Sequence record: PZ502447.1
Origin: a phage
DNA length: 46,837 bases
Direction: 5' to 3' (one strand)
Part shown: positions 1 to 46,837 of the stretch, in pieces
Layout: each line of letters begins with the position of its first letter
How positions within the stretch are numbered: the stretch's first letter is position 1
Made by a program: the position numbers and the translations under genes
The notes under the pieces: generated by a model
Told to the model about the DNA's origin: nothing
Database searches by the model: none
Seen by the model: the letters and a program-made list of their open reading frames with translations, nothing else

Positions 1-12
1 AGTGCTATCAAT

Positions 13-32
13 AAAAAACCCTCCGAAGAGGG
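13..32 (-). terminator. intrinsic terminator after major tail protein gene
   Basis: Minus-strand hairpin CCCUC-UUCG-GAGGG (19-32) followed by a U6 run (A-run 13-18 on plus strand), directly 3' of the ORF stop at 40-42. Confidence 0.6.
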
Positions 33-39
33 TTTATAT

Positions 40-717
40 TTATGCCAGTTCAGAAGCTACAGAACTCAACCTACCACGGATAGATACCGCGATGGATACC
101 GTTTCGATTTCGTTAACACCAATGCTTGGGGTGTCGTTGAAAGCGATAGTGCCAGACTGGAGACGCATCTCGCTAGCTCGAGGTACGAACAGACGAATAG
201 CAACAACAGTACCAGCTTCGTCATAGTTACGCAGAATCGGATATACCGGGTTGGTGTATTCGTGCGCAAACGTGTAGGTGTTGGTTACCGCAGACTTATA
301 AGTTGGAATCTGCTGCTCACGATCATCAGATAAACACTGGAAGTTAACGAACTGCTGTTCGCCGCCATCAGTGGATACGTCCTGAACACAAGGAACTTCA
401 AACCAAGTAAGAATCTTAACAACTTCACCAGTTAAGCCAGCTGGGAACTTAGTGGTGTTGGAGGTGTCAATACCTTCAACAGTTACGGTTGAACCAGATA
501 CCTCGGTAACGCGAACTTGCTTATCAGCCAGCAGGGTCGAAGCTGAGCTGGTAAATAGCAGGTAATCACCGCGTGCAATATCAGCAACGCTGGACAAAGT
601 TAAAACAGGAGTAACAGCATTGGAAATTGCAGTTACGTCGATAGCAGCTCCCCTAGTGCCTTCTACGAAGACCTGAGTGCCGTTTGATAAATGAGCAATA
701 ATACACCTCCAAATCAA
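40..717 (-). CDS. major tail protein (lambda V-like, assigned by position)
   Basis: 225 aa ORF immediately upstream (wrapping across the window ends) of the G/GT chaperone pair and tape measure gene; followed by a strong terminator. No diagnostic motif recognised. Confidence 0.5.
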   Translation of the reverse strand: MIWRCIIAHLSNGTQVFVEGTRGAAIDVTAISNAVTPVLTLSSVADIARGDYLLFTSSASTLLADKQVRVTEVSGSTVTVEGIDTSNTTKFPAGLTGEVVKILTWFEVPCVQDVSTDGGEQQFVNFQCLSDDREQQIPTYKSAVTNTYTFAHEYTNPVYPILRNYDEAGTVVAIRLFVPRASEMRLQSGTIAFNDTPSIGVNEIETVSIAVSIRGRLSSVASELA

Positions 718-721
718 TGAC

Positions 722-1204
722 TTAAGATACGTGCCTTTCTCGGCTTGCGTGATTTATGTGATAACCAAGTGATACCTCAGCAACAATTCTTGCTTCGCAT
801 GCGGATATGAAACTCTTATAGTGACCAAGACTAATTTTCTTGCCATTATCTGATATCATCGCATGCCAAAGGTTATCACGATTATTGTAGTTTACACCAT
901 TAACGCCTGGGAATGAACGTTTTCTAGTGCCTTGATTCCTTCTATTTTCAGTTGCAGTAACACACCTTAAATTCTCAATGCGATTATCACTTCGATTTCC
1001 GTTTAAGTGATCAATTTGCATGCCTTCAGGAATATCTCCATTATGCATCGTCCAAACAATCCTGTGGATATACATCTTACCAGTCTTTGATACGTAAGTC
1101 TTTACGTATCCGTTACTAGAACCATAACCAGCAGGATTGCCTTTTCCTTTTTTAAAGATTTGACCATCACGATAATCGTAAAGAGAATTCAAGAACTCTT
1201 TCAT
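722..1204 (-). CDS. HNH homing endonuclease (AP2-HNH type)
   Basis: HNH core IDHLNGNRSDNRIENLR; start moved to ATG MKEFL with SD AAGG because the ORF-track start overlaps the upstream gene. AT-rich relative to flanking structural genes. Confidence 0.8.
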   Translation of the reverse strand: MKEFLNSLYDYRDGQIFKKGKGNPAGYGSSNGYVKTYVSKTGKMYIHRIVWTMHNGDIPEGMQIDHLNGNRSDNRIENLRCVTATENRRNQGTRKRSFPGVNGVNYNNRDNLWHAMISDNGKKISLGHYKSFISACEARIVAEVSLGYHINHASRERHVS

Positions 1205-1214
1205 TTGCAACCTT

Positions 1215-1613
1215 TTAGTCAAGACGAACATAGAAACGAACTGGAATAAACCAGCCAGATTTTGACTTCACGACTGGGTGAACTACTCCGCCCTTATAAA
1301 TGTAGCCTGTGTCAAGCATTGTACCATCAAGCATTGATTCTGCCAATTGATTCGCTAATCTCCTTGCGCCATCAACACCATCACCTGGCGAGAAAAAGAC
1401 AGATACCTGAACCATGCCAACATAGTACTTACACTTACGACTTAAGCTGTAGGTTACGGTATCTGCCTCTGTGTAATCGTATTTCAGCCACATACCACCA
1501 TTATTGGGAGGAGAGAAGGCTACGTTTTCATAGGAAATTGGATACCTGACTGGAAACGTTTTAACCAAATCAGTCACAAACCTCCTTGCTGCTAAGGATA
1601 GCTCATACTGCAT
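1215..1613 (-). CDS. tail terminator / tail completion protein (by position)
   Basis: 132 aa ORF between neck proteins and major tail gene; start overlaps the stop of the upstream gene. Confidence 0.4.
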   Translation of the reverse strand: MQYELSLAARRFVTDLVKTFPVRYPISYENVAFSPPNNGGMWLKYDYTEADTVTYSLSRKCKYYVGMVQVSVFFSPGDGVDGARRLANQLAESMLDGTMLDTGYIYKGGVVHPVVKSKSGWFIPVRFYVRLD

Positions 1614-2059
1614 TATCTTTTACTCCTTGCTTCGGCAACTGCCTCTTCGAAGTATCTTCCTAACCTGATATTCACAACGCCAAGGACACCTGCTGGAGCT
1701 TGTCGTGACGCTCCATACTCAAGGTCAGAGGCGTAATCAAGCCTGTTAGTTATGTAGATAACCTTTGTCGCTGGTGAATTAGCCACAGCTCGAGCTTGCC
1801 TTGCCAGATACCTTTTTGTATCTCCACCTGTTTTGTCGTAATCATTCAGAGACTGGGCGGCTGGGGAGTTCGCTGTAATCTGCCAGTTAGCCTTAAACCT
1901 ACCAGTATCAACAGGCGATAAATCAACGATGGCGTTAGCAGCCTTAATTACAGTGCCAGAAACAATATCAGAGAAGTTATCATCAGCTCTATCAATCCAA
2001 TCAGCAATACTATTCGTAAATGTAGCCAACCCACCAATATTTCTAGCCATAGGTAGCAA
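1613..2059 (-). CDS. neck / tail completion protein (HK97 gp10-like, by position and size)
   Basis: 148 aa ORF in the head-tail joining block, translationally coupled to neighbours. Confidence 0.4.
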   Translation of the reverse strand: MLPMARNIGGLATFTNSIADWIDRADDNFSDIVSGTVIKAANAIVDLSPVDTGRFKANWQITANSPAAQSLNDYDKTGGDTKRYLARQARAVANSPATKVIYITNRLDYASDLEYGASRQAPAGVLGVVNIRLGRYFEEAVAEARSKR

Positions 2060-2426
2060 CCCTCCTTAGAATTGGTCTGTAAGCCACTATAGTTCCTGTT
2101 GGTTTGACTGGCCTCGGGTCGACTACAGTGTAAGTTTCATCGTCAACTATAATCCTGTAGCCCTGCAAGATTGGGACTTCAGAAGTGAAAATTCCACGCT
2201 TGTCACCAAACTGGATATATTCGCCATCAATATCTCTGGTTTTAATCTCCCTCACCAGCCCCTTGATTAATGCAGTGCCGCCAGCTACAGGAACCTCAAC
2301 GCCGTCAACAATTTCGACACCACCTTTACCAGTATTCATCGTGAATGTACCATCGCCATCACTAAAGATATTGATGCCCGTGCGCATTAATGATTCTACT
2401 TGGGAGTAATTCATTGGCAACCGCAC
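2043..2426 (-). CDS. head closure / head-tail joining protein (by position)
   Basis: 127 aa ORF in the connector block downstream of the major capsid gene. Confidence 0.4.
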   Translation of the reverse strand: MRLPMNYSQVESLMRTGINIFSDGDGTFTMNTGKGGVEIVDGVEVPVAGGTALIKGLVREIKTRDIDGEYIQFGDKRGIFTSEVPILQGYRIIVDDETYTVVDPRPVKPTGTIVAYRPILRRVATYG

Positions 2427-2821
2427 TCACGCCCAGCGGACGTAATCAAGCCAAATCCGCCGCCTTTCTTGCGCAGGAGATTCCAGTAAAGTCGGCCCCA
2501 CGGCGTAGCTGTCAATGATGATTGAGTTTGCGAGGTGGATTCATAGCTGATAGAAAATTCACCGCTCAGGGAGTAACTTGCCACCTTCTTGCCATAATCA
2601 TCCAGCGACTCATTCTGCTTAAGCGCGCCATCAAGAAAGGCAATGTGCAGAGTGTATAGCGACAGCGCTTTATAAGCATCATCACCAAACTTACCGGTGC
2701 AGATGTATAGCTTAGCTAACTCAAGCCATACGTCCAGCGTTTCATCTGGAATATTCTTAAGAGCAGGAACCAGCGACTTCATAAAGGCTAATGCTTGTTC
2801 GTTCATAAAACCTCCATACAA
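2411..2821 (-). CDS. head-tail adaptor protein (by position)
   Basis: 136 aa ORF, first connector-sized gene after the capsid gene. Confidence 0.4.
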   Translation of the reverse strand: MYGGFMNEQALAFMKSLVPALKNIPDETLDVWLELAKLYICTGKFGDDAYKALSLYTLHIAFLDGALKQNESLDDYGKKVASYSLSGEFSISYESTSQTQSSLTATPWGRLYWNLLRKKGGGFGLITSAGRECGCQ

Positions 2822-2847
2822 AAACGGACGCCTAAGCGCCCATTTGG

Positions 2848-3093
2848 TTATTTATATTCCTGACCAGTCTGAGCTTCGTCAATGGTCTTCGGTTCTTTGC
2901 GTTTTTTCTTACTGTTGATTTCCTGCGCCACTTCTTTAGTTGCCTTGTAGTCACCTTCAATAGTGAGCTTGCCTTCAGCAATCAGGCGCTTAAGTCCATC
3001 ACAAAGTTCATTTGCTTCAATTGTGTCGCCTGGTAAGTATTTGGCACCCTTATAAACGATAAGGCAAGCGCCAGTGTGTTCTAAACGAATCAT
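2848..3093 (-). CDS. hypothetical protein
   Basis: 81 aa ORF with ATG start and GGAG SD, Lys-rich C-terminus; sits between the capsid terminator and connector genes. Confidence 0.5.
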   Translation of the reverse strand: MIRLEHTGACLIVYKGAKYLPGDTIEANELCDGLKRLIAEGKLTIEGDYKATKEVAQEINSKKKRKEPKTIDEAQTGQEYK

Positions 3094-3157
3094 TTTTGTC
3101 TCCTTTGTTTATCTGATTGAGTGATTATAACTCAACAAATCCATTTGGTACAGACGT

Positions 3158-3179
3158 AAAAAAGCCCTCAGAAGAGGGC
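3158..3179 (-). terminator. intrinsic terminator after major capsid gene
   Basis: Minus-strand hairpin GCCCUC-UUCU-GAGGGC followed by a U run (plus-strand A-run 3158-3163), directly 3' of the capsid ORF stop. Confidence 0.6.
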
Positions 3180-3188
3180 CATTTATTA

Positions 3189-4127
3189 CTAGTAGGTAAT
3201 GCCTTTCATTACTGCCATCGTCAGAGGACGATATAAAATCAAACCTGTAGCCTTAGAGGTTACGGGGTACTTAAAGTGCAAGTCCTTAGGTTGACCAGGA
3301 AGCACATTGGTAGCCTCTGGAATCTCGATAGACATATTGAGCGGGTTCTTCTCAAATGCCATGGCAGCCTTACCACCTGCGCCATCGTAGTTATCCAGGA
3401 ACTGAAGATAACGCAGATTGATACCAGAGTTGTTGGTAGCGAACAGCTGAGCGTAACTGATAGAGGTGTTGGGAACCAGCTCTTGCATCAGGCGGCGAGC
3501 GGAAGCAGGCAGCAAAATATCAGTTGCGGTGTGAGTGCCATTAGTCGAAGTCTCGATTGCGTCAATAAGTGCTGTGATATCGGTCATGGCGGCAGCTGCG
3601 GAGTTCCACGTACCAGCAACAACGTTGTTGATGTTAGGATGGTTGAATACGCTAGGAATTCCGTGCGGAGCGGAACCAGACCAAACCAGTTTATCCAGCA
3701 GGTTGTCGTGCGCCTCGAAAGCCAGAGCCTGTTTTCGAGTTGACAGTGATTGACCAGTAGCAGCGCCAGCCTTGATTTCGTCAGTAGAAATCAGGAATGC
3801 GTTACCGAAACGGAACACTTTACCCTGTTTCTCAGTCATGAAAGCATCAACCAGCGGCAGGTCGTCAGAGTAATCAGCGATAATCTGAGCAATACCAACG
3901 CCATTAAATTCTGGATATTCGAAATACTTCGCGTGACCAGGAATTTCATTGGTTACAGGGAAGATATTAACAACGGAGTTGTCCGCATATTCTTTTTCGT
4001 AAGCGCGATTCAGAGTAGCCGCAAGCTGCTTAACGGTCCAGATACCAGCGGCATCAGCTTTCTCTACGCCCATTTGCTCGAGGTGAGCGGTGATTTTTGC
4101 TTGTTCTGCATCAAATTTAATGGCCAT
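3189..4127 (-). CDS. major capsid protein
   Basis: 312 aa ORF with ATG start and AAGGAA SD, flanked by terminators (as expected for a highly expressed gene), downstream of the scaffold gene; composition typical of HK97-fold capsid proteins. Confidence 0.8.
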   Translation of the reverse strand: MAIKFDAEQAKITAHLEQMGVEKADAAGIWTVKQLAATLNRAYEKEYADNSVVNIFPVTNEIPGHAKYFEYPEFNGVGIAQIIADYSDDLPLVDAFMTEKQGKVFRFGNAFLISTDEIKAGAATGQSLSTRKQALAFEAHDNLLDKLVWSGSAPHGIPSVFNHPNINNVVAGTWNSAAAAMTDITALIDAIETSTNGTHTATDILLPASARRLMQELVPNTSISYAQLFATNNSGINLRYLQFLDNYDGAGGKAAMAFEKNPLNMSIEIPEATNVLPGQPKDLHFKYPVTSKATGLILYRPLTMAVMKGITY

Positions 4128-4212
4128 TCTTTATTGTTCCTTTTCAGTTAGGTGTCTACGGATTCATTATACACGAGTTTTTAGCCCACGCAATGGTGTG
4201 GTGGATAGCAAT

Positions 4213-4234
4213 AAAAAAACCTCCCGAAGGAGGC
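4213..4234 (-). terminator. intrinsic terminator
   Basis: Minus-strand hairpin CCUCC-UUCG-GGAGG followed by a U7 run (plus-strand A-run 4213-4219), 3' of ORF 4254..4727. Confidence 0.55.
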
Positions 4235-4253
4235 TTTAATTTAGCTTTGTGAT

Positions 4254-4727
4254 TTACTTCTGTTTAACCTGAACTTCAACCAGGGCGCCATCAACGCTAA
4301 GGTTTTGTGGGTCTGTACCAGTGTTTGCGATGAAACCACCAGCAAAGGCCCAGCCGGTTGCCACGCCATCGGTTGTCACCACACCGTCTGAACTCACTAA
4401 AACAGCAGTGCCAAAGTTAGGCGACGCAGTAAGAGTGGTTCGCATCCAGATTCGTCCGGAGGTGAGAACATTTACCGCTGCTTTCGCTCGGGCTGTGCCA
4501 TCAGGAGTCTCGTAAGAGGATCGAACTACGACACCGAGCGCTGCGTTTGCAGCAATGCCACTTGCAACAACTGATTTATGGCCATCAATCAAAGGTTCAA
4601 GCGTTGAAACTCGAACAGCCGTTCCAACGGGGATTGCCGCTGCGCCGCCAACTACGCAAGCGCCGTCGATGTTGTACAGAGAAGTATCAGAAACCATACC
4701 AGCCAGTGCTGCGGAACGAATTGCCAT
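4254..4727 (-). CDS. putative head decoration / structural protein
   Basis: 157 aa Gly/Ala/Val/Thr-rich ORF between scaffold and major capsid genes; position-based call. Confidence 0.35.
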   Translation of the reverse strand: MAIRSAALAGMVSDTSLYNIDGACVVGGAAAIPVGTAVRVSTLEPLIDGHKSVVASGIAANAALGVVVRSSYETPDGTARAKAAVNVLTSGRIWMRTTLTASPNFGTAVLVSSDGVVTTDGVATGWAFAGGFIANTGTDPQNLSVDGALVEVQVKQK

Positions 4728-4739
4728 GTTTATAACTCC

Positions 4740-5864
4740 TTATTTCTTAATTTTAGCTAAACGAGCACGTGGGTCTAATTTCTTAGGCTCATCGGCGCTG
4801 TCAGATTTGTCGGAAGCAGTAGTTGCTTTACGTACTTCAGCCATTTTATCAGATTCTTTGGCAATGTCGAATGCCGCGTCGATGTATGCGTCAGACTTCT
4901 CACTAACATCAAGACCGGAGACTTCTTTAACGTAAGCAACTTTAATGCCTTTAGCATCCAGGCCATCAGTCTTAACACCAGCTTCAGTGGCTACAGTAAC
5001 CAGAGCGGCAAGTGCTTCAGCGTCAGCTTTGGCAGCTTTGACTGCTTTCTCGATTTCAGCGGGCATTGCGTCTACTTTGGCTTTCAGTGCGTCACGCTCA
5101 GCTTCAATGGTATCAGCTTTAGCTTTGGCGTCATCTGCGTCTTTCTTGATAGTTGCAATGTGTGCGGCAACTTCTGGAGCGATTTCGAACTCCTGAGCGC
5201 CATCCAGTTTAATCTTAACCATTTCTTTAACATCCTCTTTAATAGAATCAACGTTGTCAGTATACGGGTTTTCTTGCTGCCCGTCCATATTTAGCTTAGC
5301 AATTCCAGCCCTACCCCTGAACACCATGGCTAAGTGGTTTACCTTAATGTCTCGCTGGATTGCGTCGAACTCTTGCCAGTCAGGAGGTATGTCGAGCCCC
5401 TGTGTATTGTCACTTCTAAGGACATAATTACCAGTTGCAGGATCACCCCAACCTGGTGTCTCGTCAAGGACTGCCGAGTAACCTACAGATAATTCCTTAG
5501 CGTTACCTGAGCGAGCCTCGTCAATAGCTTCTTGAGAGTATACGACAATTGGCGCAATTACCGTACTTCCTAGAGCCTCAGCTTTACCAGTTACCGAGCC
5601 GACCACCACGTCTTTAGCGTTATCGGAGTTTACAAAGACGTGGTCAAGAGTCATTGGCTTACCCTGGTAACTGCCTAGCGACTCCTCTTTGAAGACTTCT
5701 TCTGCTGGCCTGAACTCTCGAACAGTCGAACCGTCCTCTGTGAAATAAACCTGCACACCAACCCTTGCTACTACTGGCGTATCGACGAGAAAACCATTCT
5801 CGTCAATGGTGGCTTTGAATGTTGCTGTATCAAAGCGATTCTTATACATCCCAATTCTCCTCAC
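4740..5864 (-). CDS. head scaffolding protein (possibly scaffold/protease-like)
   Basis: 374 aa ORF with a long Ala/Lys/Asp/Glu-rich predicted coiled-coil C-terminal half (KAKADTIEAERDALKAKVDA...), between head morphogenesis and capsid genes. Confidence 0.55.
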   Translation of the reverse strand: MRRIGMYKNRFDTATFKATIDENGFLVDTPVVARVGVQVYFTEDGSTVREFRPAEEVFKEESLGSYQGKPMTLDHVFVNSDNAKDVVVGSVTGKAEALGSTVIAPIVVYSQEAIDEARSGNAKELSVGYSAVLDETPGWGDPATGNYVLRSDNTQGLDIPPDWQEFDAIQRDIKVNHLAMVFRGRAGIAKLNMDGQQENPYTDNVDSIKEDVKEMVKIKLDGAQEFEIAPEVAAHIATIKKDADDAKAKADTIEAERDALKAKVDAMPAEIEKAVKAAKADAEALAALVTVATEAGVKTDGLDAKGIKVAYVKEVSGLDVSEKSDAYIDAAFDIAKESDKMAEVRKATTASDKSDSADEPKKLDPRARLAKIKK

Positions 5865-5897
5865 TAAAATCCATCGAATTCATCTTTCATCCTCATG

Positions 5898-6626
5898 TTA
5901 TGACTCCCAATCCGGCACAGCCCAACAACGACAGCCGTATTCCTGACCAGGGAAGAGATCGTTACCGCCCAACCTGAAGCTTAGGCTCTCTTTCTTGAAA
6001 TGGGTCATTCGCTCCCTTTCATCAAGCATGCCGTGCCAAATGTAATGGGTAACACCAGCATCCTCTAGCCTCCTGCGCATGAACGTAGAGTTAATACTGG
6101 ACGTGATGCCTGAGGCTATATTAGCAGTTCTCTTGCGGTAAATCTTGTACCTTTCGTTAATCTTAAGGTAGTCACCACTCTGTATGATTGATGCAGACTG
6201 AATAAAGTCGTCCTTGATATTGTTGAGTAACTTTTCAACGGACTTATTTGATGTGTAAAGCCACTGGTTTAAATCCGGCTGATACCAATCTTCATCTCCA
6301 TTTATACCGTTAAGTCTCAAGTCCATAACTGACTGGACCGAGCCGCCACCAGTCTTGATTGCCAGCACAAGAAACTGCGATGAATTATACCTGTATATTG
6401 ACGCTCCAATTGCCGGAAGTGTAGCTACAACAGAAGCTATAAGCGCTGCTATGATTGCGTCGAGATAATTATCTTCCTGCTCTAGCTCCTCGGCAGTGTC
6501 AATCTTAAGCCGCGTAGCTGATTCTTTCATTGCAGATATTAGCTCAGTTACCGCAACGCTAAGGTTGCGGTTTACCTGATTCTCAATTGTCTGCGGGTAC
6601 TTCCAGCGGGTCTTCACTGGTTTCAT
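5898..6626 (-). CDS. head morphogenesis protein (Mu F-like / SPP1 gp7-like)
   Basis: 242 aa ORF immediately downstream of portal; C-terminal Cys pair GCRCW typical of F-like minor head proteins. The ORF-track start overlaps the portal 3' end, so the true start may be internal. Confidence 0.55.
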   Translation of the reverse strand: MKPVKTRWKYPQTIENQVNRNLSVAVTELISAMKESATRLKIDTAEELEQEDNYLDAIIAALIASVVATLPAIGASIYRYNSSQFLVLAIKTGGGSVQSVMDLRLNGINGDEDWYQPDLNQWLYTSNKSVEKLLNNIKDDFIQSASIIQSGDYLKINERYKIYRKRTANIASGITSSINSTFMRRRLEDAGVTHYIWHGMLDERERMTHFKKESLSFRLGGNDLFPGQEYGCRCWAVPDWES

Positions 6627-7860
6627 TGATTGTTACCTCTGTCTCAATTGAACCTTCACCAATCTTAACCTCAGGGGCTAATGCGCGCAAGGTATCTCGT
6701 GCTTCGTCTGCATCCATCACGCCGTTAGTGATAAGAGCAGTAATTGAATCAACGTTATTCTTCAGTATTTCAGCGCGGTCTTTCTTCGATTCCTGAGCTA
6801 GAGGGTTAAACTCAACTGACCATTCTTGCTCGGTTGTGACGAACGGGATTAAGAACCCAAGAACTGGAAGTAGCTCTTCGTTACGCTTGCGGTCAATCAA
6901 CTTATGGAATGTCTCTAGCGCTGTGTTTTGGCTTGATGACAACCCGCCAACGTTACGACCTTTGAGAATGATTTCATGGATACCGCTCAGAGCAACAATT
7001 CTGTCGAACTTCTTATCGAGGAATCCATCAATCCCACCAATATCCGAGTTAAGAACGCTGTACTCTTCAGCTTCAGCGTCGATACCAATCGCGCGACCAA
7101 CGCCAGAGTTATCATCAACCTGGGCAAGCCTCAACCTGGCCGCACCAAAACCTTCCGCGTCGTCACACAGTTCAGCAAGGCCTTTAGCCTTCCACACCGC
7201 CTGCTGCTTGCGGCGCAATAACTGAGTTGCCAGTTTCTCACACGTCTGATAATCCTTGATTGATTCAAGCAGGTCAGGAACCAGAACGCTAGCACCCCAC
7301 CCGTCATTACCGCGACGCAATGAACTAGGAATCTTCTCGCCATCCATAATGTGAACTCGCGAGTAGTGCACATCATAAAACATGGCGCCACCTTCTGGCG
7401 TGATGCGGTACGTTAATGGCTTACCGAATCGCACATTGCGAGGGTTTTCCTCCTTAGTCTGAACTCTTACCTGGCTACGCTCATAAACGCGAAGTGATTC
7501 AAGTTCCGCGCCTTCACGTACCGGGCTAGTTAGCGCACGATTGTCCTTAACGATAGCCACAATTGCAGAGCCGCCAAATAACCTCGCCCATGACCATGCG
7601 TCAGAGATTGACTCGTTAACCTTCAGGTAATCCCACCTGGACCAGAATTCACCTTCGTCATCAATACCATCGATATGGAAACCTGCGGCGATTGCTGTCT
7701 CCGGTATGGTGTCGACGATGCGGCGTACAATTGAGTTTGATGCGTACAGTGAATCAGCGAAAGGAGGTGTAAGATACGTGTTGCCAAAGTGCCCGTAAAT
7801 CTCGCTACCATCACTGGAGCCACCAAGAAATTGCGTGGCGTATGAATCTGCTTTTACCAT
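6583..7860 (-). CDS. portal protein
   Basis: About 425 aa ORF downstream of the terminase large subunit; start moved to ATG MVKADSY (GGAG SD) because the ORF-track start lies inside the upstream terminator hairpin. Confidence 0.75.
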   Translation of the reverse strand: MVKADSYATQFLGGSSDGSEIYGHFGNTYLTPPFADSLYASNSIVRRIVDTIPETAIAAGFHIDGIDDEGEFWSRWDYLKVNESISDAWSWARLFGGSAIVAIVKDNRALTSPVREGAELESLRVYERSQVRVQTKEENPRNVRFGKPLTYRITPEGGAMFYDVHYSRVHIMDGEKIPSSLRRGNDGWGASVLVPDLLESIKDYQTCEKLATQLLRRKQQAVWKAKGLAELCDDAEGFGAARLRLAQVDDNSGVGRAIGIDAEAEEYSVLNSDIGGIDGFLDKKFDRIVALSGIHEIILKGRNVGGLSSSQNTALETFHKLIDRKRNEELLPVLGFLIPFVTTEQEWSVEFNPLAQESKKDRAEILKNNVDSITALITNGVMDADEARDTLRALAPEVKIGEGSIETEVTINETSEDPLEVPADN

Positions 7861-7872
7861 TTTATTTGCTCC

Positions 7873-7896
7873 AATAAAAAGCCCCATTTAGGGGCT
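7873..7896 (-). terminator. intrinsic terminator after inserted gene
   Basis: Minus-strand hairpin GCCCC-UAAAU-GGGGC followed by a U5 run, 3' of ORF 7919..8272. Confidence 0.55.
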
Positions 7897-7918
7897 TAGT
7901 TTAGCATAGCTTTTATGG

Positions 7919-8272
7919 TTACTCGAATTTTACTTCGAACTTGATTGATGATGTTTTCACTCCATTAAGTGTTAACTGGCGAACCTCCCTTCTGACTTCA
8001 TAAAATGCCTCTTTAGTTACTATGTCTTTGTTGATGAAGTATTTAATCCCAGCCTTTTCAACTTTAAAATTATCACCTTTAACGACAAAATCGGTAGGCT
8101 CTATAACTTCGAAATCATAAACACTAAGATTAATTACGCCCAAATAGCCTTTATCATCCTTAACTTTGACGTATTCATTATTACTTCCAGGCGTTCTTGA
8201 TAAGTCATAAATCTTACCAACGGTAAAATCAAAATAACCAGCTTTTTTATACCCTTTAAATACTGCTTTCAT
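7919..8272 (-). CDS. hypothetical protein (moron-like insert between terminase and portal)
   Basis: 117 aa AT-rich ORF with its own upstream promoter module and downstream terminator; Lys/Val/Phe-rich, predicted beta-rich. Confidence 0.6.
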   Translation of the reverse strand: MKAVFKGYKKAGYFDFTVGKIYDLSRTPGSNNEYVKVKDDKGYLGVINLSVYDFEVIEPTDFVVKGDNFKVEKAGIKYFINKDIVTKEAFYEVRREVRQLTLNGVKTSSIKFEVKFE

Positions 8273-8300
8273 TTTTTACTCCTCTCGTTTTCGTGAAGTA

Positions 8301-8347
8301 ACTATAAGCCATCCTTGGCGGCGCGTCTTTAGCAAAACGTGCTATTT
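8301..8347 (-). promoter_or_regulatory. conserved promoter module (inverted-repeat motif plus -10-like TATAGT)
   Basis: Minus-strand AATAGCACGTTTTGCTAAAGAC, then about 22 nt, then TTATAGT, then leader ACGAAAACGAGAGG, then ATG of 7919..8272; overlaps the terminase large subunit stop. Confidence 0.5.
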
Positions 8348-9913
8348 GATGCCAGCGAGGCGCATCATCCTCGATTTAGGGTCTTCTGCAATGTTCAGTA
8401 CCAGGTTGACAGCCATTGTCAAACAGTCTATCTGGTCATCGTGAACATGTGAATCATCTGCCGTGAATGCCGCAATCTCCGTTAGCAAGCCATTAAGCCA
8501 AGTAGCAGACTCCGGAAGGATTACGTTACCAGCTTTAATCTGCGGCAATGCACTCATTACGCGAGTCAGCTTATCGTTATCCGGAACGTACGGCTCGATA
8601 GGCGTTCGCATAACCCTTCCGGCTGATTGAATCAGGCCAATACCAGAGGCTTTCTTCTCGATGATGATTTTACGAAGGATGCCATCTATCTGATTGGATG
8701 CCCTAGCCATCTTCTCGAAATCCAATAACTCAGCCTCTAGCTCAGGCGCTTCCCATTTACCACGGCGCTGGTCCAACAGGTAAATTTTACCATCCTTATA
8801 GCCCCAGAGTTGCAATACGCTAAAGTCACTGTATGACTTTGTTGTCATTGCGGTATCAAGTGTCATGAATCTGTAGTCGTATTTAGCTGGCGGTCGCAGG
8901 GTGTCACTAATGCGCTGGAACCAGTCTACGTTAATCAGGTTGCCGCCTAGGGCTATTGGCTGTTGAAGGTATTGACTAAGAAACGTGTATGGGTCGGCGT
9001 CCTTCATTGCCATCAAGTCGTGAACTGATTCCTTTGCTGGGAAGTAGCTGTAATACTTCACGCCGTCACGCTCAATGTATTCGCTTGATAGAACGTCATC
9101 AATGAATTGCTGCTTAATCCAGTCAGGAAGAGTGTCGACATAATCCTCAGTAACGAGTGCTGGAACCTTAACTACGTCAAACTTAATCCCCATACCGCCG
9201 GATTCCATAAAATTGCTGGTATCAAGAACGTGCAACCTCTGCTGAACGGCGATAATTGGTGTTTCATGCCCCTTAACGGAACTTGCTCTACGTGAGCGAA
9301 TCGTGTTCTTTAGAAGCATATTAACAGCCTCCCTCCTTACATTACTAAGCGCATCATCTGGCTTCAGCGGGTCATCAAGCATTATGCATCCACTGTAATC
9401 ATCGGTCATGTAACCACCACGTGAACCAGTCACCTGGCCAGCCATTGCCTTAGATATCGATTCAAACCTCACCTTTCCATCTTCATCTAGAACCTGAATT
9501 TCGTCATCCCTACATGTGCCAAACTTGCAAGGCCATAACTCCTGAAACTCCTTTGACTTAATGAGGTCGCGTACTCTCTTTGAGTTTCGCTTAACCAATG
9601 AGTCAGAGAACGACAAACTAAGGTTTCTAACCTTCTTAATCTTGATCATGCTATATACAGGGAAATGTATGCTAAAGAGTTCGGTTTTGGCTGATCCAGG
9701 AGCTACGTTTATGATGGTATCCTTTCTCTTACCCTCAAGAATCTCATCTATGACACGACAAAGGTATTTAGCATGCCAATTCATTTTGAATCTCTCGCCT
9801 TGCGTTATCTGAAAGAAGCACCGCAAGAACCCTTCGAAACTATGCTCAGCGATTGCCTTTATAGCCATCTTTTCAGCGTGAGTTAGTTCATCCCAGACTA
9901 TTAATTCACTCAT
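8342..9913 (-). CDS. terL: terminase large subunit
   Basis: 523 aa; Walker A-like VAPGSAKT near the N-terminus; ATG start 2 nt after the upstream HNH stop; followed by the portal block. Confidence 0.85.
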   Translation of the reverse strand: MSELIVWDELTHAEKMAIKAIAEHSFEGFLRCFFQITQGERFKMNWHAKYLCRVIDEILEGKRKDTIINVAPGSAKTELFSIHFPVYSMIKIKKVRNLSLSFSDSLVKRNSKRVRDLIKSKEFQELWPCKFGTCRDDEIQVLDEDGKVRFESISKAMAGQVTGSRGGYMTDDYSGCIMLDDPLKPDDALSNVRREAVNMLLKNTIRSRRASSVKGHETPIIAVQQRLHVLDTSNFMESGGMGIKFDVVKVPALVTEDYVDTLPDWIKQQFIDDVLSSEYIERDGVKYYSYFPAKESVHDLMAMKDADPYTFLSQYLQQPIALGGNLINVDWFQRISDTLRPPAKYDYRFMTLDTAMTTKSYSDFSVLQLWGYKDGKIYLLDQRRGKWEAPELEAELLDFEKMARASNQIDGILRKIIIEKKASGIGLIQSAGRVMRTPIEPYVPDNDKLTRVMSALPQIKAGNVILPESATWLNGLLTEIAAFTADDSHVHDDQIDCLTMAVNLVLNIAEDPKSRMMRLAGIK

Positions 9914-9915
9914 TG

Positions 9916-10422
9916 TTACGCTCTCGTATTTGGGTAGCCTTTATTTTCAGAGCCATGATTTTCATGATATCCGTTCAATTTGTCATACTGTGACCTTGCC
10001 AATGCAGCCTCCTCTATAGTGTCCTTGTAGCATATGAAGACTGTTTTACCAAACTCCATAGCCTGAACAAGCCATCTATTCTCTCTTTTGCACCAGCTTA
10101 CACCGTTTATTCCGCTTTTATTTCTTGATGATAGTGATCTGTTATTTGAGTTCTCTTTATTGCTTACTAACCTTAGGTTCTCTATTCTATTGTCACTTCT
10201 ATTTTGGTTTATGTGATCTATGTACATGCCTTTAGGGATTGATCCATTGTGCATCTCCCACACCACCCTGTGACACCTGTATGCTTTTTGTCTATACTTT
10301 AGTATCACATAGCCAAATTTATCAACTCTTCCAGCCACCTCTCCAACCTTTGATACATTTGCTACTTTTACCTTTCTTATTAAAAGCCCGTCTCTATATT
10401 CAAAAATATCATGCCAATTCAT
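9916..10422 (-). CDS. HNH homing endonuclease (AP2-HNH type)
   Basis: 168 aa; HNH core IDHINQNRSDNRIENLR; N-terminus MNWHDIFEYRDG shared with the HNH at 28006; strongly AT-rich; inserted between the terminase subunit genes. Confidence 0.85.
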   Translation of the reverse strand: MNWHDIFEYRDGLLIRKVKVANVSKVGEVAGRVDKFGYVILKYRQKAYRCHRVVWEMHNGSIPKGMYIDHINQNRSDNRIENLRLVSNKENSNNRSLSSRNKSGINGVSWCKRENRWLVQAMEFGKTVFICYKDTIEEAALARSQYDKLNGYHENHGSENKGYPNTRA

Positions 10423-10618
10423 ATCGTCACCTCGTTAAGTTAGTGCCAATTATCTCATTGATTGGGCCGATTCCTTTAACAAAAAGTGCTAAATTAGCCA
10501 TAATTTCACCAATCCAACCATCACGCCAATTAAGAATCCAGTTGTGAAGCACATTGACGCTATCATGTAATATCCCAATAAAGCCTTAATAACTTTTATC
10601 ATACCGACCCCTATGTTC

Positions 10619-11143
10619 TTACAGCTTACCAATCACAGACTCAAGCGCTTCCTTCATCGTATCTACGTCGTTAGCTGAAGAGTTGTTGCTGATAGTAATC
10701 TCCTGCGGCTTGTCGATTCCAAGCTCTTTGGAAATCATGCCCGGGTTAACGATGCCAGATGCAGCCAACTGATATTTCTGCTCACGAATCACTGAATCAA
10801 TGAACGCAATCACCTCATCATAACCAGCAGACTTTCGCCATTTCTCGATGGCGCCATGGGTAACACCGCAGTAAAGGCAGAAACCTGTTAGCGTGAAGAC
10901 TCGCGGCTTATGCACCAGGCTCTCGGTCACTACACCCTGGAAGCTAGCCGTCTCAATTGCCTTGATCGCCTGACTCTCTGCCCATGAGAAGTATTTCACA
11001 GCCAGGTCAAATAGCTGCTCTGGTGTCATGATTCGGTTTTTGGCTAGCGTTGTAATGTCTGAGTACTTTTTATTGTACATGGCTTTAAAGTTGCCAGAGC
11101 GGACCTTTTCTTGCGCCTGACTGGTGAAGTTTTCGTCTTTCAT
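10619..11143 (-). CDS. terS: terminase small subunit
   Basis: 174 aa, ATG with GGAGG SD; helix-turn-helix-like segment FTLTGFCLYCGVTHGAIEKW resembling small-terminase DNA-binding domains; located upstream of the terminase large subunit. Confidence 0.6.
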   Translation of the reverse strand: MKDENFTSQAQEKVRSGNFKAMYNKKYSDITTLAKNRIMTPEQLFDLAVKYFSWAESQAIKAIETASFQGVVTESLVHKPRVFTLTGFCLYCGVTHGAIEKWRKSAGYDEVIAFIDSVIREQKYQLAASGIVNPGMISKELGIDKPQEITISNNSSANDVDTMKEALESVIGKL

Positions 11144-11190
11144 TTTGTTACCTCCTTTGTTTAGAGATGCATTATATCATATAGCAAACG

Positions 11191-11214
11191 AAAAAAAGCC
11201 CTCAAGAAGAGGGC
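11191..11214 (-). terminator. intrinsic terminator separating early small-gene block from packaging genes
   Basis: Minus-strand hairpin GCCCUC-loop-GAGGGC followed by a U7 run (plus-strand A-run 11191-11197). Confidence 0.55.
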
Positions 11215-11267
11215 GAAGTATCGAACAACAACGAGAGATATGAAACAAACAGAGAGTAGAACTTCTT

Positions 11268-11456
11268 TTACTTTCGCTCACGAACGTAAGCTACTAGGAA
11301 TTTGTGGTAATCCGGGTCGGCACCAGACATTACCTTAACTTTCGCTACTGCTTCCTCTGAGGACTTAGCAGTAACCGACGCGATAAATTCTTGAGTGCAA
11401 CTTTTGCAACTACGACCCATTAATCGGATTGAAAGCTTAACATCCCAGAGCTGCAT
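11268..11456 (-). CDS. hypothetical protein
   Basis: 62 aa ORF overlapping the stop of the upstream gene; Cys-containing. Confidence 0.4.
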   Translation of the reverse strand: MQLWDVKLSIRLMGRSCKSCTQEFIASVTAKSSEEAVAKVKVMSGADPDYHKFLVAYVRERK

Positions 11457-11649
11457 TTTTTATCTTCCCGCTCTGATTGCTATAGTTTTGAGTTTCTCTT
11501 TCAAGCTCGAGATAACCTTTAATATCCGCGCTAACTGAAACCCCGCCAATCACACCCTTTAAGCATTTATGTTCACGGTCAAGTGTTGCGTTGAATTTTT
11601 GGGAAGTGCCGCTTTCAATATCTTTTACGATGATTGTTACTTTTTTCAT
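11437..11649 (-). CDS. hypothetical protein
   Basis: 70 aa ORF, ATG with GGGGGA SD, immediately downstream of the tRNA. Confidence 0.5.
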   Translation of the reverse strand: MKKVTIIVKDIESGTSQKFNATLDREHKCLKGVIGGVSVSADIKGYLELERETQNYSNQSGKIKNAALGC

Positions 11650-11680
11650 TTAATCCCCCAGGATTATTGGTTTCTTAATT

Positions 11681-11756
11681 TGGTGTTCCGCACTGGACTC
11701 GAACCAGTAACTAAGACTTAGGAGGTCTTTGCGTTATCCTGTTACGCCAGCAGAAC
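11681..11756 (-). tRNA. tRNA-Arg (anticodon CCU)
   Basis: 76 nt on minus strand folds as a cloverleaf: acceptor GUUCUGC/GCGGAAC (one G-U), U8, D-stem GCGU/ACGC with GG in the D-loop, anticodon stem AAGAC/GUCUU, loop CUCCUAA (U33, CCU, A37), T-arm ACUGG-UUCGAGU-CCAGU, discriminator A, encoded CCA. Confidence 0.8.
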
Positions 11757-11944
11757 AAATCCTTGAGTAGCGATTGCGCTATTGAAGGATTGCTGGTTAC
11801 GCTTCCAGCGTCGAGTTTCTCGACCGATTTCGCCATATACGCTGCTTAGTGAGCTATGGACTTTGTGTTGCGCTCCGTGCGCCGTTGCCACTTGGTGGCC
11901 TCGTCTGTCTACAGTTGTTAATGTACCAGCCAGGGTTAGATGTG

Positions 11945-12145
11945 TCAACTTACTCTTTCGAATTTCCCATAATTCTGGTCATACGGGTAGTCAATGCTCA
12001 CCAATTCGCCATTATCGCTGTAGCAGAATACGTGGCCAGTCTTCGATACCTTTTCGACCTGGTAATCGCATCCATCCATGAAGTCATCCGATGCCGCCTT
12101 TGTGCACTTGATAGCATCGCCTTTCTTAATAATTTTATTCATCAA
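11945..12145 (-). CDS. hypothetical protein
   Basis: 66 aa ORF; start overlaps the upstream stop (ATGA). Confidence 0.45.
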   Translation of the reverse strand: MMNKIIKKGDAIKCTKAASDDFMDGCDYQVEKVSKTGHVFCYSDNGELVSIDYPYDQNYGKFERVS

Positions 12146-12348
12146 AACTCCTCAGTTATAAGCATCTTGCCACAATCTTTGCACTCGTAGAACGCACATG
12201 TTTCACCTATTGATACAATTGGTTTTGTTGACTCGTGGTATGCAGAGCTTATCGCCTTAATGTCAAAATCGTTAATGATTGATGTGAACACGTAAATGTA
12301 ATGATGTTTGTGATTATTGTCGTTATCACTCATAAAGGCTATTCCCAT
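12142..12348 (-). CDS. hypothetical protein
   Basis: 68 aa ORF, Cys-rich C-terminus (CAFYECKDCGK); its first 8 codons and RBS are duplicated at 12454-12485. Confidence 0.45.
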   Translation of the reverse strand: MGIAFMSDNDNNHKHHYIYVFTSIINDFDIKAISSAYHESTKPIVSIGETCAFYECKDCGKMLITEEF

Positions 12349-12357
12349 TCTCTAACC

Positions 12358-12473
12358 TAATTCAATGTAAATATGAAGAAAATCATCCCAATTGCCGTAG
12401 CCATAGCCAATCCGATGGCGATCAGAGTTAGTACTAAATCAATGATAATATCACTCATAAAGGCTATTCCCAT
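12358..12473 (-). CDS. small hydrophobic protein (38 aa, predicted membrane)
   Basis: Hand-translated ORF MGIAFMSDIIIDLVLTLIAIGLAMATAIGMIFFIFTLN, below the ORF-track size cutoff; shares its start module with 12142..12348. Confidence 0.35.
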
Positions 12474-12687
12474 TCTCATCATGACCCACACGCCCTCGAC
12501 GATAGCCCGCTATCCACACAAACTTATCACGTGCGATTATCGTGGATACCGGCCCCCATATCTGAGTGATAAGCGCCGCAACAACCTTATCATCTTTCTT
12601 TTTTGCGCCCAATTTGCCGTATTCGTCATTCAGCTTGTCAGCCTGTCGCTTAACTGCGTTAAAGTATGCGTCGTCTAACCCGAACAT
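12451..12687 (-). CDS. hypothetical protein
   Basis: 78 aa ORF, ATG with GAGAGG SD located in a conserved leader downstream of a promoter module. Confidence 0.5.
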   Translation of the reverse strand: MFGLDDAYFNAVKRQADKLNDEYGKLGAKKKDDKVVAALITQIWGPVSTIIARDKFVWIAGYRRGRVGHDENGNSLYE

Positions 12688-12743
12688 TTTCTAACCTCTC
12701 GCTGTTTGATATATAAATTATATGGCATCCATGCCTTTGGTGT

Positions 12744-12884
12744 TTAGCTATTCGTGCTGTTTATTTTATCTTCACGCTCCTTCCATAGATTCATCAGCTC
12801 GAAGTACATCATGGCAACCTCGCCAGTCTTAGCCTCATCCATCATCCGTTTAGCCCACTGGCTTGGTGTTTCGTAGTTATCCAT
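12744..12884 (-). CDS. hypothetical small protein (46 aa)
   Basis: Hand-translated ORF MDNYETPSQWAKRMMDEAKTGEVAMMYFELMNLWKEREDKINSTNS; start overlaps the upstream stop (TAATG). Confidence 0.35.
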   Translation of the reverse strand: MDNYETPSQWAKRMMDEAKTGEVAMMYFELMNLWKEREDKINSTNS

Positions 12885-13045
12885 TAGTAAACAAGAGCCT
12901 CGTGGTTTGCTATGTAAAGCTCCTCATCGTGCTTGTTTTTAATGAAGTACCCATTGCCATCTTCGCTAGGCTCTGCATAGAATACGTCGCCATGCTTTAA
13001 GCGCGCCATATAATCATCCTCACCAATATATACGATCTTAATCAT
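12884..13045 (-). CDS. hypothetical small protein (about 53 aa)
   Basis: Hand-translated ORF MIKIVYIGEDDYMARLKHGDVFYAEPSEDGNGYF...; coupled to the downstream gene. Confidence 0.35.
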   Translation of the reverse strand: MIKIVYIGEDDYMARLKHGDVFYAEPSEDGNGYFIKNKHDEELYIANHEALVY

Positions 13046-13063
13046 GCAATCACCTCACTTAAA

Positions 13064-13198
13064 TTATAGTTCGTTAGAATCGCTTTTAGCGTCATCTACG
13101 GCTGCTGAAATCATGTAAATAATCATGAAGCCCAATAACCAGAGTAACCATGGCAATGCTTCAACCAGAACTTCATCCATCATTAACCCAGTATTCAT
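13064..13198 (-). CDS. small membrane protein (44 aa)
   Basis: Start moved to ATG MNTGL with GAGGA SD downstream of the HNH stop; hydrophobic segment ALPWLLWLLGFMIIYMISAAV. Confidence 0.45.
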   Translation of the reverse strand: MNTGLMMDEVLVEALPWLLWLLGFMIIYMISAAVDDAKSDSNEL

Positions 13199-13208
13199 TT
13201 CTCTATCC

Positions 13209-13631
13209 TCAGATTTTGTTAATTTGCTCAAACTTCTCAAACCAGAAAACAACTGGATCCTCCACTATGGAGATGAGGCCGAACCGCTCTGCCGTGCGAA
13301 AATTCATGCTGCTCTTACGCCCGCGAGCGACTTGAAGAGACACCTGTTCCCTGAACATTTCAAGGGAATAGCAAGTTTTCATGAGGTTGCATGGAGCACA
13401 TGCAGGGTAAAGGTTTTCCATTCGATCAGCTTGTGGTCGATTAAACTCACCTGTCGCCTTCAGCTTGAAAGTTCCTTTCTCCGCTGCCTTCATGCATACC
13501 TCAGATTTACGTAGCACCGGTTCAACATGGTCAGCATGCCAGCCTTTCTCAGGTAGTTCACACCCACAATAAGCGCAGCGACCACCGAACTTGCCCTTCA
13601 ACTCTTCCCTTTGAGATTTGCTTAATTTCAT
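13209..13631 (-). CDS. HNH endonuclease (classic zinc-finger HNH)
   Basis: 140 aa; CAYCGC...HADHVEP...CAPCN motif arrangement of the HNH fold. Confidence 0.75.
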   Translation of the reverse strand: MKLSKSQREELKGKFGGRCAYCGCELPEKGWHADHVEPVLRKSEVCMKAAEKGTFKLKATGEFNRPQADRMENLYPACAPCNLMKTCYSLEMFREQVSLQVARGRKSSMNFRTAERFGLISIVEDPVVFWFEKFEQINKI

Positions 13632-13641
13632 TTTATAAACC

Positions 13642-13821
13642 TTAAATTTTATTCAATTGATCAAGAATCTCGAAAGCCAGTTCTCGAGCTTGCTCTTCAT
13701 TTAAGTGGATAGTATGAACCTTAGGTTCATCATGCAAACCGAAAGCCTGGGCTATGATAAATGTTGTGTAACCATCGAAGTTGTTAGCCTGGAGCTTGGC
13801 GGCTGATTGTCTAAAACGCAT
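13642..13821 (-). CDS. hypothetical protein
   Basis: ORF-track start is TTG; an ATG 2 codons in has a GAGGAA SD and is used here (59 aa). Confidence 0.45.
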   Translation of the reverse strand: MRFRQSAAKLQANNFDGYTTFIIAQAFGLHDEPKVHTIHLNEEQARELAFEILDQLNKI

Positions 13822-13896
13822 CGTCAATTCCTCATCTCGTTTTGATGGGATAAGTATAACAACCTATCCCAATTCATGTTTATCAATTCGTGCTAT

Positions 13897-14040
13897 TTAT
13901 AATTCTTCAACTACTTCGCATCGATGCACGGCACCACCAAGAACATCCATCTGAGCTTTTGCTTCCTTGTAGGATTCATAAACTCGCACGTGCTTAACGC
14001 TGTTAAACTTACCTGTATAGTACGTGTGAACGTAAATCAT
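13897..14040 (-). CDS. hypothetical small protein (47 aa)
   Basis: Hand-translated ORF MIYVHTYYTGKFNSVKHVRVYESYKEAKAQMDVLGGAVHRCEVVEEL; start overlaps the upstream stop. Confidence 0.35.
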   Translation of the reverse strand: MIYVHTYYTGKFNSVKHVRVYESYKEAKAQMDVLGGAVHRCEVVEEL

Positions 14041-14216
14041 TTCTTCACCATGACATGTCTAAAGCTCTCTTTAATGTCATGCATGTAGTAGCATCTAGTT
14101 TCATCATACTTGCCATCAATACTTTTCAGGATGACGCAATTTCCATCAGTGTATTCAATGATGAATCTGTTCAATGTGTGCTTGCTGTAAATCTCATCTC
14201 CTTTTTTATAAATCAT
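14037..14216 (-). CDS. hypothetical small protein (about 58 aa)
   Basis: Hand-translated ORF MIYKKGDEIYSKHTLNRFIIEYTDGNCVILKSIDGKYDETRCYYMHDIKESFRHVMVKK; ATGA overlaps at both ends. Confidence 0.4.
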   Translation of the reverse strand: MIYKKGDEIYSKHTLNRFIIEYTDGNCVILKSIDGKYDETRCYYMHDIKESFRHVMVKK

Positions 14217-14446
14217 TTCTTTGTCGCCTTATCCCAGTTAGTGAGGTAGCCAGCATTCTGGATGCTTAGAGCTTCGTACTGGCGAGATGACTCGAAGTCT
14301 GATACGTCGAATTGCTGGTTGTTGATTTGTGCTCCAGTCTCTTTTACGACACGCATCTGCTCAAAGGTCAGCGTTGAATGCATTTGCTTCATGATGATTG
14401 ATTTAAGGATTGCTGCATCTTTCTCTGACAGGTTAATTGTAATCAT
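14213..14446 (-). CDS. hypothetical protein
   Basis: 77 aa ORF, ATG overlapping the upstream stop (ATGA). Confidence 0.45.
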   Translation of the reverse strand: MITINLSEKDAAILKSIIMKQMHSTLTFEQMRVVKETGAQINNQQFDVSDFESSRQYEALSIQNAGYLTNWDKATKK

Positions 14447-14673
14447 TTCGTTTGTTCCAGGTAAGTTTTCATCTTGTTCAGTGAGTCTATTGCGTCATCA
14501 AGGTCTGTGATAACATCCTTGTGACCTCGTAAACCCATGCAGAGCAGCTTTTTGATTGCATGCTGACATGCTGGGTCTGTAACGTTGAACGCTGATAGCG
14601 TGCGATACACATCAACAACAGCCCGCTCGCCATTAAGCCCAGTAATCTCTCTTTCATATTTGTTCCTATCCAT
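14443..14673 (-). CDS. hypothetical protein
   Basis: 76 aa ORF downstream of a promoter module at 14731-14751. Confidence 0.45.
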   Translation of the reverse strand: MDRNKYEREITGLNGERAVVDVYRTLSAFNVTDPACQHAIKKLLCMGLRGHKDVITDLDDAIDSLNKMKTYLEQTK

Positions 14674-14749
14674 CCCACCCTCTCTTGCTTTGCTTTAATA
14701 AGGCCACTATATCAAATTGCCTTGCGGAAGGTTTAACAATTTGTGCTAT

Positions 14750-14935
14750 TCAAAACTTAACATCAATTATGACTTCAACCATCTCCTGCCCAAGCCGGTA
14801 GGAGTCGCCCCAAAGAAGTAGTCCCATAAACTCATCCTTACTAAAAGTGTTGGCATTTACAGTTCTAAGATAGCCACGATGGATAACAGTATCGCCAATC
14901 TTAACTTCGCTCTTATGTACCATTTTAGTTTTCAT
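14750..14935 (-). CDS. hypothetical protein
   Basis: 61 aa ORF in the leftward early block. Confidence 0.4.
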   Translation of the reverse strand: MKTKMVHKSEVKIGDTVIHRGYLRTVNANTFSKDEFMGLLLWGDSYRLGQEMVEVIIDVKF

Positions 14936-14990
14936 GCTGTTTCTCCAGTTGTCTTATTGAGGCACCCCGCGAGATGCCTTGTAAGATAAC

Positions 14991-15179
14991 TCAGTAGCAG
15001 GTAGCCAGGAAGTCGGCGATACCTTTTGAGGTTGCTTCCGGCATACTACGTACTGCAACATCGTAACCAGCCTCAACCTTTGCAATCGCTGACTCTTCGT
15101 TGTATCCGAACATTGTCAGGATGGTGATTACGTTTTCTTTATTCAGGACTTTAAGTTCTTTAGTGATGCGCTTAGCCAT
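14991..15179 (-). CDS. hypothetical protein
   Basis: 62 aa ORF downstream of a promoter module at 15247-15265. Confidence 0.45.
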   Translation of the reverse strand: MAKRITKELKVLNKENVITILTMFGYNEESAIAKVEAGYDVAVRSMPEATSKGIADFLATCY

Positions 15180-15362
15180 TTTCGTTTTCCTTTGTGCCTC
15201 TCGTTTCGATGAGGTAATTATGCCATCCTTGGCGTCATATCGTTAGGCAAAAAGTGCTATTTCCCACTCAGTAGTAATTTAGCTTTCCGATATAAATCCA
15301 TAGCCACCTCAACCTCATCCTCACTGTACCGCGGATGGTATGGTAGTCTACTACCATACCCA

Positions 15363-15884
15363 CTATTTAGTCTCCTTAATCATTTCTTGGTATGCGTTAA
15401 TCATTGATACTGCACCATTAAGTTCATCACCTTCAAGACCAGCGACGCTTGGTGATAGTTTTAACAATCGAGCCTTGAACCTTTCAATGGTAGCCGCCTC
15501 CTTCTCTTGCTCTGCTTTGCTTCTTGAGCCGGATTTTACAGCGCCAGGAACCAGGCTAAGTGATGCGCAGTATGTCTCACTCTCGCCCTCAAAGTCGGTA
15601 AAACTAAGTGAGAACCTTGAGCGCACGTCAGCCGCCTTAATCTCAGGCATTCGGCTTACGGTGTTTGAAACGTATGACGCTTTTAGTTTTGGCATGTGGT
15701 ATTCACCACCAGGTAGAACCTCCTCACCACTTAGCGATACGAACGTCTCACGACTCATGCCGAAGTATTGACGAGCAATCATGGTCACAGGGACTGTGCA
15801 CACTTTGTCTTCTGACTTGAGCGCCTGACTCGCCATGTATCGAATGATTTCACCCAAACTTACTGCTTCTTTATGTTCTGACAT
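15363..15884 (-). CDS. hypothetical protein (first leftward early gene)
   Basis: 173 aa ORF, ATG with AGGAG SD, first gene transcribed leftward from the large control region. Confidence 0.55.
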   Translation of the reverse strand: MSEHKEAVSLGEIIRYMASQALKSEDKVCTVPVTMIARQYFGMSRETFVSLSGEEVLPGGEYHMPKLKASYVSNTVSRMPEIKAADVRSRFSLSFTDFEGESETYCASLSLVPGAVKSGSRSKAEQEKEAATIERFKARLLKLSPSVAGLEGDELNGAVSMINAYQEMIKETK

Positions 15885-15974
15885 ATTCGTTACTCCTGAT
15901 TGGTTGCTCTTCGTTAAGATGAAACCATGGTATCATGAATATACGCGTTATCAAGTGTTATGTTGTGTTTATAT

Positions 15975-16030
15975 CTGCATTGGTTACGCTTTTTGACCTC
16001 TCAGCCCAGCTATAGCTGGTGTAATTACCC
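15975..16030. repeat. duplicated control-region block 1 (copy A) with perfect palindrome CCAGCTATAGCTGG
   Basis: ATTGGTTACGCTTTTTGAC...GCCCAGCTATAGCTGG; near-identical block at 35223-35280. The 14 bp perfect palindrome is at 16006-16019. Confidence 0.6.
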
Positions 16031-16145
16031 TGTGTAAGATTTTACGCGGATTCGCCGGGGGTATGCATATGTATCTATATAGATAAAATTAGTAGTTTTC
16101 ATAGAAAAACTATCGACCCATCCATACGACCAATCTACACCATAT

Positions 16146-16212
16146 ACATACATATATATAATAATAATAATAATATAGTAAAAGGTTGATATATATAGAT
16201 ATTATTATGTAA
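16146..16212. repeat. duplicated control-region block 2 (copy A) with (TAA)n microsatellite
   Basis: ATATATATAATAATAATAATA...AGTAAAAGGTTGATATATATAGATATT..ATGTAAC; near-identical block at 35404-35468, at the same roughly 120 bp spacing from block 1. Confidence 0.6.
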
Positions 16213-16483
16213 CCATTGCGTAATCTCGCGTGGTAGGCGTGTATGATTCTTCGGAAGCGCACCTCATATACACACCATAACTTCGATAACGTGTATATCC
16301 AAATTGGCTCAGCAAGAATCAAAATCAACTTGTATGGTAGTTCATCCACCATTCATTCACCCCACATCAATCATTGCAAATTCTGCAACAATCAAAAACA
16401 TCATTGCATTCCATGCAATATTGCTATATGTGCAATAATCATGATAATCATTGCAATAGCTGCAACAATAGATAAATCCAACG

Positions 16484-16556
16484 AATAGCACTTTTTGCTA
16501 ATGACAAAAACTGGCGACGAGGCCATAATGAATCCATCAACAACGAGGAGAGAGAT
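16484..16556 (+). promoter_or_regulatory. conserved promoter module for rightward early operon
   Basis: AATAGCACTTTTTGCTAATGAC, then CATAAT, then leader CCATCAACAACGAGGAGAGAG, then ATG at 16557. Confidence 0.55.
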
Positions 16557-16742
16557 ATGAAACTTAAAGACGAAGCATTTGAGCAATTAAAGCAGGAATG
16601 TGCGCTGATTGGATTGAACAGTGACTATACTGATATGGTTTTACGCGGACGCATCGATATCGACCTTGCTAAGCAATTCCAGTCAGATGATGAATATCTG
16701 TGCTGCGATGGCCTCGGCTGCGACGAATGTTTACCATGGTAA
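16557..16742 (+). CDS. hypothetical protein (Cys-rich C-terminus)
   Basis: 61 aa, ATG with GGAGAGAG SD; C-terminal CCDGLGCDEC cluster suggests a metal-binding mini-domain. Confidence 0.5.
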   Translation: MKLKDEAFEQLKQECALIGLNSDYTDMVLRGRIDIDLAKQFQSDDEYLCCDGLGCDECLPW

Positions 16743-16946
16743 GGAGCCGAATAATGAAAGTTAAGTGCTTAAATAATCTTAATGATGGAACCTGGGAATT
16801 CAGTAGTTGAAAGCATTACAGTTATGATGAAATTTATGGTTACGTAGTTGGTGATAACTTCAAGCCAGTTTACTGCTACATTGAAAATGGCCTTGTTATT
16901 GCCGCTGTTAAGCGTCGATTGATTTTTGAAATTTTAGAGGATTAAC

Positions 16947-17150
16947 ATGAAACTTCTTTGCACTAACATAATTAAAGACTTTAACGACGCCTTCAATAAG
17001 GGCTCTGAATACAACGCTACCGAGTTTAAAAATGATATGTGCCTTGTTACCGGCGAACGTCCACACAAGCATCACGACACGTTCCAGGCGCTTAAATGCC
17101 TTGATTACGTAATCATCCACGGCATCGCAACTTTTAAGGTGATTGAATAA
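16947..17150 (+). CDS. hypothetical protein
   Basis: 67 aa ORF with GAGGA SD; stop overlaps the next start (TAATG). Confidence 0.45.
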   Translation: MKLLCTNIIKDFNDAFNKGSEYNATEFKNDMCLVTGERPHKHHDTFQALKCLDYVIIHGIATFKVIE

Positions 17151-17314
17151 TGCTTTTACCATCTGAGATAAACTATTTCGATCTGGAAATAATTAGTGCT
17201 TACAGCGGAAAGGGTTGGCCTTGCGGGGACTGGTTTAACGAGGACCTGCTTGAGTCTCACGAGATTATGTTGAAGGCAATTGAGAAGGCCAGAAAAAATA
17301 GCACTAATTGCTAA
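17150..17314 (+). CDS. hypothetical small protein (54 aa)
   Basis: Hand-translated ORF MLLPSEINYFDLEIISAYSGKGWPCGDWFNEDLLESHEIMLKAIEKARKNSTNC; its stop lies inside the promoter motif. Confidence 0.35.
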   Translation: MLLPSEINYFDLEIISAYSGKGWPCGDWFNEDLLESHEIMLKAIEKARKNSTNC

Positions 17315-17373
17315 AACTCACCGCCACGGATGGCGTATATTTACTCCATCGAAACGAAAGAGAGCAAGAGATC
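17297..17373 (+). promoter_or_regulatory. conserved promoter module
   Basis: AATAGCACTAATTGCTAAAAC, 22 nt, TATATT, then leader CCATCGAAACGAAAGAGAG, then ATG at 17374. Confidence 0.55.
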
Positions 17374-17535
17374 ATGTTCGACAACTTTTATGACGAGATG
17401 GAAGAGGCGGTTCTCAGGGCGTCGCTAGATGGTAAGATTTACGGTTTAGTTCAGAAGTTTGATAAGATTGTTGTGCGTATTGTGCGCAAATCAGTACCAA
17501 ACAAATTCATGTGGACAACTAAGAGATTAAAATAA
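17374..17535 (+). CDS. hypothetical protein
   Basis: 53 aa; the ORF-track start at 17308 is a TTG inside the promoter motif, so start moved to the first ATG after the conserved leader. Confidence 0.45.
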   Translation: MFDNFYDEMEEAVLRASLDGKIYGLVQKFDKIVVRIVRKSVPNKFMWTTKRLK

Positions 17536-17924
17536 TGACTACTACGATAACCAAAAATTTCATTAGCAACGACAACAAGCTATTTAAAGCTCGCGTTAAA
17601 AAGATTCACCAGTGGGTTAACGGTGTCGCTGAGGAAGTTGAATTTGAGCAAATCAAAAAAGACGGCAAATGGATCAACCTGGAAGAACGTGGAAAATACA
17701 TTAAAACCAAAACTCTTTACTGCACAAAGGTTAACCATAAGTCTGGCGTTAAGAAAGACTTCAAAGAAGGTAAGCGATACCAGGTCAACATGCATAGCGG
17801 ACTTGGTCAGTCAGCTGGATACATTTACGATGAAGATGGCAACGCCTGGCAGCTATATCGCAGCGAAGATGTTGGCTTTTATACGTTGTGTGAAACTTAC
17901 CACTTTGAGGCTCAATACAAATGA
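17535..17924 (+). CDS. hypothetical protein
   Basis: 129 aa ORF, ATG overlapping the upstream stop. Confidence 0.5.
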   Translation: MTTTITKNFISNDNKLFKARVKKIHQWVNGVAEEVEFEQIKKDGKWINLEERGKYIKTKTLYCTKVNHKSGVKKDFKEGKRYQVNMHSGLGQSAGYIYDEDGNAWQLYRSEDVGFYTLCETYHFEAQYK

Positions 17925-18091
17925 AATTATACATTGTAAGTGGTTGCACACACTATGATGGAAGCGAAGTGATTGCCGCTTTCGATGAAGAATTCAAAGC
18001 ACAGGAGTTTAAATATAACAAAGAAATATCTTCAGAAAATCACTTTGACTACTACAAGATAGATTGCATCTTACTAAATAGCACTAATTGA
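17921..18091 (+). CDS. hypothetical small protein (56 aa)
   Basis: Hand-translated ORF MKLYIVSGCTHYDGSEVIAAFDEEFKAQEFKYNKEISSENHFDYYKIDCILLNSTN; stop lies inside the promoter motif. Confidence 0.35.
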   Translation: MKLYIVSGCTHYDGSEVIAAFDEEFKAQEFKYNKEISSENHFDYYKIDCILLNSTN

Positions 18092-18150
18092 TAATGCATT
18101 ATAAGCGGCTATTGATATAATGGCCGCTCATAACAACACGGAGAGAAGTA
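18077..18150 (+). promoter_or_regulatory. conserved promoter module
   Basis: AATAGCACTAATTGATAATGC, then TATAAT, then leader CTCATAACAACACGGAGAGAAG, then ATG at 18151. Confidence 0.55.
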
Positions 18151-19734
18151 ATGTTTGATTTCAACGAAGATAAACTATCTGTTGAGCAGGTTATGGCAAT
18201 CGCTGCCAATGACAACCTACCACCGCTTCGCGTGGCTATTAATGCCAATGGCTATCGACAGTCTCAATCGTTCTGGAAAGCACCTGTCGAGATTGATACA
18301 GGTAATGATAAGTATCCAGTAATCTCACTCGGTAATGATATTGATGTTGTTGGTAAGCTATCGGCTAATATCGCTCGCTCGGTTCAGTTCCCTGAGTCGT
18401 CAGCTTACATGCACTTTCTTGGTTGTGTTTCTGCTGCAATGCTTGGGCGTTTTACTGTCGAGTATCATGGAACCCAACAGCCAACATCTTTGTACGTGGT
18501 AACAAGTCAGCCGCCTTCAACTGGTAAATCAGCCATTAACTCGCTATCAATCGCGCCGATGATTGCTGAGACTGAGCGGTTGAATGAAGTACGTAAACGT
18601 GATCGAAAAAAGATTATGGCTAAACTGTCCGCTCTGGCTAAAGAGATGAAGCAGGAGAAATCACCTTCTGAAATGGCTTCACTTTTTGAGGAGAAGGATG
18701 ATTTAGAGGAGAAGCTCGAGAAGCTATGCGATATAGTATTCCCGGTTTCCGATACTACTCCGGAAGGTCTTGCGCGAATCAACAATCGCCAGGGTAATTT
18801 TGCGGTAATCTCTGATGAGGCTACTAGCGTCAACTCACTGTTAGGCATGACTTACGGTGATGGCTCGAAGAAAACGAACAGCGAGCTCGTGCTGAAAGCA
18901 TGGGATGCAGGTAATGTGTCAATTGCCCGTGCGAACGCAGAAAATAACATGAGCTTTGTGGCTATGGGATGCATCTCCGTAATTGCTCAGGATGAAACAA
19001 TCAATGCCATTATGAATGCTGGTGCGCGTGGTATTGGTGTATCTGAGCGTTTCCTTCTGGTGCGCGAAAAGTCATTCCTTGGCGACCGCGTATTTGTTGA
19101 TGCTAATGGTGATTCAACATACGAGGCTATTGATGGCGGCCTGAAAGCGGACTACTTCCGTCTTGTTCATGAGATTATGAATGAAGTAGAGGTTAAGCTA
19201 ACAGTAAGCGCATCATCAATGCGTTACCTTAACCGAGCACGTCAGGAGATGGAGCCTCATCTTGGTGATGGTGGCAAGTATTCTCACACAATGTTGCGCG
19301 GTGCTCTTGGTAAGTTTGATAAGCAAGCAATCCGCATCGCTTCCGTACTTCACGTTATTCGTAACTGGTCCTCACAAACTGGCTCTAGCCCGCAGAAGTC
19401 CAGAGAGATTGAACTGGAGACAATGCAGGAGGCAGTTATGATTTTCAACGAGCTAAGCAAGACGTATTTGTCATCAGCTAGTGCTGCTGGTCATGCTGGT
19501 GACAATGCCGAGATGAACAAGCTGGTTGATATCCTGATTAAGCAGGGCAAGAATGGTAAAGGTGTTGTTGGTGTTCGCTCGTTGTATGAGGCTGCACGCA
19601 AGGTTAAACCTTTTGAAGCTCAGGCTGGAATTATGACTCGCATTAAGGACCACTTGATTCCTATGCTTGATGAGAAAAACTACACATGCCTGATTGGTGA
19701 TAAAATTTACATTAATCCACGATTGCTGGGGTAA
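18151..19734 (+). CDS. P-loop NTPase, possibly replication-associated
   Basis: 527 aa; Walker A-like PPSTGKSA and Walker B-like FAVISDE; largest gene of the rightward early operon. Exact family not recognised. Confidence 0.45.
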   Translation: MFDFNEDKLSVEQVMAIAANDNLPPLRVAINANGYRQSQSFWKAPVEIDTGNDKYPVISLGNDIDVVGKLSANIARSVQFPESSAYMHFLGCVSAAMLGRFTVEYHGTQQPTSLYVVTSQPPSTGKSAINSLSIAPMIAETERLNEVRKRDRKKIMAKLSALAKEMKQEKSPSEMASLFEEKDDLEEKLEKLCDIVFPVSDTTPEGLARINNRQGNFAVISDEATSVNSLLGMTYGDGSKKTNSELVLKAWDAGNVSIARANAENNMSFVAMGCISVIAQDETINAIMNAGARGIGVSERFLLVREKSFLGDRVFVDANGDSTYEAIDGGLKADYFRLVHEIMNEVEVKLTVSASSMRYLNRARQEMEPHLGDGGKYSHTMLRGALGKFDKQAIRIASVLHVIRNWSSQTGSSPQKSREIELETMQEAVMIFNELSKTYLSSASAAGHAGDNAEMNKLVDILIKQGKNGKGVVGVRSLYEAARKVKPFEAQAGIMTRIKDHLIPMLDEKNYTCLIGDKIYINPRLLG

Positions 19735-19737
19735 TTT

Positions 19738-20073
19738 ATGTACCTGCTCGACCTGTATAATTTCTGCGAAGGATACAAGAACTTCAACCGCCAGCACCTG
19801 GCAAGATTCATCTATAAGCACAAGGATTGCGCAAGGATGGCCAAGGCTGCCGGGGTTGATGAAAGGTATTTTGCCTCAAGTTGCTCGAAGGAGTTTATGG
19901 CGAGAATGCTTACGGCTGGGTATCTTGATGGAGTTAATGGAGTGTACTGGTGTAAGGGTTCAATTAAGCGACCATTTCAGTTTGAATTCATGAGCCTTGA
20001 AGGTAGGTCCAGTGATTACGTCAGTGAGATGATGAACATAGCCAACATGAGTGATGACGAATTGTTTGCATAA
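19738..20073 (+). CDS. hypothetical protein
   Basis: 111 aa ORF, last gene of the rightward early operon, followed by a terminator. Confidence 0.5.
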   Translation: MYLLDLYNFCEGYKNFNRQHLARFIYKHKDCARMAKAAGVDERYFASSCSKEFMARMLTAGYLDGVNGVYWCKGSIKRPFQFEFMSLEGRSSDYVSEMMNIANMSDDELFA

Positions 20074-20078
20074 AAATA

Positions 20079-20099
20079 GCCCCATTACGGGGCTTTTTT
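20079..20099. terminator. bidirectional intrinsic terminator between convergent operons
   Basis: Hairpin GCCCC-AUUAC-GGGGC with a T6 run on the plus side and an A-run on the other side; sits between the plus-strand stop at 20073 and the minus-strand stop at 20085. Confidence 0.65.
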
Positions 20100-20471
20100 G
20101 TTTTTCCTGAATATCATTAAGAGCAGAATGATGATGACGCAAAACATGATTCCACTCCCAATCCACGGGATTGCAGACGAATCATTGTTGGTGATTTCAA
20201 TCTTCTCAGCCGTGATTGTTGATGCCTTGATTGAGTTATCAGAAGTCTTTTTACCGCTTGAACTATCAAGAGTGTCAACCTTAGAGTTCTTCACTTCAGC
20301 CTTTGCGCTGGAACTTGAATCAACCTTATTAGTTAGCCCTACTCCAACCTTGTTATTCTCCGCACCTGCTTGAGCGCTAATCTCTGGCTTACTACCAATC
20401 AACCCGGTCAGCGCAGATGTTGCCGAGCAACCAGAAAGTATAATTACCGCAGCAATTAACGCAGCCTTCAT
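20085..20471 (-). CDS. unimolecular spanin (u-spanin, T1 gp11-like)
   Basis: 128 aa; N-terminal lipoprotein signal with lipobox LSGC and a single C-terminal transmembrane helix (IMFCVIIILLLMIF), the architecture described for the T1 u-spanin; last gene of the lysis cassette. Confidence 0.7.
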   Translation of the reverse strand: MKAALIAAVIILSGCSATSALTGLIGSKPEISAQAGAENNKVGVGLTNKVDSSSSAKAEVKNSKVDTLDSSSGKKTSDNSIKASTITAEKIEITNNDSSAIPWIGSGIMFCVIIILLLMIFRKNKKAP

Positions 20472-20953
20472 TTACCCACCCCACTTAAGCATAATTTAAT
20501 CTCCTCGTTGCGCCTGTTAACGAGGCCTTTAACAACTTTTAGCTTGCCATTTACTCGAGCTTTATTCCAGGAGGCGAGAGCATTACAACCCTCTTCAATC
20601 TTGCCCTGATTAATCAGCCTTACTGCCGTTGACTTCCTCATTGCAGCGCCACCAACGTTGTAGCTAAAGCTGATTAACGCCGCCCTTGTCTGTGGAGAGA
20701 TTGGGTAAGTTACTGCATCCTGCACATACTTTCCATGAATCTGGATGTGTTTCTCCAGTAAGTTCCTGCACTCCCTTGCACTGTACTTTTTACCCCACAC
20801 CACATCAGGACCAGTGATACCTGAACAAACCGTAGGAATGCCTGCAATGTCCATGTAAGGCTTGTATTCCACACCTTCTACTAGCTCAATAATCGGAGCT
20901 GCGATGTATATTGCTGCTGCCGTCGCTGCACTAATTACCAGCTTCTGCTTCAT
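20468..20953 (-). CDS. SAR-endolysin (lysozyme, phage 21 R-like)
   Basis: 161 aa; N-terminal Gly/Ala-rich signal-anchor-release helix, then LEGVEYKPYMDIAGIPTVCSG and YNVG motifs matching lambdoid R-type lysozymes. Confidence 0.85.
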   Translation of the reverse strand: MKQKLVISAATAAAIYIAAPIIELVEGVEYKPYMDIAGIPTVCSGITGPDVVWGKKYSARECRNLLEKHIQIHGKYVQDAVTYPISPQTRAALISFSYNVGGAAMRKSTAVRLINQGKIEEGCNALASWNKARVNGKLKVVKGLVNRRNEEIKLCLSGVGK

Positions 20954-21216
20954 TACTTACTCCTAATATTGATAGCTGTTTTTAAATCTCCTAACTCTAG
21001 CGCTTTCCTGATTGCCTGGCTGTCCTTAAACTTCCAATAAGCCCCCCACAAACCGAAAACGATTAGAGCTATAAGACTGATTATTGCGATTGTCATTTGA
21101 CCCGTTGCAGCGCCAGTTACAGCAGCGCCGCCAGTTGATGCCGTAGCGGCGTTAATTACTTCCCTCATTTGATCACCTTTAAATGCTAATTTGTCAATAG
21201 ATAGTGCAAATATCAT
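20953..21216 (-). CDS. holin (pinholin candidate)
   Basis: 87 aa; hydrophobic helix MTIAIISLIALIVFGLWGAYW followed by a charged C-terminus; directly upstream of the SAR-endolysin gene. Confidence 0.6.
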   Translation of the reverse strand: MIFALSIDKLAFKGDQMREVINAATASTGGAAVTGAATGQMTIAIISLIALIVFGLWGAYWKFKDSQAIRKALELGDLKTAINIRSK

Positions 21217-21240
21217 ACATTAGGCGGTGGCAAATTATAA

Positions 21241-21268
21241 GCAAAAAAAGGGGAGCCAAAAGGCCCCC
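21241..21268 (-). terminator. intrinsic terminator
   Basis: Minus-strand GC-rich bulged hairpin GGGGAGCC-AAAA-GGCCCC followed by a U7 run (plus-strand A-run), 3' of the small ORF at 21299..21469. Confidence 0.45.
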
Positions 21269-21298
21269 CGCATGCAAATCTATGTTTTTGATGTGTTA

Positions 21299-21469
21299 AT
21301 CTGCGATAATAAATTCCACCAAAGAGCCATCAATCGGCGCAAGGATGTGAGTCATATCGTCACCGTAAACTTTGTAGTAACCGTCACCTAGAGACTCTGC
21401 GCTGTACGGCTGGTTTTCGGTGAACGGCAGTGTCTTTGAGTTGTTTTTAACGCAGTATAATTTAGTCAT
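21299..21469 (-). CDS. hypothetical small protein (57 aa)
   Basis: Hand-translated ORF MTKLYCVKNNSKTLPFTENQPYSAESLGDGYYKVYGDDMTHILAPIDGSLVEFIIAD with AGAGGA SD; lies between a promoter module and a terminator. Confidence 0.45.
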
Positions 21470-21540
21470 TTTTGAATCCTCTGTTGTTTTCGATGTAGTA
21501 ATTATGCCGGATTACTCCGGCGATTGTTTAGCAATTCGTG
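21470..21540 (-). promoter_or_regulatory. conserved promoter module
   Basis: Minus-strand AATAGCACGAATTGCTAAAC, then CATAAT, then leader CATCGAAAACAACAGAGGA, then ATG of 21299..21469. Confidence 0.55.
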
Positions 21541-22088
21541 CTATTTATTACGTGCATTACCAAAGCAGAGGTTCCATCAATATCACCATCTACAACATGA
21601 ACGTCAATTTCTCTTGCGCAGACACCGCGAATGTAGGAGCGGCTATCTCCATCAAAAGTATAGCCAGGCCTAAAAAGTCTAATCAAAGTAACTTCAACCC
21701 CTGAATCAATGAGAGTATTAATCTCGCTAGCGAAGCCACCATCAGCACAGATATAGCAACCATCACCAAGTGATTGCGCTAGCCTTTTACCGAAAACATC
21801 ATCACCAAAGACTGGCTTCATAACTGACTCACTAATCCAAATCATAAATTCACGAACCGTCATTCCACCAAGAAATTCATGTGGTGATTCTTTGTACTCT
21901 CGGTCATCGTAATTCTTAATAAATTCATCAAACTCATCGCTTGATAGTATTCCTTTTGCAACATTAAACATTGGTGACTTGAATGAAACCTTATCCTTGC
22001 AAATTCCAAGATTAACAATGATATCTGCAACTGTATCTTTTCCAGCACCAGGGGGTGCATTAAGGATGATTAACTTTTTCATTTTCAC
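21528..22088 (-). CDS. deoxynucleoside monophosphate kinase-like P-loop kinase
   Basis: 186 aa; P-loop NAPPGAGKDT and overall resemblance to T4 gp1 dNMP kinase (GKDT..AD, RPG motifs). Could alternatively be a polynucleotide kinase domain. Confidence 0.55.
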   Translation of the reverse strand: MKMKKLIILNAPPGAGKDTVADIIVNLGICKDKVSFKSPMFNVAKGILSSDEFDEFIKNYDDREYKESPHEFLGGMTVREFMIWISESVMKPVFGDDVFGKRLAQSLGDGCYICADGGFASEINTLIDSGVEVTLIRLFRPGYTFDGDSRSYIRGVCAREIDVHVVDGDIDGTSALVMHVINSTNC

Positions 22089-22558
22089 TCTCCGTGAGAT
22101 TCGCAGTCTTTAGGTGGTACTTTATATTCACAAACTGACATTACAGTATATCCGCAATTCCTTAGGTGACTGATAACATTTGGATTATCCTCAAAGATTA
22201 TTACATTTTTCTTATCACCTTTACATAAATCATTTAACCACTTTTCTTTAATTATGTAGTCTTTGCTATTGTCAAATCGACTCCTCATATATATTCCATC
22301 ATACTCAATATCATTACACTGAAGCCATTCAAGCGTCATACATTCGACTTCGTCACTTCTTGAAGTCATGATGTAAACTGGCGATAACTCAGCTAACGCA
22401 TTCATCATGTTTATCATTGGAATTATCGGTGAATCTCCAGAACAGGCTCTATTGTAATCACTCCAACTTGAAGTCAAGTGAAGGTCACTAGATGGTAAGA
22501 GGTGGCTTCTATGTTCATTGTTAGCAATAGTTCCATCAATATCAAACACGTAAATCAT
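22085..22558 (-). CDS. HAD-superfamily phosphatase
   Basis: 157 aa; N-terminal FDIDGT motif (DxDGT, HAD motif I); start overlaps the kinase gene. Confidence 0.6.
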   Translation of the reverse strand: MIYVFDIDGTIANNEHRSHLLPSSDLHLTSSWSDYNRACSGDSPIIPMINMMNALAELSPVYIMTSRSDEVECMTLEWLQCNDIEYDGIYMRSRFDNSKDYIIKEKWLNDLCKGDKKNVIIFEDNPNVISHLRNCGYTVMSVCEYKVPPKDCESHGE

Positions 22559-22632
22559 TACAACTCCTCATCTCGTTATCGTTTATTCATTTTGCCTCAA
22601 TCCTTTGAGGCTTTATTAACAAAAAGTGCTAC

Positions 22633-23769
22633 TTAGAACATCTCAGGGCGACAAATAAATCGACCAACCTCACCAAAACGCTTATGGTAAACGATTACCG
22701 CTGCTTGACGCATTGAGCGCCATCCTCCATTAGCTGAATAGGCATCTGGCGCGCCAAGCTGACCATGAACTTCATCGATACCCAGGTTTGTTTCTGTAAT
22801 TTTCTGACTATGCCAGTGGCCCGAGTGTGTATAGACATATTCGCTGTTACCGAATAGTTTACGAAAGTCTGTAGCCATTACTGTAAGTCGAGTTTCAGCT
22901 TTTCGCATCTGGTGACCATGAGTATAACCAATCAATGTTGAGCCGAAGCTTGTCATCAGCATTGCTGCTGGGCTTACGTCGACAGTAATTCGCTCCTCGT
23001 CTTCATAGAATGCCGCCAATGCTGCACGCAACCAAACCATCCCAGCTTCGTCGTGATTTCCACTTATTACTTTAATATCAATGATTTGGTGCTTCTCAAG
23101 CATCCTTGAAACCGCACGACGCACTGAGCGGATTGCTACGTAAACCAATTTAGCATAGCGACTGTCGCTGTCTAAGATATGTCCTGATGCTGGTGTTTTA
23201 GCCTCTAGAGAGTCGTAATGCAGAAAATCACCCCCCAAAACTAATGTCGCATTTCTTGATTTAGGAGCCTTATCTACAGCATAATCAAAGAAGCTATTCA
23301 TTACCTTCTCTGCTGTTGCAGTGTCGTAGTTTTCACCGCACTCATGCTTATGAGCCATTGCGCCAATGTGAAGGTCGAAAACCGGATACATAGCCATCGT
23401 GTCATCATCAAAATCAATGTCTGGGCACTCACTGGCAACTGCCTTTGGTAAGTCAGAACAAAATGCCTCTCGTGCTTGCTCAAGCAGAATCTCAAGGCGC
23501 TCATTATCAATTGAAGTCTTAACCCAACGCAGCTTCTCATTCCCATCCGCATCAATCATGGTCGAAGTGCCTTTTACCAAGTATCCGTCCGGTACTAGCT
23601 TCTTAATGCCTTCGTTACCATGCCCGAACAAACCACTCTTAGCCAACTTACTGCGACGAATCTCAACGTTACGAATGTTCATACCATACTTCTCTGCAAT
23701 CGCCTTGTTAGTAAGGCCGTTTTTCAGTTCTTCGATCAATTGCTCGTTGGTAATCTTTGCTGCTGCCAT
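22633..23769 (-). CDS. calcineurin-like metallophosphoesterase with N-terminal HTH domain
   Basis: 378 aa; GDFLHYD, GNHDE and GHWH metallophosphoesterase motifs; N-terminal 50 aa resemble a sigma region-4/LuxR-type HTH (LTNKAIAEKYGMNIRNVEIRR). Confidence 0.6.
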   Translation of the reverse strand: MAAAKITNEQLIEELKNGLTNKAIAEKYGMNIRNVEIRRSKLAKSGLFGHGNEGIKKLVPDGYLVKGTSTMIDADGNEKLRWVKTSIDNERLEILLEQAREAFCSDLPKAVASECPDIDFDDDTMAMYPVFDLHIGAMAHKHECGENYDTATAEKVMNSFFDYAVDKAPKSRNATLVLGGDFLHYDSLEAKTPASGHILDSDSRYAKLVYVAIRSVRRAVSRMLEKHQIIDIKVISGNHDEAGMVWLRAALAAFYEDEERITVDVSPAAMLMTSFGSTLIGYTHGHQMRKAETRLTVMATDFRKLFGNSEYVYTHSGHWHSQKITETNLGIDEVHGQLGAPDAYSANGGWRSMRQAAVIVYHKRFGEVGRFICRPEMF

Positions 23770-23850
23770 TTTTAAGTCCTTAGTTCATCACGATAAAATA
23801 TAAGATAGTAAAGCTAACCAGTGGTGCTAATGCTACTAGGGCTACGTACC

Positions 23851-24102
23851 TCATTCAACCTCTTTTAACCAGAAATCCAACAAATCAGCACTAATTGCTA
23901 ATTTTTGGTCCATGTCTGTCATGCACAGATTACCGCACGCTGGAGAGTAGTAAATCTGTACCCATTTACCGTCCTTCGTCTTCGCGTTAACATCCACATA
24001 GTCAGGTGGAAACCAGTCATCAATAGGTATCGCTCTAAACCTGGCTCCGCTACTACCATGCACTAAATCATAATGCTTTGGCTGGAAATCTAATCCAAAC
24101 AT
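23851..24102 (-). CDS. hypothetical protein
   Basis: 83 aa ORF in the leftward middle operon. Confidence 0.4.
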   Translation of the reverse strand: MFGLDFQPKHYDLVHGSSGARFRAIPIDDWFPPDYVDVNAKTKDGKWVQIYYSPACGNLCMTDMDQKLAISADLLDFWLKEVE

Positions 24103-24104
24103 AA

Positions 24105-24347
24105 TTAACCCTTCGTTATCTTAAATTTGAATCCCTTCTCTTTCAGGAACTCATTCGTGTTTATCGTGACGCCAGGTTTAACCCTGAGATACTTGCGCGG
24201 CATTTCATCCATGTACGTAAACTTACCGTTGAAGATGACACTGATATCTTTTATATCGAAGTACTTAGATATCATCTTAATGTCGTCCTGAATGCCAGCC
24301 TCTGCGCAGTGGGCCCAGACTGCGGCCCGTCCTGTTTCAACTATCAT
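24105..24347 (-). CDS. hypothetical protein
   Basis: 80 aa ORF in the leftward middle operon. Confidence 0.4.
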   Translation of the reverse strand: MIVETGRAAVWAHCAEAGIQDDIKMISKYFDIKDISVIFNGKFTYMDEMPRKYLRVKPGVTINTNEFLKEKGFKFKITKG

Positions 24348-24468
24348 AAGCCGTATGCCAATTTCAGATATTCACGAGCGCACATCCATGACCACTCTGA
24401 TTTATTCTTAACCGCATCAATCGCATAAACTTGCGCAATCTCGAACATCTCCTTATCTACGATTTTCA

Positions 24469-24690
24469 TTATTCAAAATCCTCCGGGCAATCTTTTTTCA
24501 TATCTGCGATATCTGCAACCATGCGGTCGCGCCACGTTTCGATATCGGTTCGCAAGTAATCTTCCTCAAAACTGTAATCAAGGCACCAGGCCAAATCCCA
24601 AACATCACCTTTATATCCAGCCTTGTGTAATTCCTGGGCCGCCATCGCCTGAAAGAGTTCCCATTGCTTGTCAAAAGTTAAAATTGCCAT
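24469..24690 (-). CDS. hypothetical protein
   Basis: 73 aa acidic, Trp-rich ORF. Confidence 0.4.
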   Translation of the reverse strand: MAILTFDKQWELFQAMAAQELHKAGYKGDVWDLAWCLDYSFEEDYLRTDIETWRDRMVADIADMKKDCPEDFE

Positions 24691-24695
24691 TACTC

Positions 24696-24890
24696 TTATA
24701 CCTCATCAAATTTTTCGCCGAATTCGTTTTTAACAGTTTCCAGATCATATTTGTAAGTTGGGCTAACTTCGAATGCATATGTGCAGTCTTCAATGTCAAC
24801 CAAAACATAACCATCTTCAGTTACTTGCATCTCGTAGATGTAGCCAGTCTTGCGTGATTCGTAGAATTTACCAGTATAGATAGTAGCCAT
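24696..24890 (-). CDS. hypothetical protein
   Basis: 64 aa ORF directly downstream of a full promoter module and conserved leader. Confidence 0.5.
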   Translation of the reverse strand: MATIYTGKFYESRKTGYIYEMQVTEDGYVLVDIEDCTYAFEVSPTYKYDLETVKNEFGEKFDEV

Positions 24891-24974
24891 TTTCTTTCTC
24901 TCTTTGTGTGTTTCGTTTCGATGAGTTTATAATACACCAACTCACCAATTCGTCTTTAGCAATTCGTGCTATTT
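24891..24974 (-). promoter_or_regulatory. conserved promoter module
   Basis: Minus-strand AATAGCACGAATTGCTAAAGAC, 22 nt, TATTAT, then leader CATCGAAACGAAACACACAAAGAGAG, then ATG at 24890. Confidence 0.55.
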
Positions 24975-25388
24975 TCTTATCATCTCTGCGAATGCCGCAA
25001 GAAAACCCTCTCTTCCATAAGCCACCGCTGCGAAACCGCCTGATTCCCTTACGCTTTTTAGGAATGACTTTTGCTCATTGCTAACTGGGCTTGCTTGCGT
25101 TTTACCAGCCCTCTTTAACTCTATGGCGCCAAATGGATAACCGCCACGCAATGACTCAGGTATCAGAAATAAGCAGTCTGACACACCTTTGAGAAGCCCC
25201 TTGGCTTGGTCTTTTCTTGCTTGACCAATGCTCTTTTTATTTTCGTTAATCGTGTGCCAGTAAACAATCTGCGGATAGTTGTATTTCACCCAATCAGAGC
25301 AGAAGATTTGTTCATCGTCTTCCTTTGGGCATGACTTCACCGGTCCGCCATAGAACTCGAGGTAATCACCTTTGTCTGTGATTTTCAT
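24969..25388 (-). CDS. VRR-NUC domain nuclease
   Basis: 139 aa; PD-(D/E)XK-like core DCLFLIP...GAIELKRAGK...Q typical of VRR-NUC proteins; immediately downstream of the helicase gene, a common phage pairing. Confidence 0.55.
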   Translation of the reverse strand: MKITDKGDYLEFYGGPVKSCPKEDDEQIFCSDWVKYNYPQIVYWHTINENKKSIGQARKDQAKGLLKGVSDCLFLIPESLRGGYPFGAIELKRAGKTQASPVSNEQKSFLKSVRESGGFAAVAYGREGFLAAFAEMIRK

Positions 25389-25389
25389 A

Positions 25390-27384
25390 TCAATCCTCCA
25401 TCGTAAATGATTTGTTGGCGATAATATCTTGCGACTTCTGATTCTTGCGGTGCGTAATCCTTAGCGGCGCACGGAAAAGATGTGCATTTGTCATAATCAT
25501 TTTAGCATTACGCAATCTGCCAATCCTAAAAGCCTCAGTACTGTTCTCGATGTGAGTTGAGCAAAACGCCTTCCATTTGACAGAACAAACACGATGGTCT
25601 GACTCCGGGAAGAATGTTTCATAAGCTCGGAACTTATCTCCACTATGAGCCATTACCTCATATGAAGCAACGATCCCTGACTGGTTTTTTGTCAACCCAA
25701 TCTTGAAGTCATAAACTCTCAACCAGTCCCCTTTCCGATACATTTTTCCAGATAGCTTTGCATTTGGGTCTATCAGCATCTCTCCGCAGCAGCGGCAGTT
25801 CTTTGCTGCAACGTCATTTTTCTCTCCGCAACCTTTCTTAATGATAACTTTCGTCTGCGGGTCCTCAATATCTTCGCAAAGACGGAACTGAAAAAAATGC
25901 TCGCATCGTTTACCGTCAATCACATTATTACAGCGCCGTGCGAAAGGAGAATTCTCATAAGAACATGCTGGGCAAATTCTTGGTTCATCACCCCCTTTCC
26001 TGGATGACTTAAACTTCTGGTCCTGAACCTCTTCTATAATTGGGTCGAAGTAGAGTTCTGCCATATCGTCAAGCGTCCCGGCAAAATCAAGAACAACGTG
26101 GTCCTCTTTTATCATTCCAGCTTCTTTGTGCTTCTTCTTAAGAATTCGCATACCGCGACCAAGCAACTGAATGAGCAACGTTATGCTGCCAACCTTCCTT
26201 AGGATAATGCTTGTATCCCACGGCGGCACGTTGACGCCCGTTGTGAGGCAACCAATCTGAAATATGAATTTATATTCTCCATTTGCCGCCTTATCAAGTA
26301 TCTCTCTGCGTTTTTTTTCACCAGTGGAGTCAGTAACTATCGCCCACGTCACACCATCTGGTAGCGCTGCCGCCGCCTCTTCACAATGCTGCTTTCCGGC
26401 GCAGGTTACCAATGCCGCATTCCTTGTTTCCATGAATTTAGCAGCAAAGCCCATTATCTTTTGGGTCATGGTCTGGTTTTCATGAATCTTCGCAGCCATA
26501 GCGTCCATTTCTTTTTTACTGAAGTCTTTAACTCCATCACTTCCATCTGGAGCAAACTCGCTAAGGTCATAACCCAAATCACCAACCTCGCCGTAAACGG
26601 TCGGAACCACGAACCCCAAGTCAACCAGGTAACTGGTTGGTACTTGCATTACCGTTTTACGCCAGAAACCACGAACATTCGGATTGCTAACTACAATGTG
26701 GTCATTGTTCCGGTAAGGGCTACCAGTTAAACCGAAGATGCGTAGCTCTCGACCATACTTCTCTTTGCAGCGTCTCTTCATCTCAGTAATGATTAGCGTG
26801 TACTGCGCACGACCAGTTCCGAGCAATCCGGTATTCACTCCATCCTTGAAAACCATCTCACCCTTCTTCGTGCTCATCTGCTCGAATGTTTCCTCGTTCT
26901 CTTCAGCTTCTACGATATCCATATGGTCAACCATATGACATTCATCTATCGCAATAACGGCAGGAACATAGTCACCAAGGCCCTTAAACAAGCCGTTAGC
27001 AGCTGTGCCCTCACTAGCCACTATGGTTGGGTAGTAAACTGATTTAACGTTAAGGCCAGCGCAATAGACGCTATTACGGATGCCGAAGTTACGAAGCTCT
27101 TCAGCGTTCTGGCTGATAATTTCTGACTGGCGAGAAAGCACCATGTAAGGAAGCCCAAGCTGTTCCATTCGTTTCCCAATCATGGCGAGTATAATTGTCT
27201 TACCAGCAGACACCGACAGGTCTGCGATGAATGGTGCTTCATACTTGCCAATGGCCTTGCCAATAGCGTCAAATGTCACGCACTGGAATTCGTAAGGCGT
27301 TATGTCTCCAAACTGGTAATCTTTCTGAATCTGTTTAATTTTCTCTTTATCAAAGTTGGCTACTAAGCGCTCTACTGGAAGCAT
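25390..27384 (-). CDS. ATP-dependent SF2 helicase (DExH box) with C-terminal Cys-rich zinc-ribbon region
   Basis: 664 aa; Walker A SVSAGKT, DExH box AIDECH, C-terminal CPAC...C..C and C.CCG clusters. Confidence 0.75.
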   Translation of the reverse strand: MLPVERLVANFDKEKIKQIQKDYQFGDITPYEFQCVTFDAIGKAIGKYEAPFIADLSVSAGKTIILAMIGKRMEQLGLPYMVLSRQSEIISQNAEELRNFGIRNSVYCAGLNVKSVYYPTIVASEGTAANGLFKGLGDYVPAVIAIDECHMVDHMDIVEAEENEETFEQMSTKKGEMVFKDGVNTGLLGTGRAQYTLIITEMKRRCKEKYGRELRIFGLTGSPYRNNDHIVVSNPNVRGFWRKTVMQVPTSYLVDLGFVVPTVYGEVGDLGYDLSEFAPDGSDGVKDFSKKEMDAMAAKIHENQTMTQKIMGFAAKFMETRNAALVTCAGKQHCEEAAAALPDGVTWAIVTDSTGEKKRREILDKAANGEYKFIFQIGCLTTGVNVPPWDTSIILRKVGSITLLIQLLGRGMRILKKKHKEAGMIKEDHVVLDFAGTLDDMAELYFDPIIEEVQDQKFKSSRKGGDEPRICPACSYENSPFARRCNNVIDGKRCEHFFQFRLCEDIEDPQTKVIIKKGCGEKNDVAAKNCRCCGEMLIDPNAKLSGKMYRKGDWLRVYDFKIGLTKNQSGIVASYEVMAHSGDKFRAYETFFPESDHRVCSVKWKAFCSTHIENSTEAFRIGRLRNAKMIMTNAHLFRAPLRITHRKNQKSQDIIANKSFTMED

Positions 27385-27473
27385 TTTAAATATCCCGACA
27401 GTTTGTTAGTTCGTTGCATTGCTGTATAATAACAATTATCGAACCTATTGTTTAACAAAAAATGCTATTGAGG
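27385..27473 (-). promoter_or_regulatory. variant promoter module in divergent region
   Basis: Minus-strand AATAGCATTTTTTGTTAAAC, about 21 nt, TATTATAC, then leader to helicase ATG at 27384; the plus-strand gene at 27481 starts 8 nt beyond the motif. Confidence 0.4.
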
Positions 27474-27480
27474 TAATGAG

Positions 27481-27954
27481 ATGTGTGAAATTGACAAGCG
27501 AACTATCAACGGCAATAACGGAACCATCCGCACGCAAGACAAGAAACAGCGCAAACGACCGTCAGGCTACTACGTATTGAAAGATGAAGTAAAGGCTGGG
27601 CTACGAGCTCGTCTGGAGATGGTTCTTGATTTCTACGGCACGAAGGCCAATATCGCCAAGCAGTTAAATGTATCTCACCAGACTGTAGAGCAATGGTTTG
27701 ATCGCGGGATGATTTCGGCTCGAGGTGCCCAGAGGGCTCACAATGCATACAAGCGAAATAAGGAAGGCTTTAGAGCTACGTTCTGCCGACCAGACCTGCA
27801 ATTCGACGGAAACGGTAAGCCATTAACGCTTAGATGCAAGAAACGCCATATGCTGCGGGTTGTTACAGAAGCTGAACTAGCAACAAAGCCACCATGTCGA
27901 CCATGGCGCAAGAATAAGATTGCCAACGAAGCAGCACGAAAAGCTAAAGATTAA
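27481..27954 (+). CDS. HTH DNA-binding protein (putative transcriptional regulator)
   Basis: 157 aa, ATG with GAGGTAA SD; helix-turn-helix-like segment TKANIAKQLNVSHQTVEQWFDRG; basic N- and C-termini. Confidence 0.5.
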   Translation: MCEIDKRTINGNNGTIRTQDKKQRKRPSGYYVLKDEVKAGLRARLEMVLDFYGTKANIAKQLNVSHQTVEQWFDRGMISARGAQRAHNAYKRNKEGFRATFCRPDLQFDGNGKPLTLRCKKRHMLRVVTEAELATKPPCRPWRKNKIANEAARKAKD

Positions 27955-28005
27955 ATAATTGGATGTGCCATAATCGGTACATCCTTTTTTATTGGGGAGA
28001 AGAAA

Positions 28006-28485
28006 ATGAACTGGCATGATTATTTTTACTATGTAGATGGCAAATTGCATTGGAAGATTAGCACTGCAAGACGTGTTAAGGTTGGCGATGAGTGCAACTC
28101 ACTATCTACATCTGGCTATTACAAAGTGTCTGTTAATGGCTTTAGGACTTATGTACATAGAGTTGTGTGGGAGATGTTTAATGGAGAACTTCAAAATGGC
28201 GACTACATTGATCATATAAACCATAACAAATTAGATAACAGAATAGAAAACCTAAGAGTAACAACAAATCAAGGTAACTCAAGAAATTGCAAGCTTAGCG
28301 TTTTATCAACAACTGGTTATTGTGGAGTAGCAAAGCTAAATCACGGAAAATTTAAGGCTCACATCAAGGTTGACGGTAAGCAGCTACACCTTGGGAACTT
28401 CGATACTCCAGAGCAGGCGTATAAAGTAAGAATTGAAGCAGAGAGAAAATGCAACTTTCACGAAAATCACGGGTTAAGCAAATGA
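28006..28485 (+). CDS. HNH homing endonuclease (AP2-HNH type)
   Basis: 159 aa; IDHINHNKLDNRIENLR HNH core; N-terminus MNWHDYFYYVDGKLHWK paralogous to the HNH at 9916; inserted directly upstream of primase with an ATGA overlap. Confidence 0.85.
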   Translation: MNWHDYFYYVDGKLHWKISTARRVKVGDECNSLSTSGYYKVSVNGFRTYVHRVVWEMFNGELQNGDYIDHINHNKLDNRIENLRVTTNQGNSRNCKLSVLSTTGYCGVAKLNHGKFKAHIKVDGKQLHLGNFDTPEQAYKVRIEAERKCNFHENHGLSK

Positions 28486-29405
28486 ATTACGATAAGAATG
28501 AAGTTATACCTAAGATGGCCGGATTGTGGAAATCATTTTATGCAAAGGAACTTGGTTGGAATGATAGACACCTAAGTAAGAAGCACGGACCATGCCCATA
28601 CTGCTTTGGCACTGACAGATTCAGATTTACCGACGAAATAGGCAGTGAAAAAGGGAATGGCGCGGCAGTTTGTTCGAAATGCGGAAGTGACTCCGGTATA
28701 GGATGGGTCATGAAGTGCACTGGATCGTCCTTCGCAGATTCAGTAAATTTGCTTGGTGACTGGCTGAACTTAACACCAATTGAGGTTATAGTTAAAGCAA
28801 ACAAGCAAGCATCAAGAACCCAGCTCTACAAAATGGGCGCCCAGATTGACCACGAAAGATGTTTAGAGATTATGGAAAGAACAGAAAGAGTAGAATCAAC
28901 TCCACTCAGTATATACGAGGGTATCTATAGCGAATTTGGTTTTGATGTTGGCAGGACGAAATCAGGCGAACTAATACACGCAGTACCGTGCTTTATGGCT
29001 TATAGTGACGGCATATCAGATGATATGTGCAATGTAATGTTTATCAATGAAGATGGAGATGTTAGCTATGCTGCAAAAGATTATACTCGCCAGTCTGTTT
29101 CTATTATTGGCACCTTTAAAGATGATGAGTACGCTTATCTGGTCGATAATTGGATTGATGGTGTTCGCGTTCATCTTGCTACTGGAAATCGCTGCGTGCT
29201 TGTTTGCCACTCCAGCTACAACATGGAAATGGTTGCTTATGCGCTTATGAACTACAAGTTACGCGTCGCTTGTACTCGCAACTCTTTTGATTTACTTGCC
29301 GTTGCTGACGATCGCAATCTTGATATTGTAATTCCAAATGATGGTAATTTTTTCAAGTCAGGCATAAGAAAGAGAATATACAAGGCAAACGAATTACTAG
29401 ACTAA
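28482..29405 (+). CDS. DNA primase (zinc-finger type)
   Basis: CxxC...CxxC zinc-binding motif (CPYCFG...CSKCGS) near the N-terminus. Start placed at ATG MNYDKNEV overlapping the HNH stop; the ORF track starts it 33 nt earlier. Confidence 0.55.
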   Translation: MNYDKNEVIPKMAGLWKSFYAKELGWNDRHLSKKHGPCPYCFGTDRFRFTDEIGSEKGNGAAVCSKCGSDSGIGWVMKCTGSSFADSVNLLGDWLNLTPIEVIVKANKQASRTQLYKMGAQIDHERCLEIMERTERVESTPLSIYEGIYSEFGFDVGRTKSGELIHAVPCFMAYSDGISDDMCNVMFINEDGDVSYAAKDYTRQSVSIIGTFKDDEYAYLVDNWIDGVRVHLATGNRCVLVCHSSYNMEMVAYALMNYKLRVACTRNSFDLLAVADDRNLDIVIPNDGNFFKSGIRKRIYKANELLD

Positions 29406-29426
29406 CCTCCTTCGGGAGGTTTTTTT
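29406..29426 (+). terminator. intrinsic terminator after primase
   Basis: Hairpin CCUCC-UUCG-GGAGG followed by a U7 run, immediately after the primase stop. Confidence 0.65.
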
Positions 29427-29492
29427 ATACCTGAAAGATGATACAATCCACTTTAGCAATTAGTGCTACTTTACAAATGGAGACTTTACACA

Positions 29493-32021
29493 ATGGCAAT
29501 TTATGACTTAGGAACAGCGTCGCTAGCCGCAAATGGCGAGGTTACTGGCGTCGGGACAACATGGAAAGCACCACTTACACTGATTCGTGTAGGTGCAACC
29601 ATTATTTTTAAAACCAGTCCACTTAAAATTTATACCATCTCTGAAATCATCAGCGACACTCAGATTAATGTTTACAACCCTAATTCTGAAACTGTTCCTG
29701 CCGGAACTGGTTACGCGATTCTTGCTCACGATGGCATTACCGTTCAGGGTTTAGCTCAGGATGTTGCTGAGACTCTGCGTTACTATCAGTCAAAGGAGAC
29801 TTCTATTGAAAGTTTGCTGCAATTTATCGGGCAAGATAATTTCGATTGGCCTCGCTTCGAGCAATTAGCAAACCAATCAGTAACAGGGGCTGCCGAGTCT
29901 TTAGCTAGCCAGATTGCTGCCGCAGAGAGCGCCGCTACTGCCGTTAGCGCAAGGGATACAACCACATCAGCGAGAGATGCTACTATTGAGGCAATTAATA
30001 GTGCTGGTGATGCTGGCACAATGGTAACTCTTGCCAATATGGGTATCGGTGGCTCGCTTACACCTCAGTTGACAGAACTTGACTGGAATACGTTTGATTT
30101 CAAATCAGGAGCTAGATACCTATGCCAAAAGTCAGCAATGATCAACGCTCCAGAGGTGATAAATATAACCTACTCCGATAGCACGCTTTGTGCGATTGAG
30201 GTTAAGTCAGCAAGGGGGATTACTGGTGTTAAGAACATACAAGTGTCAGCATCAACCGGATCCGATAATACGTACAGGGTGATTGATTTAACTCAGACTG
30301 GCACGGCACCAAACAAAACTTACTATTCAAGAGAGGCTCTTTATGTCGCATCAGGAAGTCAGGTTGGCGGCGCTAGCGCCCAGCGAGTAAGAGGCTTGCT
30401 TGATGTTTACTCAAAAAATGAGACTTTTCAAAAATCATTGAATTTATCTGATGTTGCAGATAAAGGATTGGCAAGAACCAACCTTGATGTTTACTCAAAG
30501 GGTGAGGTGTCATCAATTTTAAATACAGATTCAAAAAGCACATCAAGCTATAACGGATCAATACCTTCAGCAATAGAGGCTGCTGGTAATGGTGGCTCAG
30601 TAGTTATAAGCCCAGGAACTTATGAGAGTAATAACTACTATTTTGCTGGCAGGAACATATCAGGCTCTGGATACAATACTGTAATAAGTGTTAAACCTTT
30701 TGAAACCGGACTCACCTCAACGCTATCGGTTCCGCACTGGAGGCAAAAGCATTTATCCGATTTACAGTTTACAGGGACGACAATACAAGCAAATAACGGT
30801 TTTCAATTCCCAGATGACCCTTATGCCGGTAGGGTTGTTATGGATAGGTTGTACTTTAATGACCTGGATGTTGGCATAAGGAAAAATGCTGGCAACATTG
30901 GAAATACCTACAGAAACGTAAGTATTAGAAATGCGAATTACGGGTATCGAGCCAAAGCTCATGACGAAATGCATATAGGAGCGGACACTTTATACGGGTA
31001 CCACTCAGATACAATCTCTCAATATTCAGTAATGCTAGATGCGACAAGCACAAGTAGCGCAAAGAACCCTGGCGCTGGAGGAATTGGTGGGTGGTGGATT
31101 AGGGATTCAATAATGGAGGCCTCTGCTGGCGGCGGTATAAGGTTAAAGAATAAACCTGGAGATTGCCCAACATCACCTTGCGGATTGTCTAACGTATGGT
31201 TTGAAGCGATAGCAACTGGGGGGGCAATTAACGTAGGTGATGGAGCTGAGCTACCAAGGGTTTTGAAGCTTATTGATACGTCTGTTTTCTTTGCTGAGCA
31301 CTCCTACATTAATAACATTGAGTTGTCTAACTCAAGCCTTGTTACTTACGGTTGCAGGTTTGATAACGCTGATGGGCATCAAGATTTCTCTCTTGATTCG
31401 AACAGTATTATTTTTGCTAAGGATGCATACCTGAATGGCTCTTCAACATCAAACGTTATAGTTGAGTCACTGGTATCACAGACAGCCAAGATAACGGGTA
31501 CATCTGACTTATCTGTTAGAGGATATGTTACTAAGGGTCGAGTTTTTAATCCCGATTCCGGAACTGTTTTAGTCAGGAGGCCTTTTGGTACTGGTGGGAA
31601 CAACTTTGGTGGAACAGGGTCGGCAAGTGAAGGTTCTGATACAAGGGGTATACACTCGCAATCATCTGGATACTACGAATTGGCTGGTGCGGCTAATTAC
31701 GAATTGATAAATGGTGGCTTTAATATAACTTCCGGCAAATGGTATGCTTGGGGTATTTCTGCAAACAGGATTCAAGGCGGTGCTGATGGTATTATAAACA
31801 TTTTTGGTAGCGCATCATTAGGCCGTGTGTTTACTGAGGGTGGTAAGTGGGTTCATACATTTGGAGTTGGTCAGGCTTCGGTTTCTGGCGTTGCAAACCT
31901 TAACATTAACCTCAATGGATTAACTGGTATGGTATTAAGCCTTGCTGATTATTTTGTTGTAGAATTTGATAATCAAAGGGACGCCTTGATATTTGCAAAC
32001 TCAAGAGTTTCTCTTGCATAA
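29493..32021 (+). CDS. tail fibre / tailspike protein with probable beta-helix domain
   Basis: About 842 aa from ATG MAIYDLG (GGAGAC SD); Gly/Asn/Ser/Thr-rich with repetitive N-x-x-I/V segments typical of right-handed beta-helix fibres; Ala-rich coiled segment near the N-terminus. Confidence 0.6.
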   Translation: MAIYDLGTASLAANGEVTGVGTTWKAPLTLIRVGATIIFKTSPLKIYTISEIISDTQINVYNPNSETVPAGTGYAILAHDGITVQGLAQDVAETLRYYQSKETSIESLLQFIGQDNFDWPRFEQLANQSVTGAAESLASQIAAAESAATAVSARDTTTSARDATIEAINSAGDAGTMVTLANMGIGGSLTPQLTELDWNTFDFKSGARYLCQKSAMINAPEVINITYSDSTLCAIEVKSARGITGVKNIQVSASTGSDNTYRVIDLTQTGTAPNKTYYSREALYVASGSQVGGASAQRVRGLLDVYSKNETFQKSLNLSDVADKGLARTNLDVYSKGEVSSILNTDSKSTSSYNGSIPSAIEAAGNGGSVVISPGTYESNNYYFAGRNISGSGYNTVISVKPFETGLTSTLSVPHWRQKHLSDLQFTGTTIQANNGFQFPDDPYAGRVVMDRLYFNDLDVGIRKNAGNIGNTYRNVSIRNANYGYRAKAHDEMHIGADTLYGYHSDTISQYSVMLDATSTSSAKNPGAGGIGGWWIRDSIMEASAGGGIRLKNKPGDCPTSPCGLSNVWFEAIATGGAINVGDGAELPRVLKLIDTSVFFAEHSYINNIELSNSSLVTYGCRFDNADGHQDFSLDSNSIIFAKDAYLNGSSTSNVIVESLVSQTAKITGTSDLSVRGYVTKGRVFNPDSGTVLVRRPFGTGGNNFGGTGSASEGSDTRGIHSQSSGYYELAGAANYELINGGFNITSGKWYAWGISANRIQGGADGIINIFGSASLGRVFTEGGKWVHTFGVGQASVSGVANLNINLNGLTGMVLSLADYFVVEFDNQRDALIFANSRVSLA

Positions 32022-32026
32022 AAAAA

Positions 32027-32050
32027 GCCCCGAAAGGGGCTTTATCTTTT
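32027..32050. terminator. bidirectional intrinsic terminator
   Basis: Hairpin GCCCC-GAAA-GGGGC flanked by an A-run upstream and a T-run downstream; between the plus-strand stop at 32021 and the minus-strand stop at 32052. Confidence 0.65.
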
Positions 32051-32051
32051 A

Positions 32052-32537
32052 TCAGTAGTAAAGATGTTCCGCTTGCTTTCTTGCCTTTAATGCGGACTCA
32101 AACGTTTCGAATCGTCCTAGATGTATTTTTCTACCGTTTACAGTTATGGACGCATCGTATTTTCCCTTATTAAAATGTACACCACCGCACCCCGTCTTAT
32201 TGTTTACTCTTACACCTAAATTGTGCATGTTGCCTGTTCTGTTGGTTTTCAGTAGGTTTGCGTAGGCATTATTTGCTCTATTCCTGTCAATATGGTCAAT
32301 TTCAATATCACCACTCAAAGAACCTTCAACGAAGGCAACCGCAAGCCTGTGAGCTTGGAATCGCTCTCCGTTGATGTTTATGCCTATGTATCCATTCCTA
32401 AGCGAACCTGAATTCGAACCTACATCTACACGCCGCGATGTGGGAATAATCCATGAAAAGATCCCTGATTCTGTACCGTAGGATAGGTGACGCATTGCTG
32501 CGTCAACCACATCTTTTGTTATGTCTTTGTATTTCAT
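32052..32537 (-). CDS. HNH homing endonuclease
   Basis: 161 aa; IDHIDRNRANN HNH core and NKTGCGGVHFNKGKYDASITVNGRKIHLGRFETFESA AP2-like tail. Confidence 0.8.
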   Translation of the reverse strand: MKYKDITKDVVDAAMRHLSYGTESGIFSWIIPTSRRVDVGSNSGSLRNGYIGININGERFQAHRLAVAFVEGSLSGDIEIDHIDRNRANNAYANLLKTNRTGNMHNLGVRVNNKTGCGGVHFNKGKYDASITVNGRKIHLGRFETFESALKARKQAEHLYY

Positions 32538-32540
32538 GCG

Positions 32541-32969
<429 letters not shown>

Positions 32970-32981
32970 ATTATTTCTCTC

Positions 32982-32996
32982 TTAATGCTGGGGCCG
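32982..32996 (-). other. intercistronic UUCG-tetraloop hairpin
   Basis: Minus-strand GGGGC-UUCG-GCCCC between the Erf stop and the SSB start, with no U tract; the same hairpin with the same TAATT(T)AA context recurs at 42825-42839. Confidence 0.55.
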
Positions 32997-33009
32997 AAGC
33001 CCCGTTAAA

Positions 33010-33660
33010 TTAGAATGTATCGATTTCTTGAGATTGCACTTCAACTTTTTCTTCTTGAACAGACTTTTGTGCAACCTGCTTAGGTTTTGCTGGGTTAAAG
33101 CCATTAGTTGCATTGGCCTGAATCTCTGCCTTGCGCTCGATAATGTGAGGCTCAAGCACTAACCAGCCGGCTGAATCAAGTGACTGCTTCGCCTCTTTGT
33201 AAACATCACGGAGGTCATCAAGAGTACTGCACTTAGCCAAGTCTTTCTTGAATGAGTTGATGCCTTTAACTGCTAACTGACCATCATCATCTGCCTGGCT
33301 TAAACCTAACGCCGCTGTGATTGCGTAACGGCGAGCGTATGTAAGTGATGACCCATAACCTTGAGCATCTTGCTTACTGATTGGGACTATGGTCAGGAAA
33401 CTAACCCACTCTCCAGATTCTGCATGGTAAACTGTTGTTTCAACCTTAATACGAGTGCTTACATCATCATCAATCATCGACTGAAACATCACCAGTCCGC
33501 TATCAGCCAATCCTGGCTCTACAGCTGCTAAAACATCATCTAAAGTAGCGTACTTATTCTTGAGGTGTGAGTTCTGCTTAGACTTTTCAGCCTTAGCAAA
33601 CTTTGATTTAGCCTCGAATAACGCCTTCAATACTTGCTTGTTTTGCTCAGAAGTTTTCAT
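33010..33660 (-). CDS. erf: Erf-family single-strand annealing protein
   Basis: About 216 aa from ATG MKTSEQ (GGGGA SD; the ORF-track start is a GTG inside the promoter -10). Erf-like core ATLDDVLAAVEPGLADSGL. Confidence 0.7.
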   Translation of the reverse strand: MKTSEQNKQVLKALFEAKSKFAKAEKSKQNSHLKNKYATLDDVLAAVEPGLADSGLVMFQSMIDDDVSTRIKVETTVYHAESGEWVSFLTIVPISKQDAQGYGSSLTYARRYAITAALGLSQADDDGQLAVKGINSFKKDLAKCSTLDDLRDVYKEAKQSLDSAGWLVLEPHIIERKAEIQANATNGFNPAKPKQVAQKSVQEEKVEVQSQEIDTF

Positions 33661-33737
33661 TCCCCATCTCTCTTTCGTTTCGATGGGGTAATGATACCCC
33701 ACCTGTTAATTTTGTCTTTAGCAATTAGTGCTATTTT
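33661..33737 (-). promoter_or_regulatory. conserved promoter module for recombination genes
   Basis: Minus-strand AATAGCACTAATTGCTAAAGAC, 22 nt, TATCAT, then leader CCCATCGAAACGAAAGAGAG, then ATG of erf; overlaps the exonuclease 3' end. Confidence 0.55.
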
Positions 33738-34702
33738 AGAAGTTCTTGATACTGCTTACTTACCCACTCAGGAATCATCAAATCTTGCTCTGTAATCCCA
33801 TTACTATATCCAGGCCAAACATCAAGCTCCTTACACTGCTTGTATGTTGCCAGCGCCTCACAATATTGTAAGCGCCCAATGCGAAGTTGCTCATCTGTAA
33901 GCGTGTAGCACATAGGTAAGTATGGCTCAGTTTTCTCCTGCGCCAGGAGTCGAACCACAACCTTACGCTTCTCGCTAAATGCCTTCACGAACAAGTCACG
34001 CTGAAGGCTCATTTTGCACAGGTATCCATGGTCATAAGCTGACTTGCCAAATCCTCTCGGGCTTGCGTCCGCCGTCGTCTTGTAGTCAGTAATGAAAACC
34101 ACGCCATCAACAACATCCACGTGATCAAGCCTAACCTTAACACCACACCCAAGAATCTCACCAAAGATTGATAGCTCTTTCTGTGCTGTTGGTGAGTTAA
34201 TAATCGCATCGTAAGCTGGGATATTAGTCAGAACCTCGCGCATTGAGATTACCTTATCGTAATCTTTCGCAGTAACGAGCTCTTTGCCACTAATCAACGC
34301 CTCAGCGCTCTCCTGCTGCTCAATTAACCATTTAACAGGCCAATCCTCACCACACTTATACATCATCTCTACAAGCTCGTTATAACCCTTCCCTGACGTG
34401 CCTGAAACTCCAACTTTTTTAAGCGCTGCGGATAAAGCCGTTTGGCTAGTAATCAATCCTTCCACTTCGTCAAAGTCAGTAGCTCGCATGTATGTTGAGT
34501 CAAACACCTCGCGCTCTAGCATCATGCAGTGACTTAGTGTGCCAAACTTAAGTGCTGCGCTAGAGTTATTGCGCTGCTTAAACTTCCATTTAGCTGGTGA
34601 GGTAGCAAGAATCTCAGCCAGTGAAGAGCCAGAGATATGGTCTTGCTCTTCGTGATAGGATTCATTTGTTAGCTCGTCGTTCGTATAAACTTTAAATGTC
34701 AT
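33731..34702 (-). CDS. PD-(D/E)XK exonuclease (recombination exonuclease)
   Basis: 323 aa; nuclease core around VVFITDYKT (D..DYK); upstream partner of erf and ssb in one leftward operon. Confidence 0.65.
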   Translation of the reverse strand: MTFKVYTNDELTNESYHEEQDHISGSSLAEILATSPAKWKFKQRNNSSAALKFGTLSHCMMLEREVFDSTYMRATDFDEVEGLITSQTALSAALKKVGVSGTSGKGYNELVEMMYKCGEDWPVKWLIEQQESAEALISGKELVTAKDYDKVISMREVLTNIPAYDAIINSPTAQKELSIFGEILGCGVKVRLDHVDVVDGVVFITDYKTTADASPRGFGKSAYDHGYLCKMSLQRDLFVKAFSEKRKVVVRLLAQEKTEPYLPMCYTLTDEQLRIGRLQYCEALATYKQCKELDVWPGYSNGITEQDLMIPEWVSKQYQELLK

Positions 34703-34705
34703 GGT

Positions 34706-34900
34706 TCAATCCTTAATTTTAACAATCTTAATAGCTTTCAAATCTTCTTCAGTGAAGTATCCTGTCAGCAACTCCTTGGCCTCTTCCTTTGTCTCGAATT
34801 GGTCGGCTTCAGATTTGTTGGTAGTGTATCCGGCTGGGCCACCAAAGTAGCAATCGCCGAACAGTGCGTTGTTTTTCTCTTTAATTATGAAGTATGGCAT
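34706..34900 (-). CDS. hypothetical protein
   Basis: 64 aa ORF upstream of the exonuclease gene. Confidence 0.4.
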   Translation of the reverse strand: MPYFIIKEKNNALFGDCYFGGPAGYTTNKSEADQFETKEEAKELLTGYFTEEDLKAIKIVKIKD

Positions 34901-34904
34901 GATT

Positions 34905-35090
34905 TTATCCCTTAATGACTTTGATGTGTTCTGATGTTGTCTTTTCTATCCTTGCGCCAGTTTTCTCCCATTGTTTACCGTATGATAATTCGCAAAATCT
35001 AAAAGCCATGTCATACGTAAGGAATATAGCGATAGGTGAATACGTTGGTAGTATTACTGTATGCGCTTTCAATTTATCAGGCATTTTCAT
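34905..35090 (-). CDS. hypothetical protein
   Basis: 61 aa ORF, first gene leftward from control region B; upstream CATCATT plus leader GCATCGAAAGAAAAC. Confidence 0.45.
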   Translation of the reverse strand: MKMPDKLKAHTVILPTYSPIAIFLTYDMAFRFCELSYGKQWEKTGARIEKTTSEHIKVIKG

Positions 35091-35222
35091 TACTCTATCT
35101 CTCTACGGTTGTTTTCTTTCGATGCGTTAATGATGCCGCACGCAAGACACACAGTCCAATTGGTATCACCGATTAATTAATCAAGTATACGCGTATAAAT
35201 CCGTAACTACGTGTAGACATTT

Positions 35223-35280
35223 CTATTGGTTACGTTTTTCACTGCCTTAGCCCAGCTATAGCTCAATGTAAATGGTGCGT
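35223..35280. repeat. duplicated control-region block 1 (copy B)
   Basis: ATTGGTTACGTTTTTCAC...GCCCAGCTATAGCT, matching 15975-16030 (the palindrome is partly degenerate here). Confidence 0.6.
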
Positions 35281-35403
35281 ATATCGTGTATACCGATCTT
35301 GGCGGATGGTGCATAGGTATGGGTGCCGCGCAATACTGTATAAAATCACATGATATAAAAATTATAACCGGAACACTCAAGAACAGTAGTTACATGATAT
35401 ACA

Positions 35404-35468
35404 CAGTAATATATATAATAATAATAATAAGAGTAAAAGGTTGATATATATAGATATTTTAATGTAAC
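35404..35468. repeat. duplicated control-region block 2 (copy B) with (TAA)n microsatellite
   Basis: ATATATAATAATAATAATAAGAGTAAAAGGTTGATATATATAGATATTTTAATGTAAC, matching 16146-16212. Confidence 0.6.
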
Positions 35469-35554
35469 TATGGCGTATCAAGGCGTAACTAGGCGTATAC
35501 GATTTCCCGCGGATGCATATGGTATACATCGAGTTACATCGGTTACGTGTAACC

Positions 35555-35640
35555 AATAGCACGAATAGCTAAAGACAAAGATTATAGATGATGTATGATT
35601 ACTCCATCGAAACGAAATGCTCATTATAAGGAACAAGAAA
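35555..35640 (+). promoter_or_regulatory. conserved promoter module for rightward lipoprotein operon
   Basis: AATAGCACGAATAGCTAAAGAC, 22 nt, TATGAT, then leader CCATCGAAACGAAA, then AAGGAA SD and ATG at 35641. Confidence 0.55.
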
Positions 35641-35886
35641 ATGACTAACTTAATCAAACTTTCAATCATCGCCGCAGCAGCAATCATGATGGTAGGTTGT
35701 TCTTCTGCTCCGCGACCAGACGGATGGTGTGCAACGCAAGCAAACGGCGTGTGCGTGGCTAAATGGGAAAATGGTGTGGTTGTACCGTCTGGTGAAGTTG
35801 ATGTGCGATACGCTGGTATTGAGAGCAAGGCTGGCGGCGGTTACGGTGGCTCTGTTGCTGACCATGGGTCTAAGGAGTGGAAATAA
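35641..35886 (+). CDS. small lipoprotein, candidate Cor-like superinfection exclusion protein
   Basis: 81 aa from ATG MTNLIK (AAGGAA SD); signal peptide ending in lipobox-like MVGC; Gly-rich mature part; located beside the J/receptor-recognition region as cor genes are in related phages. Confidence 0.5.
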
Positions 35887-36848
35887 TGCCTCAAGGAATA
35901 TTGATTGACCTTAATGATGGAAGGCCACCTATGGAAATAACGGCAGGATTAAGAGCGCCCGCTGTGACTGGCTCAATAAATACAAATGGACTTTCGACGC
36001 CAGCATCATCATGGGATTTTGGTTTAACCATGTCCCCAGGCTCAACAGCATTCTGCCTTCCAACAAAGGCTGTGCACGTTGACGCTTATGATGTTGTACC
36101 TGAAGTTTATTATATGAACGGGTTCCAGAAGGTAAATGACGGAACTGGCAGGATAAAACTTAGTAACTTCAATGGCGCAAGAGGTCGTATAATTGACTTT
36201 GCTGGCAATTGCTTTGAGATACTAGCTGCTTCATCCTCTTCAAGCCCGGGCATACTTGTTGAGAACTCAACTGACTTCCTGGCAATTTCAAGTAATTCGC
36301 GGTTAATGTCTGCGGCGTGGGTTGGTGGAATACAGGTTAACGGCGCCGCCTCACTACCAGTCAGTGGGATTCCATTTGGTAAATGGGATAACCCAAACGT
36401 TTCTCTGGAGAGCGACGGTAATACAATTTGGTGCCGCAACATAAACTACAGCGGCATAGATGACGTTGCAGCAAGTACTTACGTACAGTTAGTGATATTC
36501 AGGAATGACCCTCCAGTAGCTGGCCCAGGACTCACAATGTCTAATAGTTCTGGACAGATTGTTTTTTCAAGCGTCAGGCGACCGTTCGTGCTTGGTGGCT
36601 TTATACAAATAACCAATGGTTTCCAGTCAATAAATGGAGGGTTCTTCCCACTGCTCAGGTGCGGCGCTACAACAAGAGTTACTGGAGGGTATAACAACTT
36701 AAGGTACAAGGGAATATGCATGTCTGGTGGTGCCGTAAGGGCAGTTCCAGGCACTGTGATAGGGAACTACTCAACGCAGACGGGAGCCCAATTCCCATTC
36801 GACACAAACATATCAATGGCTCTACCATTCATACCAAACTTCTACTAA
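35877..36848 (+). CDS. hypothetical protein, candidate receptor-binding / tail-tip accessory protein
   Basis: 323 aa Gly/Asn/Ser-rich ORF translationally coupled to the lipoprotein gene and convergent with J. The function is inferred from position only. Confidence 0.35.
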
Positions 36849-36855
36849 AAGAAAA

Positions 36856-36871
36856 GGCCCCGAAAGGGGCC
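36856..36871. terminator. bidirectional terminator hairpin between convergent genes
   Basis: GGCCCC-GAAA-GGGGCC; the minus-strand side is followed by UUUUCUUUU (3' of J); the plus side has a weaker T tract. Confidence 0.55.
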
Positions 36872-36878
36872 TAATCAT

Positions 36879-39800
36879 TTACCACACTCCAACTACAACC
36901 CTTCCACCATTCGGTAAATTAACTGTAATTCCATTATTGTTAATCTGAACAGTGTTGTTGGTTCCGTTAAACGCAAAGTTGCCGTTACTTGCGTACAGAC
37001 TACCCCTTACAGTTGCATTGTTAAGTTCCGCACTGCCTGACTTATCAATGGCCCAACCCTGAGAACCAGCCACGTAGTTATTAGATTGAATCCGGTTACC
37101 AATCTTCGCGTTAGTGATTGAACCATCCTGAATCACTGCGCTTTGAATGAATACCTGATTACCTTCAACTACGAAAGGCAATGACCACTGACCGGATCCA
37201 GAGCTAATGCCGTTACTGATTGCGAACCTGTTAGCATCGAAAATGAACTGACTACGAACGTTGCCACCAGATCCGGTTAGTTCCATGCTCATCCCTGAAT
37301 TGTACTCAACCCCATTGTAAGTAAGACCCAGCTTAATGCCGTACTGCGCACCAATTGAATCAGCTGTAACGTAAGTATCCAGCTTCTCATTTAAAGCAGC
37401 TTCATTCTCACCGAGCCTTGCAGATAAAGCAGTGTCCGCAGTGGTCCTTGCTTGCGTTTCTTCCGCTAGCGCCGTATCAATCCTTGTCAACGAAGCCACA
37501 ATCTCATCATCAATCTGCGCTTTAAGCTGCGTCAGAGCCTCTACGCGAGCCATTTCTTCGTCGGCGATAAGATTCACAGCCTGAACAAATTCGGCCTTCC
37601 TCTTGCCGTTTTCCTTCGTCATTCTACGCACGTCACCATCATTAGCCAGGGCGTTCTCAATTATTGATTCCGCTTGCGCCTGAATAGCTCCGTTTGACTC
37701 AATGGCATTCTGTTGGAGATACTTGAACCCATCTGAGTTTTCTATATCAACCTTAATATCACCAATGATTGACGACACATCATCGCTTGCCATACCCCTT
37801 ACAAAATCAGTCCATGGTGAGACGTTACCAATCTTGTCAATCAGTCGCGCCCTGTACCAGATAACCTTTCCTGCCGGTAATGTAGTGTGCCAATACTCGT
37901 AACCCGGGTAAGGAACTAGCGTTAACAAACTGGCGTTCTCTGGTGAGTAAGTACCATCACCATTGTCGGCTACTTGCTGCAATTCAGTGTATGACGTATC
38001 GGCTGAGTTTTCAGGGAAACCCCACTTAACCCTAATGCCAAATATTTCATCATCTGAAGCTGTGATTACCGTAGGCTCAGACGGCGTTCCAATTTTACCA
38101 GTTAGGCTTGCTGAAACAATGTCAGACCATGCGGATACGTTTTCAGTATCAGAAACAGCCCTCACGCGAACCTGATAAATACCAGCATAAATACCTTCAA
38201 TATCAACTTCTGTGTTTGCTGTGCGCGGTACGTTAATCCAGTTTCCGTTCTCCTTACGCCACTGTACCGTGTAAGTCTTGGCGTACTGAACTTTGTCCCA
38301 GGTGATTACCATTGTTTCAACTGATAAACCCTGCACAACCTTGCTGTAGCTGCTCACCTGAACATTTTCTGGGGCAAGTAGCGTGTCAGGTTCAACGATT
38401 GACGATGGCCTATCCTGAATGTTTACGCCGTAATCAATTTCGTCGTATTTATTCGGGTCGTACTCGACTGCCGTAATGCTGTAACCGAACGCATCGTCTC
38501 CATCGCTGTCTGCTTTTTGAATCCCGGTCACAACATATTGCTGAAGAGCAAGATTTTCCTTATCAATCGCAAATACTGTGTCAGGCTGAGGAGTAAAGCT
38601 AAACGCTGTATTAAGTTGCAGCGTCATACCATCTTCAGATACAGATGCAATGGTCCTGTACTCTGGCATTCCATCAGGCTTGTTTATTAGAATCCTGTCG
38701 CCAGCAGTAGCATCAATCTTAAATGGCACAAAAACTTGCAACCCACTTACTGACTCGATACGACCAGAAAGGTTAAGGGTGTAGTTGCTAGACCATGCCT
38801 GGTCATTAACTGCAATAACCTCACCAATCATTGGAATCATACCTTCCAGACCAGTAGTGAAACTAATAGTCTCGCTGCGAATGTTCGTCTTTAATAACCA
38901 GCGCCCGCGGCGGTTTGCCTCACTCCTGCGAGTACATCCAATAGCTGTAAGGTCGACCGGGTTGTAACCAAAACGCCTTGTTGCCTCTAACTCGAATACT
39001 GGCTCAACATCCTGTTGGTATGAGTTTTCAACGTCATCAAACTGAACGTTGGCAACCGTGTAAAGTGACTTATCGCTACCAAATGTACGGTTGAACAATC
39101 CATCAACAACGTTGTCATTGGTGAATACGTACGATGGTTGACGCGGCTTATCGACAACAATCCCTATCTGCTCGCCGTCATAGAATGTCAGCCCACGGAA
39201 GATAGAGCAAATATCACGGATTACCTGATATGCTTCAACTTTCTGCTGAATGACAACATCACACAGGTAGCGCGGCTCAACTCCACCCTTACCATCTGGA
39301 ACCATCTGGTCACAGAATTGCGCCGCCTCATACAGACCCCACTTATCAATAGTAATGCCAAGCTCTCGCTGGTCAAGTCCGTAACGCTGATTCGTCACCA
39401 AGTCGTAAAGAACCCACGCCGGGTTATTGGAATACGCCATCTTAAAGGTGCCGTTCCAGGTTCCGCTGTAAGTCCTTGTCTCTGGGTTGTAGTTAGTTGG
39501 AACGCGAATCAACTTCCACTTCTTCTTGATTGAAATCGTCGGGATTCCGTTAGGGAAGAGGTCAGAACTGAACTCAACGTAAACCAGCGCTGTAAGTGGG
39601 TAGCGGAATTTAGCATCAATTACTTCCTGATAGGTCGTAATTTGCATGTCGTTAACCAGCGTCGAACTTTCTGAATCTGCCGTGATCTTACGAACCCTCA
39701 CCAACGCACTCGAGAACTCAGCAGGAAGGTTAACCCTGATACTTCTGTCGTACCCGCTAGTTGTCTTGCCATTAGCTACTCCGCGCGTGTACTCAGTGTA

Positions 39801-40304
39801 TGTAGCGCCATCAACGGACAGGTCAATCGCATACTCGCAAGTGGTACCGTTAAGATCTCCGTTACTTTCCTGATTAATCAGACGAGGCCAAAACAGCTTA
39901 ACCCTAATTGCTGATAGCTGGGTGTTATTAACAGCAATGATGTAAGGAGTTGAGTTTTTAATCTCCCTGTTCACTTGCACTTCCGAGTTAGCACCCTCTA
40001 GCCCGGCAATGTAATCCTGACTCTGTGTGCCAGGGCGAAACTCTGCCGTTACACCCTCGTAGTTGTATGTGCCATTCTGGTTCTGTACAGGAACGTCAGC
40101 AAGGTAAAGGTCCTTTAGGGAGAATGAGCTATCAACCTCACCATCAGAAACAGCTAGCAAAACCTTAACCTTGTTTACGGATATCAGGTTATCAGGCTGC
40201 TCTACAGGTTGGTGCTGCTTTGGCTGTCCGCCCTTACTTCCATAAATCTTAATTTCTTCCGCCATATCACATAGCTCCGCATTTGTTTTGACCATTTGTG
40301 CCAT
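36879..40304 (-). CDS. central tail fibre / host specificity protein (lambda J-like)
   Basis: 1141 aa; segment NYNPETRTYSGTWNGTFKMAYSNNPAWVLYDLVTNQRYGL...DKWGLYEAAQFCDQMVPDGKGGVEPRY closely parallels the conserved region of lambda J. The first ATG lacks an SD, so the true start may be the internal ATG MAEEIK (40265) with a GGAG SD. Confidence 0.85.
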   Translation of the reverse strand: MAQMVKTNAELCDMAEEIKIYGSKGGQPKQHQPVEQPDNLISVNKVKVLLAVSDGEVDSSFSLKDLYLADVPVQNQNGTYNYEGVTAEFRPGTQSQDYIAGLEGANSEVQVNREIKNSTPYIIAVNNTQLSAIRVKLFWPRLINQESNGDLNGTTCEYAIDLSVDGATYTEYTRGVANGKTTSGYDRSIRVNLPAEFSSALVRVRKITADSESSTLVNDMQITTYQEVIDAKFRYPLTALVYVEFSSDLFPNGIPTISIKKKWKLIRVPTNYNPETRTYSGTWNGTFKMAYSNNPAWVLYDLVTNQRYGLDQRELGITIDKWGLYEAAQFCDQMVPDGKGGVEPRYLCDVVIQQKVEAYQVIRDICSIFRGLTFYDGEQIGIVVDKPRQPSYVFTNDNVVDGLFNRTFGSDKSLYTVANVQFDDVENSYQQDVEPVFELEATRRFGYNPVDLTAIGCTRRSEANRRGRWLLKTNIRSETISFTTGLEGMIPMIGEVIAVNDQAWSSNYTLNLSGRIESVSGLQVFVPFKIDATAGDRILINKPDGMPEYRTIASVSEDGMTLQLNTAFSFTPQPDTVFAIDKENLALQQYVVTGIQKADSDGDDAFGYSITAVEYDPNKYDEIDYGVNIQDRPSSIVEPDTLLAPENVQVSSYSKVVQGLSVETMVITWDKVQYAKTYTVQWRKENGNWINVPRTANTEVDIEGIYAGIYQVRVRAVSDTENVSAWSDIVSASLTGKIGTPSEPTVITASDDEIFGIRVKWGFPENSADTSYTELQQVADNGDGTYSPENASLLTLVPYPGYEYWHTTLPAGKVIWYRARLIDKIGNVSPWTDFVRGMASDDVSSIIGDIKVDIENSDGFKYLQQNAIESNGAIQAQAESIIENALANDGDVRRMTKENGKRKAEFVQAVNLIADEEMARVEALTQLKAQIDDEIVASLTRIDTALAEETQARTTADTALSARLGENEAALNEKLDTYVTADSIGAQYGIKLGLTYNGVEYNSGMSMELTGSGGNVRSQFIFDANRFAISNGISSGSGQWSLPFVVEGNQVFIQSAVIQDGSITNAKIGNRIQSNNYVAGSQGWAIDKSGSAELNNATVRGSLYASNGNFAFNGTNNTVQINNNGITVNLPNGGRVVVGVW

Positions 40305-40314
40305 TCTACACTAA

Positions 40315-40338
40315 ATAAAAAACCCGCACTAGGCGGGT
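40315..40338 (-). terminator. terminator-like hairpin between I and J
   Basis: Minus-strand hairpin CCCGC-loop-GCGGG followed by a U-rich run (plus-strand A-run 40315-40322); likely partial, since I and J are normally co-transcribed. Confidence 0.4.
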
Positions 40339-40344
40339 CTTAAT

Positions 40345-40920
40345 TTAAGCGATATCTTCTGAGTAACTCCCAGCACTAAATACAGAGCCGCCAACACTTC
40401 GATAACCGTATGGCAAACATATTGGGTATCCAGCAGCTACAGTGTTAACAGCCGACCCGAATGCGTATGAAGCCCTGTTTTGCGCAGACTCCTGCGTCTT
40501 TAATCCAGTTGCTTGTGGGGAAAGTAACTGAGCTACACCGCCAGCAGCCAGTGAGATACCAGCACCAAGAACAGCGGTTGCAATACCACCAGTAAGGAAG
40601 AAGCTAGCACCAATGAGCGCCGCACCTAGTACTGTCTGGAATAACCCTCCGCTTTTTCTTCCTTGAGGTATTGGCATAATACGAATCTCACCAACTGCCT
40701 TAAAATCCTTGATACGATGTTCATTAAGGTTCTTCCCGTCAGCAAATATTGCGAACCTAGTCCTTTGTCCAGCATGGCTTTGCATGAACTCTTTAAATGC
40801 TGGAATGTTTACCGATAATGCTCGAAGTGCTTCCGGTACAGACTCCACGCACAACTCATGGACTTTCCCGTACCTTCTGCCAAGTGACAAGCCCAGCTTA
40901 ACCTTAATCAGTCTCTGCAT
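40345..40920 (-). CDS. tail assembly protein (lambda I-like)
   Basis: Ubiquitin-like N-terminal half and Gly/Ala-rich hydrophobic C-terminal half; start moved to the internal ATG MQRLIK to remove a long overlap with K. Confidence 0.6.
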   Translation of the reverse strand: MQRLIKVKLGLSLGRRYGKVHELCVESVPEALRALSVNIPAFKEFMQSHAGQRTRFAIFADGKNLNEHRIKDFKAVGEIRIMPIPQGRKSGGLFQTVLGAALIGASFFLTGGIATAVLGAGISLAAGGVAQLLSPQATGLKTQESAQNRASYAFGSAVNTVAAGYPICLPYGYRSVGGSVFSAGSYSEDIA

Positions 40921-41662
40921 TGTAATTTGCTCCTTCTGGTAAATCTTTGTGGCGAACGATTCGAACGGTACGCTCACGCCAGTAATCACTATAGGTATCC
41001 ACTTTACTCATCTTGCCGTAAAGATGGTGCAAGAACTTATTGTCTCCAATGTAGATTCCTGCGTGGTTTGTGGCCTCACTTTGAATCTGCATCATAATCA
41101 TGGAGCCAACTGGAATATCATCAGTTTCGACTAGCTCAAATCCTTCCTTAATCCAGTTGTCATCATAGATATTTTCTCCATACTCCTTGTTCCACCATGG
41201 GTAATTAACGCGGTAGTCAGCCAGTTTGACGCCGTGCTTTGCGTGGAATGACATTATCAATCCCCAGCAATCGAAGCTACCCAAACCCCACGGTCTTCCT
41301 GCTAGCGGCATATCAACTGGTTCAAGGATTCGCAGATCTCCTTCCGGGTAACTAACGATGACATATGGAATCTCGCACTCATTGCAACTGCATATGTCTG
41401 CCGGGCTAGGCCTTGTAGTTGCACCATCTCCAGTGTGTGAGTGAGCTACGTAAACAATTGACTCGCTGTAGCCAAGATTAAAGACAATATTCATGTACTC
41501 ACTGGCGTCAAGAATGAACTCATTTTCAGGGTCTTTCGATGCGTTGGTGATTCTATGGTATTTTTGTGCCATGCCTTTTTGGGTGACTACGCCGCAGCAC
41601 TCGTTTGGGTAATCCTCTTTTGCGTGGCGCATGATTTCTAGTTTAACTTTTGGTGTAAGCAT
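40904..41662 (-). CDS. tail tip assembly protein (lambda K-like, MPN/JAMM plus NlpC/P60 domains)
   Basis: JAMM-like motif HSHTGDGATTRPSPAD in the N-terminal half and a Cys/His NlpC/P60-like half; start moved to ATG MLTPKVK to remove the overlap with L. Confidence 0.75.
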   Translation of the reverse strand: MLTPKVKLEIMRHAKEDYPNECCGVVTQKGMAQKYHRITNASKDPENEFILDASEYMNIVFNLGYSESIVYVAHSHTGDGATTRPSPADICSCNECEIPYVIVSYPEGDLRILEPVDMPLAGRPWGLGSFDCWGLIMSFHAKHGVKLADYRVNYPWWNKEYGENIYDDNWIKEGFELVETDDIPVGSMIMMQIQSEATNHAGIYIGDNKFLHHLYGKMSKVDTYSDYWRERTVRIVRHKDLPEGANYNAETD

Positions 41663-41672
41663 TTTAGACTCC

Positions 41673-42428
41673 TTAGTTCTGGTTATTCTTGGCTTGCAAG
41701 CTAGCGGAGGCACAACCTCCAAATGATAGCTGGTTGTTTTCACCAAACCTTAACTTACATGCATCAACAGTTCCGGCGCAGAAATCCAGGCCAGGGTCAT
41801 CAACCGGATTATTGTCTTTATCAAAGTATCGATTCCCGGCATAATCACAACCGTTACCACTACGATACCAGCCACGAGAAGCCCAATGGCATACTGACTG
41901 GACTAACCTCGCAGGAATATAAATACCATCCATGTCAATTGGACTAGATAGCTCAAAAGAAGCAGTTTTGTAGTCAACCTGCTTTGGTCGCTCAATAAAG
42001 TAAACCATCTTACGATAATCGCCATCTGCAATGCTGCCATCCTCATTGATATTATCCTTGATGGTAACCCAGATTGTCACCTTAGCCTGAACCATACCAT
42101 TATACTGACGGATTAGCGCTGAAACAGCCTGGTCAACGTTTGATAGAATTAGCGTGAGTTTGTTTGCTTTGCCGTCAGAAGTTAGGTTAATTCCGCTAAT
42201 ACCGAATGGCCTTGCTCCATATTCTTCACCACGAAATGTAATTGTCTTGGCTGGCAGTGGCTGGCCAGAGGATTGTGATTGCATGATTTCTTCAGGCGTG
42301 TATGAGATGTTCTCACCATGGAACCTGTAAACCCTTGCGCCAAACTTACTGCCGTCAACCTCAATAAGCGTAACCACCTCACCAGGGAAAAGTGATTGAA
42401 GCTGGTTCTCAAACTTTACACTTGCCAT
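41673..42428 (-). CDS. minor tail protein (lambda L-like)
   Basis: 251 aa; C-terminal Cys cluster (C..C...C...C) as in L-family tail tip proteins; sits between M and K. Confidence 0.65.
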   Translation of the reverse strand: MASVKFENQLQSLFPGEVVTLIEVDGSKFGARVYRFHGENISYTPEEIMQSQSSGQPLPAKTITFRGEEYGARPFGISGINLTSDGKANKLTLILSNVDQAVSALIRQYNGMVQAKVTIWVTIKDNINEDGSIADGDYRKMVYFIERPKQVDYKTASFELSSPIDMDGIYIPARLVQSVCHWASRGWYRSGNGCDYAGNRYFDKDNNPVDDPGLDFCAGTVDACKLRFGENNQLSFGGCASASLQAKNNQN

Positions 42429-42466
42429 ATTCTCTCCAATAAAAAAAGGCCCACATGAGCCTTAGT

Positions 42467-42814
42467 TTAACTCATTGACGTGAAAACTTCAGTAAATTGC
42501 ATACTAACAGTCTGAACTTCTTTTGTGCTCGGAGAGACGCTAATGCTATCCTGCTGAATAACAAAAAGTTTTAGCTCACCCTGCGGCGTAGTCCATGCGA
42601 AAGGTTTTACGATATGGTCAAAGCAGAAGTTCATTACTGCCTCCCACTCACGACCAACGTAGCTAACCGTGTAAGTCCTTTTGTTTGTCCTGTACCCACC
42701 AGTTCCACGCTGCTGGAATCCATTCCCAAATGATACAACTCTGACGTTATTCTGGTTTGAGAATGATAATCCAGCCTGAACGTTCAAGCACCAATTAAAA
42801 GTTTGCAATGCCAT
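42467..42814 (-). CDS. minor tail protein (lambda M-like)
   Basis: 115 aa ORF immediately downstream of the tape measure gene. Confidence 0.6.
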   Translation of the reverse strand: MALQTFNWCLNVQAGLSFSNQNNVRVVSFGNGFQQRGTGGYRTNKRTYTVSYVGREWEAVMNFCFDHIVKPFAWTTPQGELKLFVIQQDSISVSPSTKEVQTVSMQFTEVFTSMS

Positions 42815-42824
42815 TTAAAATCCT

Positions 42825-42839
42825 TAGGGGCCGAAGCCC
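42825..42839 (-). other. intercistronic UUCG-tetraloop hairpin
   Basis: Minus-strand GGGGC-UUCG-GCCCC between the tape measure stop and the M start; duplicate of the element at 32982-32996. Confidence 0.55.
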
Positions 42840-42845
42840 CATTAA

Positions 42846-45818
42846 TTAGTTGTAACCGCGCAAGAACTGATACGCTCTGCCACCCTGTTGGAATGATTTG
42901 CTGATTTCCTCAGCCACGATAACCTTAACTCCAGATTCTATCGCCTTAGCATCATTTCCGCCACCGATTCCAGAGTTTACGTTAACCGTCACACCACCAA
43001 CACTGACATTAGTACCGCCGACAACCCCACCATTAGCATAACCAGATGGCCCACCAACAGCACCTCCATTTGCATAACCGCGCATCAGCTTGTACAGATT
43101 CTTAACACCAATCCTGCTTGTAGCCTCTTTTGTGAATACAAACTCACCACGGTGAACAGTCCCAGCAGGTTGATATTTCCCGCCATCACCAGTATAACCT
43201 CCGCCAGCAAAACCAAGCGCACTACCAATTGAACCAATAGCGCCGCCAGTACCACCAAAACTACTCAGACTTGACTCAATGGCCTTAACAATTAAGAGTT
43301 GAGTCGCAATCCTGGCAATCTGTTTCAGGATCTCAACGGTAAAACTCCTGAAGTCTGCCGTGCCAGTTGTTACAAGGCTGGTGATCTGCTCGGTAATTCC
43401 GGTAAAGACGGAAGTGGTCAATTCACCAGCGATAGAGAATGCATCTGTCGCGCTCTCTGCCCAATTAGCGAAGGATGATTGCACACCAGCAAGCCAGTTT
43501 TCACGTAGCGCATCCTCTTGAGCATAGAAATTACGCCTGGCTTCTAGTAATGCCTGAAAATCAGTATCATCTACAGAACCACCTTTGTTTACCTGATTGG
43601 ATTGAAGTGCCTGAAGCTCTTTTGCTCTTTGCTTCTCCCTGTCAGATAAATTAGCAGCAAGTGAAAAATTATTTGCTTCATTTGTAATCTGCACAGTCTT
43701 CTTAAGGTTGTCATCAAGTAACTTGTTTGACCTCTCCTGAAGCACAATCTGGTCACCAAGTTCAGCCTTCTGTTTAGCCTGTTCAAGAATGATATTCTTC
43801 TGCGCAAGTAGCTTAGCCTGTGATTTTGTAAGCGTACCATCCGCTTGTCTTTGTTCAAGTATTGCAAACTTCGCTTCTTCCTGGAATAACTGCTTTCTTT
43901 CATTGCTTATTACATCATTTATCGTTCTGTGCTCTTGTAAGACCTTTAACTGAGCCTGAAGTGCAAGAACGCCAGATTCATAAGATAAAGTTAAATCCCT
44001 TTCTTCTTTTACAGCCTTTTTCCTCTCACTCCTTGCTTTCTTTATCGCATCATACTCATCGGCAAGAGCCTTCTTCCTTGCTGCAAACTCCTTATCGGTT
44101 GATGCATTATTGCCGCTAAGGTTGGTGTTATTGTTGTTCTCGACATAACCAAGCTCACCCTTCCTGATTCTCGCATCTCGCTCAGCTATGCTTTTTGCTA
44201 ACTCCTCATTTTGCTTCTTAGCTGCATCAACAATCTTTTGCTGCTCAGCGATTGCTTCATTGCCTAAATCGCCAAGTCCAGGTATTGACTGAAGTGTCTT
44301 GGTTGCTGCTATTGCAAACTCGCCCAATAGGATATCGCCGGAGTTTATTAACGACCTTATCTGCTCAATAGTCCCAGCAACAACGTCAGTTATTAAGTTA
44401 AGCGCCCCAAGCGTCCTTTTGCTTATATCATCCCAAATCTCACTTACAAACTTCCTGAAGCTATTCCATGCGCTCTCAAGAGGGTTAAGGCTTAGTGCTA
44501 CGTCTGCTAGCCTGTTTTCCATAACGTTAGCGAATAGCTCAGTAGCTGCGGTTACAGCCTCTGTTTCTCCAGCCGTCTTCCTGATATTCTCAATGTATTT
44601 CAATTGCCCAGACTGAAGGAAGTTGAACTGCTTATCGAGTGCAATCAGACCTTGAATTGGGTCATTTGTAATCTGATCAAAGTATCCAAGAATAGTTTTC
44701 GAGTCTGTTGATGTTACAGTTGCCCATTGTGCTGTCGCCTTGGTTATCTTATCTATCTGCGTAAGAGTCAGATTACCGTTTGCTACCAGGCTGTTAGCTA
44801 TCTCCTGGATAAGTCCGCGCGTGGCTAGTGTTGAACTCTCAATTCCATCAACAACCTGATTTATCTGCGCTGTCGACGTGATAGTTGAGTTGCCAACCAA
44901 TGTTATCGTTGATGCTAGTCCGCGAGTGTTCTTGTCAGCCTGATAAGCAGCAACACCAAGAGCGCCGAGGGCCAAGCCCAAAGTCCCAACAACTGCCGTT
45001 AATGGGTTAATGGCTGCCAGTGCGAACCTTGCGGTGTTAGCAATACCACCAAAGCTATCCTTAATCTGCCCACCCTGCTGAATTGCAATGAGCCAGATTG
45101 GGATGCCGCCAGCAAGAGATGTTCCGATATCTGTAATCTGAGCTGGTAGCTGTCGTATTGCTTGCTTGTACTGACCGGCGCTTAAACCTGACTTAACAAA
45201 AGCGGAGCTTTGCTTCTGTAACTGAACAGCAGATGCCTCGGCGGCCTTGCCAATCCTGTCGATAATCGGTGCCGCTTGGTCACTAACTCCGAGTTGAGCA
45301 GCCTTAAGTTGAAGTAGTTCAGTCCTTGTAAGGCTTGCTGCATTCGCCTCGTTCTCAAGAGATTGAATGAACTTTTGCGCGGCTGCTGTTGCCTTTTCTT
45401 TATCTATTGATGCCTGTAGTGCAGCTCGCCCTTCCTCGCTAAGAGCTGCTTTAGACCTGTTTAGCTTATTTATTTGAGTTTCAATAACAGAGCCAAGCCG
45501 GAAGAACTCATCATCAGGAACTATTCCAGATTCAAACGCCTTGTCTAATTCAGTTGCTGCTTTCTGAAGCTTCTGGAATTTAGCGGCAGTTGGGTCTATG
45601 ACTTGTTGAAGTGATGCGAAAGATTTGCGCTGCTCCTCAAGCTGCCTTGCGGTGTCCCTTGCTTGAGTCTTGGCTACAAGTTCGGCGTTGACGAAGCTAT
45701 TAATGCCTGTTGCAGCTTGCTCGTTTGCTTGCCTGAATTTCTGTAAGGATTGCGTACCCTTATCGACCTGAGCTACGTCGACGGCTAGCGTGATACCAGC
45801 AATTTCGTTAGTTGCCAT
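42846..45818 (-). CDS. tail tape measure protein
   Basis: 990 aa, largely alpha-helical/coiled-coil composition (Ala/Gln/Leu/Lys/Glu-rich) with a Gly-rich C-terminal region; preceded by the G/GT chaperone pair. Confidence 0.85.
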   Translation of the reverse strand: MATNEIAGITLAVDVAQVDKGTQSLQKFRQANEQAATGINSFVNAELVAKTQARDTARQLEEQRKSFASLQQVIDPTAAKFQKLQKAATELDKAFESGIVPDDEFFRLGSVIETQINKLNRSKAALSEEGRAALQASIDKEKATAAAQKFIQSLENEANAASLTRTELLQLKAAQLGVSDQAAPIIDRIGKAAEASAVQLQKQSSAFVKSGLSAGQYKQAIRQLPAQITDIGTSLAGGIPIWLIAIQQGGQIKDSFGGIANTARFALAAINPLTAVVGTLGLALGALGVAAYQADKNTRGLASTITLVGNSTITSTAQINQVVDGIESSTLATRGLIQEIANSLVANGNLTLTQIDKITKATAQWATVTSTDSKTILGYFDQITNDPIQGLIALDKQFNFLQSGQLKYIENIRKTAGETEAVTAATELFANVMENRLADVALSLNPLESAWNSFRKFVSEIWDDISKRTLGALNLITDVVAGTIEQIRSLINSGDILLGEFAIAATKTLQSIPGLGDLGNEAIAEQQKIVDAAKKQNEELAKSIAERDARIRKGELGYVENNNNTNLSGNNASTDKEFAARKKALADEYDAIKKARSERKKAVKEERDLTLSYESGVLALQAQLKVLQEHRTINDVISNERKQLFQEEAKFAILEQRQADGTLTKSQAKLLAQKNIILEQAKQKAELGDQIVLQERSNKLLDDNLKKTVQITNEANNFSLAANLSDREKQRAKELQALQSNQVNKGGSVDDTDFQALLEARRNFYAQEDALRENWLAGVQSSFANWAESATDAFSIAGELTTSVFTGITEQITSLVTTGTADFRSFTVEILKQIARIATQLLIVKAIESSLSSFGGTGGAIGSIGSALGFAGGGYTGDGGKYQPAGTVHRGEFVFTKEATSRIGVKNLYKLMRGYANGGAVGGPSGYANGGVVGGTNVSVGGVTVNVNSGIGGGNDAKAIESGVKVIVAEEISKSFQQGGRAYQFLRGYN

Positions 45819-45832
45819 GTTGTCTCCATAAT

Positions 45833-45856
45833 AAAAAAGCCACCCCGAAGGATGGC
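45833..45856 (-). terminator. terminator-like hairpin upstream of tape measure start
   Basis: Minus-strand GCCAUCC-UUCG-GGGUGGC (one G-U) followed by a U6 run; overlaps the GT stop codon. Confidence 0.45.
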
Positions 45857-46107
45857 TATTTCTTGGCGTTCATCATATCTAAGGCTTTAGCCTCAAGTAT
45901 TCTGATGTCGTTAAGTACCATTTCGTCATCATCTATTTTATAGACTTTGAACAAGAATGGAAGGCAATTATAATCAAGGCCTGTGGCACCGCAAGCCCCT
46001 ACTCGCCATTGAGTTGACATGGCACAGTACACATCCCAGCTTTGCATCATTGTTTCATCGAAGTATAACTCTTCAGGCTCATCACCTTCATAATCGGAAC
46101 GTTTCAT
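45856..46107 (-). CDS. tail assembly chaperone, T segment (expressed as G-T fusion by -1 frameshift)
   Basis: 83 aa ORF in the -1 frame relative to G; the frame entered after slippage at 46173-46179 runs without a stop into this ORF. Confidence 0.65.
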   Translation of the reverse strand: MKRSDYEGDEPEELYFDETMMQSWDVYCAMSTQWRVGACGATGLDYNCLPFLFKVYKIDDDEMVLNDIRILEAKALDMMNAKK

Positions 46108-46169
46108 TCCGATAGCTTCGAGTTCAGCATCCGTTGGCGGTGACTGGTATTGTAAGTATACTGCGCGTT

Positions 46170-46484
46170 TTAGTTTTTTACTCGCTGACCTGCTAGCGCT
46201 TTCATGTAGCTATCCATCAGTGATGGAACGGCACCAGGGAAAAGGTTGGCAAACTCATCTACGTTCTCATCGGTAAATGGTTCTTCTAAATCCCAGTCAG
46301 AGCAGATTTCGTTAATCAATTCTTTAGTGCTGAAGTTTTCACGATTAAGAATCTCCTGAAGTTCAGATGATTTCTTGTGCTTAACTGTTAGTACCACCTC
46401 TGCATCTTCACCATTCGCTAACTGAAACTTAACCGGAAGTTTAAAGTCAGGCAGCGCCTTAAGTGAAAGTTTAAATTTTGCCAT
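46170..46484 (-). CDS. tail assembly chaperone (lambda G-like)
   Basis: 104 aa acidic protein immediately upstream of the tape measure region; ends ...GQRVKN with slippery heptamer A_AAA_AAC spanning the last two codons. Confidence 0.7.
   Translation of the reverse strand: MAKFKLSLKALPDFKLPVKFQLANGEDAEVVLTVKHKKSSELQEILNRENFSTKELINEICSDWDLEEPFTDENVDEFANLFPGAVPSLMDSYMKALAGQRVKN
46173..46179 (-). other. programmed -1 ribosomal frameshift slippery site (A_AAA_AAC)
   Basis: Heptamer AAAAAAC in X_XXY_YYZ register at codons K-N just before the G stop; the -1 frame continues ...KKLKRAVYLQYQSPPTDAELEAIG and merges with ORF 45856..46107. Confidence 0.7.
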
Positions 46485-46519
46485 CTCGTTATCTCCTTTG
46501 TTTGTGTTGAATGATTATA

Positions 46520-46768
46520 TTACTTTGATTCGTTTTTTACAATGTTGTGAGCAACTTCGGTGCACACTTCACGACCATAGTGCAGAATCTGGTTTGTCTT
46601 ATCGCCAGCTACTTTTTCACAATGCGAGTATGCACTATTAAATTCATGTTCATACTTTATTGCATCAGAGTTTGCGGTTTCGCCACCAGTTGGGTTAACA
46701 ATCTGAATTGCCAGGTAGAAAGCACCAAGAGCAGCAGCAAGTTTGATGATGTTTTTAACGTTGTTCAT
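46520..46768 (-). CDS. hypothetical small membrane/secreted protein
   Basis: 82 aa with N-terminal hydrophobic helix IIKLAAALGAFYLAIQIV; has its own promoter module and sits between the major tail and chaperone genes. Confidence 0.5.
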   Translation of the reverse strand: MNNVKNIIKLAAALGAFYLAIQIVNPTGGETANSDAIKYEHEFNSAYSHCEKVAGDKTNQILHYGREVCTEVAHNIVKNESK

Positions 46769-46783
46769 TTCACTAATATCTCA

Positions 46784-46837
46784 TTTCGTTTCGATGAATG
46801 AACTATACAGCAATCCGCGATTTGGTCTTTAACAAAA
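46784..46837 (-). promoter_or_regulatory. conserved promoter module spanning the window junction
   Basis: Leader CATCGAAACGAAATGAGA at 46784-46800 and TATAGT at 46801-46807; the upstream motif GTCTTTAACAAAAAGTGCTATCAAT is split between 46825-46837 and 1-12. Confidence 0.5.

Follow-up and report, generated by a model that had tools for sequence, protein, structure and literature searches.

HNH endonuclease genes at conserved gene junctions of a T1-like coliphage: four probable free-standing homing endonuclease genes and one chimeric insertion

The coliphage genome analyzed here, that of a T1-like siphophage (Drexlerviridae, Braunvirinae), carries five HNH endonuclease genes, which lie between conserved genes and not inside an intron or intein. 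Four of them (H1, H2, H4 and H5) are, with a probability of roughly 0.8 as judged from sequence comparison, free-standing homing endonuclease genes of the I-HmuI-like HNH_3 plus AP2 family. The fifth, H3, is a chimeric insertion, apparently gained once by illegitimate recombination in a lineage common to phage ES. At least three of the five genes show signs of recent horizontal spread, and as a set the combination is absent from every sequenced relative examined. The analysis covered a stretch of 46,837 nucleotides (PZ502447.1), hereafter the window, the features of which are collected in Table 1.

Table 1. Features of the window discussed in the text (a dot marks features without strand).
Feature	Position	Strand	Location and evidence
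Major tail gene	40-717		PHROGs
Major tail translation-initiation region	691-717	-	GGAGG 710-706; ATT ATT 702-697 replacing the usual ATG; in-frame TTG at 717
H1, HNH_3 + AP2-like free-standing endonuclease gene	722-1204	-	Tail terminator/major tail junction; PF13392 HNH_3, E=5e-24, 84.1 bits; phrog_99, 6e-51
Tail terminator gene	1215-1613		PHROGs
Terminase large subunit (TerL) gene	8342-9913		PHROGs
TerL 5' part moving with H2, co-conversion-like tract	9300-9913	-	Identity profile
H2, HNH_3 + AP2-like endonuclease gene	9916-10422	-	TerS/TerL junction; PF13392 HNH_3, E=2.5e-22, 78.7 bits
37-aa hydrophobic ORF, MIKVIKALLGYYMIASMCFTTGFLIGVMVGLVKLWLI	10489-10602	-	Lies within 124-128 nt of additional sequence between TerS and H2
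Terminase small subunit (TerS) gene	10619-11143		PHROGs
H3, classic zinc-finger HNH gene	13209-13631	-	Among small early genes; PF01844, E=9e-5, 23 bits; phrog_2118, 7e-55
Chimeric 3' end of H3	13209-13240	-	Copy of the upstream gene's 3' end (compare 13642-13673)
Regulator gene	27481-27954		PHROGs
Terminator-like hairpin	27961-27984	+	Follows the regulator gene and directly precedes the H4 insert
H4, HNH_3 + AP2-like endonuclease gene	28006-28485	+	Upstream of primase; PF13392 HNH_3, E=3e-18, 65.6 bits
Primase gene	28482-29405		PHROGs; start from the ATGA overlap with H4
Primase zinc-binding N-terminus allele moving with H4, co-conversion-like tract	28482-28800	+	Identity profile
Tail fibre gene	29463-32021	+	PHROGs
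Reduced-identity segment relative to ES around H5	31700-32800	.	Identity profile
Bidirectional terminator	32024-32043	.	Common to the tail fibre gene and the SSB-H5 unit
H5, divergent HNH_3 + AP2-like endonuclease gene	32052-32537	-	Inserted after the last codon of SSB, ahead of its original stop codon and terminator; PF13392 HNH_3, E=4.5e-8, 33.0 bits
SSB gene	32541-32969		PHROGs

An earlier note on this DNA had listed five HNH ORFs and named the genes that flank them. All five were found at their coordinates as full-length ORFs, all are HNH nucleases by Pfam, and the names of the flanking genes all agree with the PHROGs assignments. Searches of the window with 17 HNH queries (tblastn) yielded no HNH genes or remnants beyond the five, Pfam and PHROGs searches of its other unannotated ORFs yielded no nuclease of the GIY-YIG, LAGLIDADG or a similar family, and an NCBIfam search gave no informative matches. 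The nearest relative in the database is phage ES, about 90% identical to the window, which contains a frameshifted HNH remnant. In relatives, HNH paralogues are found at further junctions, namely TerL/portal, capsid/neck, tape measure/minor tail, exonuclease/recombinase, and tail tip assembly protein I/host-specificity protein J. A clustering of genes with HNH and AP2 domains near terminase, replisome and structural genes has been described (PMC10448857).

H1, H2, H4 and H5 all match the Pfam family PF13392 (HNH_3; gathering cut-off 24.8 bits), H5 being the weakest of the four, and H3 matches PF01844 (HNH; cut-off 21.4 bits) with no match to HNH_3 and is an unrelated zinc-finger HNH. The paralogy that had been noted for H2 and H4 is real (40% identity, E=6e-33) but was drawn too narrowly, as each of the four HNH_3 genes is a paralogue of the other three (27-41% identity). 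In the alignment, H51, H70, N78, N82, N91 and N94 are invariant columns and D69 is present in 15 of 16 sequences. The conserved D-H and N of the HNH_3 proteins align with D74, H75 and N96 of I-HmuI, and none of the catalytic residues (Asp-His and Asn) has been lost. A single-sequence search with H2 matched I-HmuI (PDB 1U3E) at E=1e-4. This is the independent value for the similarity; a profile match to the same structure at 1e-38 was discarded as circular, I-HmuI being already part of the alignment.

The AP2 domain assigned to these proteins is not reached by Pfam at threshold, but it is backed by profile and fold searches. PF00847 (AP2) is the sole Pfam family to match each of the four C-termini, with 13-21 bits, under its gathering threshold of 33.3 bits. 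A search with the family profile matched the AP2 domains of WRI1 (E=4.5e-5) and TEM1 (E=0.006). In a structure model built from the four window paralogues, which is poor as a whole (mean pLDDT 50.5) and usable in its C-terminal domain only, residues 108-148 are predicted to form strand-strand-strand-helix (pLDDT ~70), and the best Foldseek matches of this part were the AP2 domains 7et4, 1gcc (rmsd 0.8 over 47 columns) and 7wq5. These comparisons support a C-terminus that is AP2-like in all four HNH_3 proteins, with a predicted three-stranded sheet plus helix. The combination of an N-terminal HNH and a C-terminal AP2 domain defines a recognised family of homing endonucleases (PMC10448857).

In base composition and in their coupling to neighbours the five genes are less uniform than had been claimed. 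H4, H1 and H2 (GC 0.375-0.377) rank third to fifth lowest among the 44 window ORFs with 100 aa or more (mean 0.442, sd 0.038), H5 (0.420, 10th lowest) is moderately AT-rich at most, and H3 (0.473) exceeds the mean. The AT-richness ascribed to all five thus holds for H1, H2 and H4, which are among the five most AT-rich of these ORFs, but not for H5 and H3. Tight coupling to the downstream gene holds for H2, the stop codon of which lies 2 nt ahead of the TerL ATG, and for H4, the TGA of which overlaps the primase ATG as ATGA, but not for H5, which has no downstream gene. By close spacing of stop and start codons the HNH genes are set into existing operons, so that their expression probably disturbs the neighbours little.

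None of the five genes is universal at its junction. Among the matching phage records, the H1 junction is filled in 1 of 683 and the H5 junction in 0 of 365, ES included, while H4 itself was seen in 10 of 561 and H3 in 2 of 174; for H2 occupancy varies. Relative to relatives with an empty site, the genes are precise one-gene inserts between intact flanking ORFs, which supports their earlier reading as mobile insertions.

H3 stands apart from the other four. It has the residues CxxC...CxxC, D-H, N-L and CxxCN, is 100% identical in ES, where the protein is annotated as hypothetical, and in AN_ECEAS, the only two records that have it at this junction, and, compared with TR1 and RobRod40, is a 408-nt insert between the phrog_7411 gene and the gene that follows it. 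About 30 nt at its end are duplicated from the upstream gene and exist as a single copy in these two empty-site phages; the C-termini read ...WFEKFEQINKI (stop) in H3, ...AFEILDQLNKI (stop) in the upstream gene and ...WFEKYQEENEKK (stop) in the H3 homologue of phage Bas77. The identity of H3 to its counterpart in ES, considered as evidence of transfer, was rejected, because it falls inside a longer near-identical block and is therefore uninformative on mobility. Of the view of H3 as a mobile homing gene, the insertion relative to TR1 and RobRod40 stands; for homing of H3 we found no evidence.

We give an even chance to the alternative that H3 is an accessory nuclease and not a homing gene, taken up once from an unrelated phage, belonging to a family that is terminase-associated elsewhere, and kept either for a benefit or as a passenger. 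Its different family (PF01844, phrog_2118), its GC content above the genome mean and its presence in just 3 genomes of the group are in line with this, and the chimeric 3' end with its short duplication points to an illegitimate, not a homology-guided, insertion. Beyond the ES lineage, the nearest homologues (85% aa identity) come from Bas77-80 and HC6, phages that do not belong to the relatives of the window; the Bas77 gene is found two ORFs upstream of TerL. The sporadic spread of H3 homologues over many phage families (178 records), however, is equally expected of a selfish element, and a role in packaging is without positional support in the window, where H3 lies 2 kb and about 9 ORFs upstream of TerS.

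Recent transfer is indicated for H4 and H2. H4 is 98-99% identical at the amino acid level in RobRod40, CEB_EC3a, TR1 and IME542. Measured against ES, its insert comprises positions 27994-28481, and against Rao1 it ends at the primase ATG; the hairpin that precedes it in the window stands directly ahead of primase in the empty site of ES. The 5' tract of the primase gene is 97-100% identical in the four divergent phages that carry H4, as against 65-69% in Rao1, which lacks it, and cannot be aligned to ES. Past about residue 95 all primase alleles reconverge, and the N-terminal alleles co-vary with H4.

H2 is 98% identical at the amino acid level in Rao1, TR1 and TR2. The TerL 5' tract that accompanies it is 97-99% identical to these three phages, except for an 84% patch at 9500-9599, compared to 76-77% at 9000-9299 and 84-94% further 3'. 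Relative to ES, TerL is 99-100% identical at its 3' end (8300-8699) and 54-82% identical at 9200-9899, and the N-terminal alleles of the TerL protein co-vary with H2. On the other side of H2, the segment 10492-10615 is missing from all 7 relatives fetched; the 37-aa ORF within it has a single database match (phage A110b, 85%) and none in PHROGs.

In a comparison of the window with TR1, TR2, Rao1, IME542, RobRod40 and CEB_EC3a (median identity in 100-nt windows 76-87%), the sole tracts of at least 400 nt with at least 97% identity were 9601-10400, covering H2 and the 5' part of TerL, and about 27951-28850, covering H4 and the 5' part of primase. Both run asymmetrically into the downstream gene. 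H2 and H4 were transferred very recently along with the 5' portion of that gene, in a way that resembles co-conversion.

The insert that contains H5 extends exactly from 32056 to 32544 relative to TR2, and likewise relative to Rao1. The SSB stop codon is separated from the start of H5 by 3 nt, and the bidirectional terminator, which in the empty-site phages TR2 and ES directly follows the SSB stop codon, lies beyond H5. An orthologue with 75.8% amino acid identity is found at the same SSB/fibre junction in the Hanrivervirus phage E6 (Tempevirinae), the exonuclease, recombinase and SSB of which are only 50-52% identical to those of the window; a scan of IMG/VR yielded no H5 orthologue closer than 45% identity. 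Around H5, identity to ES drops from 98-100% at 31400-31699 to 84-90% at 31700-31999, is 76-91% at 32583-32799 and returns to 100% at 32800-32899. We read this segment as donor flanks that were probably brought in together with H5.

H1 shows fewer signs of movement. Its start is the ATG at 1204 and not at 1231, as conserved in its orthologues, which open with MKDFLNSLYDYRDG, and the insert comprises positions 685-1210 relative to the empty sites of TR2, ES and IME542. Orthologues at the same junction are found only in RobRod40 (75% aa identity) and in phiEB49 (71%, or 70.7%; Rogunavirinae), where the flanking proteins are 58-62% identical to those of the window, a modest margin for the nuclease. 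Relative to RobRod40 there is no tract of high identity (gene 73%, flanks 72-82% at the nucleotide level), and H1 may be a copy that is old, inherited vertically or no longer active.

Next to H1, the translation-initiation region of the major tail gene has ATT at a spacing of 6 nt from GGAGG. The window, RobRod40, phiEB49 and DTL, genomes of two subfamilies, share an identical 18-nt motif, TTGGAGGTGTATTATTGC; ahead of the conserved major tail N-terminus, phiEB49 and DTL lack any in-frame ATG, GTG or TTG. A start codon has no synonymous codon, a non-ATG start being its lone alternative. It is conceivable, if rather doubtful, that the major tail gene, which encodes an essential and abundantly made structural product, lacks a canonical start codon and that its AUU-start allele is a cleavage-resistant target of H1; if true, a homing endonuclease has driven an essential late gene to a rare initiation codon. 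An H1-type nuclease gene lies directly upstream of the motif in three of the four genomes. The idea that the H1 cassette itself created the ATT start is weakened by DTL, which has the ATT allele without an HNH gene there.

General mosaic recombination also takes place in this phage group, as high-identity blocks without connection to an HNH gene are common in the comparison with ES (at least 97% identity in 37% of 100-nt windows). One might hence regard the HNH genes as inactive relics and ascribe their patchiness and tracts to the usual homologous recombination of T1-like phages that infect the same cell, a process in which the nucleases have no part. The missing transfer tract of H1 would fit such an origin, and the remnant in ES shows that decay does occur. 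We nevertheless consider this improbable: all five ORFs are full-length with their catalytic residues intact, and in six independent comparisons the near-identical tracts of a 46.8 kb sequence are the two HNH cassettes only. Further, the same junction is filled in different subfamilies, where H5 is clearly more conserved than its flanks and H1 weakly so, by a smaller margin; for H3 this comparison is uninformative.

The junction of H2 holds the same HNH gene, another one or none, depending on the phage, and is empty in most relatives, among them DTL, IME542, IME253, G8, SU57 and 43 MK907xxx isolates, despite homologous TerS and TerL. Some HNH gene is present there in Rtp, BEK2/3, 2725-N35, ES, the Piccard phages and RobRod40. 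That H2 is a terminase-partnered packaging accessory of the HK97 gp74 type and not a selfish homing gene, a role the earlier note had considered and for which its place between TerS and TerL, its proximity to the TerL start, the presence of some HNH gene there across many lineages and the compatibility of homing and packaging (PMC10448857) might speak, is very unlikely, most relatives having no gene at that site; H2 moreover belongs to the I-HmuI/AP2 family and not to the small zinc-finger HNH family, lies within a recent-transfer tract, has merely 30-43% identity to the HNH genes of ES and RobRod40 at this site, and occurs in a group annotated as headful packagers (note, TR1 record).

For the four HNH_3 genes as homing endonuclease genes, we infer target genes and mechanism from tract geometry alone. 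A phage carrying the nuclease gene would enter a cell together with a relative devoid of it, and in this recipient the nuclease would nick or cut a conserved stretch of the adjacent essential gene. For H4 the target is probably the part of primase that encodes the zinc finger, for H2 the ATPase-coding 5' region of TerL, for H5 the C-terminal DIPF-stop region of SSB and for H1 the terminator/major-tail junction. The phage's own exonuclease VIII-like, Erf-like and SSB functions would then repair the break with the carrier genome as template, copying the nuclease gene together with the adjoining part of the target gene, which would constitute a cleavage-resistant allele. Free-standing homing endonucleases of phages are known to have cleavage sites in flanking genes and to cause co-conversion of flanking sequence (PMC2988022).

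Conceptually none of this is new, as the 'homing endonuclease infestation' of phage genomes and the occurrence of HNH-AP2 genes beside essential genes are well described. In T1-like phage genomes, the HNH cassettes mark sites of DNA exchange, and the 5' parts of TerL and primase have a history that differs from that of the rest of the genome. Because of this separate history they are unsuited to naive phylogeny or taxonomy, a caution also raised by the BASEL authors (PMC8594841). H4 with the zinc-finger region of primase and H2 with the 5' region of TerL offer testable pairs of nuclease and target, for which natural sensitive and resistant alleles exist in sequenced phages.

Among known systems, H3 resembles the HK97 gp74 type (structural representative PDB 4H9D), being a small zinc-finger HNH protein with CxxC...CxxC, and its 85% identical homologues in Bas77-like phages lie just upstream of the terminase genes. 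It differs in its weak match to 4H9D (E=0.46), in not being terminase-adjacent and in being missing from almost every relative that has the same terminase. H2, in contrast, is terminase-adjacent yet absent from most relatives, and is of the HNH_3/AP2 and not the zinc-finger PF01844 type; further, the HK97 gp74 type is that of cos phages, unlike the annotated headful packaging of the group.

In their N-terminal region and HNH motif, the four HNH_3 proteins align with I-HmuI of phage SPO1 along the entire length of the latter, and D-H and N are conserved. I-HmuI is intron-encoded and has a helix-turn-helix C-terminal domain, whereas the window genes are free-standing, intergenic and AP2-like. 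In their AP2-type C-terminus of three strands plus helix and their sporadic, phage-borne occurrence they are like the HNH-AP2 family of homing endonucleases, reportedly described by Magnani et al. in 2004. With mobA and mobE of T4 and 'intronless homing' (PMC2988022) they share the form of promoter-less cassettes between conserved essential genes, patchy among relatives, with a putative target in the neighbouring gene and not at the insertion point, and with flanks that appear co-converted. They differ from mobA and mobE in occurring in T1-like siphophages and in having another C-terminal DNA-binding domain, and homing is here deduced from comparative genomics alone. A further likeness is to the annotated HNH genes of related Drexlerviridae (TR1, TR2, Rao1, RobRod40, CEB_EC3a, IME542 and rtp20 of Rtp), where counterparts of H2 and H4, with 98-99% amino acid identity and at the same junctions, already carry the annotation 'HNH (homing) endonuclease'. 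The window differs from these annotated sets in H1, known from two other genomes only, and in H5, which at the SSB junction is new for Braunvirinae.

In megablast searches, the window falls among the T1-like siphophages of the family Drexlerviridae, subfamily Braunvirinae, with Escherichia phage ES as the closest record (∼90% identity across ∼90% of the window); the relatives TR1, TR2, Rao1, IME542, RobRod40 and CEB_EC3a have median identities of 76–87% in 100-nt windows. The five HNH ORFs of the earlier note, here called H1 to H5 by position, are all present (5/5), every flanking gene it had named is confirmed by PHROGs, and the start of H1 at 1204 is conserved in its orthologs. We found no sixth HNH gene or HNH remnant in the window.

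H1, H2, H4 and H5 score above the threshold for Pfam HNH_3 (PF13392), belong to phrog_99 and have pairwise identities of 27–41%. The paralogy proposed for H2 and H4 (40% identity) is in fact wider than claimed, as all four are mutual paralogs. H3 is unrelated to them; it belongs to phrog_2118, scores slightly above the threshold for the classic HNH family (Pfam PF01844) and contains two CxxC pairs. As a single sequence, H2 matches I-HmuI (PDB 1U3E) with E=1e-4. A 16-sequence alignment with I-HmuI contains invariant His and Asn columns which, together with D-H, correspond to I-HmuI D74, H75 and N96. The division into four AP2/HNH proteins and one zinc-finger HNH protein stands for the HNH types; the C-terminal AP2 domain is sub-threshold in Pfam (13–21 bits, cut-off 33.3), but profile and fold matches agree with it. 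Structures of plant AP2 domains are hit by a profile of the family (WRI1, E=4.5e-5), and the C-terminus of a structure model, which is poor as a whole, forms a strand-strand-strand-helix unit with AP2 domains as best fold matches. The AT-richness ascribed to all five genes holds for H1, H2 and H4 (third to fifth lowest GC among 44 ORFs of at least 100 residues), is borderline for H5 and does not apply to H3. The lowest-GC ORFs in the window are non-HNH genes. A virion structural protein gene in the TerL/portal slot has a GC of 0.33, and a PNK-phosphatase/dNMP-kinase pair (21528–22558) one of 0.35–0.39.

Searches with each junction and both its flanks against 50,697 phage records showed that the inserts are patchy, not universal. 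At the H1 junction, records matching both flanks span ∼920–1,070 nt (close relatives ∼1,043–1,067), compared to 1,574 nt in the window. Between TerS and TerL, the terminase subunit genes, other HNH genes occur in Rtp, BEK2/3, 2725-N35, ES and Piccard phages, and the junction is empty in DTL, IME542, IME253, G8, SU57 and 43 MK907xxx isolates. Further HNH paralogs are found in relatives at TerL/portal, capsid/neck, tape measure/minor tail and exonuclease/recombinase, as well as between tail tip assembly protein I and host-specificity protein J. At exonuclease/recombinase, an HNH gene is present intact in TR1, TR2 and IME542 and as a frameshifted HNH_3 remnant in ES (24496–24962); the window has none.

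Features of the window and their occurrence in other phages
Feature	Position (strand)	Location	Other phages
H1	722-1204 (-)	tail terminator / major tail	occupied in 1/683 records (RobRod40)
H2	9916-10422 (-)	TerS / TerL	same gene (98% aa) in Rao1, TR1, TR2, TR3, CY1
H3	13209-13631 (-)	small early genes	among 174 records, ES and AN_ECEAS only
H4	28006-28485 (+)	regulator / primase	occupied in 10/561 records
H5	32052-32537 (-)	SSB / tail fibre	occupied in 0/365 records, ES among the empty
TTGGAGGTGTATTATTGC motif region, major tail ATT	691-717 (-)		L006 11106-11130; L010 ~1985-2010; L091 1513-1533
Head morphogenesis gene, Mu-F / SPP1 gp7-like (phrog_324, E=1e-56)	5891-6636	between portal and prohead protease	whole segment missing in 7/7 Braunvirinae relatives fetched
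Virion structural protein gene	7919-8272	TerL / portal	slot holds HNH genes in IME542 and RobRod40
37-aa ORF	10489-10602 (-)	between TerS and H2	segment (~125 nt) missing in 7/7 relatives fetched
Kinase gene	21528-22088		aligns with ES, TR1, TR2, Rao1; not with IME542, RobRod40, CEB_EC3a
Phosphatase gene	22085-22558		aligns with ES only

All five genes (5/5) are clean one-gene insertions. H1 replaces the 22-nt spacer between its neighbors, H2 is separated from the TerL ATG by 2 nt, and the H3 insertion measures 408 nt. H4 lies 3' of the regulator's terminator hairpin, has its own ribosome-binding site and overlaps primase at ATGA. H5 sits between the final SSB codon (…DIPF) and the old TGA with its terminator; the insert supplies a new TAA to SSB, H5 starts 3 nt further on, and the old TGA has become its stop. 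The 37-aa ORF next to H2 is strongly hydrophobic and has its own AGGGG ribosome-binding site; its sole match is in phage A110b (85%), whose TerS/TerL junction is HNH-free.

Seven relatives were compared to the window, and their identity was mapped base by base. With the six more distant ones (all except ES), the whole 46.8 kb contain just two tracts that keep ≥97% identity over 400 nt or more: 9601–10400, comprising H2 and the TerL 5' end (with TR1, TR2, Rao1), and ∼27951–28850, comprising H4 and the first ∼320 nt of primase (with TR1, IME542, RobRod40, CEB_EC3a). On the upstream side, both have a sharp boundary at the edge of the insert; on the other side they continue into the downstream gene. 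The zinc-binding N-terminus of primase (∼95 residues) is 98–100% identical among H4 carriers; in phages without an HNH gene at this junction, its identity to the window falls to 75% (Rao1) and 61% (ES), and in TR2, where another HNH gene occupies the junction, to 59%. Beyond ∼95 residues all alleles converge. TerL follows the same pattern: it is 97–99% identical to TR1 over 9300–9913, except for an 84% patch, and only 54–82% identical to ES over 9200–9899. Free-standing homing endonucleases have their cleavage site within a flanking gene, and their genes enter the recipient along with a resistant allele (PMC2988022); judged from sequence, the geometry of both tracts is what such enzymes would produce. 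TerL as a whole (8300–9913) is a three-part mosaic, with 99–100% identity to ES in the 3' ∼400 nt, 97–99% to TR1, TR2 and Rao1 in the 5' ∼600 nt, and at most ∼85% to either in the middle.

H5 shows the mirror image of this pattern: compared to ES, a ∼1.1-kb zone of 76–91% identity is centered on the insert, with 98–100% on either side, which suggests import along with donor flanks. Its orthologs (74–76%) occur only in Hanrivervirus (Tempevirinae) records. Phage E6 has one at exactly the same place, with an identical TAA-NNN-ATG join after SSB, and its SSB, recombinase and exonuclease are merely 50–52% identical to those of the window. The MG0656xx GenBank records, among them E6 and A110b, are unannotated, 'UNVERIFIED' and labeled Campylobacter phage. 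They are Drexlerviridae close to coliphages (E6 is classified as Tempevirinae, Hanrivervirus), and the host label looks doubtful.

Orthologs of H1 are confined to RobRod40 (75%) and phiEB49 (71%, Rogunavirinae), and in each phage the gene separates tail terminator from major tail; the phiEB49 flanks are 58–62% identical to the window. As the identity map against the relatives shows no recent-transfer tract at H1, this gene may be an older copy or an inactive one. In the window, RobRod40, phiEB49 and DTL, the adjacent major tail gene opens with GGAGGTGTATT-ATT-GCxCAT; HNH-less relatives such as TR2 have …AAGGAAAATAT-ATG-GCCCAT. The ATT lies 6 nt past GGAGG, and all four phages, which represent two subfamilies, share the 18-nt motif TTGGAGGTGTATTATTGC unchanged. 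In phiEB49 and DTL, the reading frame contains no ATG, GTG or TTG ahead of the conserved N-terminus, so that AUU is the best candidate for the start codon. An H1-type gene directly precedes the ATT-start gene in 3/4 phages; because DTL has the allele without an HNH gene, a link to H1 is suggestive only.

H3 is clearly an acquired gene. Its end (13209–13240) repeats that of the gene upstream (13642–13673), covering ∼7 last codons, the stop and the downstream ribosome-binding site, and its homolog in Bas77 has a different C-terminus. H3 therefore arrived via illegitimate recombination, which fused the end of the target gene onto the HNH ORF. The family is scattered across many phage groups; beyond the ES lineage, the nearest homologs (85% aa) belong to phages other than the window's relatives. 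H3 may serve homing, packaging or another role. The Bas77 homolog lies two ORFs upstream of TerL, and H3 itself lies ∼2 kb from TerS, with above-average GC, within a long block identical to ES.

For H2, which abuts TerL, the earlier note had considered help in packaging. Homing and packaging roles are not necessarily exclusive (PMC10448857), but a packaging role is disfavored because H2 belongs to the wrong HNH family, the TerS/TerL junction is empty in most relatives with the same terminase genes, and several unrelated HNH genes occupy it in other phages.

Proteins with an N-terminal HNH and a C-terminal AP2 domain are a recognized homing endonuclease family, and homing endonuclease genes are known to cluster next to terminase, replisome and structural genes (PMC10448857). 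In addition, existing annotations already list genes with 98–99% identity to H2 and H4 as HNH (homing) endonucleases, so that the finding is correct yet ordinary. It illustrates a known mechanism, for which the genome-wide tract test and the cross-subfamily junction matches provide unusually clean comparative evidence.

Follow-up and report, generated by a model that had tools for sequence, protein, structure and literature searches.

A probable moron-like accessory cassette between the terminase and portal genes of an Rtp/T1-like coliphage

An extra gene between terminase and portal

We analyzed the whole of a 46,837-nucleotide stretch of phage DNA (sequence record PZ502447.1), referred to below as the window. 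It comes from an Rtp/T1-like coliphage of the Braunvirinae, in the Drexlerviridae, a family of virulent phages. Its two ends join as one continuous sequence, showing that the window represents a complete, circularly permuted genome. A small gene is found between those of the terminase large subunit (TerL) and the portal protein, which are 481 bp apart (Table 1). The initial annotation had placed this 117-aa ORF correctly; all the features of the locus are on the minus strand. The portal gene probably starts at the ATG at 7860, behind a GGAG motif, and less probably at 7887. It is followed by a MuF-like gene and by a gene for a DUF2213 protease/scaffold protein. In an Rfam scan of the window, a tRNA-Arg was the sole match.

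Table 1. Features of the TerL-portal region and its surroundings (positions in the window)
Feature	Position	Strand	Remarks
Portal gene, downstream flank	6583-7860	minus	PF06381
Junction unit	7869-7897	minus	hairpin 7879-7897 plus TTTTTATTGGAG (7869-7880, holds the portal RBS)
Terminator-like hairpin	7879-7897	minus	AAGCCCC-TAAAT-GGGGCTT, then TTTTTATT
Conserved spacer before the hairpin	7898-7918	minus	CCATAAAAGCTATGCTAAACT, includes the TAAACTA motif; most conserved stretch of the region, 0.85-0.89 identity to five relatives
Accessory ORF	7919-8272	minus	117 aa, 13.5 kDa, pI 9.1, ATG start; PHROG 14592
Predicted 5' leader	8273-8294	minus	ACGAAAACGAGAGGAGTAAAAA, contains the RBS
RBS of the 117-aa ORF	8279-8286	minus	GAGAGGAG, strong
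-10 hexamer	8301-8306	minus	TATAGT, 23 nt downstream of TTGCTA
Module spacer	8307-8327	minus	small inverted repeat GCCA-AGGA-TGGC at 8308-8319
Upstream palindromic box	8328-8345	minus	ATAGCACGTTTTGCTAAA (TAGCA-N5-TGCTA), 0 mismatches to the module
TerL gene, upstream flank	8342-9913	minus	PHROG 38, PF17289
HNH endonuclease gene, further upstream	9916-10422		
Small terminase (TerS) gene, further upstream	10619-11143		

The GC content of the gene is 32.8% (GC3 29.7%), compared with 43.9% for the window, 45.5% for TerL and 49.1% for portal. It is thus AT-rich, as had been noted, and its composition departs from that of its neighbours (45 to 49% GC) as is typical of morons.

To place the gene among relatives, we used a locus set of 57 IMG/VR loci retrieved via the portal protein, together with TR2, ES and Rtp. 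When positions 6500-10500 served as the query, phage ES aligned at 95% identity across 6645-9199, which comprises portal, the slot gene and the 3' part of TerL, and AN_ECEAS at 95% identity across 6799-9199. Phages TR1-3, Rao1 and CY1 are about 90% identical over 85% of the same query. The synteny comparison proposed in the initial annotation bore out the idea of an insert, as relatives lacking the gene have either an empty slot or an HNH gene. The slot holds a family member in ES, Rtp, IME253, phiEB49, CEB_EC3a and Sd1, the phiEB49 copy being truncated to 68 aa. It is empty in TR2 (L001) and in loci L004, L008 and L011-L016 (L012 is DTL), with a TerL-portal distance of 51-52 bp instead of 481 bp. 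The window thus carries an extra gene between genes that are adjacent in relatives, a hallmark of morons. In L007 the slot contains a gene for an HNH homing endonuclease behind the same promoter module, and in L017 a decayed HNH gene. The 117-aa family is absent from all T1-like loci, two of which (L036 and L056) have an HNH-like ORF.

Matches to the family, found with the window protein and Rtp22 as queries, occur in about 36 phage records, to which copies at tail junctions add at least BEK6, as against 839 records with the same portal type. That portal type is present at 60% identity or more in 135 of the 839. Conservation in all relatives, which the initial annotation had named as speaking against a moron, is therefore far from what we observed, and the family is missing from the approximately 90% identical TR1, TR2, TR3, Rao1 and CY1, as well as from DTL. 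Carriers and non-carriers are intermingled in the TerL and portal clades.

The initial annotation also held that the gene has no counterpart in the lambda-like gene order. This was mistaken as far as position is concerned. In lambda, gene W, which codes for the essential and conserved head completion protein gpW, lies between genes A and B. The two gene products are alike in their small size and in the position of their genes between those of the terminase large subunit and the portal. However, homology to W is absent: PDB sequence and fold searches revealed no similarity of sequence or fold to gpW, and the slot gene is sporadic and lacking in most relatives.

A palindromic promoter module and a junction hairpin

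The 69-nt intergenic sequence upstream of the gene reads, on the coding strand, AAATAGCACGTTTTGCTAAA-GACGCGCCGCCAAGGATGGCT-TATAGT-TACTTCACGAAAACGAGAGGAGTAAAAA-ATG. It is a copy of a module that recurs in the window, whose palindrome has the form ATAGCAC-N3-TTGCTAAA. The TerL stop codon, TAG (8344-8342), falls inside the palindromic box. The earlier claim of a promoter-module copy that belongs to the gene and overlaps the TerL stop thus holds at the level of the sequence, and the copy is a perfect one, so that in this respect too the gene resembles a moron. Transcription is predicted to start near A8294, 7 nt past the -10 hexamer, which would place the centre of the palindrome at about -42, with no -35 element. 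We rejected a canonical sigma-70 promoter, as there is no -35 box at a distance of 16-18 nt, and the absence of this box also explains why a generic sigma-70 scan missed the module.

About 16 copies of the module with two mismatches or fewer are present in the window, far from what is expected by chance. The 13 copies that can be assigned to an ORF are all oriented in the same direction as that ORF and are located 69 to 85 nt upstream of its start codon. We aligned 17 copies, 14 from the window and those of Rtp, L007 and Bas11. The sequence AGCAC..T.G.TAA is invariant in this alignment, the spacer is fixed at 22-23 nt, and positions A2 and T6 of the -10 hexamer are conserved in 17/17 modules. 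A near-invariant A is found 7 nt past the -10 hexamer, followed by the conserved leader (C)ATCGAAACGA and an RBS. Hairpins are predicted in the spacers, with a mean z of -2.6 over 15 modules and a weak one, with a z of -0.2, in the slot copy. The spacer stems vary among relatives with complementarity kept (CGCCA/TGGCG, ACTCA/TGAGT and GCTCA/TGAGC).

The genes preceded by modules in the window code for a DNA helicase, a PNK-like phosphatase, Erf, a phage lipoprotein, DUF7244 and DUF7421 proteins, and small unknown proteins. The head and tail genes have no module in front of them, and in the late region the module stands only before genes that look inserted. TerS and the major capsid gene have other, ordinary promoters that follow terminators. 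The module, with its palindrome at about -42 and no -35 element, is a distinctive promoter that marks the non-structural genes of T1-like phages.

The same module is contained in the 75-nt region upstream of gene 54 of Bas11, also of the Drexlerviridae, where it consists of ATAGCACTTTTTGTTAAAA, 22 nt, TATCAT and a CAACAAAACGAAAC leader. Escape mutations directly upstream of gene 54 reduce its expression, and in uninfected MG1655 the native promoter of this gene drives production of Gp54-FLAG from pBR322 (Zhang et al. 2024, PMC11578894). The accessible part of that article contains no statement on the extent of the native-promoter construct. As gene 54 has the same module and is active in uninfected bacteria, the module appears to be read by host RNA polymerase without phage factors. 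By analogy, the module at 8273-8345 would be an early-type promoter for which host RNA polymerase suffices, and the 117-aa gene is probably expressed early. A literature search found no transcriptome data for T1-like phages.

Downstream of the gene, the conserved spacer leads into a hairpin that has the shape of a good intrinsic terminator. The 65-nt stretch that contains it, at 7861-7925, has a predicted folding energy of -16.5 kcal/mol (z -2.1). The hairpin had initially been described as the gene's own terminator. It is real, but it belongs to the junction. In every locus of the set, the 57 related loci included, a GC-rich hairpin, a T-run and GGAG directly precede portal whether the gene is present or not. 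This universal occurrence makes the hairpin a feature of the TerL-portal junction rather than of the insert, and the slot gene thus departs from a classical moron in not bringing its own terminator. There is neither a promoter between the hairpin and the portal start nor room for one, implying that the hairpin is leaky and read through, or that it serves as an RNA-end or stability element. The TAAACTA motif also occurs at other junctions. The sequence TTTTTATTGGAG has exactly two occurrences in the window, at the TerL-portal and gpM-gpL junctions, and the latter junction, which is empty in the window (42430-42466), bears the same TAAACTA-hairpin-TTTTTATTGGAG unit.

A small, diversifying protein family at several junctions

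The 117-aa protein starts with MKAVFKGYKK and ends with IKFEVKFE. It matches the PHROG 14592 profile over its full length with an E-value of 9.3e-29. The homology searches suggested in the initial annotation yielded this match and none that was informative as to function. Scans of the protein against Pfam, NCBIfam and PADLOC gave no match, and a PDB profile search by sequence gave none below an E-value of 0.45. The family is tiny: searches of 5.8 billion proteins and of 1.84 billion representatives yielded 18 clusters and 26 small proteins, respectively. Its members are 100-140 aa long. The first 8 and last 10 residues are near-invariant (MKAVFKGY and SSIKFEVKFE), and the middle is variable with indels.

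Two AF2 models (pLDDT of 83 and 87, pTM of 0.46) have the same architecture of eight strands and one helix, in agreement with the beta-rich character noted initially. They predict an SH3-like barrel at residues 1-58, a disordered linker at 61-72 and a beta-beta-alpha-beta domain at 76-117. Apart from a weak link to DUF7244 (PF23896), searches by fold and by sequence returned nothing but generic SH3 domains and small phage proteins that are uncharacterised. DUF7244 proteins have a similar SH3-like fold (BFVD match, TM-score of 0.71 on the target) but are devoid of the C-terminal domain of the 117-aa family. Weak matches to DUF7244 were obtained for 5 of 31 family members, with a best E-value of 0.0053. 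The window protein itself had 0 matches to the Pfam model, remaining below the gathering threshold, and an hhalign probability of 41%. The window has a DUF7244 gene of its own at 21296-21469, behind a perfect module. Members of the 117-aa family are mostly acidic, with a median pI of 5.0 and net charges from -14 to +4, and the window copy is an outlier with its pI of 9.1. A Sso7d-like DNA-binding protein was rejected because of the acidity of the family.

The slot gene evolves rapidly. Its dN/dS is 0.62 at a dS of 0.13, compared with 0.03 at a dS of 0.12 for portal, values that come from about 30 substitutions in a single phage pair, Rtp and IME253. Homologues of the protein are 35-50% identical, while TerL and portal are 75-92% identical. 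At the nucleotide level, the interior of the gene has 20-50% identity to five relatives, and its last 30 nt together with the hairpin have 85-89%. Synonymous changes in the Sd1 lineage indicate that conservation of the C-terminal strand is at the protein level.

The family is not confined to the TerL-portal slot. Two members (P0033 and P0034) are encoded between gpM and gpL, and a third (P0039) between gpL and gpK in Bas01 (AugustePiccard), a phage with a further copy in the TerL-portal slot. Tail-operon copies are likewise present in ACG-M12, phiEB49 (gp37), JulesPiccard and BEK6. P0040 and its relatives are found outside these operons, in a run of small ORFs adjoining the DNA ligase gene in rV5-like E. 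coli myoviruses of 137-145 kb (UPEC06 and LTH01). The P0040 gene overlaps the preceding ORF, which makes a promoter module of its own impossible.

We read the architecture of the tail junctions in the DNA of two copies, L069 (gpM-gpL) and L068 (gpL-gpK). As at the TerL-portal junction, the upstream stop codon lies in or against a AAATAGCAC box, and the genes are followed by TAAACTA(A)G-hairpin-TTTTTTATTGGAG-ATG. When the empty, occupied and HNH states are compared, the boundaries of the indel are the palindrome on the left and the TAAACTA-hairpin on the right. Deletion by recombination between TGCTAAA repeats was rejected, since by eye the junction sequences do not fit. The copies group according to slot rather than phage, so that any movement must be old.

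Role of the cassette and alternative explanations

The architecture of the cassette and its accessory status are, in our view, very likely. We consider it probable, at roughly 60%, that the 117-aa gene is a non-essential, moron-like accessory cassette at the TerL-portal junction and not a core part of the virion. It is dispensable, foreign in composition, fast-evolving and without a single morphogenetic position, which argues against a core structural role. The initial identification of a moron is thus sustained by an extra, dispensable and sporadic gene of foreign composition with its own promoter module, but not by the terminator. As these phages are virulent, the classical moron criterion of prophage expression does not apply.

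The gene would have been inserted at the junction ahead of a pre-existing hairpin. It would be transcribed from its own copy of the module, with a start near 8294, and host RNA polymerase would switch it on early, alongside other module-bearing genes, both replication genes and small accessory ones. It would therefore not be co-timed with the surrounding head genes. Some of the transcripts would end at the junction hairpin and the remainder would be read through into portal. The product is a member of a two-domain, SH3-like, diversifying family that has settled at the TerL-portal, gpM-gpL and gpL-gpK junctions and crossed into rV5-like myoviruses.

As to function, we tentatively favour a protein that binds a host or defence target, for instance in counter-defence or host takeover, over one that builds the virion. 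The class of promoter points in this direction, as do the SH3-like fold, the fast pace of evolution and the example set by Bas11 Gp54. CapRel SJ46, a defence protein, binds Gp54 (PDB 9AXB), which is dispensable under laboratory conditions (PMC11578894). Gp54 differs from the 117-aa protein in that it is a single-domain protein of 66 aa encoded in the early region rather than at a late-operon junction, and the two have no detectable sequence similarity. The window proteins encoded at 24696-24890 and 21296-21469 were tested for homology to Gp54, and neither is homologous.

Could the protein instead be a dispensable component of the virion, for instance a cementing factor or a decoration of the head or portal, with its own promoter supplying higher amounts than those of the neighbouring packaging proteins? 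We regard this as unlikely, although the family is labeled "virion structural protein" in RefSeq and PHROG 14592 and "putative minor outer capsid protein" by the submitter of AN_ECEAS. In the original GenBank records all members are "hypothetical," and we traced no experimental source for the "virion structural protein" label in the records or the accessible literature. Virion mass spectrometry of JK06-like phages (Niu 2014) and of Rogue1 (Kropinski 2012), performed on gel bands only, does not list the family (PMC4070988, PMC3496638), and neither Chibeu 2012 nor the DTL paper includes any mass spectrometry. Position could speak for a virion component, as the slot lies between TerL and portal, paralogues lie between tail-tip genes, and most family copies are inside structural operons, a point against the accessory reading. 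So could the terminal strands, which are invariant as protein in spite of the synonymous changes in the Sd1 lineage and might dock a virion partner, and the variable middle, which might be an exposed surface. Nevertheless, the family has copies at three junctions that are unrelated to one another and, in rV5-like phages, within a cluster of non-structural genes, its presence is independent of the portal or TerL clade, its promoter class is typical of non-structural genes, and its fold is unlike that of any known decoration or connector protein. A family labeled structural in RefSeq is thus a sporadic, fast-evolving add-on that sits, with a probable early-type promoter, inside late operons.

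It is rather improbable that function resides in the promoter, acting as an internal booster of portal and head-gene transcription, and that the ORF is a passenger or decaying selfish DNA of little function in itself. T1-like phages have the palindrome with a TATAAT box at the end of TerL and no gene behind it, suggesting that the promoter could be an ancestral internal promoter of the operon and not a part of the insert. In addition, portal has no other promoter, and the slot gene is often lost, is truncated in the phiEB49 lineage and has a high dN/dS. However, in Braunvirinae with an empty slot the palindrome is missing too, which indicates that in this subfamily the promoter travels with the gene. 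Decay is also hard to reconcile with the preservation of both domains and both termini in about 26 clusters (50% identity), with purifying selection at the C terminus, and with the persistence of the family in several slots and two phage families.

A link to homing-endonuclease traffic, with the cassette occupying and destroying a junction targeted by free-standing HNH genes or having arrived with one, is the least probable. In its favour are the HNH genes behind the same module in this slot (L007, L017), the HNH-like ORFs of T1-like L036 and L056, the module-bearing HNH gene between TerS and TerL in the window and the one adjoining the gpM-gpL copy. Against it, the co-occurrence with HNH genes is loose, the 117-aa protein has neither a nuclease motif nor a nuclease fold, the rV5-like copies have no HNH neighbour, and we know of no cleavage site.

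The accessory cassette comes conceptually closest to the morons of lambdoid phages and to the PeSL cassettes of T4-type phages. The concept of morons in lambdoid and HK97-like phages reportedly goes back to Juhala and Hendrix. With those morons the cassette shares an extra gene between genes adjacent in relatives, an own promoter, a deviant composition, a sporadic distribution and a location inside a late operon. It differs from them in that the phage is virulent and thus has no prophage expression, that the terminator is a pre-existing hairpin of the junction, and that one family recurs at several junctions.

In T4-type phages, PeSL and PmSL are repeated motifs of a promoter, a stem-loop and an RBS before small non-essential ORFs; they are tied to indels between close relatives and, inside core regions, are attached to "plastic nonessential adaptive genes" (PMC2839356, PMC4122927). 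The modules described here similarly combine a promoter with a stem-loop, in some 16 copies in front of small ORFs, and stand at the boundaries of indels or replacements between close relatives. In contrast to PeSL, they have an upstream palindrome in place of a -35 element, their stem-loop lies in the spacer or around the -10 rather than upstream of the promoter, and they belong to another phage family. The likeness lies in the motif and the boundaries. We found no earlier description of this arrangement in the searchable literature.

More speculatively, palindrome modules and TAAACTA-hairpin-TTTTTATTGGAG units might together form a PeSL-like recombination scaffold that places early-expressed accessory genes, namely those of the SH3-like family, HNH enzymes and an 82-aa membrane protein, in late-operon junctions of the Drexlerviridae and trades them with other families of coliphages. 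The 117-aa protein would then be a diversifying counter-defence factor, or an immune trigger like Bas11 Gp54.

T1-like phages are common contaminants in laboratories and industry and candidates for phage therapy. To our knowledge, their regulation and accessory genes are almost unstudied. Small early proteins such as Bas11 Gp54 are a source of counter-defence factors and immune triggers, and the present family provides a list of candidates for screens. The occupied and empty junctions also constitute a natural test system for gene acquisition by phages.

Two other module-driven inserts are present in the late region of the window. The HNH gene between TerS and TerL has its module at 10475-10492. 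A gene at 46520-46768, which codes for an 82-aa protein with a hydrophobic N terminus (PHROG 22925), lies between the genes of the major tail protein and the tail chaperone, and its module spans the ends of the window.

The promoter module and further apparent inserts in the late operons

The promoter module, which is present at approximately 16 sites in the window, is a marker of non-structural genes in this genome. Its palindrome, ATAGCAC-N3-TTGCTAAA, is centered at about −42, and a −35 element is absent. The spacer has a fixed length of 22 to 23 nt and often contains a hairpin of variable sequence, which in some copies encloses the −10 box. The −10 box is followed by the leader ATCGAAACGA.

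The packaging operon seems to have taken up a second cassette, an HNH endonuclease gene of low GC content (37.7%) preceded by its own module. A third insert driven by the module within a late operon is the gene of an 82-aa protein, with the major tail protein gene (40-717) on one side and the tail chaperone gene (46170-46484) on the other. The module of the 82-aa gene runs across the ends of the window, showing that the latter is a closed circular permutation.

Coordinates of module copies, associated genes and repeats
Feature	Position	Strand	Remarks
Promoter module, example sites	8328-8345	-	
	17298-17315	+	
	21527-21544	-	
	24955-24972	-	
	33717-33734	-	
HNH endonuclease gene (PF13392)	9916-10422	-	between small and large terminase genes
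Module of HNH gene	10475-10492	-	2 mismatches; upstream of HNH gene
82-aa protein gene	46520-46768	-	PHROG 22925 (function unknown); hydrophobic N-terminus
Module of 82-aa gene	46784-46837, on into 1-9		spans window ends
Terminator at 82-aa gene locus	14-40		
Weak profile matches to 117-aa family	21296-21469	-	
	24696-24890	-	
	~12142-12348	-	
MuF-like head morphogenesis gene	5898-6626	-	between portal and DUF2213 protease genes
Phage lipoprotein gene (PF24052)	35641-35886	+	lipobox-like N-terminus; downstream of module copy
tRNA-Arg	11681-11756	-	anticodon CCT
AT-rich direct repeat pair	16136-16222 and 35391-35477		76% identical
AT-rich direct repeat pair	15965-16017 and 35211-35263		74% identical
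Perfect 29-nt direct repeat	12324-12352 and 12449-12477		copies 125 nt apart; small-gene region

Slot states and junctions in related phages

In phiEB49, the slot gene between the TerL and portal genes (3112-3318 of locus L009) codes for 68 residues that comprise the N-domain only, owing to an internal stop, and the same short form is found in ACG-M12, ECH1 and SCS31. The 3′ coding sequence remains recognizable beyond the stop in the shortened gene. This form represents either natural pseudogenization or a domain-only variant. The T1-like loci (L018 to L039 and others) retain AAATAGCACGAATTGCTAAA at the TerL stop in the TerL-portal gap, with only 8 nt from this sequence to TATAAT, the portal hairpin directly after, and no gene between. 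In these phages, either a cassette has been lost and left this remnant behind, or the promoter is arranged differently.

The gpM-gpL junction, which is occupied by a paralogue of the 117-aa family in other phages, is empty in the window (42430-42466, minus strand) and carries a TAAACTAAG-hairpin-TTTTTTTATTGGAG unit, as does the TerL-portal junction. The MuF-like gene is likewise variable, since the protease gene directly follows the portal gene in the related phages ES and TR2, which are 95% and about 90% identical, respectively, over the neighboring portal/TerL segment.

Small proteins, other genes and repeats

A profile of the 117-aa family gave weak matches (E-values of 0.02 to 0.03) to three other small module-driven proteins of the window, one of which (21296-21469) is a full DUF7244 member. 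These matches hint that SH3-like small proteins form a superfamily in this phage. The lipoprotein gene may be of the superinfection-exclusion type. The window also harbors a tRNA-Arg gene, as is on record for other T1-like phages.

Two pairs of AT-rich direct repeats, with copies approximately 19 kb apart, adjoin regions of divergent transcription, and TATATA/ATAATAATAATA runs are abundant in both pairs.

Follow-up and report, generated by a model that had tools for sequence, protein, structure and literature searches.

The window analysed here, a stretch of 46,837 nucleotides of phage DNA, carries 19 copies of the element AATAGCAC-N-AATTGCTAAAGAC (PWM scan of the circularised window), 17 of which face the downstream gene and precede a -10 hexamer, a conserved start region and a Shine-Dalgarno sequence. 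Judged by its sequence, this box is a near-consensus marbox, i.e., the type of site read by MarA, SoxS and Rob (and by RamA in Klebsiella and Salmonella), and its reader may well be a host activator of this family, a reading to which we assign a probability of roughly 0.55. Each module would be an activator-dependent sigma-70 promoter of class II architecture and, since the box agrees with the marbox base for base and is correctly spaced, most transcription of the phage may depend on a host stress regulator and not on one of its own. About 17 such promoters would serve replication/recombination, lysis, small-ORF and structural operons.

The element is already known, and the marbox reading is the addition made here. 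The repeat was published for phage TLS in 2024, with mention of T1, Rtp and Rogue1 (PMC11447400). The 21-nt direct repeat of TLS, aaATAGCACnnnTTGnTAAAA, and the inverted repeats of Rtp share the consensus of our box and are the same element; the TLS repeat likewise occurs in about 20 copies, along the direction of transcription and ~75 nt ahead of start codons, with the same central AAA/TTT/GAA subtypes, according to the passages of that paper on the repeat, which leave its function open among a stoperator, an enhancer site and a UP element and are silent on both the fixed -10 spacing and the marbox match (PMC11447400).

The preliminary description of a genome-wide promoter module in a T1-like phage is confirmed as an observation and partly supported in its interpretation. 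All the sites that it had placed were recovered by the PWM scan, including that at 21517 (21524), the junction copy and the intragenic 23884, together with one extra copy at 27930-27951(+); the copy said to be devoid of the -10/leader arrangement (near 29450) and that placed inside a coding region (23886) do lack the promoter layout. The motif, which was to be compared with shuffled sequence, exceeds chance, with 10 matches to the 22-mer (at most three mismatches) vs 0.00 expected in shuffles. The sites are as follows (start: predicted transcription start).

46769..46837 + 1..9, minus strand: junction module; box at 9..1 (first 9 nt, GATAGCACT) + 46837..46825 (last 13 nt), minus strand, with the intrinsic terminator aaccctcttcggagggttttttatt ahead of it, across the junction; -10 TATAGT 46802-46807, start ~46795, leader CATCGAAACGA, ATG 46768 (82-aa gene flanked by those for the major tail protein and the tail chaperones).
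8273..8346, minus strand: module; box 8325-8346, -10 TATAGT 8301-8306, start ~8294, ATG 8272; 117-aa gene, then portal and head operon. The 523-aa ORF 8342-9913, which stops at the TAG in this box, is by synteny with the Rtp and CEB_EC3a annotations the predicted terminase large subunit.
10423..10493, minus strand: module with the weaker box TTTAGCACTTTTTGTTAAAGGA; -10 GATAAT 10449-10454, start ~10442, ATG 10422; HNH endonuclease gene, then the 523-aa ORF.
12688..12761, minus strand: module; box 12740-12761, -10 TATAAT 12717-12722, start ~12710, ATG 12687 (78 aa).
13822..13897, minus strand: module; box 13876-13897, -10 TATACT 13853-13858 spanned by the 7-bp hairpin TGGGATA/TATCCCA, start ~13846, small ORF.
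14674..14750, minus strand: module; box 14729-14750, -10 TATAGT 14706-14711, start ~14699, ATG 14673 (76 aa).
15180..15261, minus strand: module; box variant TTGCCTAA 15240-15261, -10 CATAAT 15217-15222, start ~15210, exact leader, ATG 15179 (62 aa).
16484..16556, plus strand: module; box 16484-16505, -10 CATAAT 16524-16529, start ~16536, ATG 16557 (61 aa).
17297..17373, plus strand: module; box 17297-17318, spacer hairpin CGCCACGGATGGCG, -10 TATATT 17336-17341, start ~17348, exact leader, ATG 17374.
18077..18150, plus strand: module; box 18077-18098, -10 TATAAT 18116-18121 spanned by the hairpin AGCGGC/GCCGCT, start ~18128, ATG 18151 (527-aa DUF3987 protein).
21470..21545, minus strand: module; box 21524-21545, spacer hairpin GCCGGAGTAATCCGGC, -10 CATAAT 21501-21506, start ~21494, ATG 21469; 57-aa gene, then (by synteny) the holin-endolysin-spanin region.
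22559..22633, minus strand: weak module; box 22612-22633, 7-bp spacer hairpin, -10 CAAAAT 22589-22594, ATG 22558 (gene with a polynucleotide kinase phosphatase domain).
23884..23905, plus strand: box-like sequence in a coding region, antisense to the gene, without -10 or leader; probably non-functional.
24891..24973, minus strand: module with a perfect 22-mer; box 24952-24973, -10 TATTAT 24929-24934, start ~24922, exact leader, ATG 24890; a VRR-NUC gene stops at the TAG in the box.
27385..27469, minus strand: helicase promoter module; box AATAGCATTTTTTGTTAAACAA 27448-27469 (conserved weak variant GCAT), -10 TATTAT 27426-27431, ATG 27384.
27930..28005, plus strand: module that overlaps the regulator gene at its 3' end; box 27930-27951, -10 CATAAT 27969-27974 in the loop of a terminator hairpin (27961-27984, plus T run), ATG 28006; HNH endonuclease gene, then primase.
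29449..29470, minus strand: box without leader, facing away from both flanking genes (the primase gene and the next ORF, of 852 aa, annotated as tail fiber in relatives) and adjoining a bidirectional terminator; position conserved in CEB_EC3a, Rtp and T1.
33661..33735, minus strand: module with a perfect 22-mer; box 33714-33735, -10 TATCAT 33691-33696 with the hairpin GGTGGGGTA/TACCCCATC around it, start ~33684, exact leader, ATG 33660; ERF recombinase gene, then the next two ORFs.
35555..35640, plus strand: module; box 35555-35576, -10 TATGAT 35594-35599, start ~35606, exact leader, ATG 35641; phage lipoprotein family gene, then a DUF6453 protein.

In 17 of the 19 copies the -10-like hexamer lies 16-18 nt past the 22-mer (17 nt in 14 cases, 18 nt in two and 16 nt in one), which equals the constant 22 nt from TTGCTA described previously. 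The start region CA|TCGAAACGA is conserved in these modules and transcription is predicted to begin at its A; the sequence CATCGAAACGA is exact in six of them, its first base being always 1 nt ahead of the putative start. The transcript leader would be short and end in a Shine-Dalgarno sequence, with the start codon 19-35 nt past the predicted start, in agreement with the proposal that the leader provides the ribosome binding site. Upstream ORFs do terminate inside the box, as had been noticed, with stops at fixed box positions (TAG at 3-5 in seven cases, TAA at 16-18 in three, TGA at 13-15 in one); the C-termini NSTNC/NSTNS belong to the three ORFs with TAA.

A conservation logo was built on 72 sites from six T1-like genomes. 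The half-sites had been read as an inverted repeat and a factor binding site: the box does look like a factor site, but the dyad is probably incidental, judging from the asymmetric conservation. Position 4 is G in 72/72 sites, but position 14, with which it would pair in the dyad, has C in 49 and T in 20; positions 7 and 11, also partners, are C and T, respectively, in 69 each. Conservation ends at position 19 and therefore there is no -35 at all; TTGCTA is not a -35, as already argued, whereas the weak -35 supposed to lie just downstream of the box was not borne out, the box itself occupying that position. A two-hexamer sigma-70 scan revealed no enrichment (48 sites vs 43.4 expected), and only three sigma-70-like promoters were found by the TLS authors, according to the passages on promoters (PMC11447400). 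One of the options raised for TLS is that the box works without any factor, as a UP-element-like contact for the alpha C-terminal domain or as an unusual -35 substitute. Its location upstream of the -10 and its A-rich 5' flank agree with this, which we nevertheless judge very unlikely, given that GCAC and TTG, which are invariant, do not form A/T tracts, that the centre at -41 overlaps the -35 instead of covering -40 to -60, and that the marbox match is far more specific.

The published marbox consensus, AYnGCACnnWnnRYYAAAY (PMC3709825; PMC2064960), also given without the final Y, has nine zero-mismatch matches in the window vs 0.06 expected, and eight of the nine are module boxes. The ChIP-derived form GCAnnWWnTGnnAAA (PMC12052159) gives 11 matches vs 1.24 expected, ten of them boxes. 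Over 14 contiguous nucleotides, the box 8325-8346 is identical to the E. coli mar marbox ATGCCACGTTTTGCTAAATC, and the free or restricted positions of the box track the marbox code (N8, W10, Y14, and W at 9 as in GCAnnWWnTGnnAAA). A host Lrp site (consensus yAGhAwATTwTdCTr, PMC5554404) would also fit, at all ten outer positions, the TAGCA-N5-TGCTA of the box; however, this consensus is loose (a chance of ~0.006 per half-site by our own estimate), it is violated by the invariant C7 and leaves the conserved 3' AAA and the asymmetry unexplained, and the chance probability of the marbox match is lower by several orders of magnitude, so that Lrp is hardly credible as the reader.

Class II sites are forward-oriented and overlap the -35 position at about -41, the -10 being canonical and no -35 being recognisable (PMC12052159; PMC8811837; PMC10268841), and the 72-site logo reproduces this layout. 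In E. coli micF (class II), 18 bp separate the marbox ACAGCACTGAATGTCAAAAC from the downstream -10 TAGAAT. Among 133 box-like sites of the six genomes, the best -10 lies at an 18-bp gap in 71, at 17 bp in seven and at 19 bp in six, vs a flat random control of ~1% per offset. This gap and the absent -35 tie the box to initiation, at odds with another option raised for TLS, namely stoperator-like or roadblock repressor sites as in mycobacteriophage L5. Many copies, a biased orientation, an intergenic placement and the sites devoid of a sense promoter (29449-29470, and T1 15070 and 18834) would suit such sites, but the phage is virulent, with no repressor-type system evident, and we consider this highly improbable.

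In the favoured host-activator reading, the 20-bp asymmetric box ATAGCAC-nww-TTGyTAAAnn, in forward orientation and centred near -41 in place of the -35 hexamer, would be bound by MarA, SoxS or Rob, monomeric activators with two helix-turn-helix motifs, which would recruit E. coli RNA polymerase, replacing -35 recognition as at micF, and an 18-bp gap would lead to the good -10. Rob would be the likeliest candidate because it is made constitutively. Against a host reader, unstressed cells contain little MarA and SoxS, and Rob has little activity before induction; moreover, phage Vc1 is recorded on Vibrio cholerae, and the boxes vary less in the phage than marboxes do in hosts, with positions 3 (A), 11 (T) and 15 (T) nearly fixed where the marbox consensus is free or loose. 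This extra uniformity could point to a different, more stringent reader. Unlike enterobacterial class II promoters, the phage has ~17-20 near-identical, near-consensus copies that would drive almost the whole virulent genome, additional fixed positions, a leader that is conserved within the predicted transcript, and a hairpin at the -10; the host proteins are putative binders of these copies. Neither an AraC-family protein nor the MotA/AsiA families were found among the matches listed (25 of 55 families) in a Pfam scan of 83 ORFs, or in ten uncharacterised ORFs scanned at E up to 1. In T4 middle promoters, also of a lytic phage, a TGCT-containing MotA box (with AsiA) replaces the -35, similarly to the box studied here; however, the MotA box has its centre at -30 and is separated from the -10 by 11-13 bp, whereas TGCTA lies here 22 bp from it.

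A phage-encoded reader must also be weighed, and two features are relevant to it.

27481..27954, plus strand: 157-aa Cro-like helix-turn-helix protein, ortholog of Rtp52 and T1 gp23 ("putative transcriptional regulator").
27403..27430, plus strand: predicted regulator promoter, sigma-70 consensus-type TTGTTA-16-TATAAT, its -10 overlapping the helicase -10 on the opposite strand.

In the 20 kb scanned for two-hexamer sigma-70 matches, this promoter scores among the highest. The weak helicase box 27448-27469 also falls within the untranslated 5' leader of the regulator gene, which is divergent to the helicase gene; a box lies between the regulator promoter and its start codon in six of six genomes. 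As a dimer on TAGCA-N5-TGCTA, at about -42, the regulator might be a master class II activator, made first from its sigma-70 promoter, switching on all the box promoters and shutting off its own. It is encoded in every Drexlerviridae genome examined and in 825/825 related phage records found, and in the GenBank record of Rtp it is entered as a putative regulator whose helix-turn-helix spans residues 53-74. The Rtp genome paper of 2006 reportedly assigned ten inverted repeats to Rtp52. The strong sigma-70 match with a box ahead of the start codon would give autoregulation, an arrangement that also fits a phage master activator, and the box does contain a 5-bp dyad. At lambda PRM, the cI activator site overlaps a poor -35, at about -42. 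The Mor site of Mu Pm is placed likewise, with 5-bp inverted repeats centred at -43.5 in the passages on Mor binding (PMC4390567). However, Mor and cI sites are true dyads bound by phage dimers, while the box is asymmetric and fits a monomeric two-helix-turn-helix site better than a dyad. The fold of the regulator is one small Cro domain; the protein is invariant only in parts other than the helix-turn-helix (the N-terminal one of these being a low-confidence prediction), and, of the five canonical positions for base contacts in helix 3, three are hypervariable (29-76 homologs), yet from T1 to Vc1 the box does not change. We regard this regulator as an unlikely reader, though the main rival of a host activator.

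The expected conservation in related T1-like genomes holds in the comparison of six, the box being unchanged in T1, Rtp, CEB_EC3a, Klebsiella phage 1513 and phage Vc1. Outside this group, the T4-like phage Lw1 yielded no regulator homolog (tblastn best E 0.46; positive controls 1e-31 to 1e-108), which counts against the phage regulator, since Lw1 retains three modules. Each of these precedes a small ORF only 36-67% identical to its T1-like counterpart; against this evidence, the modules of T4-like phages could have travelled with transferred gene cassettes.

A T1-like siphophage genome (family Drexlerviridae), complete or nearly so, makes up the window. In a comparison over 8 kb, Escherichia phage ES was the closest record (91% identity), Rtp, CEB_EC3a, ACG-M12, and others being also related, and the gene order agrees with that of the annotated relatives CEB_EC3a, Rtp, and T1. 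A comparison with shuffled sequence had been proposed in the preliminary description for the 22-mer repeat AATAGCACNAATTGCTAAAGAC (hereafter, the box): at up to three mismatches, it has 10 matches in the window versus 0.00 expected. A PWM scan of the circularised window disclosed 19 sites, which include all those listed beforehand (the copy across the window junction and the intragenic one at 23884 among them) and one additional site at 27930. In 17 of the 19 cases, the box is directed toward the adjoining downstream gene, that is, forward with respect to transcription, and these 17 modules share a common layout: the box is followed, after 16-18 nt (17 nt in 14 modules), by a -10-like hexamer, then by a conserved start region, C-A-TCGAAACGA, and by a Shine-Dalgarno sequence; the start codon lies 19-35 nt past the inferred transcription start. 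The sequence CATCGAAACGA occurs in six exact copies, each of them beginning one base 5' of the inferred start; such a start region is unusual for a sigma-70 promoter. The predicted transcription starts of the 17 modules are near 8294, 10442, 12710, 13846, 14699, 15210, 16536, 17348, 18128, 21494, 22582, 24922, 27419, 27981, 33684, 35606, and 46795. The distance from the beginning of the box to the start codon, computed for four modules, is 74-83 nt. Upstream ORFs often terminate within the box: seven of them end with a TAG at positions 3-5, and three with a TAA at positions 16-18, the latter giving the C-termini NSTNC/NSTNS. Hence, on the basis of the scans and of the layout, the module had been correctly described in all particulars, including the -10 hexamer, the leader supplying the Shine-Dalgarno sequence, and the ORFs ending inside the motif.

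The 2024 re-annotation of phage TLS describes a 21-nt direct repeat present in 21 copies (consensus aaATAGCACnnnTTGnTAAAA), co-oriented with transcription, located about 76 nt 5' of start codons, and divided into three subtypes according to a central AAA, TTT, or GAA (PMC11447400). In the same paper, similar repeats are mentioned in T1, Rtp, and Rogue1, only three sigma-70-like promoters are reported in TLS, and a stoperator, an enhancer-binding site, or an UP element are considered as options for the repeat, none of them being settled (PMC11447400). A literature search for the exact motif strings led to the TLS paper only, and no T1-family transcriptome paper was found. In the GenBank record of Rtp, rtp52 is annotated as encoding a putative helix-turn-helix regulator; ten such inverted repeats were reportedly attributed to Rtp52 in the 2006 paper on the Rtp genome. 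The window, with its 19 copies, 17 of them co-oriented with the downstream gene, carries this same T1-family repeat (the direct repeat of TLS and the inverted repeat of Rtp). The motif has 21 matches in Rtp (1.5 expected) and 21 in T1 (1.4 expected); CEB_EC3a has 19 matches with a layout identical to that of the window, and both motif and layout were found in Klebsiella phage 1513 and in phage Vc1, so that the conservation among related T1-like genomes, which had been put forward as a check, extends to all five of these phages. The box is therefore real; as a motif it is not new, and the window adds one more case of the repeat known from the T1 family. What is new is that in sequence, asymmetry, orientation, and position, and in the lack of a -35, the repeat corresponds to a class II marbox promoter.

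The marbox is the asymmetric site of the Escherichia coli activators MarA, SoxS, and Rob, with consensus AYnGCACnnWnnRYYAAAY (PMC3709825; PMC2064960); a form derived from ChIP data is GCAnnWWnTGnnAAA (PMC12052159). From its second base onward, the 22-mer reads A-T-A-G-C-A-C-n-w-w-T-T-G-y-T-A-A-A, which fits both. The former consensus, with zero mismatches, has nine matches in the window versus 0.06 expected, eight of which are module boxes, and the latter has 11 exact matches versus 1.24 expected, 10 of which are boxes. A logo built on 72 unique sites from six T1-like genomes (the window and five relatives) agrees with all the specified positions of AYnGCACnnWnnRYYAAAYn except Y19, and the free or restricted positions of the box are those of the marbox code (N8, W10, and Y14) and of the ChIP-derived form (W9). 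Moreover, the marbox of the mar locus of E. coli K-12, read ATGCCACGTTTTGCTAAATC, has 14 contiguous bases in common with the box at 8325-8346. At three positions, which are free or loosely defined in the consensus, the phage boxes are more uniform than the host marboxes. The sole exact match to the marbox consensus located outside the modules, ATGGCACAAATGGTCAAA at 40287-40304(-), corresponds to the first 18 nt of the gene encoding the 1141-aa tail tip (J-like) protein and is probably due to chance.

[quoted passage not shown] In micF of E. coli K-12, the classic example of class II, 18 bp separate the marbox ACAGCACTGAATGTCAAAAC from the -10 hexamer TAGAAT. The same 18-bp gap, counted from the end of the 20-mer corresponding to the marbox, exists in 14 of the 17 modules of the window. 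Among 133 box-like sites of the six genomes, the best -10 lies at 18 bp in 71 cases, at 17 bp in seven, and at 19 bp in six, the random control being flat. The logo reveals a strong conservation from box position 0 to about 18-19 and none from there until the -10, whose consensus is TATaaT, and the box, centred near -41 according to the predicted starts, overlaps the -35 region. A conventional two-hexamer sigma-70 scan did not reveal any excess of promoters (48 versus 43.4 expected in shuffles), and few recognisable promoters have been found by the annotators of T1-like genomes. Overall, the module is very probably an activator-dependent promoter of class II geometry. Of the preliminary description, the promoter module with a factor-binding site is retained; the dyad is probably incidental, the conservation being asymmetric, and no -35 hexamer is recognisable in the 72 sites.

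This asymmetry bears upon the nature of the protein reading the box. An inverted repeat, as seen in the preliminary description and, it is said, by the authors of the Rtp paper, suggests a dimer, and a candidate is at hand in the 157-aa Cro-like helix-turn-helix protein encoded at 27481-27954(+), the ortholog of Rtp52, which might read the box as a master activator shutting itself off. Across the 72 sites, however, the two halves of the dyad are not conserved alike: at position 4, all 72 sites have G, against 49 with C and 20 with T at its partner, position 14; C stands at position 7 in 69 sites, and T at its partner, position 11, also in 69; and position 1 is A, as is its partner, position 17. 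A dimeric reader is therefore disfavoured. The protein itself is a single Cro-like helix-turn-helix domain: its Pfam matches to P22_Cro and YdaS are weak, its PDB profile matches are Xfaso1 and P22 Cro, and its AlphaFold model (mean pLDDT 88) has the Xfaso1, N15, and P22 Cro proteins as best fold matches. The usual base-contact positions of its recognition helix are hypervariable across 29-76 homologs, and helix 3 reads SHQTVEQW, SNQTVQGW, CCVRLTNAY, and others, whereas the box is unchanged from T1 to Vc1. The invariant segments are a low-confidence N-terminal arm, DKRTINGNNGTxRGxDKKxRKRP, and a C-terminal block, GFRAxFCRPDLxFDxNGKP..C, and this location of the invariant residues outside the recognition helix suggests a conserved partner other than an operator.

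In favour of the Cro-like regulator, its gene is universal in the family among the related records found, and its promoter, TTGTTA-16-TATAAT at 27403-27430, is among the top two-hexamer sigma-70 matches in the 20 kb scanned. In 6/6 genomes, a weak variant of the box (GCAT) is placed between this promoter and the start codon of the regulator gene. The region 27385-27480, like the same region in the five relatives, harbors back-to-back promoters of the regulator and helicase genes, whose -10 hexamers overlap on opposite strands, and the weak GCAT box in the 5' untranslated region of the regulator also serves the divergent helicase promoter. The arrangement looks like a direction switch, which would suit a self-limiting master activator and, equally, a host activator that moves the polymerase off the regulator gene and onto that of the helicase. 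A second ORF considered as a regulator, at 24969-25388, was rejected, since it encodes a VRR-NUC nuclease.

If the Cro-like protein were the reader, the box should accompany its gene; full T1-type modules are nevertheless present in T4-like Straboviridae infecting enterobacteria, among them Lw1, RB16, RB43, KP27, and Enterobacter, Cronobacter, and Citrobacter phages. The complete genome of Lw1 contains three of them, located as follows:

10295(-), Lw1, module
10911(-), Lw1, module
92339(-), Lw1, module
9969-19323, Lw1, stretch that includes the first two modules

No homolog of the regulator was detected by tblastn in the complete Lw1 genome (best E value 0.46, versus 1e-31 to 1e-108 for the controls). 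The Lw1 modules lie 5' of small ORFs whose identity to the T1-like counterparts is only 36-67%. In two of these modules, the box and the -10 are about 29 bp apart, with an inserted terminator hairpin in between. The module is not used genome-wide in T4-like phages, the three Lw1 copies being confined to the neighbourhood of small ORFs common to T1-like phages; this distribution points to a putative old exchange of cassettes, in which the promoter would have been retained.

A phage-encoded protein of the MarA type was also sought. No AraC-family protein was among the 25 of 55 Pfam families listed from a scan of 83 window ORFs, nor in ten uncharacterised ORFs scanned at E values up to 1, and PDB sequence searches with the 129-aa and 111-aa candidates found no AraC/MarA-like protein. 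Since the site is asymmetric, the helix of the regulator is variable, no phage AraC protein was detected, and modules exist in Lw1, a conserved host reader is favoured; the class II marbox sequence, asymmetry, orientation, position, and -35-less context indicate, in particular, activators of the MarA/SoxS/Rob type. Rob is the constitutive member of this family, to which Klebsiella and Salmonella add RamA; without inducers, MarA and SoxS are scarce, and Rob is largely inactive. On these grounds, a probability of roughly 0.55 is assigned to a host MarA/SoxS/Rob-family activator as the reader of the box, a figure kept at this level because of the universal regulator with its promoter/box arrangement, of the uniformity of the boxes, and of the scarcity or inactivity of the host activators. 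Reading by the Cro-like regulator, the main alternative, appears rather unlikely.

Other known sites and elements fit the box less well. The 15-bp Lrp consensus yAGhAwATTwTdCTr is very loose; its outer ten positions fit the box, the invariant C7 of the box does not, and Lrp is considered an improbable reader, the marbox fitting far better. A T4 MotA box would be at the wrong distance from the -10, and no MotA or AsiA family was among the Pfam families listed. An UP element would be A/T-rich and located at -40 to -60, where the alpha C-terminal domain makes contact, and this does not match a box with invariant GCAC and TTG centred near -41. Stoperators of the L5 type are asymmetric repressor sites inside transcription units, whose orientation bias is indeed shared by the boxes; they have no fixed spacing to a promoter, which is contradicted by the fixed 18 bp to the -10. 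Lastly, an RNA hairpin formed by the box itself was rejected, given a stem of just 5 bp, an invariant sequence, and no covariation.

The class II marbox reading provides a testable hypothesis, since it names both a binding protein and a host mutant that should cripple the phage. More tentatively, and with chances a little below even, the virulent Drexlerviridae as a whole and some T4-like cassettes might lack a -35 recognition of their own and run nearly their entire transcription on the host antibiotic- and stress-response activators MarA/SoxS/Rob, through about 20 consensus class II marboxes per genome. In that case, expression of the phage genes would become linked to bile, oxidative, or drug stress, and the host resistance genes could lose MarA/SoxS/Rob to the replicating phage DNA by titration. 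Should the marbox reading hold, the multidrug-resistance regulators of the hosts would be tied to a common group of phages of E. coli and Klebsiella, with many therapy candidates among them; inducers such as bile salts, salicylate, or redox drugs could modulate phage growth; and a small promoter cassette (about 75 bp) would become available, with a behaviour that can be predicted.

In the 72 promoters, the folding of the region between the end of the box and a point 12 nt downstream of the -10 is more stable than that of shuffled sequences (mean z -2.24, with 58% below -2). A hairpin of variable sequence is present within about 38 nt after the box, spanning the -10 in 38 promoters and lying in the spacer in 22. 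Examples in the window are:

33684-33712, hairpin
18106-18134, hairpin
21507-21522, hairpin
17322-17335, spacer hairpin which, with its T-rich -10, was called terminator-like

The hairpin at 27961-27984, whose loop contains the -10 and which precedes a T run, is a true terminator. The module hairpins may attenuate or stabilise read-through transcripts from upstream genes. Two hairpins of the window need G:U pairs (GGTG versus CATC), which hints at a role at the RNA level in such transcripts.

Some boxes are antisense to both neighbouring genes and stand beside bidirectional terminators, at 29449-29470(-) in the window and at 15070(-) and 18834(-) in T1, the T1 copies having TAAGAT or TATACA 18 bp downstream. 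Such boxes could be promoters of short antisense RNAs, or else roadblocks. Directly 5' of start codons, Vc1, Klebsiella phage 1513, and T1 have a second recurrent leader, CCAATCAGGAG; the 8-mer CTGATTGG is present in 20 copies in Vc1 and in 15 in phage 1513, and ACCAGTCA in 17 copies in T1. CCAATCAGGAG is a family-wide ribosome-binding-site context distinct from CATCGAAACGA.

Near-identical T1-like genomes have been deposited as Campylobacter (20 records) and Pseudomonas phages, and the length of the PsgS01F record is exactly that of an E. coli phage record; as these odd labels look unreliable, the Vibrio label of Vc1 is also to be treated with care. Finally, four or five HNH endonuclease genes are scattered in the window (9916-10422, 13209-13631, 28006-28485, and 32052-32537), two of them directly downstream of box promoters.

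Follow-up and report, generated by a model that had tools for sequence, protein, structure and literature searches.

A variable cluster of small genes between the non-coding genome-end region and the terminase gene of an Rtp-like coliphage

The dense run of very small open reading frames (ORFs) on the minus strand at 11268-15884 of the phage record PZ502447.1 raises the question whether such short frames are genes at all and, if so, what kind of gene set they form. The window, that is the whole stretch of 46,837 nucleotides analysed here, is approximately the whole genome of a coliphage of the Drexlerviridae (Braunvirinae, Rtp-like), about 97% identical to the Braunvirinae phages AN_ECEAS and ES. 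The initial annotation had described a leftward block of at least 18 tiny genes between a control region and the packaging genes, and our results agree with this: the block, which holds 18 protein genes and one tRNA gene, has a 672-nt non-coding region on one side and the packaging genes on the other, and its chain of 18 ORFs, here numbered g1 to g18 from the non-coding region onwards, all on the minus strand, occupies 3831 of 4617 bases (83%).

One might suppose that many or even all of the sub-60-aa ORFs are random frames in non-coding or regulatory DNA. Several of them fall under the usual gene-caller thresholds. PHROG matches are lacking for g14 and g15, of which the former is unannotated in relatives and the latter is called in just one of them, and the exact sequences of both are absent from a collection of 15 billion proteins. 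However, the best tiling of the block by ATG-initiated ORFs reaches 84%, far above the 30 ± 7% (maximum 49%) of 300 dinucleotide shuffles, and it is strand-specific; antisense ORFs of the block were inspected for conservation and none is conserved. Moreover, the ORFs with a diverged homologue are under purifying selection, with dN/dS of 0.02-0.41 for nearly every measurably diverged pair, the sub-60-aa ORFs and the 33-aa g14 included, the sole outlier being one highly diverged g18 pair at 0.67. The lengths of the small ORFs are kept across homologues that are 40-70% identical, the small ORFs other than g14 and g15 match PHROG families with E-values of 1e-14 to 1e-41, and the AN_ECEAS allele of g14 still encodes 33 aa with a transmembrane segment at 32% nucleotide divergence. 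The 18 ORFs are genuine protein genes, and the chance-frame explanation is highly improbable. In fact, the five sub-60-aa ORFs singled out beforehand all exist; homologues from other phages are known for four of them (PHROG E 1e-14 to 1e-22), and AN_ECEAS and ES contain a 33-aa counterpart of the fifth (12357-12473), with a dN/dS of 0.24. That some of these genes escape annotation is also correct, since g14 is unannotated in AN_ECEAS and ES and g15 in AN_ECEAS, and both are uncalled in the closer public assemblies.

The good Shine-Dalgarno sequences reported at many starts are seen as Shine-Dalgarno-like motifs upstream of most non-overlapping starts. As to the tight coupling claimed for the block, ATGA overlaps join g4/g5, g5/g6 and g6/g7, and other overlaps measure 1 nt at g11/g12 and g15/g16, 8 nt at g13/g14 and 20 nt at g17/g18; but the coupling holds only inside five sub-units, and the block is not a single coupled unit because four gaps of 56-183 nt each hold a promoter-like cassette. 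The family-wide repeat aaATAGCACnnnTTGnTAAAA has four copies in the block, each followed by a -10-like hexamer. These minus-strand cassettes lie before g2 (15180..15263; repeat AAATAGCACtttTTGccTAAc, spacer hairpin, CATAAT, leader CATCGAAACGAGAG and a Shine-Dalgarno sequence), before g4 (14674..14752, where a mosaic breakpoint also falls in the comparison with the closer relatives L032-L037), before g8 (13822..13899; AAATAGCACgaaTTGaTAAAc and then TATACT, with a hairpin across the -10, z -4.9) and before g13 (12688..12763; AAACAGCACgaaTaGcTAAAc and then TATAAT), and they align with one another through the repeat, a hairpin-forming spacer, the -10-like hexamer and a conserved leader CATCGAAACGA. 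The window as a whole has about 15 good copies of the repeat (17 at no more than 3 mismatches), and AATAGCAC occurs 11 times against 2.0 expected, every time on the local coding strand. Outside the block, cassettes precede the genes of a 527-aa replication-type, a 664-aa helicase-type and a 216-aa recombinase-type protein, the first three probably being the primase, helicase and recombinase genes, and of a phosphatase; the copies near 10493 and 29470 have no obvious -10 or downstream gene.

The repeat is also contained in T1 and Rtp, and the passages of the TLS report that deal with it describe a 21-nt direct repeat aaATAGCACnnnTTGnTAAAA about 76 nt upstream of start codons, for which a stoperator, an enhancer site and an UP element are weighed as further roles (PMC11447400). 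As far as those passages go, the two repeats are alike in consensus, in orientation with transcription and in lying about 75 nt from start codons, whereas the hairpin spacer, the -10-like hexamer and the leader of the window copies are not among the TLS features described there (PMC11447400). Judged from these arrangements, the four cassettes probably split the block into five transcription units. Host sigma-70 RNA polymerase would then transcribe g1, g2-g3, g4-g7, g8-g12 and g13 onwards as short units, four of the five headed by a putative promoter composed of repeat, hexamer and leader, and translation would be coupled inside each unit. A terminator-like hairpin on the minus strand (11191..11214, GCCCTC-ttctt-GAGGGC followed by T7) closes the block and could act as an intrinsic terminator ahead of a distinct promoter for the terminase, namely the extended -10 TGATATAAT (11171-11179, minus strand), located between the hairpin and the small terminase gene TerS (10619-11143, phrog_606).

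The expectation that most of these genes are probably undescribed does not hold. Existing PHROG families of unknown function already include 15 of the 18 proteins, the HNH endonuclease among them; three proteins match Pfam DUFs (DUF7174, DUF7421 and DUF7180), a fourth carries a DUF8272 tag in public annotation, and ten genes recur in the published genome of Rtp, of T1 or of both. By its sequence relationships the block is the counterpart of Rtp rtp1-rtp18 and T1 gp77-gp55, and it is the known mosaic small-gene cluster upstream of the packaging genes in all T1/Rtp-like coliphages; it is therefore ordinary, the cluster being already well known across this group. The Rtp and T1 clusters are placed and oriented like this one, with the non-coding genome-end region followed by small genes, a terminator and the small terminase, and they share ten genes and the repeat elements with it, but about half of the genes differ. 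An Stp-like peptide and a polynucleotide kinase are encoded in the Rtp block but not in the one here, a Pnk-phosphatase-like gene lying instead outside it at 22085-22558, and the HNH gene inserted here is of a different family from that of the Rtp/T1 clusters.

A presence/absence matrix of 29 related loci separates a backbone of about eight genes, in conserved order across Braunvirinae, from variable ones. The backbone begins with g1 (15363..15884; 173 aa, DUF7174 / phrog_4841, rtp1 homologue), the first gene past the non-coding region, and continues with g4 (14443..14673; 76 aa, rtp5 homologue, dN/dS 0.06-0.19), g5 (14213..14446; 77 aa, DUF7180 / phrog_16063, rtp7 homologue, dN/dS 0.16-0.20), which is ATGA-coupled with g4, and g7 (13897..14040; 47 aa, phrog_3955, rtp9 homologue, dN/dS 0.12-0.35), which occurs in 12 related loci, mostly with a length of 44-49 aa and in a few fused to other domains. 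Then follow g8 (13642..13821; 59 aa from ATG, or 61 aa from an alternative TTG at 13827; phrog_7411, rtp11 homologue, dN/dS 0.08-0.41), g12 (12744..12884; 46 aa, phrog_1312, the bearer of the DUF8272 tag, rtp12 homologue, dN/dS 0.10-0.16), g13 (12451..12687; 78 aa, phrog_303, homologue of rtp15 and T1 gp59, dN/dS 0.02-0.05) and g18 (11268..11456; 62 aa, phrog_2919, homologue of rtp17 and T1 gp56), whose dN/dS is 0.11-0.14 against Braunvirinae relatives and reaches the outlying value only for the most diverged pair. The g4 product represents, in stand-alone form, a phage domain of very wide distribution (HxHY...DVYRVL...HAxKKLLxxGxRG), a family of more than 5000 clusters without a curated model in Pfam or NCBIfam. 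Its predicted fold of two short strands and three helices (pLDDT 88) bears a distant resemblance to structure predictions with the labels DUF3310, SaV-like or nucleotide kinase (TM 0.6-0.7, prediction against prediction), although identity to DUF3310/SaV-like proteins is only 14-24% and there is no Pfam DUF3310 match at E<0.1.

Between these genes, the comparison of sequences shows g2-g3, g6, g9-g11, g14-g16 and g17 as gene-sized modules whose insertion or exchange took place precisely at gene boundaries or repeat cassettes; identity breakpoints coincide with gene junctions and with the cassette at 14730. The variable inserts g2 (14991..15179; 62 aa, DUF7421 / phrog_7717) and g3 (14750..14935; 61 aa, phrog_3623) stand side by side, and the insertion of g6 (14037..14216; 59 aa, phrog_27617) falls precisely at the g5/g7 boundary, these two genes being adjacent in relatives. 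The next module carries the HNH endonuclease gene g9 (13209..13631; 140 aa, phrog_2118, Pfam HNH; HNH motif with CxxC pairs), the sole enzymatic signature found by PHROG and Pfam, as had been stated. It is present at this site only in close relatives of the window (AN_ECEAS, ES and assemblies L032-L039), and in relatives without it g8 is directly followed by g12. Mobile HNH genes have been noted in the T1-like family (PMC13164509), and g9 is like the free-standing HNH homing endonucleases of T1-like phages in being sporadic and missing from the same site in relatives; the four T1 gp63-like HNH genes elsewhere in the window, however, belong to a PHROG different from that of g9, whose cleavage or homing activity is putative. 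The module also holds g10 (13064..13198; 44 aa, dN/dS 0.35, homologues in 9 phage records), with a single predicted transmembrane helix and an acidic C-terminus, and g11 (12884..13045; 53 aa, phrog_38524).

Past g13, the micro-ORF g14 (12357..12458; MSDIIIDLVLTLIAIGLAMATAIGMIFFIFTLN) overlaps the g13 stop codon with its start and has a dN/dS of 0.24 against the AN_ECEAS allele. It had been cited as 12358-12473; its stop codon begins at 12357, and translation likely starts at the ATG at 12458, coupled with the end of the preceding gene, which gives a product of 33 aa. The gene is flanked by a pair of perfect 29-nt direct repeats (12324-12352 and 12449-12477, span 12324..12477), which duplicate the junction of the g13 3' end with the start of the next gene; in AN_ECEAS two membrane micro-ORFs lie in tandem at this site. 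The remaining members are g15 (12142..12348; 68 aa, or 63 aa from the ATG at 12333; dN/dS 0.34), with homologues in 8 phage records, g16 (11945..12142; 65 aa, phrog_4927, T1 gp58 homologue) and g17 (11437..11649; 70 aa, phrog_16862, rtp16 homologue).

What these genes do can be approached from their setting. Runs of small, mostly non-enzymatic proteins ahead of the replication or structural genes make up the early host-takeover genes of T7 (class I) and T5 (pre-early). By analogy the block, a run of small non-enzymatic proteins whose homologue in Rtp holds a peptide like T4 Stp, may be comparable to them, although no sequence or fold similarity of any block protein to these sets or to Stp was detected. 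The idea that this is the typical location of host-takeover and anti-defence genes has some basis, because the Rtp block carries two genes of counter-defence type, but among known anti-defence and host-takeover proteins and solved structures no block protein found a relative by sequence or fold, and a search of the block for an Stp homologue was negative. Position and shared promoter elements make early accessory or host-interaction genes plausible. Taken as a whole, the block is probably best explained as the variable small-gene arm that separates the non-coding genome-end region from the terminase genes in all Drexlerviridae, organised in five units with accessory roles. More tentatively, the products may be non-enzymatic binders made before the structural genes: those of the backbone would meet a requirement conserved among the phages, whereas the swappable ones, two single-pass membrane peptides included, would act as accessory factors in host interaction or counter-defence.

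Other assignments have to be weighed against this. The ES GenBank record (OR466728) labels g11 "endolysin", g10 "u-spanin", g2 "capsid maturation protease" and g3 "head morphogenesis protein", yet that some block genes serve lysis or morphogenesis is hardly credible: for these proteins of 44-79 aa neither Pfam nor PHROGs gives a lysozyme, peptidase or head-protein domain, g10 lacks cysteine and therefore cannot be a lipoprotein spanin, and the same genes are named "hypothetical protein" in AN_ECEAS and Rtp. Less remote, though in our view still unlikely, is that the block or the part of it nearest the terminase (g13, g16-g18) serves DNA packaging, the recognition of genome ends or replication and is not host-directed accessory cargo. 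Beside the small terminase, g13 and g18 are present in 27 of the 29 loci, T1 included, and g16 in 18; g13 has a dN/dS of only 0.02-0.05; and the pac/genome-end region of T1-like phages lies within the non-coding stretch adjoining the block (PMC7718038). Against it, the terminator and a separate promoter separate g18 from the terminase gene, a search of the block proteins detected no DNA-binding or packaging domain, and the variable genes clearly act as swappable cargo. For g13 and g18 themselves, family-wide conservation and strong constraint in most comparisons fit a core function better than an arms-race one, possibly related to packaging or replication.

The membrane products pose a further choice. 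"Several" membrane-targeted proteins had been claimed, which is overstated; two are confirmed as hydrophobic (maximum Kyte-Doolittle 19-residue means of 2.0 and 2.5), and none of the other block products exceeds 1.5. These two, g10 and g14, could be toxic membrane-depolarising peptides or superinfection-exclusion factors instead of inhibitors of host defence, a reading that we hold to be doubtful but somewhat stronger than the packaging one: each has one hydrophobic helix, the tandem at the g14 site of AN_ECEAS is in line with it, and a separate Cor-like lipoprotein candidate is encoded at 35617-35886, so that envelope-directed small proteins belong to the repertoire of this phage, but neither peptide has homology to any characterised one.

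Besides the protein genes, the block contains a tRNA-Arg with anticodon CCU (11681..11756, minus strand; ARAGORN, Rfam 58.9 bits) and an encoded CCA end, which the initial annotation had overlooked. Its position is conserved in relatives, and Rtp has a tRNA-Arg at the matching spot with anticodon UCU instead of CCU. It would decode AGG, a codon heavily used in the large phage genes, accounting for 27% of Arg codons in ORFs of at least 150 aa.

The block of small genes on the minus strand at 11268-15884 is an ordinary accessory arm, known from earlier work, of a T1/Rtp-like phage whose genome is 97-99% identical to public sequences. In megablast searches 89% of the block is covered by Escherichia phage AN_ECEAS at 97.1% identity and 85% by Escherichia phage ES at 97.0%, both of which belong to the Drexlerviridae, subfamily Braunvirinae, and the next matches are patchy and come from Rtp-like phages; closer relatives were found among public assemblies, for example the 46.4-kb contig of GCA_029117115.1, with 97.4-99% identity over 10619-14329. 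As the window has 46.8 kb, approximately 43-45% G+C and gene blocks switching strand, it is an essentially complete T1/Rtp-like genome. The block has the non-coding genome-end region on one side and the small terminase gene (TerS, 10619-11143, phrog_606) on the other, and it shares the strand of the latter. An identical arrangement is seen in the records of Rtp, where the arm consists of rtp1-rtp18 followed by TerS rtp19, and of T1, where it consists of gp77-gp55 followed by gp54, and such arms are already known in the literature as small-ORF clusters without assigned function. The non-coding region (15885-16556, 672 nt) is A+T-rich (37% G+C) and separates the divergent small-gene arms. Runs of ATA/ATATA and several repeats of the ATTGCA/TGCAAT type (for example at 16373-16465) occur in it, and it is the counterpart of the starts of the Rtp and T1 records, namely the genome-end or pac region.

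The density of ORFs described in the initial annotation is right and well above chance. Eighteen minus-strand ORFs, g1-g18 from right to left, fill 3831 of the 4617 bases (83%), and the best non-overlapping tiling by ATG-initiated ORFs of at least 33 aa reaches 84%, against 30 +/- 7% (maximum 49%) in 300 dinucleotide shuffles. The 4-nt ATGA overlaps are present at g4/g5, g5/g6 and g6/g7, together with overlaps of 1 nt at g11/g12 and g15/g16, 8 nt at g13/g14 and 20 nt at g17/g18, and the Shine-Dalgarno sequences are seen as GGAG/GAGG-type motifs 5-10 nt upstream of most free-standing starts. Two details have to be amended: the ORF placed at 12358-12473 is present but its end coordinate is actually 12357, and the coupled ORFs do not form one string but are interrupted by four gaps of 56-183 nt.

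Matches in PHROGs were obtained for 15 of the 18 products (E from 2e-8 to 7e-55), three products fall in Pfam families without assigned function (g1 in DUF7174, g2 in DUF7421, g5 in DUF7180), and g12 bears a DUF8272 tag in public annotation; the expectation that most of these genes are undescribed is wrong for the families, though it is true for function. A tblastn search of 29 related loci recovered homologues that are 40-96% identical and of conserved length, and for the three proteins lacking a PHROG (g10, g14 and g15), homologues of g10 occur in 9 phage records and those of g15 in 8. The dN/dS ratio (Nei-Gojobori) is 0.02-0.41 in nearly all pairs with measurable divergence, for example 0.12-0.35 for g7, 0.08-0.41 for g8, 0.35 for g10 and 0.10-0.16 for g12; the sole exception is the g18 pair with the greatest divergence (44% identity), with 0.67. 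Long ORFs on the antisense strand, of up to 143 aa, were ruled out as genes, since homologues do not conserve them. Taken together, the family matches, the conserved homologues, the dN/dS values and the lack of conservation of the long antisense ORFs show that the ORFs are real genes.

Comparison with relatives revealed a conserved backbone with swappable cargo. By tblastn, nine Rtp and three T1 counterparts were found for ten window genes in total, and they are colinear: g1 corresponds to rtp1, g4 to rtp5, g5 to rtp7, g7 to rtp9, g8 to rtp11, g12 to rtp12, g13 to rtp15 and T1 gp59, g16 to T1 gp58, g17 to rtp16, and g18 to rtp17 and T1 gp56. The Braunvirinae relatives keep the order g1, g4, g5, g7, g8, g12, g13, g18, TerS, with g5 adjoining g7 and g8 adjoining g12. 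In the window, g6 is inserted exactly at the g5/g7 junction and overlaps each neighbour by ATGA, and 1 kb comprising g9 (HNH), g10 and g11 is inserted between g8 and g12; likewise, among the 29 loci g2-g3, g14-g16 and g17 are confined to close relatives or common only to T1-type phages. Unlike the window's block, the Rtp arm carries rtp6, a 30-aa Stp-like peptide, and rtp4, a polynucleotide kinase. A tblastn search of the window with rtp6, whose T4 Stp-like sequence is ...MQFYRxNLKTKGVFG, gave no match at E<=0.01, and where rtp6 lies in Rtp, g4 and g5 of the window overlap directly; a Pnk-phosphatase-like gene is found elsewhere in the window, at 22085-22558. Identity to AN_ECEAS falls at g6/g7 and g14/g15, and identity to the closer assemblies falls only at 14330-14729, a segment with a different g4/g5 allele and with one edge on a promoter-like cassette at approximately 14730.

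At the g14/g15 site, g14 is flanked by a direct repeat of 29 nt without mismatches (12324-12352 and 12449-12477), which duplicates on both sides the junction of the g13 end with the start of the next gene. The only counterpart of g14 is in AN_ECEAS/ES, unannotated, 61% identical, also exactly 33 aa and hydrophobic; of the changes between the two, 14 are synonymous and 18 non-synonymous (dS 1.19, dN/dS 0.24). In AN_ECEAS the site holds two unannotated tandem membrane micro-ORFs between the g13 and g15 homologues (3597-3813 of that locus), of 29 aa (MSKDFQEFLESIAIGIFIGFVFMAVLTVV) and 33 aa (MNDIIIDLVLTLIAVVLAIATGAGMLLLVMRLS). Moreover, in all closer public contigs g14 and g15 are uncalled, leaving a 308-nt gap in which both ORFs are intact. 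A test for paralogy inside the block, suspected in the form of SH3-like repeats in g3, g6, g11 and g16, gave no significant similarity, and the only within-block match, the 8-residue N-terminus common to g14 and g15, is encoded by the 29-nt DNA repeat.

Four gaps of the block align with one another in a layout of AAATAGCAC-nnn-TTGnTAAAc, a stretch of some 17-18 nt, in most cases hairpin-forming, a -10-like hexamer (TATAAT, TATACT, TATAGT or CATAAT), a leader similar to CATCGAAACGAGAG, a Shine-Dalgarno sequence and ATG. The whole window has 11 copies of the core AATAGCAC, where 2.0 would be expected and no more than 6 were seen in any of 100 shuffles, and each copy lies on the same strand as the genes around it. 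A generic sigma-70 scan alone was uninformative, with 19 sites vs 17 expected. The recurrent cassette, of about 75 nt, comprises the family repeat aaATAGCACnnnTTGnTAAAA, a spacer prone to hairpins (z averaging -2.6, with five spacers below -4.5), the hexamer and a conserved leader CATCGAAACGA; the repeat sits in intergenic gaps, oriented with transcription, and contains a 5-bp inverted repeat TAGCA-N5-TGCTA, whose centre would lie near -41/-42 if the hexamer is a -10 element. Allowing one mismatch there are about 15 full cassettes genome-wide. Positions recorded for the recurrent element are 8346, 12761, 13897, 14750, 15261, 21545, 22633, 24973, 27469, 29470 and 33735 on the minus strand and 16484, 17297, 18077 and 35555 on the plus strand; the repeat itself has about 15 good copies in the genome, or 17 at three mismatches or fewer, and 4 copies are in the block. 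Outside the block, cassettes precede genes for a 527-aa replication-type, a 664-aa helicase-type and a 216-aa recombinase-type protein, as well as those for a phosphatase, a lipoprotein and several small genes. One cassette-headed ORF (35617-35886, 89 aa) has a lipoprotein signal and is a candidate for a Cor-like superinfection-exclusion lipoprotein.

T1 and other relatives have 6-9 copies of the same element in equivalent regions. In the TLS re-annotation (PMC11447400), the 21-nt direct repeat aaATAGCACnnnTTGnTAAAA is reported at 21 sites approximately 76 nt upstream of start codons and also in T1, Rtp and Rogue1, with a stoperator, an enhancer site or an UP element offered as its role. The repeat is thus already published, and what we add is the inverted repeat, the hairpin-prone spacers and the leader. 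Near 10493 and 29470 there are copies without a -10 hexamer or a downstream gene, and therefore the repeat itself may serve to bind a protein. Downstream of g18 lies a terminator-like hairpin, GCCCTC-ttctt-GAGGGC followed by T7 (11191-11214), after which comes an extended -10 element, TGATATAAT, ahead of TerS. From the cassettes and the terminator we infer that the block would be read as five transcription units (g1; g2-g3; g4-g7; g8-g12; and g13 to the terminator), each with translational coupling inside it. The cassette is common to the block and the replication/recombination genes, and a terminator and a different promoter precede the terminase gene; it seems reasonable, judging from this layout, that the block is made of early (pre-replicative) genes. 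A literature search turned up neither a transcriptome nor a functional study of these genes for Drexlerviridae.

As to the proteins, the claim that a single HNH is the only enzymatic motif holds: searches of the 18 products against Pfam, PHROGs and NCBIfam otherwise gave DUFs and PHROGs of unknown function. For g9 the Pfam HNH score is 23.0 bits (cut-off 21.4) and the match to phrog_2118 has E 7e-55, with a readable motif CAYCGC...HADH...N...CAPCN containing zinc-binding cysteine pairs. It is an insertion polymorphism, present in the window while relatives have g8 adjoining g12, and such a pattern fits a mobile element, putatively a homing one. Besides g9, four more T1 gp63-like HNH genes lie at 9952-10410, 791-1201, 28015-28476 and 32076-32468; one of them separates the small terminase gene from the large one, as rtp20 does in Rtp. 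Several membrane-targeted products had been anticipated, and a transmembrane-grade hydrophobic stretch is indeed found in g10 and g14, but only in these two.

The protein g4 (14443-14673; proteins P0171-P0319) is part of a very large family, with homologues throughout phages. Its 72-aa domain, HxHY..DVYRVL..HAxKKLLxxGxRG, accounts for 5167 clusters at 50% identity in an exhaustive profile search, no Pfam or NCBIfam model covers the family, and the domain is found stand-alone or fused at either end of phage or prophage proteins of up to 324 aa. Among ten longer members, the partner domains matched no Pfam domain save one with RF-1 (release-factor-like). The predicted model of g4 is a confident small alpha/beta fold without a PDB match, and it distantly resembles structures annotated as DUF3310, SaV-like or nucleotide kinase, with predicted models on both sides of the comparison; membership in Pfam DUF3310 was rejected, there being no match at E<0.1. 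For g1 (DUF7174) the predicted model is moderately confident and had no significant fold match. By sequence, the PDB gave nothing for the g4 profile, nor at E<3 for 14 concatenated small proteins with phmmer, and the characterised inhibitors with solved structures (Ocr, ArdA, Gad, Tad, Acb etc.) matched neither by phmmer nor in fold to the g1 and g4 models.

Some labels in the public record are misleading. In ES (OR466728), proteins of 44-79 aa are labelled endolysin, u-spanin, phosphoesterase, head morphogenesis, capsid maturation protease and DNA helicase (1895-2209, 3114-3260, 3794-4274 and 5600-6000 of that locus), with no Pfam or PHROG support. The "endolysin" g11 has no Pfam or PHROG lysis match, and the "u-spanin" g10 has no cysteine and therefore cannot be a spanin lipoprotein. 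AN_ECEAS labels the HNH gene "DNA repair ATPase".

About half of the genes in T1-like phages have no assigned function. A role of the block genes in host takeover or anti-defence would be a reasonable reading by analogy. Rather doubtful, though worth keeping in mind, is the more specific idea that at least one swappable module is a new small host-directed effector, for instance a protein that inhibits a bacterial defence system or a takeover peptide that acts on the membrane, and that the cassettes are perhaps also binding sites of a putative regulator, which at these repeat-hairpin-leader elements may time the expression of the block genes. Candidates for such an effector are g14 (33 aa, unannotated, membrane), g10 (44 aa, membrane) and g4. 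The discovery value is small, considering that the cluster, the gene families and the repeat are already in the literature or databases and the phages are 97-99% identical; the novelty is modest and lies in the backbone/cargo split, the two ORFs missed by pipelines, the hairpin and leader features of the repeat and the large uncurated g4 family. The practical value is an annotated candidate list of 18 genes, conserved backbone versus swappable cargo, which also flags the two ORFs skipped by automated pipelines and the misleading public labels. Since T1-like phages are easily engineered, it would be reasonable to take the variable modules into screens against defence systems, by deletion or by expression.

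Finally, a tRNA-Arg(CCU) absent from the initial annotation occupies 11681-11756, within the 295 nt that separate g16 from g17, as detected by ARAGORN (anticodon CCT) and by Rfam (RF00005, 58.9 bits vs a 29-bit threshold), and it is the only non-coding RNA that Rfam found in the block. A homologous tRNA-Arg is absent from T1-type phages and occurs at the equivalent spot in Braunvirinae-type relatives (for example at 4893-4969 of locus L030, and in L003, L004, L008, L009 and L025), with anticodon CCU in some and UCU in others. Counted roughly, with the ORFs left uncurated, 27% of the Arg codons are AGG in window ORFs of at least 150 aa and 9% in the block genes. This usage fits codon supplementation for large, presumably late, genes, and a role against anticodon nucleases is speculation. 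In L009, a tRNA-Trp adjoins the tRNA-Arg.

Follow-up and report, generated by a model that had tools for sequence, protein, structure and literature searches.

A probable conserved leader RNA precedes the tRNA-Arg(CCU) gene of a T1-like coliphage

We conclude, with a probability of about 0.8, that the phage analysed here encodes a functional tRNA-Arg(CCU), which would supply decoding of AGG codons and would be cut from a precursor headed by a structured leader, and that this leader is a separate, older and conserved RNA. The tRNA itself is routine; the main addition is the conserved, apparently undescribed leader with its landing slot for tRNAs. The window, by which we mean the whole stretch of DNA analysed (46,837 nucleotides), belongs to a T1-like coliphage, a Braunvirinae-like siphovirus of the Drexlerviridae, and the database records nearest to it are the Braunvirinae phages AN_ECEAS, ES and TR3. 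On the minus strand, a run of small ORFs is followed by a promoter-like site (11948-11920), a non-coding stretch (11757-11917) and the tRNA; after the tRNA come orf70, orf62, a terminator (11214-11198), terS, an HNH homing endonuclease and terL. The features that matter for the argument are these:

11920 to 11948, minus strand: sigma70-type promoter, with -35 TTGACA at 11948-11943, a 17-nt spacer and an extended -10, TGgTACATT (hexamer 11925-11920)
11757 to 11917, minus strand: structured leader RNA, about 155 nt from its predicted start to the tRNA 5' end, with hairpins P1-P5 and a clade-specific P6
11681 to 11756, minus strand: tRNA-Arg(CCU), 76 nt with CCA encoded, called by ARAGORN and Rfam RF00005
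11437 to 11649, minus strand: orf70, phrog_16862, unknown function, with the Shine-Dalgarno sequence GGGGGA about 31 nt past the tRNA
11268 to 11456, minus strand: orf62, phrog_2919, unknown function
11198 to 11214, minus strand: intrinsic terminator GCCCUC-UUCUU-GAGGGC followed by U7, 54 nt before terS
10619 to 11143, minus strand: small terminase subunit gene terS (GP3_package; Pfam PF16677, 44.4 bits), annotated as terS in relatives

An earlier, sequence-only reading had described the tRNA as embedded in the early block. This is partly right. The gene follows a run of small ORFs, but its position is that of a boundary: terS is the opening gene of the packaging/late block, and the tRNA lies about 0.5 kb upstream of it. 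The tRNA therefore marks the border at which the small ORFs give way to the packaging genes and is not deep within the early block.

The identity of the tRNA is clear. ARAGORN, run over the 46.8-kb window, found exactly one tRNA, on the minus strand at 11681-11756, and assigned it to Arg with anticodon CCT. Rfam RF00005 matched it over its full length (1-71), its 58.9 bits exceeding the gathering score of 29 (E=2.6e-10). The two prediction tools thus agree on Arg(CCU), and the canonical 76-nt cloverleaf that had been read from the letters proved exact in coordinates, length, strand and anticodon. The sequence, GUUCUGCUGGCGUAACAGGAUAACGCAAAGACCUCCUAAGUCUUAGUUACUGGUUCGAGUCCAGUGCGGAACACCA, forms a canonical cloverleaf with a 7-bp acceptor stem containing one U.G pair, discriminator A73, an encoded CCA and the anticodon C34C35U36. 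The universal tRNA nucleotides are present (U8, A14, G18G19, U33, G53-C61 and a T-loop, UUCGAGU, of the UUCRA type). Arginyl-tRNA synthetase (ArgRS) of E. coli recognizes A20, C35, U36 or G36, and A or G at position 73 as identity elements. The D-loop, AACAGGAUA, places an A at position 20 of the phage tRNA, which by reading of its sequence carries A20, C35, U36 and A73; because all four are present, the host ArgRS should charge it.

The tRNA is 73/76 identical to the tRNA-Arg(CCU) of phage Rogue1 and 49/76 identical to E. coli argW, and BLAST of the tRNA against 5,426 complete E. coli genomes gave no match. These two host comparisons indicate that it is not a recent host copy. A tRNA-Arg is annotated at this site in the records of many relatives, the closest of them, AN_ECEAS, being without the annotation. 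T1-like coliphages are already known to carry this type of tRNA, and its rare-codon explanation is in print as well: according to the Rogue1 paper, that phage has an arginyl-tRNA that reads the rare codon AGG (PMC3496638), the AHP42/AKS96 paper reports one arginyl-tRNA in each genome (PMC4070988), and the SU57 paper proposes its tRNA-Arg as an aid for the rare codon AGA (PMC7718038). What we add to the known tRNA is quantitative codon evidence, and the observation that a CCU/UCU switch in a single tRNA tracks codon usage within one family.

Does this phage need an AGG decoder? Counted from greedy, uncurated ORF calls that cover 89% of the genome, it uses 166 AGG codons (12.0/1000), which at 26% of Arg makes AGG its commonest Arg codon, and 114 AGA codons (8.2/1000). 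By comparison, AGG accounts for 1.2/1000 and 1.9% of Arg in a sample of 64 annotated E. coli K-12 genes, where AGA stands at 1.8/1000. The premise that AGG is rare in the enterobacterial host is borne out by this sample, and the phage uses the codon about 10 times as often. A comparison of late with early genes had been proposed as a check. AGG reaches 16.0/1000 (35% of Arg) in late/structural genes versus 8.0/1000 in the others, while AGA is level across gene classes (8.0/1000 in late/structural genes versus 8.6/1000 in others). AGG is richest in tail genes, with 21 of 51 Arg codons in the gene at 36879-40304 and 23 of 41 in that at 42846-45818. Highly expressed genes, of which the major capsid gene (3189-4127) is an example, have no AGG and no AGA, implying that the phage still shuns both codons where speed matters most. 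The tRNA may thus relieve an AGG bottleneck in part only.

Comparison with relatives provides evidence of another kind. Phages of this group carry either tRNA-Arg(CCU) or tRNA-Arg(UCU) in the same slot, and their preferences among the two rare codons differ accordingly. Phages with CCU use AGG more than AGA (per 1000, 12.0/8.2 in this phage, 13.0/9.1 in TR3 and 12.7/10.4 in JK06, the last being approximate since the JK06 record has frameshift errors; PMC3496638), whereas five phages with UCU use AGA more than AGG (for example 11.7/8.5 in Rtp and 11.8/7.0 in Msk). T1, which has no tRNA, makes the lowest use of both (AGA 7.5, AGG 5.3 per 1000); since it manages AGG at 5.3/1000, the family can do without the tRNA. 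The same shift is seen site by site. At aligned conserved Arg positions, AGG in a CCU genome stands opposite AGA in a UCU genome 17-39 times and the reverse occurs 4-10 times (binomial p 1.5e-5 to 0.035 for five CCU-UCU genome pairs, which are phylogenetically non-independent and represent effectively two CCU lineages, JK06 being the second). Where both genomes share an anticodon, the counts are symmetric (14/20, 9/9 and 10/11), and AGG in this phage is opposite CGN in T1 at 32 sites, with the reverse at 2. Codon usage and anticodon, whichever of the two led, have therefore shifted jointly, as predicted for a working decoder. The proposal that the tRNA supplies a rare codon therefore gains support from an AGG frequency of 12.0/1000 versus 1.2/1000 in the host and from a codon preference that follows the anticodon. 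This is the pattern of a compensating tRNA: its codon is commoner than in the host, is enriched in late genes and co-varies with the anticodon, here among few independent lineages.

The switch also bears on a different explanation, namely that the tRNA serves mainly in counter-defence, replacing or acting as a decoy for host tRNA-Arg that is cut or depleted during infection by retron effectors, anticodon nucleases or colicin-D-like toxins. Phage tRNAs that neutralize tRNA-targeting defences are documented, to go by the reference list of PMC12916289, and retron Eco2 cuts host tRNA-Arg, among others, during T5 infection (PMC12916289). The phage itself encodes a protein with a PNKP phosphatase domain (22085-22558), and a T4-like polynucleotide kinase and an Stp-like peptide figure among the annotations of its relatives, all of which hint at past conflicts over RNA damage. 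Nevertheless, defence evasion does not predict an anticodon that switches between close relatives in step with codon usage, and T1-type phages do without any tRNA. Moreover, the anticodon loop, CUCCUAA, is the same as that of host argW, so there is no sign of the loop changes by which a tRNA might evade an anticodon nuclease. We know of no defence system specific for tRNA-Arg(CCU). Counter-defence and codon supply are not mutually exclusive, but as the main role of this tRNA we consider counter-defence improbable and continue with AGG supply as the preferred reading.

The roughly 190 bp that flank the tRNA at 11757-11944 had been described as non-coding and GC-rich and as a possible site of further structured RNA. 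The flank is only modestly GC-rich (51% G+C versus 44% for the genome). Its sole ORF (11742-11948, TTG start, 68 aa) overlaps the tRNA and is unconserved. Of 19 relatives, 16 run into stops in each of the three frames within 9-45 nt of a fixed anchor, which agrees with the view that the flank is non-coding. BLAST showed it to be conserved separately from the tRNA. At its upstream edge, a promoter consensus scan gave 10/12 matches plus the TG of an extended -10, and places a predicted transcription start near 11912-11916. The -35/17-nt/-10 pair, together with an upstream A-tract, stands at a fixed distance from the 5' tract of the leader in every relative that we read. The elements themselves vary: TTGCAT-17-TAAYAT in Braunvirinae, TTGACC-17-TAGTAT in T1, TTGACG-17-TATCTT or TAGGAT in distant types, and TTGACT-17-TAGTAT in Rogunavirinae.

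In support of structured RNA, the tRNA strand of the flank forms hairpins P1-P5, in which compensatory changes are found. Following the 5' single-stranded tract UGUAGACAGACGAG of the leader, the helices are:

11887 to 11899, minus strand: P1, GCCAC-CAA-GUGGC, with double-sided changes at 4/5 pairs in Braunvirinae alone
11870 to 11882, minus strand: P2, GCGC-ACGGA-GCGC, invariant in Braunvirinae and covarying across subfamilies
11832 to 11861, minus strand: P3, a bipartite hairpin specific to Braunvirinae, in whose place T1-type and distant leaders have other hairpins
11810 to 11824, minus strand: P4, GUCGAG-AAA-CUCGAC, abutting P5
11792 to 11809, minus strand: P5, GCUGG-AAGCGUAA-CCAGC, its loop ending in [C/G]GUAA
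11758 to 11791, minus strand: P6, a long hairpin directly 5' of the tRNA, from fold prediction and in some relatives only

The leader folds better than its own shuffles (z = -3.0), and a covariance model (R1), built from Braunvirinae leaders only, matches it at 11781-11917 with 137 bits. In an alignment of 19 distinct Braunvirinae leaders, 97.6% of the cells are paired and double-sided changes occur at 10 of 30 pairs; its covariation score of 0.321 compares with 0.133 for shuffles (0/500). As a control, the 3' partners were slid by 1-3 columns, which left 0-1 double-sided pairs. The same helices were recovered by RNAalifold on an independent MAFFT alignment. When T1-type and distant members were added, 96.9% of cells were paired and 19/30 pairs had double-sided changes, in a wide alignment that was fitted to the covariance model and holds a modest number of independent compensatory events. 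Plain MAFFT with RNAalifold, applied to the 5' domain of 29 leaders drawn from every subfamily, gave no predicted pairs, since it set the subfamilies out of register with one another.

Helix by helix, the variation is as follows. P1 occurs as GCCAC/GUGGC, CCAUC/GAUGG and CUAGC/GCUAG within Braunvirinae, and as GCGC/GCGC, GCUC/GAGC and ACGG/CCGU in other subfamilies. Across subfamilies, P2 appears as GCAGC/GCUGC, GCAUC/GAUGC, GCGGC/GCCGU and GCCAG/CUGGC. In P3, 100% and 93% of the cells of its two parts are paired, with one A-U to G-C exchange and with G.U pairs for which the tRNA strand alone gives standard pairing. P4 has double-sided changes at 3/5 pairs in the Braunvirinae alignment and at 5/5 in the wide one, and single-sequence folding predicts it for almost every one of the 31 leader types. 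For P5, no fewer than 8 different complementary stems occur, and 4/5 pairs have double-sided changes in the wide alignment; its loop ending, [C/G]GUAA, is kept in 30/31 leader types, and an alignment-free analysis of minimum-free-energy (MFE) folds places GUAA at the 3' end of a P5-closed hairpin loop in 29/31 distinct types. P6 is shared by the window, TR3, AN_ECEAS and IMM-001, and IME542 and ECH1 have a different sequence at the same place.

We also considered several further structures and set them aside. A tRNA-like fold for P4/P5 is at odds with their loop sizes and sequences, which do not suit anticodon or T arms. Candidates for a long-range closing helix, or for a pseudoknot that would join the P5 loop to the 5' tract, were of 3 bp or unconserved. 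Finally, the MFE fold of the whole precursor pairs P5 with the T-arm of the tRNA; we treat this as chance because the CUGG/CCAG that they share is restricted to the window type.

Could the conservation of the flank have some other cause? It might be protein-coding, through the 68-aa TTG ORF, or a signal that acts as DNA, such as a pac site or an origin. The ORF is open across the leader in this phage and in AN_ECEAS, and 'hypothetical protein' CDSs are annotated there in ES, IMM-001, DTL and Rogue1; the element also adjoins the terminase genes. The closed frames described above argue against coding in 16 of the 19 relatives. Against both ideas, the substitutions in the helices are compensatory and not codon-patterned, large insertions of modules between helices are tolerated, and a promoter precedes the element everywhere. 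Furthermore, G.U pairs at three positions of the leader are standard on the tRNA strand only and would be A.C mismatches on the opposite one. As for pac, the T1 record gives the terminal repeat from pac as 1-2800, far from the element at 7619-7743, which makes such a role unlikely. Taken together, a coding or DNA-level explanation seems to us very improbable, and several of the 'hypothetical protein' annotations over the leader are probably spurious.

Searches for earlier descriptions were negative. Rfam 15 returned no family at E<=10 for this leader or for that of T1, and none at E<=1 for eight divergent leader loci. A search of the accessible literature found no description of an ncRNA, antiterminator or transcriptome for T1-like phages. 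The leader is thus probably a real, conserved and hitherto undescribed structured RNA.

Its distribution shows that it is an element separate from the tRNA and older. In T1, R1 matches at 7619-7743 (32.8 bits), a site that is upstream of terS and falls between ST58 and ST57, and T1 and 15 T1-type genomes have the leader and no tRNA. R1 also matches about 20 more distant Drexlerviridae loci, always at 0.55-1.0 kb upstream of terS and likewise where a tRNA is absent. In these tRNA-less phages, the AUUCARG tail of the leader runs into the Shine-Dalgarno sequence and ATG of the orf62 homologue, which is the first ORF behind the leader. In Rogunavirinae (Rogue1, Sf12, phiKP26, phiEB49 and Sd1) the leader has diverged, and tRNA-Arg(CCU) comes after it; R1 is weak on leaders of this type (10-15 bits), and their homology rests on reading of the sequences. 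Sd1 has an additional tRNA-Trp behind the leader, and in a metagenomic phage, L257, six tRNAs stand behind a P4-P5 module, so that the slot in relatives holds 0-6 tRNAs. We speak of a family-wide leader in the sense of most sampled lineages rather than all, because about half of the more distant terS loci have no R1 match. A search of metagenome contigs with the leader pattern added no new diversity, almost all of the matches listed being chance.

These observations suggest that the tRNA was inserted between the conserved AUUCARG tail of the leader and the ribosome-binding site of the first ORF. Such a slot explains why tRNAs have a single landing spot in this family. In the model that we favour, host RNA polymerase would transcribe a precursor from the near-consensus promoter at 11948-11920, running through leader RNA, tRNA, orf70 and orf62 as far as the terminator (11214-11198). 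Cleavage by RNase P would generate the 5' end of the tRNA, whose CCA is already encoded, and the host ArgRS would charge it. Once charged, the tRNA would help to decode AGG, which is the rarest Arg codon of the host and the commonest of this phage, most of all in its late structural genes.

The function of the leader itself is a separate matter. Our best guess is a cis-acting role, either on transcriptional read-through (antitermination) or on RNA processing and stability. The leader has stayed conserved even where the inserted tRNA stands between it and the ribosome-binding site, which speaks against a purely translational operator. Even in T1, a classic phage, the control of late transcription is to our knowledge poorly understood; a conserved structured RNA that lies between a strong promoter and a conserved terminator, ahead of the terminase genes, is a candidate regulator.

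A specific version of the antitermination idea is that the leader is a protein-independent processive antiterminator like the put RNA of HK022: the nascent leader would bind RNA polymerase and carry it through terminators, and the tRNA would merely ride along. If so, host RNA polymerase would read past the terminator before terS and past the many terminators of the late operon. The put RNA measures about 70 nt and comprises two stem-loops. It is found directly behind promoters, binds the zinc-binding domain of the RNA polymerase beta' subunit and suppresses termination in cis, acting more than 10 kb away (PMC9378689). The leader, too, has a promoter upstream and terminators downstream. It begins right at the conserved promoter, and all 21 related loci compared have a canonical terminator between the leader unit and terS. 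In 19 of these loci its distance to terS is 33-88 nt, and the T1 record annotates a terminator at the equivalent place. Strong intergenic terminators punctuate the late operon at 7897, 4237, 3180, 35, 45857, 42463, 40341 and 36872; more than 10 terminators are annotated in T1, and 18-21 per genome have been reported (PMC4070988). The abutting hairpins P4 and P5 are put-like, and retention of the leader after tRNA insertion fits an antiterminator, unlike a purely translational operator.

Several observations nevertheless weigh against the comparison. The leader has five hairpins here and at least four conserved ones family-wide, in 120-300 nt, rather than two stem-loops in about 70 nt, and we saw no sequence similarity to put. 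Read-through is possibly unneeded, because weak promoter-like sites lie between the terminator and terS (11205-11176 in the window and a BPROM promoter in SU57), and phage terminators are often leaky by design. A lambda-type route is not suggested either, as the boxA sequences (CGCUCUUA-like; CGCTCTT, GCTCTT) that precede the boxB hairpin in a nut site are absent from the leader sequence. We therefore regard a put-like antiterminator as unlikely, and the same holds for the broader proposal that the leader represents a new class of phage cis-acting RNA, heading the packaging/late unit, working as a put-like antiterminator and doubling at its 3' end as a tRNA slot.

Conservation beyond the helices points in a somewhat different direction. 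The loops ([C/G]GUAA and CGGA) and single-stranded tracts (CGUAGAC, AAUCGG and AUUCARG) are strongly conserved, which suggests recognition by a partner. The leader might accordingly be a stable trans-acting ncRNA freed by RNase P, a protein-bound operator for orf62 or terS, or a stabilizer of the 5' end of the transcript. It does adjoin RNase P substrates in many genomes, and its tail abuts the Shine-Dalgarno sequence in tRNA-less phages. Yet the T1-type leader is contiguous with the mRNA, with no obvious signal for 3'-end formation behind it, no target or partner can be inferred from the sequence, and an operator fits poorly with retention of the leader after tRNA insertion. This group of explanations is possible but, in our judgement, rather doubtful. 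A cis-acting role on read-through or on RNA processing and stability remains our best guess.

How does this locus compare with known systems? The tRNA differs in no essential way from the tRNA-Arg of T1-like coliphages (Rogue1, JK06, AHP42/AKS96, SU57, MSK and TR1-3), which occupies the same site upstream of terS. E. coli argW shares with it the anticodon CCU, the 7-nt anticodon loop, A20 and A73, whereas all of its stems differ. For the leader, the T4 tRNA cluster offers one parallel, as it encodes small stable RNAs, rnaC and rnaD, of unknown function. These are, like the leader, structured ncRNAs co-transcribed with phage tRNAs, but they belong to a different phage family, and the Drexlerviridae leader also exists without a tRNA. 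HK022 put resembles the leader in being a structured RNA directly behind a promoter and ahead of an operon with intrinsic terminators; it differs in having two stem-loops and in belonging to a temperate lambdoid phage, whereas the leader is found in virulent T1-like phages.

Across Drexlerviridae, tRNA genes have a general landing site 3' of the structured leader RNA and upstream of terS, the small terminase gene. At related loci (L-numbers), this slot carries tRNAs at the following positions:

L214, 1566-1720, tRNA-bearing slot
L216, 1262-1415, tRNA-bearing slot
L257, 820-1467, tRNA-bearing slot
L264 and L266, about 900-1580, tRNA-bearing slots

Slots of the Sd1 type contain tRNA-Trp and tRNA-Arg, those of the phiEB49 type tRNA-Arg together with one "Val(AAC)" call, and that of L257 six tRNAs (Arg, Ser, Ser, Asn, Trp and Met); Asn/Ser/Asp tRNAs occupy it in two distant phages.

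The leader unit is separated from terS by a canonical terminator (a GC-hairpin followed by U7) in all 21 loci examined (the window and 20 others), at a distance of 33-88 nt upstream of terS in 19 of them. In the window, an HNH_3 homing endonuclease gene is inserted between terS and the gene for the large terminase subunit, an arrangement also present in TR3, AN_ECEAS and Rtp.

11198-11214, minus strand, canonical terminator (GC-hairpin and U7)
9916-10422, minus strand, HNH_3 homing endonuclease gene (Pfam, 78.7 bits)

Existing tRNA-Arg genes are unannotated in the GenBank records of AN_ECEAS (L002), Rtp (L006/L014), DTL (L010), IME542 (L005), ZL19 (L159), FP (L160) and JK06 (L273). Rtp and DTL were said to lack the tRNA in the MSK paper (PMC8421802), but this absence is contradicted by ARAGORN calls. 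Several ORFs cover the leader:

11742-11948, minus strand, "hypothetical protein" ORF over the leader
L007 (related locus) 1063-1185, Rogue1_0013, "hypothetical protein" ORF over the leader

Coding sequences also overlie the leader in ES, IMM-001 and DTL. No reading frame over the leader is conserved across relatives, and all these ORFs are probably spurious.

In the leader of A110b (L019, 38637-38917), the P4-P5 module is tandemly duplicated, and the loop of the second copy is mutated to AUCAUAA. The P5 stem of the window type (CUGG/CCAG) is identical in sequence to the tRNA T-stem; when the whole precursor was folded with RNAfold, 11792-11809 paired with 11689-11705 (minus strand) in an alternative structure. 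This pairing, which was not observed in UCU-type relatives, possibly reflects chance.

The genomes in records MG065688.1 ("Campylobacter phage A110b") and PP134917.1 ("Pseudomonas phage PsgS01F") are those of ordinary T1-like coliphages. Both contain leader and tRNA, and their Campylobacter and Pseudomonas host labels look doubtful.

The most highly expressed gene, that of the major capsid protein, still avoids host-rare codons: none of its seven Arg codons is AGG or AGA, whereas the genome overall is AGG-rich.

3189-4127, minus strand, major capsid gene

Finally, the window encodes the following two proteins:

22085-22558, minus strand, PNKP phosphatase-domain protein (HAD_PNKP, 54.6 bits)
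15363-15884, minus strand, DUF7174 protein (160.6 bits)

Together with the T4-like polynucleotide kinase annotated in relatives and the Stp-like peptide annotated in Rtp, these proteins hint at RNA-repair conflicts.
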